A model generated the notes under the pieces. That model was not told the DNA's origin. It ran no database searches and saw only the letters and a list, made by a program, of their open reading frames with translations. From positions 1 through 42,950 of the forward strand of contig CAYZEE010000003.1 of assembly GCA_964477485.1 (NCBI GenBank): 42,950 nt of DNA, in the 5' to 3' direction. The stretch is from an uncultured Gammaproteobacteria bacterium. Its GTDB lineage: Bacteria; Patescibacteriota; Microgenomatia; Levybacterales; UBA12049. Below are positions 1 to 42,950 of the stretch, one piece after another. The translations under genes were made by a program, and so were the position numbers. The stretch's first letter is position 1. Every line of letters begins with the position of its first letter.

Positions 1-1417
1 CTTTTACTTTCAATATCGAGAAAATGAAAATTCCTGCTGTAAAAATTACTAAAGATGTGAGTATAAGATTTCTTTTTGACACAGAAAGATTTGAAATCCA
101 TGAAAAGCTTTTAAAAATTGTCGGAGCAAAAAACACAAAAATCCAAAAAAACGCAAACACTGCTCCTATAATAAAAAATGCTTTGATTAATTTTCTGAGT
201 TTATACTCTTTTAGAAAATATTCCAACCCAAAAGCGGAAAGGATACTTGCTGAAAAACCAAAGACAAACATCATTCTGGTTGGAACAGAAGTAGACAAAA
301 CTGGAATATTAACCGAATAAATAAGACGACCTATGAATGTGTCAAATGAGAGCAAAAGGCAGACAATAGCACTTATTAGGAAAAACCAAAAAAACCTATT
401 TTTCTTTGAAAAAAAAGAATTTATCACAAAGAGAAGAGGCACCACTCCAATATAAGAAACTCGTTCTATATATGTCCCGTTTAGCCAATAATTTCTGGTT
501 GCGGGGTTACCAAAAAAATCTGGTACAAAAAGAGTTACTATGTGGTATGACGGAATAAGTAAATTGTAGATAGAGGAGCCATAAGATGATCTTGAAGAGT
601 TTAGAAAAAGCTCAATGGCAGGAATTAACTGTGCAGCGGAAATTCCCAAAGACAAAAGAAAAGAAAGAAATGTATATAAAAGTAAACGTTTTTTAGACCC
701 TCTGATAAAACAAATTTCAAAAAGACAAAATGCTAAAACAAAAATAAAAAGATATATCGTCACTTGTATGTGTCCTGCCAATACAGAGAAAGTAAGCAAC
801 AAAGCAAGAAAAGTGAAACTCAGAATATTTGGTTTACTCTTAAGCTTCAAAAACGCAAAAAGCGCCAGAGGTAACCAAAGTATAGCATGCCCTATGTTCC
901 CATATTCCATCCATACTGTGTTATAAGACGAAAAGGCAAAAACCAATCCTCCGAAAAAAGAACTCTTTGTAGAAAGTTTTAGTTCTTTTAAAAATAAGTA
1001 GGTAAAAAAAAATGCTAGAATTGGTTCAAGAAAAATAAAGACGCTCCATGCTTGAGTAAAAGGCAGAAAAAGAAAAATTACGTTTAAGGGGTAAAATGCT
1101 CCTGCTTGTAAAGCAGCTAGCTCTGGATTACCTGAAAAAACATATGGATTCCAAAGAGGAATTATTCCATTTTTCAGAGAATCCATCGCAAGCTCCTTAG
1201 CCGGATACAAAAGCGTCAAAACATCAAAATCTTGTCCTTTATTGGGATAGCCACCGGGAGCATATCCTAAAAAAGGATACGAATCGTAAGGAGCGTAATG
1301 TCCAACTAAAAGATCTCCAGGAAAAGGCACGTAGCCCTTGAGGATTGTTTGGTAAAAAAATATCCCCGTAACAAGACAAAATAGAAGAAAAATAAACCAA
1401 GGTCTTTTTATTTTCAT
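1..1417 (-). CDS. YfhO-family membrane protein (GT-C fold); partial, runs off the window start
   Basis: Not in the ORF track. Hand translation from ATG at 1417 gives MKIKRPWFIFLLFCLVTGIFFYQTILKGYVPFPGDLLVGHYAPY...GIIPLWNPYVFSGNPELAALQAGAFYPLN; the PLWNPY.F.G.P.LA...FYP motif is typical of YfhO-like proteins. Only the N-terminal ~110 codons were translated. Confidence 0.8.
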   Translation of the reverse strand, partial: MKIKRPWFIFLLFCLVTGIFFYQTILKGYVPFPGDLLVGHYAPYDSYPFLGYAPGGYPNKGQDFDVLTLLYPAKELAMDSLKNGIIPLWNPYVFSGNPELAALQAGAFYPLNVIFLFLPFTQAWSVFIFLEPILAFFFTYLFLKELKLSTKSSFFGGLVFAFSSYNTVWMEYGNIGHAILWLPLALFAFLKLKSKPNILSFTFLALLLTFSVLAGHIQVTIYLFIFVLAFCLFEICFIRGSKKRLLLYTFLSFLLSLGISAAQLIPAIELFLNSSRSSYGSSIYNLLIPSYHIVTLFVPDFFGNPATRNYWLNGTYIERVSYIGVVPLLFVINSFFSKKNRFFWFFLISAIVCLLLSFDTFIGRLIYSVNIPVLSTSVPTRMMFVFGFSASILSAFGLEYFLKEYKLRKLIKAFFIIGAVFAFFWIFVFFAPTIFKSFSWISNLSVSKRNLILTSLVIFTAGIFIFSILKVK

Positions 1418-1429
1418 TTATAAAATTAC

Positions 1430-2944
1430 TTACGGGTTTACTTTGTAAACTGAAAAATATCTTGAGCCGGTAGGCTTTTGAAATTGATAAACTAGTGACA
1501 GATTTTGCCAGCTGGCAGGCGCAAAGCCAGCAGTAAGGCAAGAAGGACAAGGTTGGTAAAATACGAAATAAGTTGGCATCCTGTGAGCCTCTACAGCTAC
1601 CTGTGACGGAATTTGACTCGAGATAGGCCAAAAACCCTCTATCTGTATGTTAGGATTTTTACCAAGATAAATTTGCAGTGCGTAAGGCATCAAACCGAAT
1701 GTTCCTTCTGTTCCGATATAAATTTTCTGTTTTTGAGCTTGGTCTCCAAATAAAGAAACCGCTTCTTTTACCCCTCCTCCTGATGGCCAGTCGTTGTTGT
1801 ATTGATTTAGATCCTCAACAGGAATAGGCGCTTTGGCAAAATCATGCAAAATATAATAATCTGCTCTGATAGACAGAAAAAATATTACAATAACAATAAC
1901 TGCGAATATCCACTTATGCTTAAACTTTGTATATAAATGACTTATAAAGAAAGCTGATAAAGGTATAAAAGGCATGGTCATAAAAAGGATAAATCTCGGA
2001 TAAAGAGTTTTGCCAAAAAGACCAAGACCCAACATGGGAAGAACACCCCAAAATAGCAGAAAAAGCTTTTCCCGCAAATATTTTTTTTCAATAAAAAAAG
2101 AAAGTATCGCGGTTAAAATAATTGGCCAAGTCATATACAGATAAAACCAGTTGATTATCGCAGACATATTGCTTATGAAAAAGTTAAAAGGATGTTTTAA
2201 CCACTGCGAAAGAGGATAAACAAAAAGCGCATTCTTCTCATTGATGATATAAAAAAACGGAGATAATCTAAGCACGGAATAATAAAAATAGGTCAATACA
2301 ACTACCAGGATTAAAAAAGCCAGCAATTTAAGAATTCTTTCTTGTCTTTTTTTCTTGCCCCAATCAAAAATCAATACCGCCAGTGGCAAAAGATAAATAT
2401 TAAAAAACCCCGAAGTTTTATTCAAAACACTCCCACCGGTAACCATACCAAGAATAAGAGCCATATCCAAACGTACTCTTCTAACCAAAATCACTGCCAA
2501 ATAAAGTGCCCAAACTGCAAATGTCGCAACCAGGCTATCATAAAGTGCCATCCGGTCATAAACTAAACTCATAGGGAATAACACATATATCATACCGGCA
2601 ACTATCCCCACCCATTTATCTTTAAAAACTTCGCGGCCCAACAAAAATATACCGATCATACTGGCAAAACCTCCCGCCACCGACACCAAACGACCAGCCA
2701 GTAGGGGGTCATGAATAAGACGCATGGAGATCATCTCCAGCCAAACAAATAGCGGCTGTTTGCCATCGGTTAATGAGATAAAACGCCAGCTGGCATCATT
2801 ATTGGCAATTTGCGCCCAACGAACATAGATTGCTTCATCGGTAAAAATCGGAAGAGAAAGAAGATCGTATAGACGTCCTACTGAATAAAGAATGGCTATG
2901 CCTAGCAAAAAAACAAAAAATAAGTTTCTTTTGATAAGACTCAT
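1430..2944 (-). CDS. GT39/ArnT-like (PMT_2) polytopic glycosyltransferase
   Basis: 504 aa with many TM segments; FTDEAIY acidic motif after TM1, GKQPLFVW, GRLVSV, YDRMALYDS. Confidence 0.85.
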   Translation of the reverse strand: MSLIKRNLFFVFLLGIAILYSVGRLYDLLSLPIFTDEAIYVRWAQIANNDASWRFISLTDGKQPLFVWLEMISMRLIHDPLLAGRLVSVAGGFASMIGIFLLGREVFKDKWVGIVAGMIYVLFPMSLVYDRMALYDSLVATFAVWALYLAVILVRRVRLDMALILGMVTGGSVLNKTSGFFNIYLLPLAVLIFDWGKKKRQERILKLLAFLILVVVLTYFYYSVLRLSPFFYIINEKNALFVYPLSQWLKHPFNFFISNMSAIINWFYLYMTWPIILTAILSFFIEKKYLREKLFLLFWGVLPMLGLGLFGKTLYPRFILFMTMPFIPLSAFFISHLYTKFKHKWIFAVIVIVIFFLSIRADYYILHDFAKAPIPVEDLNQYNNDWPSGGGVKEAVSLFGDQAQKQKIYIGTEGTFGLMPYALQIYLGKNPNIQIEGFWPISSQIPSQVAVEAHRMPTYFVFYQPCPSCLTAGFAPASWQNLSLVYQFQKPTGSRYFSVYKVNP

Positions 2945-2987
2945 ATAGAAAGATTATACCTAAAGGATAAAATCAAAAGCAAATAGT

Positions 2988-4691
2988 TTAATCTGCGGTT
3001 ACAAAAGTTTTGCAGAAAACATCAGCGCTTAAATCTTCAACCGAAAAATCAGAAAGTTTTATACCGATCGGGTACGGGTTTAGCGTTATATTTTTGCAAA
3101 CAGTATCATTATAAATTCTAAAAGCTTGAAAGCCATCAGAGACGTCTGCGATAGAAATGTGTCTTATATCCTTACCATAGTCTCTGCATTCAGCATCTAT
3201 TATAGACAACCCCTTAGTAAGATCAGGCTTTGCGCAACTTGTAAATCTGGTATTTCCCAACCGGTAGTCATGATTTTTAAACGCTCCAGAAATTTTATCT
3301 GTTGTATTTCTATTAATGTTATTAGTATAAAAAATATACTTGGTAAAAGCATCCTCAACGCTTGGACTATAAAATGTTACCTTTCCTTTTAAACTTGCCA
3401 AAGCTATATATCTGGATAAAAGTCTCAATCTGAAATCAAAAGCTCCTCTAAGCGGATACTGATAAAAATAGGTATTAAAAAAGTTCATAAATGCAAAAAC
3501 GTATAAAGCTACAATTAAAACAGGAGTAAATTTATAATCTGCCATTTTTAAAATGCCATCAATGCCGACGGCTATAAAAATAATCAGAATTGGGAAAAGT
3601 AACACGAGATGAGGTGTAAAATTACTAATACTTGCACCGTGCAAAACATGAGGAACTAAAGCCAGTAGAGTCAAAAGGATCAAGAAAGAAAACTTTTTCT
3701 TGTCTTTTATAAAAATAAATATTATTCCAAATACCAAAAATAATGCATCTATCGGATACAAAAGTCCATGATCATAAAGACCATAGAAATTGTCTCCGGT
3801 TAAAAAAAGATAGCTGGGAGAAATTGAGTTAAATAATTTTGATGTTAAAAGTCCCAAATAGACTGTAGCTTTATTCTCCAAAATAGAAGTTAAGGGGGTC
3901 TCAATAGTCATTTTTCTTGTTTGGTTAACAATTTGAGAAATCCGAGGATTGCCGATTGTAAAAATTTCCGAAAGCCTGGGATAAGAAGGGTTGTTCTTTA
4001 TTGCCAGAGAAAAAAAAAGAGTTAGCAAGAAAGAAAGTAAACCGATTATTAAATACTGCTTAAGGAATCTTTTTTTATTCCTGTAGAAAACGTAGATTAA
4101 AATAATTAGGACAAGCGGGAAAAAGATAAGCTTGGTCTCTATGTTAGAGTAAAAGGACAAAACCAAAAAAGGAATTGACCATAAAATCTTCCAGTTCTTT
4201 GCTTTGATCAAAATTAGAAAAGACAGCAGGTAGAAAAAAGTAGCGGGAACCGACTCATAAGCTGTTCTGCCGATAAAAATAAACCAGGGATTAATTGCCG
4301 CTATAAATGCGGCTATAACTGCTGTCTTTCTGTAAAATAGTTCTTCTGTCAATAAATAGATTACTGGAATAGTAAAAATACTTAGCAGGGCATAGGAGAA
4401 TTTGGCTCCCTCAATAAGAGGAAGAAAATTAAAAAAGGGCAATAGCAAAAAGTACGGAAGTTCAGCCTGAAATTGTCCATAAGGATAGTGAAAAACAAAA
4501 ATTGATAAAGGATTCCAGGTACCGGCAATATCAGACCATTTAAGCAAAATAAATTTGGCATTTATAATATAGACAAGCTCGTCTCCGCCAATTCCCGGCG
4601 GCACACTGTTAAGCCATAAGATTCTCAAAAGAGAAGCCAAGGCTACAGCCAAGATTAGCCAGAAATTATTTTTCAGAAATTTTAAAATCAT
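2988..4691 (-). CDS. GT39/ArnT-like glycosyltransferase
   Basis: 567 aa; LRILWLNSVPPGIGGDELVY, AAINPWFIFIGRTAYE; multi-TM with a soluble C-terminal domain. Confidence 0.8.
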   Translation of the reverse strand: MILKFLKNNFWLILAVALASLLRILWLNSVPPGIGGDELVYIINAKFILLKWSDIAGTWNPLSIFVFHYPYGQFQAELPYFLLLPFFNFLPLIEGAKFSYALLSIFTIPVIYLLTEELFYRKTAVIAAFIAAINPWFIFIGRTAYESVPATFFYLLSFLILIKAKNWKILWSIPFLVLSFYSNIETKLIFFPLVLIILIYVFYRNKKRFLKQYLIIGLLSFLLTLFFSLAIKNNPSYPRLSEIFTIGNPRISQIVNQTRKMTIETPLTSILENKATVYLGLLTSKLFNSISPSYLFLTGDNFYGLYDHGLLYPIDALFLVFGIIFIFIKDKKKFSFLILLTLLALVPHVLHGASISNFTPHLVLLFPILIIFIAVGIDGILKMADYKFTPVLIVALYVFAFMNFFNTYFYQYPLRGAFDFRLRLLSRYIALASLKGKVTFYSPSVEDAFTKYIFYTNNINRNTTDKISGAFKNHDYRLGNTRFTSCAKPDLTKGLSIIDAECRDYGKDIRHISIADVSDGFQAFRIYNDTVCKNITLNPYPIGIKLSDFSVEDLSADVFCKTFVTAD

Positions 4692-5899
4692 CTAAATAAG
4701 TCTCTCAAAACAAATTGCCGTTTAATAATTAAATAAACGAAAGAGGTAATTATCCCCGCAAGTAAAGATCCTATTATAATCCAAAACTTTATCGTTGGTA
4801 TGGGCGGATTCCAAGCACCGGTATAAAGAAATGGCAGGTATTGTAATAAAACTCCTTGGGAAAACACGATACTTATAATCATCGCCCATTTTTGTCTCGT
4901 CAAAAGTGCTACAAAAGGTAAAACCCAAATCATATACCAGGGTTGGAATTCGGTTCTAATGGAAGAAATAACAACGGCAATGACCATAAAGAAAGAGGTG
5001 ACAAGAAACACTGTATCCCAGGAAATATTTTGGCCTTTTGATTTAAGATATGAAAGAATAAAAAAGGGCAAAGCTAATACTGTTGCGAATTTTGTTGCAG
5101 CAGAAATGATGAACAATAAAGCTGGACGCGTATATTTCATGTTCATAAACAAGTATATGGACAAAACTGCTAAGAACATCATTTCAATATCGTTGTGCGC
5201 CGAGACCAATTCTTCAAGAATAACTAATGGATTAAAAGCAAAAAAAACTAAATTAAAAATATTATTTTTGACACCTAGTTTGTTAAGGATTTTCTCAAGA
5301 TAATAGATTATACCTAAAAAAGATAAAGACGCCAGAGCCTTAAAAAGAAAAAGTGTTGGCAGAAAAAAACCAAAGCCCAAATAAGATAGAGGCACAGTCA
5401 GAACTAACCAAAAAGGACCATACGGATAAACTCGTTGTGTCCAGTGCATAAAAGAAAGCATCGGATCACCTGGAAAATCCAGAGCGCGATGAATATATGG
5501 GTTTTGGTGATAATGCGTTATGATTTTTGCGTCAAATATATAGTTAAATAAATCATAAGAAAATGCATTGTAGGAAAAAAGTAAAATTATAACTGTTAAT
5601 ATAATCAGACACCACACTTGTTTTCTATTAATCTTATTTTTATAGGAAAGAAAAAGAAATAAAACATAAAAGATAAATAATAAGATAATAAGCGCAAGAA
5701 AAAAGGCTGTTGATAAAGGCCGGCTAAAATAGCCTATTTGCTGAAAAAATTTTTCAATTACCTGCCAAACAGACCATTTTGATAAGGTCAAACTAAGATC
5801 GACTTGGGTAAAAGAATACAAGAATAAACCTATAAGTGTTATCAGGTATCCAAGGCTTAATAATTTTAAATTTGGAATTTTAAATTTAAAATTTGTCAT
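4688..5899 (-). CDS. MptA/MptB-like polyprenol-phosphomannose-dependent glycosyltransferase (GT-C)
   Basis: SYDLFNY, NPY, YPYGPFW, AFNPLV, AHNDI and QPWY motifs; multi-TM. Confidence 0.75.
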   Translation of the reverse strand: MTNFKFKIPNLKLLSLGYLITLIGLFLYSFTQVDLSLTLSKWSVWQVIEKFFQQIGYFSRPLSTAFFLALIILLFIFYVLFLFLSYKNKINRKQVWCLIILTVIILLFSYNAFSYDLFNYIFDAKIITHYHQNPYIHRALDFPGDPMLSFMHWTQRVYPYGPFWLVLTVPLSYLGFGFFLPTLFLFKALASLSFLGIIYYLEKILNKLGVKNNIFNLVFFAFNPLVILEELVSAHNDIEMMFLAVLSIYLFMNMKYTRPALLFIISAATKFATVLALPFFILSYLKSKGQNISWDTVFLVTSFFMVIAVVISSIRTEFQPWYMIWVLPFVALLTRQKWAMIISIVFSQGVLLQYLPFLYTGAWNPPIPTIKFWIIIGSLLAGIITSFVYLIIKRQFVLRDLFR

Positions 5900-6654
5900 T
5901 ACCCGTAGACCCCTTTTGCTGAATTGATTCTAATTTTAATAAGGTCCAATAAGCCATCTATTGAATCTTTAATCGGACTCACTCTTCGGGTCTCAACATA
6001 AAGCCAATTTACAGATACCTCTTTAATCTTATATTTCATTTTTTGCGCAAGATATAAAAGCTCTACGTCAAACCCGGCTGAAACTTTAGATCCTGAAATT
6101 TTGGAGAAACCATTATTAATTAAGTTTATTCTTTCGAAAAGTTTTTTTGCAACATTTCCTCTAAACATCTTAAATCCGCACTGAGTGTCAGAAATTCCCG
6201 AAATACCTACAATCAAACTTCGAAGAAATATCATGCCTTTTGCCATAACAAGTCTCGTCCACGGAGCACCTTGTCTTCTTCCATGACGAGAACCTATGAC
6301 AATGTCAAAACCTTTTTCAAAATATGGCAAGAGATTAGAAGCTTCCTCTATAGGCGTTGCCTGATCCATGTCTGTAAAGAGAATATATTCACTAGCTGCC
6401 TTAAGCACTCCAAAAGTCACAGCTCCTGCCTTGCCAAGATGATGATTTTTGAAAAGTCTAAAATTTGGATTTTCTTTTAAAAAATCTTCTACAAATTTTA
6501 CGCTCCCATCTGTTGAGCCATCATCAACAACAATAACCTCATAAGAATATTTTTGTTTGTTCAAAAAGTGCACGACCTTATCTAAAACCCCTTTTTGAAG
6601 ATTCGCCATTTCGTTGTAGGAAGGAATAACAACTGAAAGAAAAATTTTCTCCAC
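5899..6654 (-). CDS. GT2 polyprenyl/dolichyl-phosphate hexose synthase (DPM1/ALG5-like)
   Basis: SVVIPSYNE, VVDDGSTD, GKAGAV, FTDMD, DTQCGFKMF, FDVELL. Start placed at GTG 6654 because TATAAT lies 6 nt upstream (track start 6678). Confidence 0.9.
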   Translation of the reverse strand: MEKIFLSVVIPSYNEMANLQKGVLDKVVHFLNKQKYSYEVIVVDDGSTDGSVKFVEDFLKENPNFRLFKNHHLGKAGAVTFGVLKAASEYILFTDMDQATPIEEASNLLPYFEKGFDIVIGSRHGRRQGAPWTRLVMAKGMIFLRSLIVGISGISDTQCGFKMFRGNVAKKLFERINLINNGFSKISGSKVSAGFDVELLYLAQKMKYKIKEVSVNWLYVETRRVSPIKDSIDGLLDLIKIRINSAKGVYG

Positions 6655-6790
6655 AAAAAGATTATACAGGAAAAGCACTACTCCAACAAACTAAAGATGC
6701 ATCTAGGTTTTTAATAAAAATGAATAATGCAACTTCCAGACTCTGGTTCTATTCTTTTATATTAGCTCGTTAGTCTTTATGTCGTAACGC

Positions 6791-8317
6791 TTAAATACCT
6801 GTCTCCCCAATCTCGACTCTACCTTCATAATCCTTTACCGACTCTTTTAAGAAAAGCGCTGCGCCTGCTCCCATAAGTGTAAAAACCATGGAAGCAAGAA
6901 ATACTGTGTTAAAAGAAACTAAATTTGCCTTAACTACCATTAAAAATGCCATCTGTTTTAACATATTCGGATCTGAGGTATGTATAACGGAATACTTTTG
7001 CACATTAAGTATTGCTGAACTTGCGCTATTGGTAAGAATTGTGGCAAAAATAGCAATCCCGAAAGCTCCGGCAATGTTTCTTGCCAAGGCAAGAAGCGAA
7101 GATGCAATTCCTACTTCCTGCAAAGGAACGGTTGAGATTGCAGCGTTGGTTAAGGGCGCAAAAGTAAAACCAAGACCAAGAGCAAAAAAGGATAAGAGAA
7201 CCGCAAAATGTGTAAAAGACCACGTTAAATCTATGCCCGACATAAGGTACAATATAAAAGAAGACCAGACGAGCCCTGCAAATATTATGTATCTGGGTTG
7301 ATATTTAACCGAAAGTCTTGCGCCAAACTGTGCGGAGACAAGCATTCCAAAAGCCATGGGGATAAATAAATACCCGGTCTTGGTAACACTATATCCCATA
7401 TATGTTTGGACAAAAATTGGCAGTAAGAAAATTCCGCCTATAAGCCCCATAAAGGTTATAAAAGAAACGATTAAAGATATCGTAAATTCGGGGATTTTAA
7501 AAAAGTTAAGGTCCACAACTGGCTCTGGCTGTCTATTCTCGATCCACAGAAAACAAACTAAGGACAGTGCTGTTACAACATAAGATATAATACTATTTAC
7601 GCTTATCCATCCCCAGGACTGCCCTTGGTCTAAAACAAAAACAAGAGCCCCCAAGCCTATTCCGAGTAAAATCGAACCCCAAACATCAAAATTTTTAATT
7701 CCTTTTATTTTCATTACGGGTTCTTCTATGTATCTCCATGCCATAAAAGTAGCCAATATTCCAAATGGAATATTAATATAGAATATCGACCTCCAGGAGA
7801 AATTATCGATCAATGGACCGCTTAAAAGAGGTCCAAATACCGCTGCGACCCCAAAAACCGCGGACCAAAGCCCCATAGCCTGAGCTCTTTTCCCTTTGTC
7901 AAGAAAAGTGAAAGCTATAATAGAAAGCGCCAGAGGGTAATCTATCGAAACCGTTATTGCCTGCAAAATCCTAAAAAATATCAATGAGGAAAGATTTGCG
8001 GAAAGGCCGGCCAGCATGGAAGTAATTACAAATCCTATTATTCCAAAGAGGTACAAAGGTTTACGTCCTATTAAATCCCCAAGTTTGCCGAATATGGGAA
8101 CGAAGATGGCATTGGCGATAATATAGGCTGTAGCAATCCAGCTGGCTTGATCAACCGTAATCCCAAAATCAATTATTATTTTGGGAAGTGCCAAGTTTAC
8201 CACTGTTCCGTCCAATCTTCCCAAAAAGCTTGCGATCATTACGGTTAAAAGGACAATTATCTCATTGCTTGTGAAACCTTTTTTTTCTTCAGGCTTATTT
8301 TTTTTCTCTTTCTTCAT
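6791..8317 (-). CDS. DHA2-family (EmrB/QacA) MFS efflux transporter
   Basis: LDGTVVNLALPKI, GKLGDLIGRK (motif A), FGPLLSGPL, WRSIFYINIPFG; about 14 TM segments. Confidence 0.92.
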   Translation of the reverse strand: MKKEKKNKPEEKKGFTSNEIIVLLTVMIASFLGRLDGTVVNLALPKIIIDFGITVDQASWIATAYIIANAIFVPIFGKLGDLIGRKPLYLFGIIGFVITSMLAGLSANLSSLIFFRILQAITVSIDYPLALSIIAFTFLDKGKRAQAMGLWSAVFGVAAVFGPLLSGPLIDNFSWRSIFYINIPFGILATFMAWRYIEEPVMKIKGIKNFDVWGSILLGIGLGALVFVLDQGQSWGWISVNSIISYVVTALSLVCFLWIENRQPEPVVDLNFFKIPEFTISLIVSFITFMGLIGGIFLLPIFVQTYMGYSVTKTGYLFIPMAFGMLVSAQFGARLSVKYQPRYIIFAGLVWSSFILYLMSGIDLTWSFTHFAVLLSFFALGLGFTFAPLTNAAISTVPLQEVGIASSLLALARNIAGAFGIAIFATILTNSASSAILNVQKYSVIHTSDPNMLKQMAFLMVVKANLVSFNTVFLASMVFTLMGAGAALFLKESVKDYEGRVEIGETGI

Positions 8318-8324
8318 GCAGCTT

Positions 8325-8966
8325 TTATTGCGGGACCTTTGTGTAAACCATCAGCTTGGCGGACATGCCGTTTAGAATCTGAGGATATTTGTAGGAGTTG
8401 AAATTTACATAAATAATGAATTGTTGGGTTGGCCTTTCGCTTGATACCGTAAATTGAAGAGCAGTCTGTTTGGCGCTCGGGCTTATCTCATCGACGTACC
8501 CCCAAAAAGTTTTTCCCGGCAATGCGTCAACCGTAAATGAAACCGCTTGCCCTACTTTAATTTTATTTAAACCTTTATTCTCGTCTATCGTTCCGGCTAC
8601 TCTCATATCCGAAAGGTTAACCATCTGAATAACTGGGGTCTGGGAAGTAGCAATGCTCCCGATTTCATTATCGGTCGAGACGATAATTCCGTCCTGATAA
8701 GCATTCAAATCATTACTTCCGACAACGGCCAAGGTTTCTCCCTTGGTAACCCTTTCACCGTCATGAACGTTTATTGAAAGAATCTTTCCGGGGGAATCCG
8801 GAGAGATCGAGGTTATCGGAGCCTGAATTAACGAATCTTCTATAGAAATCCTGTCTTTTTGCAACTGATAGAAAAGAAACCCACCTATAGCAAGAACTGC
8901 CACTGCGGCAATAATTAAAGCTCTTACTACCTTTGGTTCTTTTATTTTAGAAAATAAGTTTTTCAC
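8325..8966 (-). CDS. HlyD/EmrA-like adaptor protein, short form lacking the alpha-hairpin
   Basis: N-terminal TM; lipoyl halves GKILSINVHDGERVTKGETLA and AYQDGII almost adjacent; beta-barrel IKVGQAVSFTVDALPGKTFWGYVDEISP; GMSA. Confidence 0.85.
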   Translation of the reverse strand: MKNLFSKIKEPKVVRALIIAAVAVLAIGGFLFYQLQKDRISIEDSLIQAPITSISPDSPGKILSINVHDGERVTKGETLAVVGSNDLNAYQDGIIVSTDNEIGSIATSQTPVIQMVNLSDMRVAGTIDENKGLNKIKVGQAVSFTVDALPGKTFWGYVDEISPSAKQTALQFTVSSERPTQQFIIYVNFNSYKYPQILNGMSAKLMVYTKVPQ

Positions 8967-10075
8967 AATATCGAATATAACTTAGCAAGTATAGACTTTG
9001 GATTCGTTATCACTTTATCCGTATCGGACAACCCTCTCAGAATCTCCGTCTGCCCGTCAAAAGTACTACCCACACTTACGGTTTTAAAAACAGGTTTATT
9101 ATCTGATAATACCCACACATGTGAATCGGCAAGAACCGTCCATGACGGAACGAGAATTACTTTTTGCCTAAAATTGCTTTTTATAAGTACGCTTCCGCTC
9201 TGCCCGAATTTTGCGTTTTTTGGCAAGTTGTTCAGCTTTATATCTGCCCTATAAACTTTTTCTCCACTTGAATCTAACTTCTGCTGAGGATATATCCTGT
9301 CAACTACACCCTGAAATTTTTTGCCGTTTAATCCGTCCAAGACTACTGTTGCGCTATTTGCGACACCTATGAAATTTATATCCTGCTGTCTTACATTTGC
9401 GCTAAAAACAATACTACTGGGATCTGCAACCGTAAATGCAGTAAGAGGAGTAATGTTAACTCCAGAGCTGGTCACATCTTCATGTAAGATTACCCCATTA
9501 ATTGGCGAGGTTAAAGTTGCAAGACTTAACGCATAATTAGCAAGATCAATATTAAGCTGTGCCGAATTTTGGGCCAGATCAGCATCATCAACAATTCTTT
9601 TCACTGCATCGTAAATAACTGTTGCTTCGGTAATTGCTGAATAACCATTTTTATTGTATGTATCCAAATCGGTGCGTTTCCGTCCTTCGGCAACACCTGC
9701 CTGCTGCTCTTCTAAAGTTTGGTTTTGAGCATTTTTTTGAGCTTCATAACTATTTGCCGCTATCTGCAGCTCTTTTTGCAAAGCATATGTATCAAGTTCT
9801 GCAATTGTTTCACCCTGGTAAATCTTATCCCCCTCTTTGAATGGAAGATAAGTCAGTTTGCCTCCGGTCTGAAAATTTAACGTAGCTTGATTTTGAGGGG
9901 CTAATGATCCTGACGCCATAATATCGTTATTTATTACCTTGACACTGGCAGTCTTGGTTTCCGGACGCTGCGCCGCGTTTGCAAAAAAAGTAACTGTAAA
10001 AATACCTGTTATTACAATAGCTATTGCAATAACACCATATTTTAAAGTTTGTTTTTTAAACAGTTTATTTTTCAT
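8963..10075 (-). CDS. RND/MacA-type membrane-fusion adaptor subunit
   Basis: FQTGGKLTYLPFKEGDKIYQGETIAELD, coiled coil, LTSPINGVI, C-terminal VSVG...TEILRGL. Likely start is ATG 10075 overlapping the end of the MarR gene (track start 10093). Confidence 0.85.
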   Translation of the reverse strand: MKNKLFKKQTLKYGVIAIAIVITGIFTVTFFANAAQRPETKTASVKVINNDIMASGSLAPQNQATLNFQTGGKLTYLPFKEGDKIYQGETIAELDTYALQKELQIAANSYEAQKNAQNQTLEEQQAGVAEGRKRTDLDTYNKNGYSAITEATVIYDAVKRIVDDADLAQNSAQLNIDLANYALSLATLTSPINGVILHEDVTSSGVNITPLTAFTVADPSSIVFSANVRQQDINFIGVANSATVVLDGLNGKKFQGVVDRIYPQQKLDSSGEKVYRADIKLNNLPKNAKFGQSGSVLIKSNFRQKVILVPSWTVLADSHVWVLSDNKPVFKTVSVGSTFDGQTEILRGLSDTDKVITNPKSILAKLYSIL

Positions 10076-10502
10076 AGTTTTCCGATTTCTCAATCATCTT
10101 CTGTAAAATTCTTGAGAGTTCTCTTTTGTCCGAAATGGACAGAAAAGACAAAAGTTTATTTACCTTGCCTTCTCTTTGTCTTATCAAATCTCTTAAGAGT
10201 TTTTCGCCTTGCCTTGTCAAACTAACTCCCACAATTCTTCTATCTCTGCTATCATTTCTTCTTACTGCAAGTTTCGTTGCTATAAGCTTATTTATCAATG
10301 ACGTTGCCGTAGGCATTGTGGTTGAAAAATGGTTTGCGATATCTCTCATGTGGACATGCTTGCTTTTTTTAATACACCACAACGCTTCAAATTGAAGTAT
10401 TGTTATATTTGATCTTCTGGAATGGAAAGACATTTTATGCTTTAGCATCCTCGCAACCCTACCTAAGGCATCAATAATTTCAGAGTTTATATCTTCATCC
10501 AT
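10065..10502 (-). CDS. MarR-family transcriptional regulator
   Basis: ITILQFEALW, wHTH MRDIANHFSTTMPTATSLINKL, DSRDRRIVGVSLTRQGE. Confidence 0.93.
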   Translation of the reverse strand: MDEDINSEIIDALGRVARMLKHKMSFHSRRSNITILQFEALWCIKKSKHVHMRDIANHFSTTMPTATSLINKLIATKLAVRRNDSRDRRIVGVSLTRQGEKLLRDLIRQREGKVNKLLSFLSISDKRELSRILQKMIEKSENYEK

Positions 10503-10507
10503 AACTA

Positions 10508-10559
10508 TTAGATAATCTAACTATTTGAGTATTATATAGATAATTGATAAATTTGTCAA
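10508..10559 (-). promoter_or_regulatory. Consensus sigma70 promoter with a probable MarR operator
   Basis: Minus strand TTGACA (10559-10554), 17 nt, TATAAT (10536-10531). Palindrome TTAGAT-A-ATCTAA at 10508-10520 lies between the predicted start site and the ATG. Confidence 0.8.
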
Positions 10560-10625
10560 CATCCATAGCTGACCAAAAAATGATATAATATGGGTAAACC
10601 GCCATAGCCCATATGTCAAGTAAAA

Positions 10626-10699
10626 GGCGCCTTCGTCTAGCGGTTTAGGATATCTGGTTCTCATCCAGAAGATCACGGGTTCGAATCCCGTAGGCGCTA
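10626..10699 (+). tRNA. tRNA-Glu(CTC); CCA not encoded
   Basis: Cloverleaf: acceptor GGCGCCT/AGGCGCT, D stem GTCT/GGAT, anticodon stem TCTGG/CCAGA with loop TTCTCAT, T arm ACGGG-TTCGAAT-CCCGT. Upstream TGaTATAAT at 10581-10589. Confidence 0.96.
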
Positions 10700-10876
10700 C
10701 ACAACTCATAGTATTCTACGCAACCCGAAGGCTAGACTCGTTTAGGTTGAAGCTGCTTCCTACTATTTGTTGGATTCGTTCGAAAACTGTTTCTTAATCC
10801 TGTATTGTTGAAAAATTATTCTCACATAGAACACTCTATTGAACCACGAGAAAAACATCGATGACCAGATTTGAAG

Positions 10877-12214
10877 CTATTTTTGTATGATAATCTCTCT
10901 TTGAGAAATAATAAATCGCGTTTTAATAAATGTCAGTTCTTCTTGTCTCTCCTCTGCTGTACCAATTTGTAAAACATGCATAAGATAGTTTTTTGTCATC
11001 TCCTGTTTATCTGCTGCGTTTTCAGGAATCCTATTAAACTCAGCCAAGTATCCATCAACAAATTCTTGGTGAAGTACTTGAGTTTTAAGTCTATGATACC
11101 TTTCAATATCTTCTTGAATCTTTCTATTAATGCCTGCGTGATTAAACTTAATCACATCTATCTTTGCAATAAGTTGCTTGATGAGATCTGCTTCTGTAAT
11201 ATAGGGTTCATCGCACTCATAGTCTAATGATCTTGCGCAGTGGTAGTAAACATGTTTTACAACCCTTCCATTGAGAAGTTTTCTATATTTATCCTCAGCT
11301 GTTATTCCTCCACCACATCCACCGCATTTGAAAATACTTTTGAATGGAAAGAGTTTATTCTTATATCCTTTATTCGGTTGTATTTGGAGCTGTATCTGAA
11401 CTTTGTCAAATAATTCTTTTGTAATTAAAGGGGTGTGTTTTCCTTTATACCAAGTGCCACTTCTTAGTGGAAATTCAAATTCGCCATAATAAAATGGATT
11501 TTTAAGAGTTGCATATACTTTACTTACTGCGAGTCTTTTCCCATTTCTTGTTTCAAATCCAATTCTATCAAGCCAGAGTTTTATTGTTCTTCCAGAATGC
11601 CCTTGATGCGCCATTCTTTCAAACATTTGTTTTACAAACTGTGAACGCTCTGGGTCAAGAACGATTAATTCATCAGTATGCCCATCGCCTATTTGATTTA
11701 AGTAGCCAACTGGTGCAATGCTGGGACGCCAGCCCATCAGACATTTTGCTCTCATTCCGCGTTGCACATTTACTCCTTTGTTATCATTCTCAAGCTTTGC
11801 TTGGGAACATAAAATCATCAGAAGGAATTTTTCATTTGGGCTATTGGAGAAGCTTTGCGAGTAAGTTTGAATCTTCACCAGTTTTCCCTGATCCATTAGA
11901 TCAACTACAGATCCCAAGTCTCCTGCATTACGAGAAAGCCTATCAGGTGCCCACGTGAGTATTCCATTAAATTTCTTCGACCTAACTTCTTGTAATAACT
12001 CCATGAATACAGGGCGAGTACCGGATGACTTTGCGGAGTGGCTTTCCTTTTTAACTTCTTTTATTTTGAGATTATCTCTCTTTGCTAAGGACAGCATCTC
12101 ATCAATTTGAGATTCAATTGACATTGTTTGCCGTTCATCAGATTCACTTGATTTCCTAGCATAAAGGCAATATTGAATTACTCCATTATCATGACTATCT
12201 GACTTAGTTCGCAT
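10877..12214 (-). CDS. Large serine recombinase (resolvase + recombinase + zinc-ribbon domains)
   Basis: YARKSSE catalytic Ser, SIESQ, RPVF, DRLSRNAGD, LKNPFYYG, HTPLITKELFDKVQ, FKCGGCGG...YYHC...C. Confidence 0.93.
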   Translation of the reverse strand: MRTKSDSHDNGVIQYCLYARKSSESDERQTMSIESQIDEMLSLAKRDNLKIKEVKKESHSAKSSGTRPVFMELLQEVRSKKFNGILTWAPDRLSRNAGDLGSVVDLMDQGKLVKIQTYSQSFSNSPNEKFLLMILCSQAKLENDNKGVNVQRGMRAKCLMGWRPSIAPVGYLNQIGDGHTDELIVLDPERSQFVKQMFERMAHQGHSGRTIKLWLDRIGFETRNGKRLAVSKVYATLKNPFYYGEFEFPLRSGTWYKGKHTPLITKELFDKVQIQLQIQPNKGYKNKLFPFKSIFKCGGCGGGITAEDKYRKLLNGRVVKHVYYHCARSLDYECDEPYITEADLIKQLIAKIDVIKFNHAGINRKIQEDIERYHRLKTQVLHQEFVDGYLAEFNRIPENAADKQEMTKNYLMHVLQIGTAEERQEELTFIKTRFIISQREIIIQK

Positions 12215-12319
12215 ATTATTTGTACTCTACTATTATTAACGGTAAAGTACCGCAAATAGAGGTGGAAGTCTAGTAGCAAAATGCTAGCAGAAAAAGACAA
12301 GATTCTGTATACTGCAACA

Positions 12320-12880
12320 ATGCAAAACTTTAAATATCCAGCCACTTTTGTTCCCGATCATGAAGAATCTTATACACTAAACGGAGTTGAATATACATTA
12401 CCTGCAACAACTTTAGCATTCAAAAAGTGGGAGGGTGCTAGTATAAAAAATACGTTTGGCGGAAAACCATTAGTAAATTATGATGAAATCCCAATGTTTG
12501 CAGAACTTGCAATACAACGTACTATTTTAAAAAATGGCTGGTCAGCGAGATGGGTGGAAACATATGCTTCAAAAGGGAATAATCCATATTATTTTGTTAA
12601 CTGGTTGGATGCACCATTAACTCAACAGGCAGTTGAACCATTAAATGACCTGCACCATCAAAACCTCCTAGCAAAAATAGCAGTTCAAAATGGTAATTCA
12701 TATTCAGGCTGTTGGGACATACTTGCTTGGAAAGATAAAAGAACACTATTTTTAGAATCTAAAAGATTTAAAAAAGATAGTATTCGTAATACCCAACTTC
12801 ATTGGCTAAAGGCTGCATTGGATTCAGGGTTAGCTCTGAATAATTTTCTTATTGTGCAGTGGGACTTTAAGACTACTTGA
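12320..12880 (+). CDS. Stand-alone VRR-NUC-like PD-(D/E)XK nuclease
   Basis: GCWDILAW...FLESK...DSIRNTQLHWL matches the VRR-NUC pattern. Start placed at ATG 12320 because TATACT lies 6 nt upstream (track start 12281). Confidence 0.7.
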   Translation: MQNFKYPATFVPDHEESYTLNGVEYTLPATTLAFKKWEGASIKNTFGGKPLVNYDEIPMFAELAIQRTILKNGWSARWVETYASKGNNPYYFVNWLDAPLTQQAVEPLNDLHHQNLLAKIAVQNGNSYSGCWDILAWKDKRTLFLESKRFKKDSIRNTQLHWLKAALDSGLALNNFLIVQWDFKTT

Positions 12881-12892
12881 GTGATAATTGCC

Positions 12893-14371
12893 TTATCTAT
12901 TGAATGAAAGCCCATTCCGTACAGGGGTATCAAATTCAAGCCACGTAACATTAGGTTCTGCCTTATTCAACTCTTCCATTAATTTGATACAGACCATTGT
13001 AAATGCGTCCATTAAATCATCATGCCTATATGTTCCATAATATAAAATTTGTTTTATTAATTCTTCGCATCCTTCTTCTGGAAATAATATTTTTCCATCT
13101 CTCATCCATGAACTTACCGCTTCAAGTCTTTTTTCCTTTGCAACAGTTACTCTTACATCTTCAAGCGTAATTCCCTGTTGTTCTAATTCTTGAATAACTG
13201 CCGGCTGAAAACCATTTGCTTCACAATAAAACGTCGAAGATATTCCTCCACCAATACTGTTATATAAAAGTTTAATTTGATCAAGAAGCTCTGGGAAGTC
13301 ATATTTATCATTAATTGGATATGGTTGAATAAAAATATATGGTTTTCCATCCATTTTATATGCTTTTGTTGTAACCATTGCTGTATAATCCGATCCTGTC
13401 TTTTTTGATATTGCTACATCAATACCAACTCCCGTATTTACAAGGTAATAATTTGATAACATTTGGTCGTAACGATGAATCCATTCAGGTTTGATAATTG
13501 CGCTAATTGCTGCTTGGGGGTTTAGCATGTACTCACTTTCCCAAGCTCTATCACTGGCAATATTTTGCTTTTCTTCCTCAATTATTTTTTTGTCAGGATA
13601 TCTTCCTTTCCAGGTAATTCTTCCACCTGGAGAAATAATGGGATATCTACGGACAACTCCTTTTTGTTTTTTCTCAAGAATGCGAGTAGCCAGTCTTCCA
13701 ATTAGATCATCGGGGTGAAGTTGCGTCCCAACGATAATAAAGCGAAACTTTTTTGCTTTTAATGAGTAGACATCTCTTGTGTACCAAGTAAATAATTTTT
13801 CACGACCTTCCACCGTGTTTGTGTCTTCTAGACCCTCAACGTCATCTAAAAGAATAACCTCAGGTCTTACATTTCCTTCTCTAATGCCACGAATGTTTTG
13901 TTCAACCGAGGCAACAGTAATACGCGCATCGTAATCTTTTAGATAAATAGTATATGATGACATTTCTGAATTATCTTCAGTAAATGGGCCAGCATCAGCT
14001 TTTAATAGAGAGTTATATTCTAGTTCGCGAGTGAGGTTTTTTGTAATATATTTTGCTTGCATTTGCGTTTTGGTAAAGATAAGGACAAAATGCTTTTTTT
14101 GCTTACCAAGAATTGACCAAAGAACGTAACAAAGACTAAAGATAGTTGACTTACCACATCCTCTAAACCCAAGAATAATTGAAAGGGGAATTTTATCATT
14201 TTCAGCGATCCGGAAGAACTCATAGTGAAATGAGGCAAGAGGGACATCAAAGTGATGCGATAAATATATGGCGAAAAAATAACCAATTTTTTCACTAGAT
14301 AGTCGTTTTCTTAGCTCCTGGTCATGGGCAATTTGTAGCATTTGTTCTTTTGTTAGTAGTTGTGTTTTCAT
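12893..14371 (-). CDS. Phage terminase large subunit-like protein
   Basis: Walker A GFRGCGKST, IRGIR, Walker B ILLDDVE, IVGTQLHPDDL, SEYMLNP; RNase H-like nuclease GIDVA...SDYTA, CEANGFQ, KEKR, HDDLMDA. Confidence 0.88.
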   Translation of the reverse strand: MKTQLLTKEQMLQIAHDQELRKRLSSEKIGYFFAIYLSHHFDVPLASFHYEFFRIAENDKIPLSIILGFRGCGKSTIFSLCYVLWSILGKQKKHFVLIFTKTQMQAKYITKNLTRELEYNSLLKADAGPFTEDNSEMSSYTIYLKDYDARITVASVEQNIRGIREGNVRPEVILLDDVEGLEDTNTVEGREKLFTWYTRDVYSLKAKKFRFIIVGTQLHPDDLIGRLATRILEKKQKGVVRRYPIISPGGRITWKGRYPDKKIIEEEKQNIASDRAWESEYMLNPQAAISAIIKPEWIHRYDQMLSNYYLVNTGVGIDVAISKKTGSDYTAMVTTKAYKMDGKPYIFIQPYPINDKYDFPELLDQIKLLYNSIGGGISSTFYCEANGFQPAVIQELEQQGITLEDVRVTVAKEKRLEAVSSWMRDGKILFPEEGCEELIKQILYYGTYRHDDLMDAFTMVCIKLMEELNKAEPNVTWLEFDTPVRNGLSFNR

Positions 14372-14376
14372 ATATA

Positions 14377-14769
14377 TTATTTAGATTTTTGTAGCATAGT
14401 TAATGCTTTTACGATAAGCTGCTCTTGTTCCTCGGTTAGCTTATATTCATGTTGTACATTTCCGAGTAGCTCGACACGAGTTGAATAATCTGTATGGTGA
14501 TGCTTTAGCCAAAAGATGACAGCAGTAAGTTCTCTTTCACGAATTGCTGATATTAACTGTGACTCCGCCAAGTCATTTATAAGCTGTTTTCCGTTTGCCA
14601 GCGCTTCATCGGTTTCTTTTTCAAATGCTTCATCAAGTTTTCGCCATCTGTAGTATGTTGCCCTGCTAATTCCTGTTTTCTCACAAACAATATGAACAAT
14701 TGGCGTTTTCTTAAGCATCTCAACTATTTTTTGTTTTTCTTTTTCTTGTCGATTTGTAATACTATTCAT
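14377..14769 (-). CDS. HTH protein (phBC6A51-like), putative small terminase
   Basis: HTH VCEKTGISRATYYRWRKLDEAF, DLAESQL, AVIFWLK; lies directly upstream of the TerL gene. Confidence 0.72.
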   Translation of the reverse strand: MNSITNRQEKEKQKIVEMLKKTPIVHIVCEKTGISRATYYRWRKLDEAFEKETDEALANGKQLINDLAESQLISAIRERELTAVIFWLKHHHTDYSTRVELLGNVQHEYKLTEEQEQLIVKALTMLQKSK

Positions 14770-16103
14770 GATATTTTTACTCCTTTTTTACCAGATAGAT
14801 TTTCCCAGCGTTTTTTAATCACTTCGGCATAGACAGGAGACTTTTCCATAACATAACAGCGGCGCTTCAATTTCTCAGCTGCAATAAGAGTTGAACCACT
14901 ACCACCAAATGGTTCAACAATTAAGTCTCCTCGTTTTGTTAATACTTTTATGTATGGAATTAAAATCTCAACTGGTTTAGTGCCAAACACTACTCCTTGC
15001 CCGGAGTTTTTCTCATCAGATGATCGAAATTCAATAAAATCTGTTGGTTGAGTCTTTTTACCTTTTTGGTACCCCTCCCAGTGGGGTTTTCCAGCTATTG
15101 CGTAAAGTGCTGTTTCATACTCTTCTTGTAGTCCATCAGCTTCTTGCTCAAGATTAAATGGAATGTCAGCTTTTGGTGATGCACCAACCATTGCAATATC
15201 GTGTTTTGAGAAGAACTTGTATTTTGCAGCAAAGCCTTGATGTCTGTTTGGTAAGTGCCAAACAAGCATGTTTTTTATTTTCCAGTACTTTTTCATTTCA
15301 CCCCAAATAATAGGAATATTTCGCCAGTTCTCATACACGATTATTGAGAAATTTTCTTTTTGTACCTTGGCTATATTTGCCATCCACTTCTCAGTAAAGT
15401 CAGGAGGCAGTACATCTGTTTCTAAATACTTTCTGTCTCGTTTGTACCCAAATCCTTCTGTGGGTTTACCATTTCTTTTTTTGCCATGTAAATAGTCCAG
15501 CAAATACGGCGGATCGGTAAAACACATTTCAGCTTTTTCTCCATTCATTAACTTTAACAATTCATACTCTATTGTTGAATCTCCGCACATAAGCTTACTG
15601 TCTCCCAGTTGCCATACATCACCTTTTTGGATTTCAATATTGCCAATGTGCATTTTCTTAAGTTCTTTTGCCAAATCAAATACTTCAGGCGTTTCGTCAA
15701 AACCAAATATGTGATCTAGCTCTTCGCTGCTAAATCCAACATCGTTTAAAAGAGAGGAATCAAAATCCGAAAGCAAACTCCAATCCCACTCTCCAGTATT
15801 CCTGTTAAGTCGAAGATTTAATTCCTTTTCTTTGGCTATATCTGAAATGTTGAGGTAAACAACCGGTACGTTTGAATATCCGAGATCTTTGGCAATCTTG
15901 AGCCTAAAGTGACCACCTATTACAATGTTTTTTCTGTTTGGTGCATTGTTGACAATTATTGGATCAACTAAGCCAAAGCGGGTAATGCTTTCAGTCAATT
16001 GCTTCTCCGCTTCCTTATCCCATTTTCTTGGGTTGTATGGCGCAGGGTTTAGTCCCGAAATTGCTACTTGTTGTATTTTTATGTTGTTCATATCTCTTTC
16101 CAT
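14766..16103 (-). CDS. ParB/Srx-domain fused amino-DNA methyltransferase (beta-class motif order)
   Basis: N-terminal LNPAPYNPR...SITRFGLVDPIIVN...IGGHFRL...LNRNTGEWD; GDVWQLG..KLMCGDST; FTDPPY precedes EPFGGSGSTLIAA. Start ATG 16103 has TATAAT 5 nt upstream. Confidence 0.9.
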   Translation of the reverse strand: MERDMNNIKIQQVAISGLNPAPYNPRKWDKEAEKQLTESITRFGLVDPIIVNNAPNRKNIVIGGHFRLKIAKDLGYSNVPVVYLNISDIAKEKELNLRLNRNTGEWDWSLLSDFDSSLLNDVGFSSEELDHIFGFDETPEVFDLAKELKKMHIGNIEIQKGDVWQLGDSKLMCGDSTIEYELLKLMNGEKAEMCFTDPPYLLDYLHGKKRNGKPTEGFGYKRDRKYLETDVLPPDFTEKWMANIAKVQKENFSIIVYENWRNIPIIWGEMKKYWKIKNMLVWHLPNRHQGFAAKYKFFSKHDIAMVGASPKADIPFNLEQEADGLQEEYETALYAIAGKPHWEGYQKGKKTQPTDFIEFRSSDEKNSGQGVVFGTKPVEILIPYIKVLTKRGDLIVEPFGGSGSTLIAAEKLKRRCYVMEKSPVYAEVIKKRWENLSGKKGVKIS

Positions 16104-16225
16104 ATTCAATTATATTGAGTTTTCTAATGGGACTTATACATTTTTCAAAAAGCCAATTTTTGAGTTTTGAGGCTAAAAGAAAATTTTGGTATACTTTGAT
16201 ACACTTTATAAATTAAGATTATGTA

Positions 16226-16285
16226 TTGACAAGACAAACGAGAAGTATTAAAATAGGTTAAGTAAAAATAGTTTACTATACCTAT
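16226..16285 (+). promoter_or_regulatory. sigma70 promoter of the defence operon with an overlapping inverted repeat
   Basis: TTGACA (16226-16231), 17 nt, TAAAAT (16249-16254). Inverted repeat ATAGGTTAAGTAAA-N5-TTTACTATACCTAT (16253-16285, 12/14 paired) ends at the hsdM ATG. Confidence 0.75.
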
Positions 16286-18019
16286 ATGTCATTGCCAAAT
16301 TGGATACATTCGCGATATTTAGCTCTTGCAGACCAATATAAAGAAGGAAGCTTCGGTTTTGAAGAGGCAGTGCAAGTATTGCAAAAACGCTTCGGAGACA
16401 AGGAAGATCAGGTCAAGTTGGTCATGTCTGAATTACGAAAAGCCCACTTTATTGATGTTGCCAGAAACGATGAAGATTCTCGTAAGAAAGTTTATACATT
16501 AACATCAGTATCGAATCAAAAAGAAAAAGGAAAATTAACCCGGGGTGACATCGACAGAGTTTTAAAAAAAGCTGCAGATCTTATAAGGACACGCGTCGAC
16601 TACTCATTCATCCTTTTACTTCTCTTCTACAAGCGATTCAGTGATCAATGGAACGTTGAGTACCGTAAAGCCTATCAGGAAGCGATACAAGATAAATTTT
16701 CAGATAAAGAAGCCGAAACAGAAGCAAAAAAGTCCGCCTATCACAGAATTAACATACCTGATGAGTACTCTTGGGAAGCGATTAGAAAAGATACTCTTAA
16801 GATATCCGAGAATTTTTCTCAGGCAATAAAAAGCCTTGCAGATCTCAATCCTACACTCAAAGAAACTTTTCAGCAGTTTGATTTTTCTGACTTTACTCGC
16901 AATCCGGAGAACAACGAGATTCTTCGTCAGCTTGTAGAGCTATTTAGCTCATACTCCTTCGAAAATGTATCGCCGGATATTTTGGGAGATGCTTATGAAT
17001 GGATACTTCGATATTTCGCTCCACAAAAGGCAAAAGAAGGTGAAGTTTTCACGCCCAGGGAAGTTATTCAATTAATGGTTGAACTTCTCGATCCCCAAGA
17101 GGGAGAAAGCGTATATGATCCGGCCGCGGGATCATCCGGAATGCTTATAGCAGCATATAAATATGTTGAAGAGAAGCATTCCAAAGCAAAAGCAGATTCT
17201 TTGTATTTGTATGGTCAGGAACAAAACCCAAAAACTCTCTCGCTTGCAAAAATGAATCTTCTTATTCACGACATTACAAATGGGCTTATGGCTCAGGGTG
17301 ACACACTAAGATTTCCAAAATTTAAGGATGGCGACACATATAAAAGATTCGTGCATGTTTTGGCAAATCCCCCCTGGAATCAAGATGGATATGATGAGCA
17401 AATCTTAAAACAATCAGAATATTGGCGTGACAGATTTCCTTATGGATTTACGTCCATGCAATCAGCAGATTTTGCATGGTTGCAGCATATGATAGCTTCG
17501 AGTAAGAAAAAAGTTGCGGTTATATTAGATACTGGAGCGATAACAAGAGGTGGTAAGGAAAAAGCCATAAGACAAAAGATTGTCGAGATGGACCTTATTG
17601 AAGCGGTCATACTCTTGCCGGAAAAACTATTTTATAACACAACAGCTCCTGGAATAATCTTAGTTATAAATAAGAAAAAAAGTGAAATTCTTAAGCATAA
17701 AATAAAATTTATCAACGCTTCATTAGAATTTACTGCAGGCAAGCCACTAAATACACTTAGTGAGAAGAATATTGAGAGCATTTTAGATGCCTTTAACTCA
17801 GATAAAGATGAAAAAAATATTAGTAAAATCATTTCCTTAAAAAAAATTAAGAAGGAAAATTTTAATTTGTCACCATCAGTATATGTTGACCTTACAAAAA
17901 CAAAAGTACATCGTGAAAAAGAAGAAATAATGTCTGAATTAGAAGTTTTAGAAGAAGAAAGCCAGAAAGCATATCAAAATATTAAAAAGCTTTTTAGCAA
18001 TAAGAACAATGAAAAATAG
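16286..18019 (+). CDS. hsdM: Type I R-M methyltransferase subunit with an N-terminal winged-helix extension
   Basis: KAADLIR, DILGDAYEWIL, GEVFTPREV, YDPAAGSSGML, YGQE, LANPPWN. The first ~75 aa look like a wHTH. Confidence 0.95.
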   Translation: MSLPNWIHSRYLALADQYKEGSFGFEEAVQVLQKRFGDKEDQVKLVMSELRKAHFIDVARNDEDSRKKVYTLTSVSNQKEKGKLTRGDIDRVLKKAADLIRTRVDYSFILLLLFYKRFSDQWNVEYRKAYQEAIQDKFSDKEAETEAKKSAYHRINIPDEYSWEAIRKDTLKISENFSQAIKSLADLNPTLKETFQQFDFSDFTRNPENNEILRQLVELFSSYSFENVSPDILGDAYEWILRYFAPQKAKEGEVFTPREVIQLMVELLDPQEGESVYDPAAGSSGMLIAAYKYVEEKHSKAKADSLYLYGQEQNPKTLSLAKMNLLIHDITNGLMAQGDTLRFPKFKDGDTYKRFVHVLANPPWNQDGYDEQILKQSEYWRDRFPYGFTSMQSADFAWLQHMIASSKKKVAVILDTGAITRGGKEKAIRQKIVEMDLIEAVILLPEKLFYNTTAPGIILVINKKKSEILKHKIKFINASLEFTAGKPLNTLSEKNIESILDAFNSDKDEKNISKIISLKKIKKENFNLSPSVYVDLTKTKVHREKEEIMSELEVLEEESQKAYQNIKKLFSNKNNEK

Positions 18020-19178
18020 CAACTTAAATACTAAAAAAAAATTTACCTTACTTGGCGAACTTATTACACTGCGGAAAGGAGTAAAGCCAGATTTAGTGAA
18101 GTCTAATGGGATTAACTGCTTGCCTTACCTATCTGCCGATTATTTTAGGACAGGAATCGCCCAAAGCTATGTAGACATAGAAGAATCTAACCGCTCTGTA
18201 AAACTTAATAAAGAAGATGTGGCGCTTATCTGGGATGGATCTAATGCAGGCGAGGTTTTTAGTGGATTAGAAGGTGTTTTATCATCAACTATGGTGAAGG
18301 TAGAGCCAACAAATGGAATGCTGAAGCCTCTTCTTTATTACTTTTTGAAAACACAGTTTAATACATTAAATAGTAAAACTACTGGAACGACTATTCCGCA
18401 TGTTAGCCGTGATGCATTAACAAAACTACAATTGTATGTACCTAATTCTTCAGATCAGCAAAAGATAGTTTCAATCCTATCAGAAATAGAAAAGGCAATA
18501 ACCACTGAAAATAAACTTTTAGCCACATATAAAGAGTTAAAAATGACTTTAATGTCGACGCTTTTTACTCAAAATGACGGTGGTTTCATAACGCGCAAAT
18601 TGTCAGAAATAGCAAAAATTGAAAGAGGTAAATTCGCGCATCGGCCTAGAAATGATCCCGAATTTTACGGAGGCAATATACCTTTTATACAAACCGGGGA
18701 CGTAACGTCTTCAAATGGTTATGTAAAAAACTATTCACAGACACTAAACGAAAAGGGATTGGCAGTTAGCAGAATGTTTTCAAAGGGAACAATTGTCATA
18801 ACAATTGCTGCCAATATTGGATACACAGGGATATTAGAGTTTGAAAGCGCGTTTCCAGACAGTTTAGTCGGTATTTCTCCAAATGTTAACCTGATTGATA
18901 CTGAATATCTAAATTATTATTTACAGTCGCAGCAGCCCGTAATGGACAGTCTTGCACCTAGAGGCACTCAGAAGAATATTAATATTCAATTCTTGCTCCC
19001 CTGGCCAGTCCCTGTAACCACAATGGAAAAACAAAAAAACGCAGTAGCTCTGCTTAAAGATGTCGATAGAAAAATTACGCTTTGCCAAAAAAAGAAAATT
19101 GCATATCATGAGTTATTTAATTCCGTTTCATACTCACTATTAATAAAAGGGGAGGATTTACAAATTTACAATATCTGA
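18009..19178 (+). CDS. hsdS: Type I R-M specificity subunit
   Basis: Two TRDs (GTTIPHVS; GNIPFIQTGDV...GTQKNIN), each followed by a helical spacer (QQKIVSIL...); lies between hsdM and hsdR. Confidence 0.92.
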   Translation: MKNSNLNTKKKFTLLGELITLRKGVKPDLVKSNGINCLPYLSADYFRTGIAQSYVDIEESNRSVKLNKEDVALIWDGSNAGEVFSGLEGVLSSTMVKVEPTNGMLKPLLYYFLKTQFNTLNSKTTGTTIPHVSRDALTKLQLYVPNSSDQQKIVSILSEIEKAITTENKLLATYKELKMTLMSTLFTQNDGGFITRKLSEIAKIERGKFAHRPRNDPEFYGGNIPFIQTGDVTSSNGYVKNYSQTLNEKGLAVSRMFSKGTIVITIAANIGYTGILEFESAFPDSLVGISPNVNLIDTEYLNYYLQSQQPVMDSLAPRGTQKNINIQFLLPWPVPVTTMEKQKNAVALLKDVDRKITLCQKKKIAYHELFNSVSYSLLIKGEDLQIYNI

Positions 19179-19179
19179 T

Positions 19180-22100
19180 ATGTCGAAAATGTTAGAGCAA
19201 AAATTAGTCGAAGATTATTTTGTTGAAGAACTCCAAAAAAGAGGATGGAGTTTTGTTAGGCCCGAAAACCTTGACCGCACTTCGTTTAAAGACCCTTTAC
19301 TGCTAAGTAACCTCAAAAAAGCAATATTAAAACTAAATCCCGACCTGGGAATCGGAGACGAAGAAATGAAAGTTATTTTGGATCAGCTTACTCTTACATC
19401 AAGCGGTCAGGAAGGATGTAAAAAAGTGTTGCATCTTATCAAGTACGGAATTCCAGTTAAATTCGAAAAAGAAAGAGTCATAAAAAATGTAAAGCTTATC
19501 GACTTTGGAAACGTTCAAGAAAATGAACTGATTGTTTCTAGACAGGTTATTTTTTACGGAACAGAAGAAGCACGACTTGATACTGTCCTTTTCGTTAATG
19601 GAATCCCACTTGTGGATATGGAATACAAAAATCCAGCAAGTAAGGATGAAAATTGGCAGAAAGCGTACAAACAAATAAAAAACTACGAGAAGATTGCTCC
19701 GGAGTTGTATAAATACATGCAATTAGGGGTTGCTGTCGGAGCTGTTGCCAAATACTTTCCAATTGTCCCCTGGCTTGATGAAGTTGATATCTATGAGTGG
19801 AAAGAAGAAAGCATGGATGAAGTTGACTCAACGCTTGCTTTGTTTGAGCCCAACAAATTCTTAGATATCCTTAGAAACTTCCTTTTCTACAGAGAGCAAA
19901 GAAAATATGTCACCAAAGTGGTAGCTCGCTATATGCAGTATCGCGCGGCAAATAGCATTGTTAACCGAGTTAATGATAACCTTCACGGTAAGGATGAGAG
20001 AAATAAGGGATTAATTTGGCACTGGCAGGGATCAGGAAAGACTCTCACCATGATTTTTGCTGCGCATAAATTGTATTTTGATCGGTTATTAGAGGCTCCT
20101 ACGGTCTTTTTTGTCGTGGACAGAATCGAGCTTGAAACTCAGATATTTGAAGAGCTTGCGCAGTTAAAACTCAATATCGCTCCGGAAGTTATTGAAAATA
20201 TTGGCGAATTAAAGGCTTGGGTTAAAGCAGATGGATACAAGGGTAAACGAGGGTTAGCAGTTGTCCTCATCCATAAATTTCAACCAGAAGAAATGAGGGA
20301 TGTAAATAAAGAATTGGAAAGTATACAAGGGCAAACAATTTCTTCAAGAAAAAATGTGATTGTTTTCCTAGACGAAGTCCACCGTTCACAGTATGGGCTC
20401 ATGGCAGCACAGATGAAAAAGATGTTAAAAGGAGCTTTTTTCTTTGGTTTTACGGGAACGCCAATATCAAAAGATGACAGGGATACTTATGAATCTTTTG
20501 GGTATCCATTACAGAAAGAACGATATCTTGATAAATACTTTATGGATGACGCATTGAGGGACAAATTTACTCTTCGTATCCTTTATCAACCACGGCTTGA
20601 TAAAGTCCATCTCCAGAAGGAACTGTTACAAGGATTTTTAGACGCTGAGTTTGAAGATATTGATCAGGCAGATAAAGTCTATGTTGAAAAGAAGGTCTCA
20701 AGAAGAGTAACCCAAGCTAAAGTATTTCTTGAAAATCCACAAAGAATTGATGATATTGCAAAAAATATCGCAGAGCATTACAAAGAGAATTTGGATGGAA
20801 AGTTTAAGGCCATGGTAGTAGCGGGAAGCAGAAAGGCTTGTGTTTTATATAAGAAAGCGTTGGATAAATACCTTCCTCTAGAGTATTCGGAGCTAGTTGT
20901 CACATTTACTGACGGTGATGAGCAAATCCTCAAAGACTACAAAGCAGAAATGCAGAAAAAGTACCCTGGTAAGGATGATAATGACATCCGAAAAGAAATA
21001 AAAGCAAGTTTTAAAGAAGAGAGTCTTCCGAAGATAATTATTGTGACCGACATGCTGTTGACGGGATTTGATGTGCCAATACTGCAAACTTTGTATTTGG
21101 ATAAACCACTTAAAGAGCATCGACTCCTTCAGGCAATCGCTCGTACAAATAGACCATATAAGGACGTAAAACCGGCTGGACTTGTTATTGACTATGTTGG
21201 GATTTTAAGTGATATTGAAAAAGCATATAAGTCTTATTATGAAGAACCAGAAATCAAAGACGCACTCTTCAAATACGAAAGTCTTGTTGACGAGTTTATA
21301 AGCCTGTTAAAGGAGCTTGATGTAATCTTTAAAGAAATTCCCCATACATACGAAAGAAATGTATTTTTTGAGGCATTCGATGGGCTAAAAAATGATGAAG
21401 ATGTTGAGAAAACATTTACGGAAAGATATTGGACACTCCGGAAGATATTTGAGATGTTGGGCTCAAATGAGATAAAGGTTGACTATCTTGATGAGTTTAA
21501 TTGGTATTCGGCAATTTACAATTACTATCTTCGCTTAAAGAACCAAACTGAAGATAAAAATGAGTTAGTAAATAGGTTCTTGAGCAAATCGCTAAAGTTT
21601 ATTCACCGTTCGACACAAATTCAAGAAATAAAGAACGACTTGCCAGTACTTGAGTTTAACAATCACTATCTTGATAGTATTAAAAAAGCAAAAATGAGTG
21701 CTGGGGAAAAAGCCGCAAACATGGTATTTACTCTTGAGAGATTGGTTCTTGTTGATCAGGTCAAAGATCCAATATACAAGTCCTTGCAGGACAGGGTTGA
21801 AAAACTTGTTGAAGAGTGGCGACATAAAGCCGAAAATTATGAAAACGTATACCAAGAAAGTTTGGATATCTTCGAAACAATTAATGCGGAACAAAAGAAG
21901 AGAAATGAGTTAGGTTTATCTCTTCTTGAATACAGTATATTTACCGAATTGGCGCCATGGGTAAAAGATCAAACCCTGCTGGTCTCACTTTCAAAAGAAC
22001 TAAACGGTAACATTAAGCAGTACATGCTTCCAGAATGGCAGGATCAACCGGCGCTTCGCAAAAAAGTAGAAGAGGGATTGAGGACGTTTCTAAGAAGAAA

Positions 22101-22194
22101 GCTTAAGGCAGAGTTAAATGTTTCCATTGAGGATCTAGATAAAGCATACAGCCTTATCTTAGATATACTACTTAATCATGAAAAGTGGAATTAA
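19180..22194 (+). CDS. hsdR: Type I R-M restriction subunit
   Basis: RLDTVLFVNGIPLVDMEYK nuclease motif, HWQGSGKT, VVDR, DEVHRSQYG, FTGTP, MLLTGFD, QAIARTNR. Confidence 0.96.
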   Translation: MSKMLEQKLVEDYFVEELQKRGWSFVRPENLDRTSFKDPLLLSNLKKAILKLNPDLGIGDEEMKVILDQLTLTSSGQEGCKKVLHLIKYGIPVKFEKERVIKNVKLIDFGNVQENELIVSRQVIFYGTEEARLDTVLFVNGIPLVDMEYKNPASKDENWQKAYKQIKNYEKIAPELYKYMQLGVAVGAVAKYFPIVPWLDEVDIYEWKEESMDEVDSTLALFEPNKFLDILRNFLFYREQRKYVTKVVARYMQYRAANSIVNRVNDNLHGKDERNKGLIWHWQGSGKTLTMIFAAHKLYFDRLLEAPTVFFVVDRIELETQIFEELAQLKLNIAPEVIENIGELKAWVKADGYKGKRGLAVVLIHKFQPEEMRDVNKELESIQGQTISSRKNVIVFLDEVHRSQYGLMAAQMKKMLKGAFFFGFTGTPISKDDRDTYESFGYPLQKERYLDKYFMDDALRDKFTLRILYQPRLDKVHLQKELLQGFLDAEFEDIDQADKVYVEKKVSRRVTQAKVFLENPQRIDDIAKNIAEHYKENLDGKFKAMVVAGSRKACVLYKKALDKYLPLEYSELVVTFTDGDEQILKDYKAEMQKKYPGKDDNDIRKEIKASFKEESLPKIIIVTDMLLTGFDVPILQTLYLDKPLKEHRLLQAIARTNRPYKDVKPAGLVIDYVGILSDIEKAYKSYYEEPEIKDALFKYESLVDEFISLLKELDVIFKEIPHTYERNVFFEAFDGLKNDEDVEKTFTERYWTLRKIFEMLGSNEIKVDYLDEFNWYSAIYNYYLRLKNQTEDKNELVNRFLSKSLKFIHRSTQIQEIKNDLPVLEFNNHYLDSIKKAKMSAGEKAANMVFTLERLVLVDQVKDPIYKSLQDRVEKLVEEWRHKAENYENVYQESLDIFETINAEQKKRNELGLSLLEYSIFTELAPWVKDQTLLVSLSKELNGNIKQYMLPEWQDQPALRKKVEEGLRTFLRRKLKAELNVSIEDLDKAYSLILDILLNHEKWN

Positions 22195-22705
22195 ATATCG
22201 ACATATTGTAAGACCAGTTAAGTATCCGCGTATTGAATTTAAGAGCGGAGAGCTTGAAGTCATTGCTCCAAAAAACGCTGACATTCCTTCTTTGCTAATA
22301 AGGCACCATACATGGGTTAATGAAAAGCTGAGGTTTATAGAAAAAAATAGCAGAGTTAAGAAAAAAGAACTAGAAGAAAGAACAGATAAAGAGCTGGATA
22401 GTTACATTAGGCGTTGCATTAGAAGAGCTGAAAAGTTGCTAAACGTCCAACATTCCTACTATCGATTTCGAACTATGAAAACCAAATGGGCCACTTGTAG
22501 TTCCCGAGGAGTAATTACCTACAACAGAATTGTGACTTACCTTCCGAATGAATTGATCTGGTATATAACGCTTCATGAGATGGCACACCTAATAGTAGTC
22601 GGGCATAATAAAAAGTTCTGGCACTTAGTAAGCAAGCATATAAAAGGCCCCGAAGAATACGAAAGAAAATTATATTCGTATTGGTTCACAATATATAAGA
22701 ATTAA
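22178..22705 (+). CDS. YgjP/DUF45-like zinc metallohydrolase
   Basis: MKTKWATCS, YITLHEMAHL...HNKKFW; this is the family's usual position downstream of hsdR. Confidence 0.88.
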   Translation: MKSGIKYRHIVRPVKYPRIEFKSGELEVIAPKNADIPSLLIRHHTWVNEKLRFIEKNSRVKKKELEERTDKELDSYIRRCIRRAEKLLNVQHSYYRFRTMKTKWATCSSRGVITYNRIVTYLPNELIWYITLHEMAHLIVVGHNKKFWHLVSKHIKGPEEYERKLYSYWFTIYKN

Positions 22706-22733
22706 CAAGGGCTAATTTTTTTCACAAAAACAT

Positions 22734-23807
22734 ATGAGTAAAAATAGTTGGCAATTTCTTGAAGAATATTTAGAAAAAATAGCAAAAAGGTGCGGATTTC
22801 GTTATTTACGTGCCTCAACCGGAGACAGCCAAATGGGTGGAGATGGTGGAGGAACTTTAATAATTGAAAAGTATGAATTTTATTGGAAGTTTGAGTGTAA
22901 ACAAAGAGTTAAAAGTATTGATAAACCAATAGTGTTGAACGAAATATCAGATAAAATACTTGAGATTATGTCTCAGGATAGAACCAATTGGCCTGATGTG
23001 TTATGCCTTTTTACTCCACATCATACGCTTTATGATCAATTAGAGAGAAAAATTAATGCCTTGGAAAAGAACAAGAGAATTCCTTTTAAGGTTGTTATTT
23101 GGCATTATAAATATTTAATAGAAGTTTTACATATCCTCTTGGAAGATATCGATATTAAAAAGATATACCCGGATCTTCAACTAATTTACCCCAGTGGACA
23201 AACAGATAAAGATTTACTTTTAGCCAAATTCATTGCAGAAATTGAAAACAAGACGAAAGAAGGACATCTAATAAAAAATTCGTATATTCATGCGGAGGAT
23301 CTTTCATATAAGACCATTAAATTAGTAGTAAATGTAGTTCAAGTAGAAGAAGATGGCGAAAATAAAAAATTATATGAAATCAATATGCTTAATGAAAAGT
23401 TTCTGATTAAGCCTGAAGACATTGATAATATTGCAATTAAAAAAGTACCAATCGCAAAACATCAATCGGTAAATTCTACCTCTAGCGTGACGAATGTAAA
23501 CGATTCTACTATTAGAACTGAAGAGATTGGAGAAATTGAGGTGGTTGACTGGAATCAAAGAAATAAAGATATTGACAATAAGAGAAGACAAATAATAGAT
23601 TTATTTAAAAAATTAAAAATAGAAGGTAAAACGGAAAATCTATATGATCTACTAAAAAAACAGGCAATTGATCAAAAAATTATCGTTAAAGTAATTAGCA
23701 ATGATTTTTTACTAAATTTGGTTCCCTTTGTTTATCTAAATGAGAAAAATTTCGAAACTCAAAATCAAATTAGTTTTGTAGTAATGGAGGATAAAATATA
23801 TGAGTAA
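22734..23807 (+). CDS. Putative Mrr-like PD-(D/E)XK endonuclease with an unknown C-terminal region
   Basis: WQFLEE...GF...QMGGDGGG...WKFECK fits a restriction-endonuclease fold; the remainder is unrecognised. Confidence 0.55.
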   Translation: MSKNSWQFLEEYLEKIAKRCGFRYLRASTGDSQMGGDGGGTLIIEKYEFYWKFECKQRVKSIDKPIVLNEISDKILEIMSQDRTNWPDVLCLFTPHHTLYDQLERKINALEKNKRIPFKVVIWHYKYLIEVLHILLEDIDIKKIYPDLQLIYPSGQTDKDLLLAKFIAEIENKTKEGHLIKNSYIHAEDLSYKTIKLVVNVVQVEEDGENKKLYEINMLNEKFLIKPEDIDNIAIKKVPIAKHQSVNSTSSVTNVNDSTIRTEEIGEIEVVDWNQRNKDIDNKRRQIIDLFKKLKIEGKTENLYDLLKKQAIDQKIIVKVISNDFLLNLVPFVYLNEKNFETQNQISFVVMEDKIYE

Positions 23808-26800
23808 TCGCGGAGGACAAGCAACACAAAGTGGAATTCATTCACAGAATTGGGCAGCAATGTCACTTTTCTTGCAACATATTAGTCGTCCTGATTTTAG
23901 ATATATTGGTTTTGAAGCAGATAAATTAGAAGATTTTTACTTAGTATTTGAGAGCGATAAAAAAATTATTTGCGAATCTAAAGCTTATAAAGTTAGCTTT
24001 CCTGAATTTAAAAAAATCGTCGGTAACATAATAAAACATGGACAAGTAACTCAAGAGGATGAAATATTAATCATTTGTGAGCAAGCCGATAAAAATCTAA
24101 AAACTCTAATTGAAAACTTTAATTACTATGATGGCAAAACTGTAGAAAAAATTTCAAAAGAAAAGAAACTAACTTCTGAAGAATTAAAACTTCTTCCACA
24201 AATACGATTTTGGGAGGTATCCCAGGACATTTCAAGGAAAACTGCAGAGTTACTTATTTCCCAATTATTAAGAGTTTGGGTTCCTACTCATAAAATTGAG
24301 GAAATTGTTAGGGACTTATTAGAAAAAGAAGTATATCAAGGTTCGCAAAGAGGAACAACTTTATCTAGGGAAGATTTCATAAAAAAGCTTGATGATAAAA
24401 AGCGACTAATTTTTGAAGATGCAAGGTACGAAAAAGATAAAGAAAAAAAAGAACAGGAACTAAAACAATATATAAATGATTTAAAAAATCCTAATAGTCC
24501 ACAATGGTCTAATAACTCATTAAGTATACTTTCTGATAAGCCAGACCAACATTACTGGGTACTCAAGATGCTGGGAGAAGAAAAAGACTTAAGCCTAAAA
24601 GAATGGGATCCGTTATGGGTAATGAGTACTCAAGGAGCATTTTCATTAGAAGTTTTTAATATTTTTAAAAAGAACACTTCAACTCAAGAAAATCAAAATT
24701 ACTTCATTAAGTTTGCCCCTAAACTTATAGAAAATAATTCAAATATGTTTCATGAAGAATTTATAAAAACGGATATAGTCGATATTTGCGGAAATATAAT
24801 ACAAAGCACTCGCCAATATGACAGTGAAGTCTTTGAATTAATCCAAAGACTATTTGAGCCTAGTATAAGTAAATACTTTTATGCAAAACACACAAGAGAT
24901 AATCGTCACGAATGGGAGCAAATTAGTCTTTTGTTGCTAAACTTATATAAGGCTTCAGAAGATAAAACATTAAAACAAAAAATTGTAGACTATATCTTTG
25001 ATAAGTTTAACCTTGTTGCTGATGATGGACAATATTGGCACTATACTCCATCAACAATTTTCACCATTATCCAATTGCACTTTAACGAAGATCCTCAAGA
25101 AGGAATTATAGAATTGACTAAGTTATTTTCTGAACAATTAGACAAGTTTTATAAAAAATTCGGTAAAAAATTGGCGTTCAAGGGATGGGAACATATGGGA
25201 AGCGGTATTTCACAAATGGGAAATAATTTTTCCATTCAAGACAGAATGTTTGTAGAAGCAATTTTAAAACCTTTATTTAGGAGCCTTTACGAAAAGAATA
25301 AAGATAATGCTTTAAATATCATAGCAGAATGTATCTCTCGAAAAACTAATAATGTCTCAAGAGAAAAGCCAGATTTCATCAATCGTTCTGTTCTGCCAGT
25401 CTTATTTAGCGAATACAAAGAGGAAACTTACGGTAGCTTAGCTTTTGAGATTTTAAGTGATTTTATAAAAATGAGAAAAGGAATTCCTTGGAAAGTAGAT
25501 TTAATTTTCCAAGAATTGAGAGGAGATTATACTGATGAACAAAAATGGGCTCTTGTAAAAGTGAGCCTTGATGAATATAACAATTTACCCGCTAATGTCT
25601 TTGTTGAGCAAATAGTTTCAAGCTTGGGAGCAAAAGGCAACAAAGATGCCTTGAGTGTAATTGCTGAATGGGTAAAAAACCCTGAGTATAATCGCAGACA
25701 AATAATTGGTTCTTTTAGTGTGATGGATAATATATCTAAACTCTTGGATAACAAGGACATCTTCGATGAAGCCGTAGATATATACAAAAATTATATTTTT
25801 GCTGATAACTTTATAACTAAAGACAACGACTGGGAAACATGGGATGTGGCAAAAGTATCATGCAAAATTCTTATAACTAACGAAAAGGTTGGAATTGAGA
25901 TACTCCAAAACATTAATTCATCGAAGATACTTACCCCAAACCAACAAACGTTAATTACCTGTGCAATAAATGACATTCCTGAGGACAATAAAGAATTGCT
26001 ATTAAAGGTGTTCCAGAAGTTTCTAGATCCGTTACTAAAAGATTTAGGATATGACATTTCTAAGATTGAGGAACGAATCACAAAGAGACATTGCCGTGAG
26101 CAAATAGTTCAATTTGCAGACAAATTGGCAAAGGCCAGATGCTTCAATGAAGCGTTGTCAGTAGTTAATGTATTTATCAATGACTCAGACCCAATACTCG
26201 AAAACTATGACGATGATAAAAAGGGAAACTTTAATTATCATAAGAAAGTCATTGAGGGTGATGATAACCCAACAATTAATACTGTTAGAGGTTTTTGTGC
26301 TTGGGTGTTACAAAAATTTGCTTCTCTCTACGGAAGGGACTATATTCCACAAATTTTGCCTTTAGTCAAGAAACTTTCTCAAGATCCTAACTATTATGTT
26401 CGAGTGCAGGCATGCGTTCCGTTATTAGAACTTGTAAAAAACAGAAATACAGTTCTTCCAGATAATTCTAAAGTGCGATTTGTATCAGTTGAAACAGCCC
26501 AGGCAATTGAAGATATCGCATTTGAAATGCTCAATAATAAGGAAAATCATAAACTTCCATCGGTCATGCAACATATAGCGATGGTTTTTACTTACATGAG
26601 GACTATTCCTCAAGAGAAAGCTTACCAAGTTTTAGAAACCTTCTTAATAGATGAATACCCCAAAAAGGATAATCAAAGAAAACATTCGACCTATTTAGCC
26701 GATGTATTAAGTGAAGCGGCCCCCTTATACATCTTTTTTGCAGAATATAGAGAAGATGCTTTCAAGGATTGGCCTAAGGATTGGGCAAAGTTAGGAAAGT

Positions 26801-27396
26801 TTAACAGCAAGCCATTTAAAGACCTATTGACGAAGCTAGTGAGAGATGGGTCTTCTGAAATAAAAGCCATTTTTGCTTGGCAATTTGCTAGATTACCTGA
26901 TGAAGTAAAAACAACACCAAAATTTGATGAAACGATTGGAATCTCCGCACGATATTTAGAAGAAATGTCACAAACATATGATCATGAAACATTTAATAAT
27001 ATTTATCGTTTTGTCGAAGATTATGTAGATTCACATTATGCAATCTGTATTAATCTTTGGAAAAAATGCATCATTACCGAGAGCAAATATTTTACTGATA
27101 ACTTTTCAAAAGATAAGTTTATGGATATGTATTGGTGGCCTTTTTTCTACAACGGTAAAATTCTACTAAAAATTGCAGAGCAAGAGGGTGTTGAGGAATT
27201 CCTAAAATGGTTCAAAATACTAGTAGATTATCCTATTGAGTTATTGGTCGCTAATGATTTAGATATTGCTGTAGAGTATCTTACCGGATTAAAAACAAAT
27301 AAGGAAGAGATTGAATATCTATTTAAAAGGTTAATTGAGAGAAATTCTAAATATTACACCGATAAACAAAATTGGCTAAATCAAAATAATAAATGA
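23800..27396 (+). CDS. Large protein: Cap4/DUF4297-like dsDNA nuclease N-terminus plus alpha-helical (HEAT-like) body
   Basis: GGQATQSGIHSQNWAA...IGFE...LEDF...ICESK is a Cap4-type pattern; LSQDPNYYVRVQACVPLLEL is HEAT-like; no Walker A motif seen. Confidence 0.6.
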   Translation: MSNRGGQATQSGIHSQNWAAMSLFLQHISRPDFRYIGFEADKLEDFYLVFESDKKIICESKAYKVSFPEFKKIVGNIIKHGQVTQEDEILIICEQADKNLKTLIENFNYYDGKTVEKISKEKKLTSEELKLLPQIRFWEVSQDISRKTAELLISQLLRVWVPTHKIEEIVRDLLEKEVYQGSQRGTTLSREDFIKKLDDKKRLIFEDARYEKDKEKKEQELKQYINDLKNPNSPQWSNNSLSILSDKPDQHYWVLKMLGEEKDLSLKEWDPLWVMSTQGAFSLEVFNIFKKNTSTQENQNYFIKFAPKLIENNSNMFHEEFIKTDIVDICGNIIQSTRQYDSEVFELIQRLFEPSISKYFYAKHTRDNRHEWEQISLLLLNLYKASEDKTLKQKIVDYIFDKFNLVADDGQYWHYTPSTIFTIIQLHFNEDPQEGIIELTKLFSEQLDKFYKKFGKKLAFKGWEHMGSGISQMGNNFSIQDRMFVEAILKPLFRSLYEKNKDNALNIIAECISRKTNNVSREKPDFINRSVLPVLFSEYKEETYGSLAFEILSDFIKMRKGIPWKVDLIFQELRGDYTDEQKWALVKVSLDEYNNLPANVFVEQIVSSLGAKGNKDALSVIAEWVKNPEYNRRQIIGSFSVMDNISKLLDNKDIFDEAVDIYKNYIFADNFITKDNDWETWDVAKVSCKILITNEKVGIEILQNINSSKILTPNQQTLITCAINDIPEDNKELLLKVFQKFLDPLLKDLGYDISKIEERITKRHCREQIVQFADKLAKARCFNEALSVVNVFINDSDPILENYDDDKKGNFNYHKKVIEGDDNPTINTVRGFCAWVLQKFASLYGRDYIPQILPLVKKLSQDPNYYVRVQACVPLLELVKNRNTVLPDNSKVRFVSVETAQAIEDIAFEMLNNKENHKLPSVMQHIAMVFTYMRTIPQEKAYQVLETFLIDEYPKKDNQRKHSTYLADVLSEAAPLYIFFAEYREDAFKDWPKDWAKLGKFNSKPFKDLLTKLVRDGSSEIKAIFAWQFARLPDEVKTTPKFDETIGISARYLEEMSQTYDHETFNNIYRFVEDYVDSHYAICINLWKKCIITESKYFTDNFSKDKFMDMYWWPFFYNGKILLKIAEQEGVEEFLKWFKILVDYPIELLVANDLDIAVEYLTGLKTNKEEIEYLFKRLIERNSKYYTDKQNWLNQNNK

Positions 27397-27929
27397 GATT
27401 GGAAATAGTAGAGAAATTAGATAAGCTTCTTTTAAAACATATACCTTTCAATGAGGAGTGTGAAGTTGTTTATTTCATGGTTGAAATAAGAAAAATCATG
27501 GAGCATGATAACGATTCAAAATATAAACTTCTTCGATTTTTTTGTGATTGGACTGTTCACACAAAAAAAGATAGGAGTATGAGTGGAATCATAGACATTG
27601 TAAACGAAATTGATCGCCTTATTTCTAGTGTTGATAAAATTACTACTCTACAAAATGAACAAATTCTTAAATTTTTAGAAATGAATGAGTTGAGAAAAGA
27701 ACTTTCGCAATTTCTTACTTCCCATTCCCTACCAAGTGATTTATGCAAAGATGATCACAATTGGTCAACATTTGTTGATATACTTGCACAAGTTCTTTCG
27801 GGTCAACCAATCCTAAATCCAATAGAGACAATTGTATCTATAGAGATATTCTCAAACTCTTTAGGGAGTTCTATAACTGTGGATTTCGGAACAGGTAGAG
27901 GCTCTGCAACAGCAGGGTTTGGAAAATAG
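27393..27929 (+). CDS. Hypothetical protein, possibly HEPN-like
   Basis: ATGA overlap with the upstream gene; helical; VEIRK and LRFFCDWTVH resemble HEPN E...R-x-H motifs only loosely. Confidence 0.5.
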   Translation: MRLEIVEKLDKLLLKHIPFNEECEVVYFMVEIRKIMEHDNDSKYKLLRFFCDWTVHTKKDRSMSGIIDIVNEIDRLISSVDKITTLQNEQILKFLEMNELRKELSQFLTSHSLPSDLCKDDHNWSTFVDILAQVLSGQPILNPIETIVSIEIFSNSLGSSITVDFGTGRGSATAGFGK

Positions 27930-27935
27930 TACAAA

Positions 27936-28511
27936 CTAAGTTATCAACCTTAATACAAACGGTACGATTCTTGTTGTAGGTAATTTATATTTCCATGCCA
28001 CCTTGTAATACCACCTAAGATATAGTTTCTGTAATACTTCGCGCTGATGCTCAAAAATAGTGTCATTATCAATATTTACTAGCTTATTCCCGACTGCTCG
28101 TTCTATAGCGATACTTAATAGCGCTGATTCGTCATCATAGTCAGGGTTGAAGAAATAACTTGACCTATTTATTTTCGCAGCGTAAAGCGTAACCAGTTCG
28201 TTTTCAATCGCAAGATAAACACTTATTTTCTCTCTATCAGGCATTTTCTGGTTGAATGATGGGATTTTCTCTAATACAATTGATTCCCATAGGGGTTTAT
28301 AGTCGAGATTTAACGCACGAGATAATTTTCCAATTTCAGGTATGGCATTTTTCTTGAAATATTGCTTCCGTAGTTCTCTTCCTGTTAGCTTACTATCAAG
28401 TTTATACTTTTTCTTGATGCCCTGAGTTATGCGATAGTTTGCATAAGATCGGACAAATAGAGTGAGTCTTACCTTCTTAAGAGTTAATCGGGCTTTGATT
28501 TGTTCTGCCAT
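27936..28511 (-). CDS. Hypothetical basic protein, probable island backbone gene
   Basis: 191-aa ORF with a K/R-rich N-terminus, co-oriented with the recombinase and terminase genes, near the right end of the island. Confidence 0.65.
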   Translation of the reverse strand: MAEQIKARLTLKKVRLTLFVRSYANYRITQGIKKKYKLDSKLTGRELRKQYFKKNAIPEIGKLSRALNLDYKPLWESIVLEKIPSFNQKMPDREKISVYLAIENELVTLYAAKINRSSYFFNPDYDDESALLSIAIERAVGNKLVNIDNDTIFEHQREVLQKLYLRWYYKVAWKYKLPTTRIVPFVLRLIT

Positions 28512-28563
28512 AAATCGGGCAGAATTAGCCTATTTTACAATAAACAGCCTGGATAATTAAAGA

Positions 28564-28628
28564 CTATATCAATCTATATCAGAAGATTTTGAGAACCTCT
28601 TTTTTATAGTGTCTCATTTGTCTCATTT
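28564..28628. repeat. Two short tandem direct repeats
   Basis: CTATATCA at 28564 and 28574; GTCTCATTT at 28611 and 28620. Confidence 0.6.
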
Positions 28629-28673
28629 AGCCTCGGCATGATACAATCCAAAAAGAGGGTTATAAGGCCTAAA

Positions 28674-28699
28674 GGGTTCCAGACCCGTATGGCTCACAA
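28674..28699 (+). repeat. Degenerate copy of the tRNA-Glu 3' end (candidate att site)
   Basis: GGGTTCcagaCCCGTAtgGCT-CACAA versus GGGTTCgaatCCCGTAggcGCTaCACAA at 10677-10704. Confidence 0.5.
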
Positions 28700-28700
28700 A

Positions 28701-28774
28701 GTCGAGGCAAGTCTATAACCTAAGCCGTCACGTTCTCAACATAAAGATCGCGGGTTCGATTCCCGCAGGCGGTA
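28701..28774 (+). pseudogene. Decayed tRNA-Glu(CTC)
   Basis: Intact T arm GCGGG-TTCGATT-CCCGC and anticodon loop TTCTCAA; 35/43 identity to the 3' half of the intact tRNA; anticodon stem (TCACG/CATAA), D arm and acceptor stem are broken. Confidence 0.75.
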
Positions 28775-28783
28775 TACTTCGAC

Positions 28784-29008
28784 CTAATCTTTTGAAACTT
28801 CGAAGATTTTTTGGCGTGAGGTTGCACCTCTTAATAAAATAACTTTTGATCTGGCAATATGATAATAATTAGCTAAGGTTTCCTCTATTGCTTTATTTGC
28901 ATATCCTTTGTATGGCGCTTCTTTAACTGAAATCATAAAATGAGTTTCATCAATTTTTTCTATAGAAGCTCTCTTTGCTCCAGGCTTTGCAGTAACAAAA
29001 ACTCTCAT
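28784..29008 (-). CDS. DUF167 (YggU-like) protein
   Basis: VTAKPGAKR...ISVKEAPYKGYANKA...LA......S.V.LLRGATSRQK. Confidence 0.88.
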   Translation of the reverse strand: MRVFVTAKPGAKRASIEKIDETHFMISVKEAPYKGYANKAIEETLANYYHIARSKVILLRGATSRQKIFEVSKD

Positions 29009-29033
29009 AAAATTATATTTAAAAATCCGTGCA

Positions 29034-29135
29034 TCAACCCCTAGTTAAATCTGCTCTTCCAATCTTTCTTTTAAACTTCAAAATTTTAGGATTGACCTGT
29101 TCGAGACGAGAACCCATTTCGGTTCCATCAACCAT
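29034..29135 (-). CDS. Possible 33-aa small protein
   Basis: MVDGTEMGSRLEQVNPKILKFKRKIGRADLTRG; TATAAT 6 nt upstream of the ATG. Confidence 0.3.
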   Translation of the reverse strand: MVDGTEMGSRLEQVNPKILKFKRKIGRADLTRG

Positions 29136-29217
29136 ATGTTAATTATAATCCATTCATGTAACACTTGATGGCTAGTTTACTTGATATGATTTTATCATTT
29201 GGTATAATAATCCTCCT

Positions 29218-29994
29218 ATGGAATCGTTGAGAAGAAACGGAGAATTGCCTTATAAACCTGGCGATGAAATTCCTATTGAAATTGGAGATTTAATATTTCC
29301 CTTTGCGGATCCGGCATGCCACTACGACAGAAACAGCGTAAGTACAACTGCTGAAACAAGACTGCGTCTAAATCTTAATTTAGGCGGTAATGAAATTAGA
29401 AGCCTTAGAATTCTTTGCGAAATTACGACTGCAGAAGGAAATGGAATTGAGATAATTCCTTTTCACCGAGAAGCCGGATATATCATAACAGGAGACGATT
29501 TTGATTTAGAAAAAAGAAGAAAAAAATTACTTGAGTCCATAAGAAACTATGACGGATTTGGAATTAATGATGACTTTCCTTTGGGTCTTAGAATTATTGC
29601 TAATGGCAGCGCCCTTATAGAAGACGGGCTTGGCATTTTTGCCGGGTTTAATCAACGACATGAGAGAAGAATTATATTTAATCCGGATGTTGCCCGTTTG
29701 CTGAAGGCAATAAGATGCCACGCTAGATTAGACGGGATGGAATTTGAATCTAAATTGTTTCCCGCTCTCCCAACTGAAGTTCAATTAACGATTGACAAAG
29801 ATGACTATGACGAATACTGCGGAGATTTTTATCCCTTAGATACCGGACCATTGGCAGGGGAAATGGAAGGCAGCACTTGTTCTTTGGAAGACGACGGAAG
29901 TGATCTTGAAATAGGCGTAGGACATGAATTGTTTTTTGCTGACGATGAGAAAGAAATAAGAAGAATAGGTATAGGATTTACTACTGTTTCTTAA
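29218..29994 (+). CDS. Hypothetical acidic protein
   Basis: 258-aa ORF filling the gap; TGgTATAAT 9 nt upstream; no family recognised. Confidence 0.7.
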
Positions 29995-32363
29995 TCTACT
30001 TTGTATGGGGAGGGGGCATGAAGAACAGGACGCGGTTGCTCCAGTTGACTTCTATCTTTTGAAAGCGGTTTTGTTAATGCGATTCCCAGAACTTCATCCA
30101 TATGGGACACAAATACAAATTTGAGATCCCTTAAGACTTCTTTTGGGACATCTTCCAAATCCTTCTTGTTGTCTTTTGGTATAATAATAGTCTTAAGTCC
30201 AGCTCTATGGGCTGCGATAACTTTTTCTTTAACTCCGCCAATCTCCAGAACCCTACCTCTAAGAGTAATCTCTCCTGTCATACCAATTTTTCTGTTTACA
30301 GGGATTCGCGTCAGTGCTGACACAATTGCGGTTGTTATTGCAATACCTGCCGACGGGCCGTCTTTTGGAACTGCACCTTCCGGAACATGCACGTGAACAT
30401 CAATTTTTTGGTAAAATTTTTCAGACAAACCTAATTGATGCGCTCTTGCCCTTATATACGACATTGCCGCTTGACAGGATTCTTTCATCACATCACCAAG
30501 CTGTCCTGTTAAGATAAGATTTCCTTTCCCGGGCATAAGCGCAACTTCGATAAACAGAATATCTCCACCTGCCTCTGTCCACGCAAGACCGGTTGACATA
30601 CCAATTTCATCTTTTTTCTCAAGAATTGTAGAGCGAATTTTAATCGGACCAAGGAATTTGGGAACATTTTTCTCAGAAACTACAACTTTTTTAGTTTTTC
30701 CTTCGGCAATCATCTTTGCAACCTTCCTAAGAATAGTTGCAATTTGTCTCTCAAGACTTCTGACCCCTGCTTCTCTTGTGTAATGCGCAATTATAAAGCG
30801 GGCCGCATCATCTTTAACCTCAACTGTTTTATCAGATAACCCATGGTTTTCCATTTGTTTTTTGAGTAGAAATTCTTTTGCAATTTCAAACTTTTCATAT
30901 TGAGTGTATCCTGCAAAATTTATAATCTCCAGTCTGTCACGAAGCGCAGGAGGTATAGTATCCAGAACATTTGCAGTTGTTATAAACATCACGTCTGAAA
31001 GATCAAAGGCTACTTCAAGATAGTGGTCTGAGAATTGATTGTTCTGTTCAGGATCCAATGCTTCAAGAAGTGCCGAGGAAGGATCGCCTCGAAAATCAGC
31101 TCCGACTTTGTCTATCTCATCAAGCATAAAGACAGGATTTCTGGTTCCAGCGTCCTTTATCCCCTGAATTATGCGACCGGGCAATGCACCAACATATGTC
31201 CTTCTATGACCTCTGATTTCTGCCTCATCTCTTATCCCGCCCAAAGAAACTCTTATAAATTTTCTGCCAAGAGCTCTGGCTATTGATTTTCCTATTGAGG
31301 TTTTGCCAACGCCCGGCGGTCCGACAAAACAGAGAATTGGTCCCTTCATCTTTCCGGCAAGTTTGTGAACTGCAAGATATTCAACAATTCTTTCTTTCAC
31401 TTTCTCAAGTCCGTAATGATCTTCATCCAGATTTTTTTCGGCTGCTTTTATATCGACGTTATTTTTGCTTTCATTGCTCCAGGGAAGAGCTATTAGCCAA
31501 TCAAGATAATTCCTTATATATCCTGCTTCCGGATTAAATTGATTCATTTGCGAAAGTTTCTTTAGCTCTTTTCTCGCTTTCTCCTCAACATCCTCAGGCA
31601 TTCCGGCTTTTTTTATCTTTTCTGAAAGCTCTCTTGTCTCGCTGTCTTCATCGCTTTGACCGAGTTCTTTTTCTATTGTCTTAAGTCTTTCCCGAAGCAT
31701 TGCTTCTTTTGCGCCTTTCTCAAATCTTTCCTGTGTTTTTGATGAAAGACGTCTTTCGATCTCCAAGACCTTAATTTCTTTAGCTAAAAATTCCGTAACC
31801 TTCTCAAGTCTTACCTTTACATCAGTTATTTCCAAAAGTTCTTGTTTGTCTTGCGGTTTTATATCCAAAACTGAAGCGATAAGATCGGATAATTCAGATG
31901 GTGGGTTATCCGACATTATATTCATAAATGTCAGAAAATCTACAGATTTCCCAAGATTTATTGCCTTTCGAAACTGATTAGTCACATGATTTGAGAGCGC
32001 CTTAAGCTCAGGAGAATCATTAGAAACTTCAGGAAGCTCAACCACCTTTGCTACAAGAAATTGTTCATGATTCTCATATGAAAGGATTTTAACTCTTGAA
32101 ATACCTTTAACTTGAGCGTTAATTTCTCCGTCAGTTCGTATCATTCTCTCAATTCGCGAAAGAGTTCCGATAGTGTACAAATCATCCGATGTCGGTTCGT
32201 TGAGTCTTGAGTTTTTTTGAAGGACAAAACAGACTATCCGTTCGTGGGCAAAGGAGCTTTCAAGGGCAGCTAAACTTTTCGGTCTTCCAAAAGTCAATAC
32301 GGAATCTATATTGGGAAAAATAATCCCATCTCTTATCGGTATTACGGGAACAAGTTTTTCCAT
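29991..32363 (-). CDS. lon: ATP-dependent Lon protease
   Basis: [53 protein letters not shown] catalytic Ser, IGGVKEK. Confidence 0.98.
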
Positions 32364-32367
32364 ATTA

Positions 32368-32401
32368 TTAGCACTCTATCAAAATATCTGCTAATTGTCA
32401 A
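32368..32401 (-). promoter_or_regulatory. lon promoter overlapped by a CIRCE (HrcA) operator
   Basis: TTAGCACTC-N9-ATCTGCTAA at 32368-32394 (consensus TTAGCACTC-N9-GAGTGCTAA). Minus-strand TTGACA (32401-32396), 17 nt, TAGAGT (32378-32373). Confidence 0.85.
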
Positions 32402-32531
32402 GCCCCTCCTGATGTCTATATTAGCAGCAATAGTAAATTATCACAATTATTATAAACAGAGAATATTAATTCTGAAACAAATATGTAAGACTGTGCTAGG
32501 TACATTTGAAAGTTAGTCTGGGATTTTGGGG

Positions 32532-32561
32532 TTGACAGGCAAAGACGCTCGAGCCTACAAT
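32532..32561 (+). promoter_or_regulatory. sigma70 promoter of the MgtE-N/Nramp operon
   Basis: TTGACA, 18 nt, TACAAT, ending 9 nt before ATG 32571. Confidence 0.7.
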
Positions 32562-32570
32562 TAATTTACC

Positions 32571-33743
32571 ATGTTCTATTTAAGTGAACTTCTGAACAAA
32601 AATATATACTCTAACAAAAAGGTTTTTGGGAAGATTATAGATGCTGCAGTCTTTGAAAGCTATCCAATGCCATCCCTGTCAAAGATTGCCATCAAAAAAA
32701 GTGGTAAAAAAGTAACGATTACCGCTGAGGCAATCAATTTCTCACACAAATATTTTCTTCTTAAATCTGTACAAGCGCCTCTTCTTCCATATGATGAGAA
32801 TGATTTTTATCTAAAGGAGGACCTTTTAGATAAACAAGTCATTGATATTGATGGAAAACGGCTGGTCCGCGTTAACGATGTAATTTTAGAAGCCAATGGA
32901 GAACTTAAGGTAGTTGGAATTGATATAGGTTTTGCAGGAATCTTGAGAAGACTTGGCATGAACAGAATTATCAAGCTTCAAGCCCGAATTTTGCCATGGC
33001 AAATGATTGAAGCATTCGATTATGAAACCGGCAATGTCAAAATAAAGCTGACCCAAAATAAACTAAATTCCCTGCATCCTGCAGAACTTGCCGATATTTT
33101 GGAAGAGCTAGGAACAAAAGAAAGACTTGGAATTATTGAAGTCCTAAATCCTGACACTGCCGCTAAGGCAATAGAGGAAGCAAACGCTGAAACTCAAGAG
33201 GCAATTCTTGAACAGCTTCCCATCTTTCCGCTTAAAAAAATCGTAAGCAAGATGCACTTATCCGAAATTGCCGATATTTTTTATAAAATTAATCCTTTAA
33301 GAATCAGAGAAATTTTAGGCTTTTTGGGAATTGAAAAAGCCAAAACAGTTGAAAAACTTTTGGATTTTGGGATGGATACTGCGGGAGGCATTATGACCCT
33401 AGACTACCAAACCTTTAGCGGAGAGAAAACCGTAAAACAAGCCTTAAGTGAGCTTCTAAATCTTGCGTCAAAACCAGAGGCAATTATCGTAACTAATGAA
33501 AATGGCAAGTTCTTAGGAACTCTTTATATAAAAGATCTTGCTAACTGTGACCCACTGGCTGTATTAAAAGACATTGTAGGCGATAGAAAATTTACTTACC
33601 CTGATGTAGATTTTTCTCAAATTCTCAAGATTTTTTCACAATACCATTTAAGACTCCTTCCTGTCGTAGATAAAGACAGAAAACCTATTGGAGCAATATC
33701 CATTGATGCTGTCTTGGGGAATATAGAAGAAAGACAAGAATAA
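32571..33743 (+). CDS. Soluble PRC-barrel / MgtE N-domain / CBS-pair protein (no membrane domain)
   Basis: DLLDKQVIDIDGKRLVRVND, LHPAELADILEEL, TAGGIMT, LLPVVD...GAISIDAV. Confidence 0.85.
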   Translation: MFYLSELLNKNIYSNKKVFGKIIDAAVFESYPMPSLSKIAIKKSGKKVTITAEAINFSHKYFLLKSVQAPLLPYDENDFYLKEDLLDKQVIDIDGKRLVRVNDVILEANGELKVVGIDIGFAGILRRLGMNRIIKLQARILPWQMIEAFDYETGNVKIKLTQNKLNSLHPAELADILEELGTKERLGIIEVLNPDTAAKAIEEANAETQEAILEQLPIFPLKKIVSKMHLSEIADIFYKINPLRIREILGFLGIEKAKTVEKLLDFGMDTAGGIMTLDYQTFSGEKTVKQALSELLNLASKPEAIIVTNENGKFLGTLYIKDLANCDPLAVLKDIVGDRKFTYPDVDFSQILKIFSQYHLRLLPVVDKDRKPIGAISIDAVLGNIEERQE

Positions 33744-33744
33744 A

Positions 33745-34998
33745 ATGGAACAATTTAAAAGGCGCTTTCGAAGACTCCTGCCCATACTTGCAATTATTGG
33801 GCCAGGTATTATATCAGGTTCCGTAGATAATGATGCGGGTGGAATTACAAGCTATTCTGTTGCCGGCGCATCATTTGGCTACTCTCTTCTATGGGTTTTG
33901 TTCTTGACTACATTCTCACTGGCGGTTACCCAGGAAATTGGAGCAAGAATGGGGCTTGTTACAGGAAAGGGTCTTGCATCACTGATCCGGGAAAAATTTG
34001 GCATTAACTGGACTGTTTTTATAATGATAGTTTTGTTTATAGCCAATATGGGAACCGTTGCTGCGGAATTCGCAGGAATTGCAGGCGCTCTTGAGATATT
34101 TAACATTCCCCGTATAGTTTCTGTAGGAATTGCTATAATCGCAATTTATTTTCTTGTAACAAAAGGGAATTTTAAAAGGCTTGAGCGGATATTCCTGACC
34201 GTTTCTTTTTTCTATGTTGCCTATATTTTATCTGCTGTAATTATTCACCCTAATTGGGAATTGGCTTTTAAAAGCATCGTTATTCCCTCTTTTAAATTAA
34301 ATAATTATAATGCTTACATCTTAACCTTAATGGCAGTCATAGGAACAACTATCACTCCCTGGGGACAATTCTTTATTCAGGATTATGTTGTTGATAAGAA
34401 ACTTTCAAAAGAAGATTTAACAGTTGAAAGGGGCGACGTATTTTTTGGAAGCTTTCTTACAAATTTTATTGCATTCTTTATTATAGTAGTAACTGCCGCA
34501 ACGCTCTTTGTAAAAGGCATAAATATAAATGATGCAAAAGATGCGGCATTTGCATTAAAGCCTTTGGCTGGAAATTTTGCAGCCCTTCTTTTTTCTTTTG
34601 GTCTTCTCAACGCTTCTCTTTTCGGCGCTGCTCTTGTCCCTGTCTCAACCTCATATGTTATAACCGAGGCGTTTGGAATGGAATCCGGACTAAACTTTAG
34701 AGTCAGGCAAGCTCTCTCATTTTATGGACTTTTTGCATTTTTATTGATACTCGGAGGAATTATGATCATACTCCCAATCTTTCCTCTTATTGCTATTCTT
34801 GTTGTTTCGCAAGCTTTAAACGCAGTTTTGCTTCTTCCTATCTTCGTATTTCTCTATATTCTTTCAAATGATAAAAAAATTATGAACGGATACACCAACA
34901 ATAAGCTAATAAATGCAGTTTTAATAATTACCGTTGTAGGAGTAACAATTGCTTCTGTCTTCTATGTTTACTCACTCATTTTTCCAAAAGGATTCTGA
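33745..34998 (+). CDS. Nramp-family divalent metal transporter (non-canonical motif)
   Basis: GPGIISGSVDNDAGGITSYSVAGASFGY, GTTITPW; about 11 TM segments; starts 1 nt after the CBS gene. Confidence 0.88.
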   Translation: MEQFKRRFRRLLPILAIIGPGIISGSVDNDAGGITSYSVAGASFGYSLLWVLFLTTFSLAVTQEIGARMGLVTGKGLASLIREKFGINWTVFIMIVLFIANMGTVAAEFAGIAGALEIFNIPRIVSVGIAIIAIYFLVTKGNFKRLERIFLTVSFFYVAYILSAVIIHPNWELAFKSIVIPSFKLNNYNAYILTLMAVIGTTITPWGQFFIQDYVVDKKLSKEDLTVERGDVFFGSFLTNFIAFFIIVVTAATLFVKGININDAKDAAFALKPLAGNFAALLFSFGLLNASLFGAALVPVSTSYVITEAFGMESGLNFRVRQALSFYGLFAFLLILGGIMIILPIFPLIAILVVSQALNAVLLLPIFVFLYILSNDKKIMNGYTNNKLINAVLIITVVGVTIASVFYVYSLIFPKGF

Positions 34999-35007
34999 TT
35001 GGGAAAA

Positions 35008-35904
35008 TTAATACTCGTAATCTGCGACTAATTCTGCCCTGTTGTTATATAAAAAAGCATGGTCTCCCGAGTTATTCAAAACAGCGTATTTAAGTTCCGG
35101 GCACTGCCAATAAAGTTTGTTCGGCAAGTTCTTTCCGCATCCTGAATACAATCTGACATTCCTACCTGCTTCAAGCGAGAAATCGTGAAACTGGTATTTG
35201 TTTGATGCTGAATTGTCCTTAAGAAGCCATCCGTTCATTGAGACAGAACTTGAACAAGCGTTTGCTATATCCACCCATTCGCCGTTTTTATTCAGGTTAT
35301 CGTTTCCCGCCGCATTGGCGCTGATTGACAATATCTTAATACAATTTGAGGAGGAGCATAAACCTTTCCATATTCCGAGGCAACTGCTGCAGGCTTGTTT
35401 CTGTGCTTTTAGAAATTCATTTTGATATTTCACATTGGGTTGTATAGTTTCAGAAACTGCAAGCCTCTGTCTGACCATTTCTAAATTTATAAAAGTGGCT
35501 CCGACAAAAACGTAAGCAAGCGTCCTGTTATATCGGTCTTTTGCCTGAACATCAAACTCAAGTCTTACTTTTTTGTTTAAGACCAAAGATTTATTCTTCT
35601 CAAGTGATTCACTGAAAAACGGTTGCCCTTCTTCCGGCGCATTAATCCCAATATAACGCACCCTTTCGTGGGAAGTTGTTTCAATAGTATCTCCGTCAAA
35701 AACATAAGTGATAAAAGTATCTTCTTTCGGGAGAATTGATTCTTCCGTAAGTCCTAAAGTCAAAGTTGGTTTAATCCAAGAAGTAACCGCGGATGATACT
35801 CTCTTGTTAGTTATTTGAGTCTCTGATAACCTGTTTATGGAGAGTCCTAAAAAGATAAATAAGGTCCCTAAAAGAAGAAAGAGGATAGGAAGTTTATGTT
35901 TCAT
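35008..35904 (-). CDS. Membrane-anchored thermonuclease (SNase) with a lamin-tail domain
   Basis: VFDGDTI, VRYIGINAPE, DRYNRTLAYV, GIW; LTD NGEWVDIAN...MNGWLLKD...LNNSGD. Confidence 0.9.
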   Translation of the reverse strand: MKHKLPILFLLLGTLFIFLGLSINRLSETQITNKRVSSAVTSWIKPTLTLGLTEESILPKEDTFITYVFDGDTIETTSHERVRYIGINAPEEGQPFFSESLEKNKSLVLNKKVRLEFDVQAKDRYNRTLAYVFVGATFINLEMVRQRLAVSETIQPNVKYQNEFLKAQKQACSSCLGIWKGLCSSSNCIKILSISANAAGNDNLNKNGEWVDIANACSSSVSMNGWLLKDNSASNKYQFHDFSLEAGRNVRLYSGCGKNLPNKLYWQCPELKYAVLNNSGDHAFLYNNRAELVADYEY

Positions 35905-35909
35905 TTACC

Positions 35910-36182
35910 TCATCGAATTTCACCGGCCGGAATATGGGGCTTTTGGCCAAGATACGGAATTCTGGCTTTTAGATCATCTCGCTGCTGCTGGGTCAAACTT
36001 GACGCTGGTCTGCCATCTTTTAAAAATAGACAAACGTCATCAATTATTCCTTCGCAGCTTGTCCTGCCTCCTATCTTCACCTTAGGAAAATTACATCCGG
36101 AAAATCTGCCTTTAAGATGCCAAAAAGCGCACGACTTTCCCAGATTATTTTCATTTGGATAAGACCTTTCTGTCTCTGCCAT
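35910..36182 (-). CDS. Small hypothetical protein with four Cys
   Basis: 90 aa; fits between co-oriented genes with 5-nt gaps on each side. Confidence 0.6.
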   Translation of the reverse strand: MAETERSYPNENNLGKSCAFWHLKGRFSGCNFPKVKIGGRTSCEGIIDDVCLFLKDGRPASSLTQQQRDDLKARIPYLGQKPHIPAGEIR

Positions 36183-36187
36183 AACTA

Positions 36188-36550
36188 TTATCGTTCTGGT
36201 TTATAACGAACCTGAAATCTGTCTTTGTAGGTTAACCCTTGGATTATGCTTCCGATAAAAAACCCGTGCAGAATCTTTGATTTTTTAAACTCCTTTTTTA
36301 AAAAAATAAGGGGGTAAAGAAGAGACAGAATTGTCCAATGATGAATGTGATAATGCTCATCTTCTTTGTGAACTTTAATGTTTGGAAAGTAAGAAATATT
36401 TCTTACTTTTTTTTCCGGAAGTTTTCTGACAGGAGATCTTGCGGGATGAGAGCTAAGAAAAAAAAATGAAAAACCGGCAAAAACGCCAGCCAAAAATTTA
36501 CCGGCATCAATTGCTTGCTCTTTTTTTATCTTTTTGATAACTCTCTTCAC
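36188..36550 (-). CDS. Hypothetical membrane protein with an HYHIHHW motif
   Basis: Hydrophobic segments; GTG start 6 nt after TGgTAAACT. Confidence 0.7.
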   Translation of the reverse strand: MKRVIKKIKKEQAIDAGKFLAGVFAGFSFFFLSSHPARSPVRKLPEKKVRNISYFPNIKVHKEDEHYHIHHWTILSLLYPLIFLKKEFKKSKILHGFFIGSIIQGLTYKDRFQVRYKPER

Positions 36551-36623
36551 AGCAAAAGTTTACCATTTTCTGCCTAAATATGCAACAAAAATGGTAACCC
36601 AAAACACCCCACTCGAGCAAATC

Positions 36624-37115
36624 TTATTTTGCCAGATGCCAGATTCCGCCTATACCGTCTCCCTTCGTATCGCCGGGATTCTTATCATTTGCGTAATAGT
36701 AAAGTGGCTTTCCATTCAATGTGTATTGTGTTGACCCATCGCTTCTTATAGTCGTTCCCAAATTCGCCGGCATCGGAGATGAAACATTCCCTTTGGCAAG
36801 ATACGGTGGCCAAATAGTGGCACAGGTTCCCGTACAGTTACTTTTACCTGTTGTATCTTTATCGTAAGTATAAAGCGATCTTCCATTGGCATCGGTTACA
36901 AGTTTTCCGTTTTTTGACATCATTACAATGTTTGATGCAACCGGAGTAGGCTGTGTCTTTTGAGCTGATTTTCTTGCCTGTTCCAGCTGATTCTGGTAAC
37001 TTGCCTGCATGTTGCTCATGAGCGTTACAAATTTATTTTTTTCATATGCATAACCAATATATGCGCCTACCAGAAGCGCTACTATCACAAGTACCCAAAT
37101 CCATATTTTATTCAT
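36624..37115 (-). CDS. COG4315 / Lipoprotein_15 repeat secreted protein
   Basis: GRSLYTYDKD...CTGTCATIWPP, GKPLYYYAND..PGD..GDG.GG.W. Start ATG 37115 has SD AGGAGGTGA (track start 37178). Confidence 0.88.
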   Translation of the reverse strand: MNKIWIWVLVIVALLVGAYIGYAYEKNKFVTLMSNMQASYQNQLEQARKSAQKTQPTPVASNIVMMSKNGKLVTDANGRSLYTYDKDTTGKSNCTGTCATIWPPYLAKGNVSSPMPANLGTTIRSDGSTQYTLNGKPLYYYANDKNPGDTKGDGIGGIWHLAK

Positions 37116-37243
37116 TAATCTATCACCTCCTCTCTTTTTTTCTGAACTACATTTTTTGTTGATGTTCCATCCTTGCAAACTGTCAATTTCGCAGTGAATA
37201 AGAGACCCGGTTGTCTCCTTGATCTTCTGTTATCTTCAGTCAT
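37115..37243 (-). CDS. Possible 42-aa upstream small ORF
   Basis: MTEDNRRSRRQPGLLFTAKLTVCKDGTSTKNVVQKKREEVID; its stop overlaps the next start (TAATG). Confidence 0.35.
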   Translation of the reverse strand: MTEDNRRSRRQPGLLFTAKLTVCKDGTSTKNVVQKKREEVID

Positions 37244-37357
37244 AATGTGGCTGAGTATACCTCTCTAGGCGCATTATATCATAATAGCGGGGGTCTCAAT
37301 GACGATACGGCTTAATTGCGTAAGCTAATATTTTCTCCGCATGGTATAATTAATTGA

Positions 37358-37783
37358 ATGCATAAGTCTTTTTATACAAGTGGATTTATATTTCATCTGC
37401 CTACCCAACAAATTCTCTTGCAACAACGTCAATTGGCGTCATCAATAACTTCCTCTTGGACTTTGTTTGAAAAAGAACATTCAGAGAACAAACAATCGGA
37501 AGATGTATTTAAAAATACCATATCCAAGCTTTTAAATATCACGCTAGATAATGTTGAACAGATATATTCTTATGTCCAAGAAGATAAAAATTATACATTG
37601 TTATATGCGACTGTTAGAACATTGGAAAAATTTCCTCCTAAAAAAGGATATATTTTTCGCTGGTTTTCATTTAAAGAGGTATTAAAAATAAAAGCGTCTG
37701 AGCAAACAAAACATGATATTGTAGTTGGACAACGGGTGATAGAAGCTGTTAAAAGAAAGGAAGCAGGGGAACACACATTCTGA
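37358..37783 (+). CDS. Nudix-fold protein with a degenerate Nudix box
   Basis: GFIFH...QILLQQR...WTLF layout and FRWFSFKEV, but no GX5EX7REUXEEXGU. Confidence 0.6.
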   Translation: MHKSFYTSGFIFHLPTQQILLQQRQLASSITSSWTLFEKEHSENKQSEDVFKNTISKLLNITLDNVEQIYSYVQEDKNYTLLYATVRTLEKFPPKKGYIFRWFSFKEVLKIKASEQTKHDIVVGQRVIEAVKRKEAGEHTF

Positions 37784-37803
37784 TAAATAAAATATTCATA
37801 TAA

Positions 37804-39003
37804 CTAAACTACAAAAGTCAGAGCAACGCCTTTTTTCCCGGCTCTCCCTGTTCTTCCTATTCTATGGATGTAATCATCATAAGACTGAGGAGCATCGAAA
37901 TTTATAACATGAGTTACGTTATCTATATCCAAACCTCTTGAGGCAACATCTGTCGCAAGAAGTATCTGAATCTCGCTATTTTTAAATTGCTGCAGAGCTC
38001 TCTGTCTTTGATTTTGGCTTTTATTTCCATGAATTGCAGCTGCGCGAAAACCTCGCTCCACCAATGCCTTTGAAAGTTTTTCCATCCCCCATTTTGTCCT
38101 GCCGAAGATTAAAACCTTATTAAAACCGGGTTGAATTAATAGATCATGAAGTACATCTATTTTTGATCGTCCGTTTGATACCCGTATTATATCCTGATCT
38201 ACATTCTCTGGAGTATCTTGTTCTTTTACGCTTACAGTTACGGGATTTGTTACAAAACTGCGAAGAATATCTTGAGTTTTACCATCAACAGTTGCGGAAA
38301 AAAATAATGACTGACGAATACGGGGTAAAAGTGAAATAAGATATTTAATATCGTTAATAAATCCTATATCAACCATTCTGTCTACCTCATCAAGAACGAC
38401 ATTTTGGAACTGCATTAAGTTAAGTTTACGTCTCTCAATTAGATCTTTGAGTCTTCCGGGAGTACCAATAACAAAATGAGGGTTATGGGAGAGTGCATAA
38501 GTTTGTCTTTTAATGCTTATCCCCCCTACCGTGGCAACAGCCTCCAGGTCTGTTCCTTTTGCAAATATGCGGAACTCCTCGCTAATTTGAATAGCAAGTT
38601 CGCGGGTAGGAACTACAATTAAAACTCTTTGATTACGGTCCAGATATGACTTATTAATAAGCGAGATAAGAAAGGCAGCAGTTTTTCCTGTACCGGTATT
38701 TGCTATACCAATAATATCTTTTCCGGCAAGAATTTGCGGAATTGTTTTTTTCTGAATAGCTGTTGGGGTAGAATATCCATGCTCTTCAATGTTTCGCTTC
38801 AGCTTTTCTATAATAGGATATTCTGAAAATTCTACATCTGATTTAGATTCAGCCTGCATAGTTATGCCTGATGCTTTTTTAATAAAAAGGCTGGAATCAA
38901 GCTTTTTTATATGCCTTTTTGCCCCAAATTTAAAATTTCCTCTTGAGCCATCAAAATTATGGCCGTTACCACGGCTATGATTTGTTTGTTTGGATCTATA
39001 CAT
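37804..39003 (-). CDS. DEAD-box RNA helicase (DEVD variant)
   Basis: PTAIQ, ANTGTGKT, PTRELA, TPGRL, DEVD, SAT, HRIGRTGRAG. Confidence 0.96.
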   Translation of the reverse strand: MYRSKQTNHSRGNGHNFDGSRGNFKFGAKRHIKKLDSSLFIKKASGITMQAESKSDVEFSEYPIIEKLKRNIEEHGYSTPTAIQKKTIPQILAGKDIIGIANTGTGKTAAFLISLINKSYLDRNQRVLIVVPTRELAIQISEEFRIFAKGTDLEAVATVGGISIKRQTYALSHNPHFVIGTPGRLKDLIERRKLNLMQFQNVVLDEVDRMVDIGFINDIKYLISLLPRIRQSLFFSATVDGKTQDILRSFVTNPVTVSVKEQDTPENVDQDIIRVSNGRSKIDVLHDLLIQPGFNKVLIFGRTKWGMEKLSKALVERGFRAAAIHGNKSQNQRQRALQQFKNSEIQILLATDVASRGLDIDNVTHVINFDAPQSYDDYIHRIGRTGRAGKKGVALTFVV

Positions 39004-39005
39004 AT

Positions 39006-39263
39006 TTACCTAACTTCTTGTGGTTTGGCTTCTTTTACAACAATAGAGCGGTTATTAATCTGTGAACCGTTCAATTTATCCATTGCAAGCTTAGCTTCTT
39101 GTTCTGTTGACATCTCAACAAATCCAAAACCCTTACCTTGTCCTGTGTATCTGTCTATAATTACTTTTGCCGATAACACTTTCCCGATTTTAGAAAAATG
39201 TTCTTCGAGTTGTTGATCGGTAGTTGAATAATCAAGACTTCCTATAAATAATTTATTTGTCAT
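39006..39263 (-). CDS. Single-RRM RNA-binding protein
   Basis: RNP2 LFIGSL, RNP1 KGFGFVEM; SD AAGGAG. Confidence 0.95.
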   Translation of the reverse strand: MTNKLFIGSLDYSTTDQQLEEHFSKIGKVLSAKVIIDRYTGQGKGFGFVEMSTEQEAKLAMDKLNGSQINNRSIVVKEAKPQEVR

Positions 39264-39434
39264 ATTTTCTCCTTTCTTTGAAATTGTGCGTGAATACTTC
39301 TGCTTAGAAAATGAAGTTGCTTTAAGTGAGATACTATAGCGTGGAAAATTAGAATATCTTTATCTTATTTAAAAAACTAACTCAAATTTAAGCAGATGTA
39401 CCCTCGTACAATCTGCAACTTCCTAATTATAACA
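39264..39434 (-). promoter_or_regulatory. Extended -10 promoter and long structured 5' UTR of the RRM-helicase operon
   Basis: TGtTATAAT (39434-39426); hairpin GCAGA-T-TGTAC-GAGG-GTACA-TCTGC; motif CTGCTTAAATTTGA. Confidence 0.6.
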
Positions 39435-39493
39435 TAAATAGATTATATTTGCTAGGACTTGTAATTAAATCAAACCTCAAGTAGACTCTAGTA

Positions 39494-41125
39494 GTGGTAA
39501 AGCGTAAATTAGCAAACGACAGATCTCAGTTAATAAATTTATGGCGCCAGAAGGCGATCTATCAAATCTATCCCCGTAGTTTTAATGCTCGGGAAAATAA
39601 AGACGGTAACGGAGATTTGATAGGTATCATTGAAAAATTAGACTATCTGCAAGAATTGGGAGTGGATGTTATCTATTTATCCCCTGTTTATCCTTCGCCC
39701 ATGAAAGACAATGGGTATGATGTAGAAGATTATTTGGATATTAATCCCATGTTTGGAGATCGGCAAACTTTCGATCGGTTGATTGCAGGTATACATGAGA
39801 GGAATATGATGCTGATGATGGATTTTGTTCCCAATCACACATCGGATCAGCATGAATGGTTTGAAGAGTCCCGTTCATCCAAAAACAATCCGAAACGCAG
39901 CTGGTATCATTGGCATCCGGGAAAAGGTGATGGATCAAAACCAAATAATTGGATTAGCGTATTCGATAACACTTCAGGTAGCGCATGGGAGTACGATGAA
40001 AAAACAAAAGAATACTATCTTCATAGTTTTCTAAAGGAGCAGCCGGATCTTAACTGGGATAACCCGGAGGTCGTAAAAGCAATGCATGATACCTTACTGT
40101 TTTGGATGGATCGGGGTATTGATGCATTTCGCGTTGACGCTGGTCTTTATATTATAAAACACTCTAAGTATCCGGATGAACCGCTAAATCCGGATTATGT
40201 ACCGGGTATAAGTCACCCAAATGAAATATATATTCACACTGCGAGTAAAGATCAGCCAAGAGGATTTAAAAAACTAGCCGATATGGGAAATCTTGTTGGC
40301 TCGCGGGGGGGATTTGTAATGCAGGAAGTATATGTGGGTGCCGAAGAACGGACTATGCTTTACCGGCTTTCTGAATTTGGGCTAAACAGTCCTTTGGCCT
40401 TTGATCTTGTCTTGAATACAATGTGGAATGCAAAAGAGGTGAAAAAAGCAATTTTTGATTATTATGCTCTGTTAAAAAATGAGGACATTGTTCCATTGCC
40501 ATTGGGAAACCATGACCAATCAAGAGTTGCAACGCGCTTGGGAAGTCAGGAAGACGCCCGATTAGCGGTAATGCTGCAGATGACTCTTGATTGTGTTCCT
40601 GTTATCTTTCAAGGAGAAGAAATAGGCATGGAAGACGTAAGGATCCCACAGGGAGAACAACAAGATCCTTTTGTCGATAAATTACGAGATCCTGCACGAA
40701 CACCAATGCAATGGGATGACAGCCCAAATGCAGGTTTTACAAAAGCAGACGCTAAACCCTGGTTGCCTGTCGGTCCTCATTACAAAGAAAGAAATGTTAA
40801 AAAACAGCTTGAAGATCCCCGATCAATACTCTCGCTGTATAAAAAATTACTCGCTATGCGCAAAAAGAAGTTGACTCCCGGACGTCCCGTCACAGTCGAT
40901 GTAAATAATGATAATGTTCTTTCGTACACAAGAACTACAGAAGATGGTAAGCGTGTGCTCATACTGTTAAACTTTTCCGAAAATCCTGAATCCGTAGACA
41001 CAAGACCATTACATGTTATAGCCGGCAAGTTGCTTCTTACGACCTCTCTTGATAAAGAAAATGAAGCTATCGGCTTTAAAAATTTCGTTCTCAAGCCAAG
41101 AGAAGGATATATTTGCTTATTGTAA
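39494..41125 (+). CDS. GH13 alpha-glucosidase (oligo-1,6-glucosidase/maltase-like)
   Basis: YQIYPRSF, DNGYDV, DFVPNHTSDQHEWF, GIDAFRVDA, NHD, RDPARTPMQW. Confidence 0.93.
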   Translation: MVKRKLANDRSQLINLWRQKAIYQIYPRSFNARENKDGNGDLIGIIEKLDYLQELGVDVIYLSPVYPSPMKDNGYDVEDYLDINPMFGDRQTFDRLIAGIHERNMMLMMDFVPNHTSDQHEWFEESRSSKNNPKRSWYHWHPGKGDGSKPNNWISVFDNTSGSAWEYDEKTKEYYLHSFLKEQPDLNWDNPEVVKAMHDTLLFWMDRGIDAFRVDAGLYIIKHSKYPDEPLNPDYVPGISHPNEIYIHTASKDQPRGFKKLADMGNLVGSRGGFVMQEVYVGAEERTMLYRLSEFGLNSPLAFDLVLNTMWNAKEVKKAIFDYYALLKNEDIVPLPLGNHDQSRVATRLGSQEDARLAVMLQMTLDCVPVIFQGEEIGMEDVRIPQGEQQDPFVDKLRDPARTPMQWDDSPNAGFTKADAKPWLPVGPHYKERNVKKQLEDPRSILSLYKKLLAMRKKKLTPGRPVTVDVNNDNVLSYTRTTEDGKRVLILLNFSENPESVDTRPLHVIAGKLLLTTSLDKENEAIGFKNFVLKPREGYICLL

Positions 41126-42334
41126 CGCGCGGCTTGCTGCAGTTTCTTCCAACAGTATATTAAAATTTGCAAATTGTTTTTTTGCAGTAAATTTCTTTTC
41201 AACTGTTCTGTAACCTGCCTTAATAAATCTATTCCTAACGGCTTTATTGTTAAGAATCCTTTCTATTTTTTGAGCTAGATCAATTGGGTCATTAGGCTGA
41301 ACAAGATAACCGCTGTACCCGTCGCTAATAATTTCAGGCATTCCGCCTGTCTTAGCACCAATAACAGGAAGCCCGCAGGCCATAGCTTCGATAAAAATTT
41401 GGCCGAGTGTTTCATTCTTTTCTGCAGGAAGAACGAGAACATCTGAGCCTCTATAAACATTTGGCATTTGGTCCAACTCAAACATTTTTACGATTGTTTT
41501 GTTTTCGATATTGTGAATTTTTATATAGCCATGAAGCATTTCATAAGCACTTTTAAACTCATTCTTCAAATTGTCCGACGCCTTTGCAACACCAATGACA
41601 AGGCGCAGTTTTGGAAAACGGGGAGATAGGCGTGAGAATGCCTCGATAAGATTTATCATCCCTTTTTCTTTCAGCATATTTTTGCTCCCTGTAATTATTC
41701 TTCCTGCGGTTAATACGATCTTTACGTCTTTTTCAAGGCCAAACTCTTTTTTAAGATTAAATGCGGAATCCGCAGCGGGGTTAAAATCAAGGGTATTTAC
41801 TCCTAAATAGTCTGTGGAAAGTTTATCGATGTCGGTTCCTTTTTGGAAACAATCTCCCGTCACACTTCTGCTCACGCAGCTTACGTGATCCCACATGAGT
41901 TCATTGGTAAGCGCTATCTGTAAGGGAGTTTCAGGATACATGTGTAAACGAAGCATAAGCGGTATTTTGTGAAGGGCAGCTATCATATTGAGTCTTAAGC
42001 TATACGCTGCAGGCGGACCAAAAAGAATATTCTCCGCACAAATTACGTCAATCTTATGCTCTTTTATAATATCTTCAACTAAATCCGAAAATCCTTGTGC
42101 TTTCTTGGCAATATCTGAGGCCGAACGCTTTTTGCGAGGGATAGAAAGATTAGTGTCATAGTAGATGGTCATATTCCCGTCTTTGGACTCATGACTTCTT
42201 TCGGTCGTTGGCAGTATAAGAAAGGTTTCTATATCTTTTTGAACTTTGAAATAATTTATGAGGTTTATAACGTAGCGTTCCACTCCCCCAATGCTTTCGA
42301 AAGGTGAATTTGGACTTATAAATAGTACTTTCAT
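41117..42334 (-). CDS. GT4 (GT-B) glycosyltransferase
   Basis: GGVERY, KG, ETLGQIFIEAMACGLPVIG, GGMPEII. Confidence 0.92.
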   Translation of the reverse strand: MKVLFISPNSPFESIGGVERYVINLINYFKVQKDIETFLILPTTERSHESKDGNMTIYYDTNLSIPRKKRSASDIAKKAQGFSDLVEDIIKEHKIDVICAENILFGPPAAYSLRLNMIAALHKIPLMLRLHMYPETPLQIALTNELMWDHVSCVSRSVTGDCFQKGTDIDKLSTDYLGVNTLDFNPAADSAFNLKKEFGLEKDVKIVLTAGRIITGSKNMLKEKGMINLIEAFSRLSPRFPKLRLVIGVAKASDNLKNEFKSAYEMLHGYIKIHNIENKTIVKMFELDQMPNVYRGSDVLVLPAEKNETLGQIFIEAMACGLPVIGAKTGGMPEIISDGYSGYLVQPNDPIDLAQKIERILNNKAVRNRFIKAGYRTVEKKFTAKKQFANFNILLEETAASRALQ

Positions 42335-42411
42335 AGGAATATGGCCGTTTAAATGAATTGAGTAGTGAAAAGTTAAGGATGAGTACGATTTTACGTCTAA
42401 TCAGAATCGAT

Positions 42412-42483
42412 TCAAAGTTAAGCAGGCGTATCGCTTATAATATAAGCTTGTTTCATCATAACAGGAAAAAGAAGTAAAGTCAA
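42412..42483 (-). promoter_or_regulatory. Promoter and 5' UTR motif of the GT4 gene
   Basis: TTGACT (42483-42478), 17 nt, TATGAT (42460-42455); inverted repeat GCTTATA-T-TATAAGC; motif CTGCTTAACTTTGA. Confidence 0.65.
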
Positions 42484-42488
42484 CAAAA

Positions 42489-42857
42489 CTATAGGGTGAT
42501 AAGCTGAGGATAAGCGGAAATAACCCTACTTGCTTCATCGGAAAGATCTAGCTTATCTGTTTCTTTTAATGTAAAAAAATCAAGCAGTTGATGCTCCGAC
42601 CGTTGTATATCGTTCACGTTTTTATCGGTGAGTCTTACGTGGTAATAGTTTTCTGAAATGGTTTCTATGTTTTCTATTATTATTCCCATCTCTTTATATA
42701 CTTGGTTTTTTAAAGCCTTCTCAAAGGGAAAGTTTTTATTCTTAACAACAGTTACTAGATTCCAAGGATGTTTCTCGAAATCCAAAACGCCATTCTGCTT
42801 ATGCATTAGAAGTACTTTATTTTTGTAAGTTAAAAGAATTAAGCCAAGGTTATTCAT
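42489..42857 (-). CDS. Second degenerate Nudix-fold protein
   Basis: LILLTYKNKVLLMHK...HPWNL...FEKALKNQVYKEMGI retains only the tail of the Nudix box; TATAAT 6 nt upstream. Confidence 0.6.
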   Translation of the reverse strand: MNNLGLILLTYKNKVLLMHKQNGVLDFEKHPWNLVTVVKNKNFPFEKALKNQVYKEMGIIIENIETISENYYHVRLTDKNVNDIQRSEHQLLDFFTLKETDKLDLSDEASRVISAYPQLITL

Positions 42858-42950
42858 AAGAACATTATAGTCTTATTAGGAAATAATATGTTGAGCTGTA
42901 CGGGTCACATACTTTTTGGAATCTTTGTCTCAATAAAACTAATAGGTGAC

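What the first reader, a model, noticed from the sequence alone, without database searches (positions are those of the whole stretch)
10677..28699. Capsid-less, terminase-carrying integrative island: candidate new satellite-like element
Seen: all backbone genes (orf191, ParB-MTase, HTH/TerS-like, TerL, large serine recombinase) are on the minus strand, look intact, and the three central ones are tightly coupled. Cargo sits on the plus strand in two slots (12320-12880 and 16286-27929). I recognise no portal, capsid, tail, lysis, primase/helicase or relaxase genes. Known: PICI, P4 and PLE satellites hijack helper capsids and carry defence hotspots, but normally have replication genes, and many lack their own TerL. 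Inference: a minimal excise-and-package element that borrows helper-phage capsids, or a terminase repurposed for another route of DNA transfer, acting as a defence shuttle rather than a decayed prophage.
Basis: partly seen in the sequence, partly recalled or inferred. Interest (0 to 1): 0.85.

Follow-up and report, generated by a model that had tools for sequence, protein, structure and literature searches.

The report
Terminase-carrying, capsid-less integrative element of Patescibacteria
This 18-kb island is one copy of a widespread family of small mobile elements in ultra-small (CPR) bacteria that carry a phage DNA-packaging motor and an integrase but no capsid genes, and that ferry anti-phage defence genes, most likely by borrowing the capsids of a helper phage.

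Summary
Window 10700-28699 is a discrete ~18.0-kb island beside tRNA-Glu(CTC). It encodes a large serine recombinase (LSR), TerL, a TerS-like HTH protein and a ParB-methyltransferase on the minus strand. Cargo lies in two plus-strand slots: a type I R-M system, three unknown genes and a 199-aa ORF. No virion, lysis or replication family was detected.

The backbone recurs:
- ParB-MTase/HTH/TerL was syntenic in all 10 loci from the window's own and related genomes.
- Among the 80 best genome hits, 77 have TerL, 74 the HTH gene, 50 the LSR, and 0 a portal or capsid gene.
- Titles are almost all Patescibacteria lineages.

Portal-bearing phage relatives form a separate TerL clade. Element TerL is under purifying selection, dN/dS 0.012-0.059. 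Cargo elsewhere includes Avs4, R-M systems and reverse transcriptases.

Best reading (0.55): a helper-dependent, terminase-only phage satellite acting as a defence shuttle. Helper dependence, excision and packaging are inferred, not shown. The window's copy lacks the family's repressor genes, and its TerL is the most divergent of 131. My literature searches found no description.

The parts
10626..10700 (+). tRNA-Glu(CTC). Its 3' end abuts the element, so this is the host side of the LSR-proximal junction.
   Evidence: ARAGORN; Rfam tRNA at 62.3 bits.
10700..10704 (.). CACAA at the LSR-proximal junction, the inferred crossover patch. The same pentamer stands at the other junction.
   Evidence: Similarity to the L014 element, whose LSR is 86% identical, ends here. 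Sequence. The placement is inferred.
10705..10876 (-). Terminal non-coding stretch between the LSR stop codon and the junction. It is alignable with L014.
10877..12214 (-). Large serine recombinase, 445 aa.
   Evidence: Resolvase 5e-20, Recombinase 1.1e-13, Zn_ribbon_recom 3.6e-7. phrog_95 integrase 2.3e-59. 0 deviations at 67 family-conserved columns.
12281..12880 (+). 199-aa ORF in the slot between TerL and the LSR. Weakly VRR-NUC-like; function open.
   Evidence: VRR_NUC at 21.9 bits, below the 23.8 cut-off. No PHROG or PADLOC hit.
12893..14371 (-). Terminase large subunit, 492 aa. The ORF is intact and the catalytic columns are kept, but it is the most divergent family member.
   Evidence: phrog_38 1.3e-79. 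Walker A/B and nuclease acidic residues are invariant in A1. 25 of 102 conserved columns deviate against a median of 3. pN 0.132 and pS 0.610 against L101.
14377..14769 (-). TerS-like HTH protein, 130 aa.
   Evidence: Small-terminase PHROGs at about 1e-6. Model pLDDT 90. Best structural matches are Sf6 small terminase at Z 8.0, then 2ao9 at 6.5 and NV1 small terminase at 5.4; the next unrelated row is 4.6. It sits immediately before TerL in all 10 genome loci.
14766..16109 (-). ParB_N domain fused to an N6/N4 DNA methyltransferase, 447 aa.
   Evidence: phrog_498 8.7e-81. PADLOC type II and orphan MTase models.
16286..22705 (+). Cargo: type I restriction-modification system (hsdM 16286-18019, hsdS 18009-19178, hsdR 19180-22194) plus a YgjP-like metallopeptidase (22178-22705).
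   Evidence: N6_Mtase 1.5e-98, Methylase_S 1.1e-35, HSDR_N and SWI2_SNF2, YgjP-like 1.4e-27.
22734..27929 (+). Cargo: three co-directional ORFs of unknown function (357 aa 22734-23807; 1198 aa 23800-27396; 178 aa 27393-27929).
   Evidence: No Pfam, PHROG or PADLOC family, apart from one weak match of the 178-aa ORF to a PHROG of unknown function. The Atlas lists only 'hypothetical protein' clusters.
27936..28511 (-). orf191: first gene inside the far end, all-helical, function unknown.
   Evidence: 82 homologues, all unnamed or 'hypothetical', with Patescibacteria titles where one is given. In the same end position in L014 and L015. Model pLDDT 83 with no fold match.
28512..28699 (-). Conserved terminal cis region. 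Block B (28601-28632) has two tandem AATGAGACA repeats and an A-rich tract. Block A (28674-28697) is partly palindromic. The junction CACAA is at 28695-28699.
   Evidence: Alignment with L014 and L015. Motif scan. nhmmer gave 29 hits in 27 of 170 loci, all on the TerL-sense strand; the motif hits whose gene context I mapped lie upstream of ParB-MTase, except a weak one in L115. Contigs of other organisms in the same metagenome share only 28601-28634 (loose ends).
28732..28777 (+). tRNA-Glu 3'-half-like fragment, 80% identical to 10657-10702. It lies 33 nt outside the element and is probably a relic of an earlier event.
Evidence: Repeat family D4. ARAGORN and Rfam do not call it a tRNA.

Best explanation
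The island (10700-28699) is a member of a large family of integrative elements of Patescibacteria. The family's core is ParB-methyltransferase, small terminase (HTH), large terminase and a large serine recombinase.

Proposed mechanism; each step is inferred:
1. The element sits integrated, here at the 3' end of tRNA-Glu.
2. When a helper phage of the related HK97-type lineage infects, or on SOS induction in relatives that carry an S24/LexA-like repressor, the core operon is expressed.
3. The LSR excises the element.
4. Its own TerS recognises an element-specific site. The conserved repeat-bearing far-end region is a candidate.
5. Its own TerL pumps the DNA into procapsids made by the helper.
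6. The methyltransferase pre-methylates the DNA against restriction in the next host.
7. The LSR integrates it there.

Two internal slots carry exchangeable anti-phage systems: here a type I R-M system plus an unknown three-gene cassette. The element therefore works as a terminase-only phage satellite and defence shuttle.

Shown here: gene content, recurrence, absence of recognisable virion genes, selection on TerL, and defence cargo.
Inferred: helper dependence, excision, the pac site and packaging.
For: 1. Recurrent core.
- ParB-MTase/HTH/TerL is in the same order in 10 of 10 loci from the window's own and related genomes.
- In the 80 best genome-contig loci: TerL 77, ParB-MTase 77, HTH 74, LSR 50, portal 0, capsid 0. 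Of the 64 loci with at least 3 kb beyond TerL, 48 have the LSR.
- The LSR lies within 300 nt of the TerL stop in 18 genome loci and 17 IMG/VR loci.

2. True phages are a separate lineage.
- 23 of 90 loci have a portal (PF04860 + Mu F), a protease and an HK97 capsid right after TerL.
- 22 of those 23 have another small subunit and none has the LSR.
- Their TerLs form one clade with SH-aLRT 100 (27 rows). 52 of the 53 element-type TerLs (52 from HTH loci plus L019, whose HTH gene is cut by the locus start) lie outside it in one group, whose own branch has SH-aLRT 88.
- Two such phage records have terminal repeats, and two are rated 100% complete at 34.6 and 36.1 kb.
- One phage, L089, has ParB-MTase, the HTH gene and TerL, then two small ORFs and the portal. 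This links the module to real virions.

3. Selection and function.
- TerL dN/dS is 0.012-0.059.
- For the window against L101, pN is 0.132 and pS 0.610.
- ATPase and nuclease columns are invariant.
- The HTH model resembles the Sf6 small terminase best (Z 8.0).

4. Mobility.
- There are two copies in the window's own genome and three on one contig of G046.
- TerL is nearly identical between genomes of different families (L016/L017: dN 0.023, dS 0.54).
- A tRNA gene lies 95-262 nt beyond the LSR stop, on the opposite strand: 13 such tRNAs at 12 of the 80 LSRs with room (11 distinct places).

5. No helper in cis. The window's genome (99.4% complete) shows no portal, capsid or protease with PF04860, PF05065 or my own HMMs.

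6. Prevalence. In 401 genomes of the class, TerL of this family was found in 25 and the related portal in 4 (both counts include the unpublished G127).

7. Defence cargo.
- Type I R-M in the window.
- Elsewhere: Avs4 (1979 bits), PDC-M54A, a type IIG R-M enzyme with an SNF2/PLD helicase, a PglX-like MTase, a Mokosh/Hhe-like helicase and a type III-like enzyme. That is 7 of the 8 large cargo proteins I chose.
- Reverse transcriptase and Sie-like genes also occur.
Against: - No helper phage is identified and no encapsidated, circular or empty-site form was seen. Contigs of 3 runs gave no joints. None of the 160 fetched contig loci has terminal repeats.
- No replication gene is in the core, unlike PICI, P4 and PLE. 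How enough copies for packaging would arise is unexplained.
- The window's copy has no S24-type repressor or Cro-like gene, which 21 of the 80 genome loci have. Its regulation is unknown.
- Its TerL deviates at 25 of 102 family-conserved columns, the most of 131 sequences, including positions next to the Walker A and B motifs.
- The conserved far-end motif was not found in the parts of the phage genomes that I hold, so no mimicry of a helper site is shown.
- The cargo sample was chosen by size, not at random.
- Five ORFs of the island have no assigned function and could hide a divergent structural or replication protein.
Confidence: 0.55

Rival explanations
1. Anti-phage interference module. 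The element's TerS and TerL, with the ParB-methyltransferase, mainly sabotage packaging by an infecting phage, by competing for procapsids or cutting phage concatemers. The LSR only moves the cassette between sites, and horizontal spread goes by another route such as natural transformation.
For: - The elements sit among defence genes and carry them.
- Satellite small terminases are discussed as interference genes in PMC9618062 (passages read).
- No replication module is present, and no encapsidated form was seen.
Against: - PADLOC has no model matching this TerL.
- A full, catalytically conserved motor plus nuclease under strong purifying selection is more than interference would need.
- The near-identical TerL in genomes of different families requires efficient horizontal transfer.
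- Interference and transfer are not exclusive; known satellites do both.
Confidence: 0.15
2. Decayed prophage. The island is what is left of a temperate phage that lost its structural, lysis and replication genes, and the backbone genes persist by chance or through the methyltransferase.
For: - The ParB-MTase/HTH/TerL module does occur in a real phage (L089).
- IMG/VR classes some element contigs as provirus.
- The window's TerL is the most divergent of 131.
- Some loci have TerL split into two ORFs.
Against: - The same minimal architecture recurs in dozens of independent loci with no structural gene.
- Element TerLs lie outside the phage clade rather than being scattered inside it.
- dN/dS is 0.012-0.059, and pN is far below pS even for the window's own lineage.
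- The LSR follows TerL directly in 35 loci.
- The far end is conserved.
Confidence: 0.08
3. Capsid-independent or split system. Either the terminase serves another DNA-transfer or DNA-processing route without a helper phage, or the virion genes lie elsewhere in the genome, as in gene transfer agents.
For: - No helper is known.
- The first gene of the operon is variable.
- Patescibacteria live attached to host cells (recalled, no call).
Against: - No portal, capsid or protease was found anywhere in the window's 99.4%-complete genome.
- Large terminases are known only as portal-docked motors (established knowledge, no call).
- Related phages with matching portal and capsid genes exist.
Confidence: 0.07

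Closest known systems
PICI / SaPI-type phage-inducible chromosomal islands
   Same: Small integrated island with an integrase, its own small terminase to redirect packaging, no virion genes, and accessory or defence cargo. The core list is taken from passages of PMC10085698.
   Different: The integrase is a large serine recombinase. No primase-replicase and no capsid-size-redirection gene was found. The element also encodes its own large terminase and a ParB-methyltransferase. The host phylum is Patescibacteria.
Capsid-forming PICI (cfPICI) and the Streptomyces satellites MulchRoom and MiniFlayer
   Same: They are satellites that encode both the small and the large terminase (passages of PMC10085698 and PMC10690885).
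   Different: Those satellites also encode a capsid, portal, protease and head-tail adaptors. None of these was found here or in the 80 genome loci.
PICMI and marine VEIMEs (minimalist and virion-encapsidated elements)
   Same: Small size; the core here is about 6 kb and the window's copy 18 kb. Integrative. Some have small terminases and defence genes (passages of PMC9618062; PICMI only as cited in PMC12822802).
   Different: Those are reported with replication genes and mostly tyrosine integrases, and they rely on the helper's large terminase. Encapsidation is shown for them and not here.
Temperate phages with serine integrases and a ParB-methylase/TerS/TerL packaging module (for example L089 in IMG/VR)
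   Same: The same three-gene packaging module in the same order. L089 has it ahead of a portal, protease and HK97 capsid.
   Different: The element stops after TerL and goes on to the integrase or to cargo. Its TerL belongs to a different clade.

Membership tests
PICI (as defined in PMC10085698) | Integrase (tyrosine or serine types treated as exchangeable) | tested here: met
   LSR with three Pfam domains.
PICI (as defined in PMC10085698) | Regulation module (AlpA, MerR or Stl-like) | tested here: not met
   None among the window's 13 island ORFs. Relatives have S24/LexA-like and Cro-like genes instead, each in 21 of the 80 genome loci.
PICI (as defined in PMC10085698) | Primase-replicase module | tested here: not met
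   No primase, replicase or helicase family other than HsdR in Pfam or PHROGs. Five ORFs remain unassigned.
PICI (as defined in PMC10085698) | Small terminase | tested here: met
   PHROG TerS families at about 1e-6. Fold nearest to the Sf6 small terminase, Z 8.0. Sits directly before TerL.
cfPICI | Major capsid, portal, protease and head-tail adaptors | tested here: not met
   None in the island or in the whole genome.
cfPICI | Large terminase | tested here: met
   phrog_38 1.3e-79.
Phage satellite (functional definition) | Transfer in particles built by a helper phage | not testable with these tools
   Only Logan contigs were available, and they show no joints.
Prophage (complete or recently decayed) | Structural and lysis genes or their remnants next to the terminase | tested here: not met
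   57 of 58 HTH-type loci lack a portal. 0 of the 80 genome loci have a portal or capsid.
Large serine recombinase | Resolvase catalytic domain, recombinase domain and zinc ribbon | tested here: met
   0 deviations at 67 conserved columns.
Terminase large subunit | ATPase Walker A/B and RNase H-like nuclease acidic residues (motif names recalled) | tested here: met
   GKST, DD-E and the acidic residues at 318, 384 and 451-455 are kept. Neighbouring conserved positions are changed (A68G, S72C, D180G, D411A).
Type I restriction-modification system (cargo) | HsdM, HsdS and HsdR together | tested here: met

The most novel reading that the evidence does not exclude
These elements are a new, phylum-wide class of phage satellite: 'terminase-only' satellites. 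They bring both subunits of the packaging motor but no capsid and no replication genes. They integrate with a serine recombinase, often beside tRNA genes, and they are a main vehicle for anti-phage defence systems in Patescibacteria. If so, they would be the first satellites described for this phylum. A conserved repeat-bearing end would serve as their packaging site.
Probability: 0.45. Interest if true: 0.85.

Novelty: new variant of a known kind. Interest (0 to 1): 0.75.

Why it matters
Phage biology of Patescibacteria is almost unknown. One paper I read in passages states that only one phage of the phylum has been described and that few defence systems have been identified there (PMC12366544).

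A family found in 25 of 401 sampled genomes of the class, with more than 550 matches among species-representative genomes, would:
- give a handle on their phages;
- explain how defence systems such as Avs4, R-M systems and reverse transcriptases move between these reduced genomes;
- add a missing intermediate between TerS-only satellites and capsid-forming ones.

Its compact serine integrases, some sitting beside tRNA genes, may also be of practical interest.

Tried and rejected
- Single-protein scan of IMG/VR with the window's TerL: 12 pattern hits, none confirmed. The alignment A1 was needed.
- tblastn of TerL against 50,697 phage records: 364 records, all under 60% identity, the listed ones 21-26%. 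No close cultured phage.
- tRNA-half repeats at the far end of 11 other tRNA-adjacent loci: none found. The window's 46-nt repeat is therefore not a family feature. By the L014 comparison it lies outside the element.
- Terminal repeats in 160 fetched contig loci: none.
- Sequencing runs: 3 DNA runs of one study hold the island, and two may be its source. No RNA holder is listed. Only contigs were laid: no joints, no empty site, no circle.
- Exact search for the right flank in metagenome contigs: 0 matches.
- PADLOC on the window's unknown ORFs and TerL: nothing except MTase models for the ParB-MTase.
- The Atlas gave only 'hypothetical protein' clusters for the 1198-aa ORF.
- orf191: no Pfam, PHROG or PADLOC hit, no PDB sequence match, no fold match (best E 0.48).
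- PDB profile search with the HTH alignment: nothing under E 0.33. Foldseek alone was weak (E 0.26). Only the second-look alignment put small terminases on top.
- Gene upstream of ParB-MTase: on the same strand in 80 of 106 loci, but in many unrelated clusters, the largest with 21 members. Profile comparison linked only two of the clusters, weakly. It is not a core gene. The c17 cluster has no Pfam hit.
- LSR search in 5 phage records: 0 of 5.
- Portal search in 5 whole element-bearing IMG/VR contigs of 33-56 kb: 0 of 5.
- Literature searches found no description of this element. Supplements were not seen, so a gene map in a supplement could have escaped me.
- Complex prediction was not used: no helper portal is known, and TerS-TerL is a textbook pair.
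- Redundancy: L107, L108, L123, L133 and L138 repeat L012, L013, L014, L015 and L019. Several IMG/VR loci are identical or share a contig (L033/L034, L048/L050, L067/L069, L071/L072 and others). Counts were not de-duplicated unless I say so.
- Record titles such as 'uncultured Gammaproteobacteria' on TPA assemblies conflict with the genome search, which places the contig of the same length (150,903 bases, G046) in the window's order. I do not trust those titles.


Full report
WHAT IS THERE.

The window is one whole contig (C3) of a 1.27-Mb, 99.4%-complete genome in 147 contigs. Relatives have genomes of 0.6-1.9 Mb. Two genomes of the same family carry the title Candidatus Levyibacteriota: contigs of the same lengths as those of G019 and G004 appear under that title. 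The organism is therefore a member of the Patescibacteria (CPR).

Pfam and PHROGs give the following between tRNA-Glu(CTC) (10626-10700) and a DUF167 gene.

On the minus strand:
- a large serine recombinase (10877-12214);
- TerL (12893-14371; phrog_38, 1.3e-79);
- a 130-aa HTH protein that hits small-terminase PHROGs at about 1e-6 (14377-14769);
- a ParB_N-N6/N4 methyltransferase fusion (14766-16109);
- orf191 (27936-28511; no family).

On the plus strand:
- a 199-aa ORF with a sub-threshold VRR-NUC match (12281-12880);
- a complete type I R-M system with a YgjP-like peptidase (16286-22705);
- three ORFs of 357, 1198 and 178 aa with no family (22734-27929).

The three central genes overlap by 4 nt or are 5 nt apart. 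No virion, lysis, primase or relaxase family was found. The flanks are ordinary host genes.

ENDS.

A 46-nt, 80%-identical copy of the tRNA's 3' half lies at 28732-28777. Comparison with the element in L014, whose LSR is 86% identical, shows that similarity stops at 10700-10704 on one side and at 28695-28699 on the other. Both places read CACAA. I therefore place the element at 10700-28699, about 18.0 kb. The crossover would lie in or next to that pentamer, as expected for a serine recombinase with a very short core. This placement is an inference. The tRNA-like fragment is 33 nt outside the element and is probably a relic of an earlier event.

The far end carries a conserved non-coding region:
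- a partly palindromic block at 28674-28697;
- a block at 28601-28632 with two tandem AATGAGACA repeats and an A-rich tract.

A profile of this region hit 27 of 170 loci, always on the TerL-sense strand. The motif hits whose gene context I mapped lie upstream of ParB-MTase, apart from a weak one in L115. In the source metagenome, other contigs share just 28601-28634 and diverge on both sides. The element therefore has defined, family-wide ends, and the long plus-strand cargo lies inside it.

RECURRENCE.

- TerL relatives occur in 8 of 61 related genomes, the window's own included. There is a second copy in the window's own genome (C11, 43% identical) and there are three on one contig of G046.
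- In all 10 of these loci the order ParB-MTase/HTH/TerL is kept. An LSR of the same cluster lies within 20 kb in 6 of them.
- A TerL alignment (A1) found 229 relatives in IMG/VR. The titles name Levyi-, Berkel-, Pacei-, Dojka-, Saccharibacteria and many other CPR lineages.
- In the pooled 90 loci (window, 9 genome loci, 80 IMG/VR loci), 58 have this HTH small subunit. 57 of those 58 have no portal, and 38 of the 57 have the LSR.
- In the 80 best genome loci: TerL 77, ParB-MTase 77, HTH 74, LSR 50, portal 0, capsid 0. Of the 64 with at least 3 kb beyond TerL, 48 have the LSR.
- The LSR starts within 300 nt of the TerL stop in 18 genome loci and 17 IMG/VR loci. The minimal unit is thus ParB-MTase/TerS/TerL/LSR.
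- Frequent extras are a divergent S24/LexA-like repressor (21 of 80 genome loci), a Cro-like HTH (21 of 80) and a Sie-like OB-fold protein (21 of 80).
- The gene just upstream of ParB-MTase is variable.

RELATED PHAGES.

23 of the 90 loci are real phages. TerL is followed by a portal fused to a Mu F domain (PF04860, 2.1e-65), a protease/scaffold, an HK97 capsid (PF05065) and adaptors. 22 of the 23 use another small subunit, and none has the LSR. Of five such phage records I looked up, two have terminal repeats and two are rated 100% complete at 34.6 and 36.1 kb.

In a TerL tree of 80 rows the phage TerLs form one clade (SH-aLRT 100; 27 rows). 52 of the 53 element-type TerLs (52 from HTH loci plus L019, whose HTH gene is cut by the locus start) lie outside it in one group, whose own branch has SH-aLRT 88 and is drawn open; L087 falls beside the phage clade. 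I left out split TerLs and ORFs under 430 aa.

One phage, L089, has ParB-MTase, the HTH gene and TerL ahead of its portal. The module therefore does function in a virion context.

In 401 genomes sampled from the class, element-type TerL was found in 25 and the related portal in 4 (both counts include the unpublished G127). The window's own genome has no portal, capsid or protease by two Pfam models or by my own HMMs.

SELECTION.

For element TerLs, dN/dS (Nei-Gojobori) was 0.012-0.059 in the 5 of 14 pairs where dS was not saturated. L016 and L017, from different families, differ by dN 0.023 and dS 0.54, which points to recent horizontal transfer.

The window's copy needs a caveat. At 102 columns conserved in at least 90% of 131 element TerLs it deviates at 25. 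The median is 3, the 90th percentile is 8, and 25 is the maximum. Its LSR, ParB-MTase and HTH genes deviate at 0 columns. Walker A GKST, the Walker B DD-E and the nuclease acidic residues are kept, but A68G, S72C, D180G, N216T and D411A lie beside them.

This is not free decay. A 76%-identical TerL in another assembly (L101) shares 11 of these deviations, and the pair shows pN 0.132 against pS 0.610. By my hand correction that is dN/dS of about 0.12. The window belongs to a divergent but constrained TerL sub-lineage. It may be adapted to a different portal, but I cannot show that.

SMALL SUBUNIT AND ORF191.

An AlphaFold model of the HTH protein (61-row alignment, pLDDT 90) matched:
- Sf6 small terminase best (Z 8.0, rmsd 4.3, 84 residues aligned);
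- 2ao9 (Z 6.5), a Bacillus prophage protein that I recall as terminase-like;
- NV1 small terminase (Z 5.4).

Unrelated TetR-type rows follow at 4.6 or lower. This is moderate support, since Z values near 8 are common for helical proteins.

orf191 has 82 unnamed homologues, a confident all-helical model (pLDDT 83) and no fold match.

CARGO.

The window carries a type I R-M system. I picked eight large cargo proteins from other elements by size, which is a biased sample. Seven of them hit PADLOC:
- Avs4 (full length, 1979 bits);
- PDC-M54A;
- a type IIG enzyme;
- an SNF2/PLD helicase next to that enzyme;
- a PglX-like MTase;
- a Mokosh/Hhe-like helicase;
- a type III-like enzyme.

hsdM occurs in 8 genome loci and 9 IMG/VR loci. 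A reverse transcriptase occurs in 3 genome loci and 5 IMG/VR loci.

INTERPRETATION.

The data exclude a one-off decayed prophage. They show a long-lived, mobile, capsid-less element family that keeps a working packaging motor.

A large terminase is only known to act on a portal-bearing procapsid (established knowledge). None is encoded in cis or elsewhere in this genome. The simplest mechanism is therefore helper-phage piracy. On that reading the element is a satellite that supplies both terminase subunits, intermediate between TerS-only PICIs and capsid-forming PICIs. The core lists for those come from passages of PMC10085698, PMC10690885 and PMC9618062.

Open points:
- the missing replication function;
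- the unknown helper;
- the lack of any observed excised or packaged form.

Rivals are weighed in their own sections: a packaging-interference defence, prophage decay, and capsid-independent use.

NOVELTY.

Six full-text searches and passages of seven papers gave no description of such an element. I rate it a new variant of a known kind (phage satellites), with interest 0.75.

Noticed in passing
window 28732-28777: A 46-nt fragment 80% identical to the 3' half of the adjacent tRNA-Glu (anticodon loop to acceptor end). It lies 33 nt outside the element's inferred end. It may be the scar of an earlier integration at the same tRNA.
   Followed up: partly
L188 (IMG/VR contig of 26,245 bases): An exact repeat at a period of 9,117 bases, with 0 mismatches over 5,363 bases. 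The unit holds the far-end motif, two ORFs, ParB-MTase, the HTH gene, a truncated TerL (401 aa) and then PfkB-like, ribonucleotide-reductase and NUDIX genes, with no LSR. It could be a circular molecule assembled round and round, a concatemer or an artefact.
   Followed up: partly
L023, L026, L027, L031, L035, L093, L103, L131, L139, L149, L151: TerL appears as two consecutive ORFs in these loci. In L131 they are 530 and 483 aa, more than one TerL in total. That suggests an insertion such as an intein or intron rather than simple decay.
   Followed up: no
G000 contigs C137, C47, C82, C97, C17, C45, C106, C39, C89: The window's genome holds at least ten further LSR homologues, mostly on short contigs, and several extra methyltransferase genes. 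This is an unusually high load for 1.27 Mb, or some of the short contigs may be bin contamination, which is rated at 4.75%.
   Followed up: no
L016 (G015) and L017 (G046): TerL is almost identical (dN 0.023, dS 0.54) between genomes placed in different families, while the HTH genes next to them differ far more (dN 0.30). This suggests recent transfer and module shuffling.
   Followed up: partly
window 12893-16109 versus G000 C11:423-5136: The two co-resident elements are mosaic: ParB-MTase 83%, HTH 67%, LSR 57% and TerL 44% identical. In other pairs TerL is usually the slowest-evolving gene.
   Followed up: partly
12 LSR loci, e.g. L012, L020, L036, L044, L052, L069, L104, L151, L164, L166: A tRNA gene (Glu, Asn, Gln, Asp or Ser) lies 95-262 nt beyond the LSR stop, always on the opposite strand: 13 such tRNAs at 12 of the 80 LSRs with room (L104 has two; L107 repeats L012). 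As far as I recall, targeting of tRNA 3' ends is unusual for serine integrases.
   Followed up: partly
window 22734-27929: A three-gene cassette (357, 1198 and 178 aa) follows the type I R-M system. It has no Pfam, PHROG or PADLOC family, and the G+C dips to 0.29-0.30 at 23-25 kb. It is a candidate unknown defence system.
   Followed up: partly

Follow-up and report, generated by a model that had tools for sequence, protein, structure and literature searches.

In the stretch of DNA analysed here (42,950 nucleotides, hereafter the window), a complete type I restriction-modification (R-M) operon is followed on the same strand by a gene for a YgjP-like zinc metallopeptidase, which overlaps the end of hsdR, and by three open reading frames, here named genes A, B and C (Table 1). 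Gene A starts 28 nt after the stop of the YgjP-like gene (stop 22705, start 22734), the end of gene A and the start of gene B share 8 nt, and genes B and C are joined by an ATGA overlap. This arrangement was described in the first-pass annotation of the locus and was read again from the sequence, in agreement with the coordinates. The three genes had also been called more AT-rich than hsdR on the basis of G+C counts in single 60-nt lines, and these hand counts were exact (12, 15 and 26 in the lines at 23581, 24061 and 20101). Counted per gene, the G+C content is 0.292 for A, 0.322 for B and 0.324 for C, versus 0.363 for hsdM, 0.357 for hsdS, 0.371 for hsdR, 0.360 for the YgjP-like gene and 0.361 for the whole window. 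The difference therefore holds at gene level, and a fall of 4 to 7 points with its onset at gene A fits a separately acquired cassette.

Table 1 Features of the window, with the evidence on which each is based
Feature	Position	Strand	Length	Basis
Left part of integrative element carrying the R-M operon	10626..16109			ARAGORN, Pfam, PHROGs
tRNA-Glu	10626-10700	+		ARAGORN
Large serine recombinase	10877-12214	-		Pfam; PHROGs phrog_95 integrase 2.3e-59
Terminase large subunit	12893-14371	-		Pfam; PHROGs phrog_38 1.3e-79
Terminase small subunit	14377-14769	-		Pfam/PHROGs
ParB-N6/N4 methylase	14766-16109	-		Pfam/PHROGs
Type I R-M operon, complete	16286..22194	+		Pfam, PADLOC
hsdM	16286-18019	+		Pfam N6_Mtase 1.5e-98, PADLOC
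hsdS	18009-19178	+		Pfam Methylase_S 1e-35, PADLOC
hsdR	19180-22194	+		Pfam HSDR_N/SWI2_SNF2 2.5e-59, PADLOC
YgjP-like zinc metallopeptidase gene	22178..22705	+		Pfam PF01863, E 1.4e-27
Gene A	22734..23807	+	357 aa	ORF
Gene A, about residues 1-175, predicted restriction-endonuclease-like PD-(D/E)xK nuclease	within 22734..23807	+		Alignment, model, VIA
Gene A, about residues 190-355, predicted beta-rich domain	within 22734..23807	+		Model
Gene B	23800..27396	+	1198 aa	ORF
Gene B, residues 1-210, predicted Cap4/HamA/LmuA-type PD-(D/E)xK nuclease domain	23800..24429	+		Structure model, conserved residues
Gene B, residues 211-1198, predicted all-helical HEAT/ARM-type alpha-solenoid	24430..27396	+		Structure model, Foldseek, VIA
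Gene C	27393..27929	+	178 aa	ORF
Degenerate copy of tRNA-Glu 3' end (T-arm and acceptor end)	28745..28776	+		By-eye comparison with 10668-10700

Genes A, B and C gave no above-threshold match in Pfam, NCBIfam, PHROGs or PADLOC 2.0, and a search for an already named system likewise found no PADLOC 2.0 model matching them. They are not chance frames, because each has homologues. Structure prediction yielded nuclease folds for B and, moderately, for A, both of which had been proposed from motifs. The N-terminal part of the B model has an alpha-beta-beta-beta-alpha-beta core, and when the whole model was compared with known structures, the top match was Cap4 (chain 6vm6_A, Z 16.5), with 192 residues aligned at an rmsd of 4.0 over model residues 4-204, followed by HamA (8zue_A, Z 14.2) and LmuA (9ux8_C, Z 12.7). 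Of 36 B homologues, 31 keep the residues Q16, E39, D45, E59, K61 and D87; the exceptions listed are one homologue with E59Q, one cut by a contig end and four without the domain. Comparison of this domain with the Cap4-like family of partner proteins described below gave an hhalign probability of 95.5% (E 1.3e-8), and Cap4_nuclease clusters made up 8 of the 30 matches of an Atlas search. No sequence library recognised the domain: Pfam Cap4_nuclease matched 0 of 27 B-family members at E ≤ 0.05, and a profile of the domain searched against PDB sequences returned nothing relevant. Overall, residues 1-210 of B form a Cap4-type nuclease domain with its catalytic residues kept; a Cap4-type nuclease had been suggested in the first-pass annotation.

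The remainder of B, roughly 1000 residues or about 80% of the protein, was modelled as a HEAT/ARM solenoid. The whole-protein model (pLDDT 84.8) contains only helices after residue 210; Foldseek returned CAND1, importin-beta and SF3B1 at E values of about 1e-7, and VIA matched residues 560-1100 to ARM/HEAT proteins with Z of 10-16, with weak Pfam HEAT_2 matches in 8 of 27 family members. B has 80 homologues that are full-length or nearly so (33-60% identity), and at E ≤ 1e-3 the search yielded 498 cluster representatives. Some homologues, 914-1020 aa long, consist of the solenoid alone (about 21 among 150 listed representatives), and their loci retain an upstream nuclease gene; as these forms have no nuclease of their own, any catalytic domain must come from that upstream gene. 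The solenoid is the conserved core of the B family, and we presume it to act as a sensor or scaffold. Neither the solenoid nor the exchangeable nature of the gene upstream of B had featured in the first-pass annotation.

Gene A was proposed to encode an Mrr-like nuclease, and this assignment stands at a moderate level. In its family alignment E10, Q33, G35, D37, E54 and K56 are invariant, the motif D37...E54-x-K56 being kept in 8 of 8 sequences. VIA matched the domain to the N-termini of Avs3 (Z 7.5) and Avs4 (6.9), to FokI (6.5) and to MspJI (6.4), scores which lie below the level that the tool itself calls trustworthy, and the N-terminal part was modelled at low confidence (pLDDT about 50-65, against 85-95 for the C-terminal part). 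With moderate confidence, then, the N-terminal part of A would be a restriction-endonuclease-like domain of the Mrr/FokI/Avs type. VIA gave no confident fold match for the C-terminal domain, and Pfam returned two sub-threshold rows for A (DUF7579, E 0.057; DUF7872, E 0.065). The family is small: five homologues were found among 5.8 billion proteins, the closest 56% identical, and three of the five lie on contigs equal in size to those of B homologues.

In 33 of the 40 related loci, B is immediately preceded by an open reading frame on its own strand, and six of the seven loci that have none are cut by a contig end. These partner genes belong to at least five unrelated families, namely Cap4-like, Schlafen/AlbA_2, Mrr-like, A-like and CHAT-like, with families of 12, 8, 6, 2 (3 including the A of the window) and 2 loci plus three singletons. 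Pfam matches were strong for the Schlafen/AlbA_2 partners (4 of 4) and weak for the Cap4-like, Mrr-like and CHAT-like ones, and the Cap4-like family gave weak PADLOC matches to LmuA, HamA and SAVED-nuclease models. Partner types are mixed across the B tree, which is midpoint-rooted and carries no support values. Specifically, the B genes of loci L025 and L026 are 89% identical in DNA over their whole length, first codon to last, and 92% identical in protein, with an A-like partner in L025 and a Schlafen partner in L026; the partner has been swapped precisely at the gene boundary. Comparison of near-identical B proteins having unrelated partners revealed no partner-specific stretch in B, which fits a generic docking surface or no direct binding. 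Partner modules are also found fused to the solenoid. In the B homologues P0253 (hhalign 97.5%, E 4.9e-12) and P0280 (98.6%, E 1.1e-15) an A-like module takes the place of the Cap4 domain, and in P0275 a Cap4-like partner is fused at that same position (98.9%, E 3.7e-17).

Based on these observations, we consider it fairly probable that A and B constitute a so far uncharacterised conflict cassette of two genes, directed most likely against phages or other mobile elements, with C as an unrelated small add-on. The defence function is inferred from the domains and the neighbourhood. We propose that the B solenoid carries effector modules at or beside its N-terminus, one being the fused Cap4-type DNase and the other a module supplied by the upstream gene, here A. 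The solenoid would keep the nucleases inactive and serve as the sensor; on binding an infection-derived protein it would free or activate them, A and B possibly binding each other, and DNA would be the target degraded, possibly at the cell's cost. The cassette would move as a unit, favour the 3' ends of R-M operons, whatever their type, as insertion sites and be co-transcribed with them. If so, A and B would form a second layer behind restriction.

The closest architecture is that of defence-associated sirtuin 2 (DSR2), likewise a large single protein in which an N-terminal effector precedes a long helical stretch and, as in B, there is no NTPase. The HEAT-repeat region of DSR2 is reported to form a cavity in which a tail-tube protein of the phage is bound, whereupon the effector becomes active (PMC11263360); the proposed sensing by B is modelled on this behaviour. 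The likeness is architectural only: no sequence match to DSR2 was seen, and DSR2 is absent from the top 50 structural matches of B. DSR2 differs further in its SIR2 NADase effector, where B has a Cap4-type nuclease, and B is about 200 residues longer and accompanied by a second, exchangeable effector gene upstream. We know of no such upstream gene for DSR2.

Cap4 (CBASS), HamA (Hachiman) and LmuA (Lamassu) share the nuclease fold and the D...ExK motif with B residues 1-210, but here a HEAT/ARM solenoid is joined to the nuclease or encoded next to it, and the locus lacks a SAVED/CARF domain and a cyclase, a HamB helicase and an LmuB SMC protein. The first-pass annotation had rightly noted that no cyclase, STAND ATPase or SMC partner lies beside genes A-C. 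Avs proteins resemble the cassette in that a large sensor with repeats bears exchangeable N-terminal effectors, Mrr-like and Cap4-like nucleases among them, and Avs3 and Avs4 N-termini were the best matches of the A nuclease domain. However, searches of A, B and C found no STAND/P-loop NTPase domain, the repeats are TPR in Avs and HEAT/ARM in B, and the effector here can be a separate gene.

The placement of the genes behind an R-M operon, pointed out at the outset, recurs at other loci. The partner and B lie directly 3' of same-strand R-M genes in 13 of 33 partner loci, the R-M systems being of types I, II, IIG and III. The window and L056 show the same placement, and of the resulting 15 R-M-linked cases 13 have the upstream restriction-operon gene and the partner overlapping or at most 57 nt apart. 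No same-strand R-M gene was found downstream of the pair, and no locus had the pair ahead of an R-M operon or within one. In L009 a type IIG R-M system, the partner and B lie as one unit between mreC and mreD, where they apparently moved together. In the window, positions 16226-16254 hold a promoter-like site (11 of 12 positions matched), and a scan of the + strand from 15.9 to 30.1 kb, which takes in hsdM through C, gave no terminator-like site. Taken together, the recurrent placement, the joint movement in L009 and the terminator-free stretch would also suit a cassette that is tied to R-M rather than autonomous, acting as a PrrC-like guard or backup or processing restriction-cut DNA. We regard this as rather unlikely. 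The other 20 of the 33 partner loci are not adjacent to R-M genes, so that the linkage is a tendency and not a rule; the R-M systems are of unrelated types, which makes specific protein contact unlikely; and of the near-identical B proteins mentioned above, that of L026 lies behind hsdR but that of L025 has no adjacent R-M. PrrC, which lies inside a type Ic operon and consists of an ABC-ATPase fused to an anticodon nuclease, was invoked in the first-pass annotation; backups of the PrrC/RloC type resemble the cassette in having a latent nuclease in the same operon as type I R-M. The present cassette differs from PrrC/RloC in having no ATPase, no anticodon-nuclease domain but DNase-type nuclease folds, a 3'-end position and a varying R-M type.

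The first-pass annotation favoured a single three-component system made of A, B and C, with C as a possible HEPN protein. C has no conserved Rx4-6H motif, the R-x4-H of the window copy not being kept in two aligned homologues, and a language-model search returned only weak, generic helical-repeat look-alikes; the HEPN assignment is thus not supported, and C is probably a small helical protein. A three-component system now appears very unlikely. The ATGA overlap speaks for it, as do a C homologue about 24 nt after B in L039 and another about 4 kb downstream of B in L002, and two further C homologues lie on contigs whose sizes, 6954 and 6197 bases, equal those of contigs with B homologues, which is suggestive only. 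Against it, one of the 40 related loci has C directly beside B, and among 400 other genomes of the phylum that were sampled C occurs in 11 and B in 4, none with both. A profile built from C and two locus homologues found 322 proteins, making the family about four times that of B in the same database (81 proteins), and elsewhere C follows a methyltransferase with an MvaI/BcnI restriction enzyme, an Mrr_cat protein, a methyltransferase or a Trypsin_2 gene. Its closest homologue is 81% identical, versus 60% for B and 56% for A, which points to a separate history. By these comparisons C is an independent family and a separate add-on outside the conserved cassette, though translationally coupled to B here.

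The cassette of the window lies within an element of about 18 kb, between tRNA-Glu and its degenerate repeat, which is the probable right border. The stem of this repeat was also detected by the terminator scan. The element carries serine recombinase, terminase and ParB-methylase genes; the same ParB-methylase is found divergently upstream in L011, L017 and L025, and large serine recombinases flank at least seven B loci. A and B could accordingly be read as cargo serving the mobile element, such as an addiction or exclusion module or a DNA-processing factor, but this seems highly improbable, given that many loci have no element genes, that some lie between housekeeping genes (mreC and mreD in L009) and that the Cap4-like, Mrr-like, Schlafen and CHAT effectors form a repertoire typical of immune systems. 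Searches of phage records, plasmids and viral contigs did not turn up B, a result that says little either way.

Lastly, the other early suggestion, of A, B and C as independent single-gene systems stacked by chance, is also very unlikely: unrelated genes do stack in defence islands, A and B each have a nuclease domain of their own with an intact catalytic motif and L003 has B without a partner gene, but solenoid-only B relies on the upstream gene, partner modules occur fused to the solenoid, and A and the Mrr-like partner are found essentially only beside B. Among the 400 genomes, the A family occurs in only two, both of which have B with A abutting it, and the sole strong match of the Mrr-like family adjoins B.

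Three overlapping genes on the forward strand of the window, A, B and C (Table), lie 3' of a complete type I R-M operon in which hsdM, hsdS and hsdR were all matched by both Pfam and PADLOC; a YgjP-like metallopeptidase gene (Pfam) also precedes A. Inspection of the sequence confirmed the three ORFs, their spacing and the drop in G+C described in the first-pass annotation: a 28-nt gap separates the YgjP-like gene from A, A and B overlap by 8 nt, and B and C meet at an ATGA. The hand-counted G+C values proved exact on recount, and the AT-richness relative to hsdR also held for whole genes, with a G+C fraction of 0.292 for A, 0.322 for B and 0.324 for C compared with hsd genes at 0.357–0.371 and the YgjP-like gene at 0.360. 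A consensus scan, the sole basis for both statements, returned a promoter-like site before hsdM (11/12 positions matched) and no terminator-like site on the forward strand from there to C. In keeping with their description as unrecognised, none of the three gene products reached threshold in Pfam, NCBIfam or PHROGs, and none was named by PADLOC 2.0. Among sequencing runs, the stretch occurs in three DNA runs from a single study and in no RNA run listed.

Coordinates of features in the window and at fetched loci of homologues (L numbers)
Feature	Location	Coordinates	Strand	Remark
Gene A	window	22734-23807	+	ORF, 357 aa
Gene B	window	23800-27396	+	ORF, 1198 aa
Gene C	window	27393-27929	+	ORF, 178 aa
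Element	window	10626-28776		~18 kb; contains the R-M operon and A-B-C
tRNA-Glu	window	10626-10700		left border of element
Degenerate copy of tRNA-Glu 3' end	window	28745-28776		probable right border of element
191-aa ORF	window	27936-28511	-	inside element, converges on C
258-aa ORF	window	29218-29994	+	next to A-B
Type IIG R-M gene, Schlafen-type partner and B	L009	3549-14286		inserted between mreC and mreD
~360-aa family	L006	3753-4841		just downstream of B
~360-aa family	L015	2609-3709		just downstream of B
~360-aa family	L019	13366-14460		just downstream of B
~360-aa family	L025	12292-13371		just downstream of B
~360-aa family	L026	11664-12770		just downstream of B
~360-aa family	L036	6525-6920		just downstream of B
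C homologue	L043	1486-2079		last gene, behind R-M, Mrr-like or trypsin-like genes
C homologue	L045	1501-2061		as L043
C homologue	L048	1414-1893		as L043
C homologue	L044	1486-2034		as L043
Colicin E5 ribonuclease domain protein	L038	12583-13635		~1 kb downstream of B

The AlphaFold model of B, built from 27 homologues (mean pLDDT 84.8), shows an alpha-beta-beta-beta-alpha-beta unit at residues 15-93 (H15-27, E33-38, E46-50, E55-60, H67-80 and E88-93). When the model was compared with 48,161 chains using the all-against-all structural aligner VIA, the Cap4 chain 6vm6_A ranked first (Z 16.5, rmsd 4.0), with 192 residues aligned between positions 4-204 of B and 14-228 of the chain, a portion that we take to be the nuclease domain of Cap4. 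The next nuclease matches were HamA of Hachiman (Z 14.2) and LmuA of Lamassu (Z 12.7). Residues E39, D45, E59 and K61, in a D...(D/E)xK arrangement, are invariant in the B alignment, and Q16, E39, D45, E59, K61 and D87 are kept in 31 of 36 homologues; among the remainder, E59Q was noted in one, a contig-end cut in one and absence of the domain in four. The earlier assignment of a Cap4-type nuclease to B is thereby supported by both the structural match and the conserved catalytic residues. Because the Pfam family Cap4_nuclease (PF14130) matches none of 27 members at E<=0.05, the modelled domain (residues 1-210) is to be regarded as a predicted structural relative of Cap4 and not as a sequence-recognised member; an indirect link was provided by one of five scanned Cap4-like partner proteins, whose match to PF14130 (E 0.003) stays under the cut-off. 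Nothing relevant was returned when PDB sequences were searched with a profile of this domain, or with A and B as single sequences.

Past approximately residue 210 the B model is helical throughout and contains no alpha/beta domain. ARM/HEAT proteins match residues 560-1100 in the all-against-all search (Z 10-16), and Foldseek with the whole model returned generic HEAT proteins only (CAND1, importin-beta and SF3B1, at E ~1e-7), the nuclease domain surfacing solely via the all-against-all aligner. Among 5.8 billion proteins, 80 homologues of ~1200 aa were found at 33-60% identity, called 'hypothetical protein' where the source gives a name and including two from Heimdallarchaeaceae. A profile of B extended the family to 498 cluster representatives at E<=1e-3 (294 at E<=1e-30), and no match was found in 50,697 phage records, 72,556 plasmids or IMG/VR contigs. 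Going by the titles of their records, the 40 loci of B relatives comprise 23 from CPR/Patescibacteria, 7 from 'uncultured Gammaproteobacteria' and 3 from Deltaproteobacteria, and also include one Pedobacter and one Woesearchaeota; B was present in 4 of 400 sampled other genomes of the window's phylum. LdgA and DdgA are described as defence proteins nearly restricted to Patescibacteria and lacking known homology (PMC12366544). Two B-family proteins from the profile search, P0281 and P0297, begin with an XRE-type HTH of ~70 residues, matched by the PADLOC capH model (E 1.1e-9), ahead of a full-length B; this hints at self-regulation of the B-family gene.

For A, just five homologues were present in the database, to which the upstream ORFs of L004, L025, L055 and L056 could be added. 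E10, Q33, G35, D37, E54 and K56 are invariant in the alignment, and the catalytic D...ExK residues D37, E54 and K56, kept in 8/8 sequences, map to strands E35-44 and E47-56 in the A model. Among solved nucleases, VIA matched the N-terminal half to Avs3 (Z 7.5), Avs4 (6.9), AF1548 (6.8), FokI (6.5), LlaBIII (6.5) and MspJI (6.4), all below 8, the tool's safe level, and all on the low-confidence part of the model (pLDDT ~50-65, as against 85-95 for the C-terminal half). These matches are of the same kind throughout and are consistent with a restriction-endonuclease-like nuclease domain at about residues 1-175. The Pfam rows for A consisted of two sub-threshold DUF entries, with neither Mrr_cat nor any other nuclease family among them. 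Of the proposal that A is an Mrr-like nuclease, the predicted nuclease core is moderately supported by its invariant residues; for an affiliation to Mrr there was no Mrr_cat row and no fold match reaching Z 8. Candidate matches for the C-terminal domain (Csx29, separase, RsAgo and the SPARTA APAZ domain) reached Z 3.8-5.6 only and were treated as noise, and the Foldseek full-length matches of A to Cap4 and SPARTA, at TM ~0.2, rested on the nuclease domain.

The gene that abuts the start of B, hereafter its partner, is A in the window but varies elsewhere. At 33 of 40 loci the start of B is met by the end of an ORF on the same strand, with 90 aa as the minimum length counted; of the seven remaining loci, L003 has no partner and six are truncated by a contig end. 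The partners sort into unrelated families (12, 8, 6, 2 and 2 loci) and three singletons. The 12-locus family is homologous to the nuclease domain of B itself (hhalign 95.5%, E 1.3e-8) and shows weak matches to Cap4_nuclease, LmuA, HamA and SAVED-nuclease models. The 8-locus family is Schlafen/AlbA_2 (4/4 scanned, E 1e-12 to 1e-19), the 6-locus family gave weak Mrr_cat matches (2/4 scanned), and of the 2-locus families one gave a weak CHAT match (1/2 scanned) and the other is the A family, which reaches three loci when the window is counted. By hhalign, the A family is unrelated to the Mrr-like one (probability 0.1%). Partner types are scattered over a FastTree phylogeny of 36 B proteins (midpoint root, supports not shown), and a close comparison was afforded by L025 and L026, which share 89% DNA identity from the first codon of B exactly to the last and none upstream, where the partner is A-like in one and Schlafen in the other. 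Pairs with different partners, set against pairs with the same partner, showed no localised divergence in B that would mark a partner-specific stretch. In the 400 sampled genomes the A family occurs twice, each time abutting B, and the sole strong match to the Mrr-like family also adjoins B, two weak ones lying within larger ORFs.

Fusions were also found among the products of the B profile search. The N-termini of P0253 and P0280 correspond to the whole A family, both domains included (hhalign 97.5%, E 4.9e-12 and 98.6%, E 1.1e-15, respectively), and that of P0275 to the Cap4-like partner (98.9%, E 3.7e-17). Among the best 150 of the 498 representatives, our reading of the table gave ~21 solenoid-only proteins of 914-1020 aa, three with a different N-terminal module and the two capH-like forms; at four fetched loci a solenoid-only B follows an upstream nuclease gene. 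Split, fused and double-effector forms all exist in nature, and from the fusions and the solenoid-only forms it follows that the solenoid is the constant part, to which the effector is fused, supplied separately, or both. No other line of evidence speaks as strongly for joint action of A and B as these fusions.

Gene C does not share this association. It had been included with A and B in a single three-gene module, a grouping that was not supported by the co-occurrence analysis: C is present in 11 of the 400 sampled genomes and B in none of those 11. A profile of C and two locus homologues gathered 322 proteins of ~178 aa, the named ones coming mostly from Patescibacteria, and the genes directly before C elsewhere are a methyltransferase with an MvaI/BcnI endonuclease, an Mrr_cat protein, a methyltransferase or a zinc-ribbon/trypsin-like gene. 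Given the zero shared genomes and these dissimilar preceding genes, C is outside the components of the A-B cassette and looks like a separate small gene, often terminal in defence-type operons. Its suggested identity as a HEPN protein was likewise not supported, as R33 is conserved but both aligned homologues have arginine in place of H38, which leaves C without a conserved Rx4-6H motif, and no HEPN family was matched in Pfam or NCBIfam. In an Atlas language-model search all look-alikes were helical-repeat proteins of a generic kind and recognition fell short of the tool's benchmark, and one sub-threshold match was to a PHROG of unknown function (E 2.8e-4). Residues D52, W53, V55, H56, T57, K59 and D60 and a C-terminal G-F-G are invariant in the C family.

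The systems nearest to B are DSR2 by layout and Cap4, HamA and LmuA by effector. DSR2 is the closest analogue: behind its effector come HEAT repeats, which bind a phage protein (PMC11263360). Its own N-terminus is however a SIR2 NADase, whereas that of B is a PD-(D/E)xK nuclease; SIR2 was not matched in B by Pfam or PADLOC, and DSR2 chains do not appear among the listed structural matches of B, a model that exceeds the size recommended for these searches. Membership of CBASS would call for a SAVED or CARF domain on the Cap4 nuclease, where B is instead all helical, and no CD-NTase family was found among the window ORFs scanned or 129 neighbours of the related loci. Hachiman and Lamassu share the effector type but pair it with the HamB helicase or the LmuB SMC-like ATPase; A, B, C and the partner families have no helicase or SMC domain, and PADLOC scans matched neither HamB nor LmuB. 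Avs/STAND proteins are built around a central P-loop STAND NTPase, and Pfam found no NTPase family in B or its 27 homologues. The earlier remark that no cyclase, STAND ATPase or SMC partner is visible thus agrees with Pfam, PADLOC and the B model. Known nuclease-NTPase systems form nuclease-partner complexes (bioRxiv 10.1101/2025.07.10.664194), but the cassette has no NTPase. The architecture of a PrrC-type backup is not matched here, as PrrC combines an ABC-type ATPase with an anticodon nuclease embedded inside a type Ic hsd operon, whereas A, B and C have no ATPase domain and follow hsdR and the YgjP-like gene. Full-text literature searches found no description of a Cap4/DUF4297 nuclease-HEAT repeat fusion or of this cassette.

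In 13 of the 33 partner-bearing loci (a raw rate, uncorrected for background) the pair of partner and B lies directly 3' of same-strand R-M genes, which are of type IIG at L002, L007, L009, L034 and L039, type III at L012, L021 and L033 (the last with GmrSD too), type I at L019, L026 and L040, and type II at L004 and probably L014. This order is also seen in the window and at L056, giving 15 cases in all; in 13 of them the last gene of the restriction operon overlaps the partner or is separated from it by at most 57 nt. No R-M gene was found downstream of the pair on the same strand in the related loci. The insertion between mreC and mreD at L009, with L054 in the same place, suggests that R-M genes and cassette are able to move as a single unit, and at least seven loci are flanked by large serine recombinases. 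In the window, the tRNA-bordered element encodes a large serine recombinase, both the small and large terminase subunits and a ParB-methylase, other virion genes being absent. The element is possibly satellite-like, or a decayed prophage.

The best-supported reading is that A and B constitute a two-gene cassette in which the HEAT/ARM solenoid would serve exchangeable effectors as a sensor or scaffold. Here those effectors would be two predicted DNases, A and the nuclease domain of B, within a cassette that is probably mobile and commonly co-transcribed behind restriction operons. We infer a defence function for it and, with that, a trigger, binding of A to B and a substrate. The regulator of a known Cap4-type nuclease is a SAVED domain, a helicase or an SMC protein. 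If A and B work in defence, they would represent a new family whose effectors, of the Cap4 type and others, are under the control of a ~1000-residue HEAT/ARM solenoid, and the whole-gene effector swaps at an exact boundary would offer a clean natural system for the study of effector-sensor docking. The joining of the cassette to the 3' ends of unrelated R-M operons would then amount to testable layered immunity, and its weight in CPR/Patescibacteria (23/40 loci) would matter. A further reading, which we consider improbable, is that the solenoid is a generic restriction guard, sensing a signal of escape from any type of R-M, for instance anti-restriction proteins that mimic DNA or products left by unsuccessful restriction, and releasing whatever effector is encoded upstream; this generality would account for the position of the cassette at the 3' end of operons of all four types, I, II, IIG and III. 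Ultra-small CPR bacteria have few known defence systems, and such a guard, if real, would be the first backup immune module independent of R-M type, found mainly in these organisms.

Beyond the two-gene cassette, the 191-aa and 258-aa ORFs beside it in the window had no match in Pfam, NCBIfam, PADLOC or PHROGs. An unannotated family of ~360 aa, with no match in Pfam or PADLOC, lies just downstream of B in 6 of 40 loci and is absent from the window. At the deltaproteobacterial locus L038, the gene located ~1 kb downstream of B encodes a protein with a Colicin E5 ribonuclease domain.
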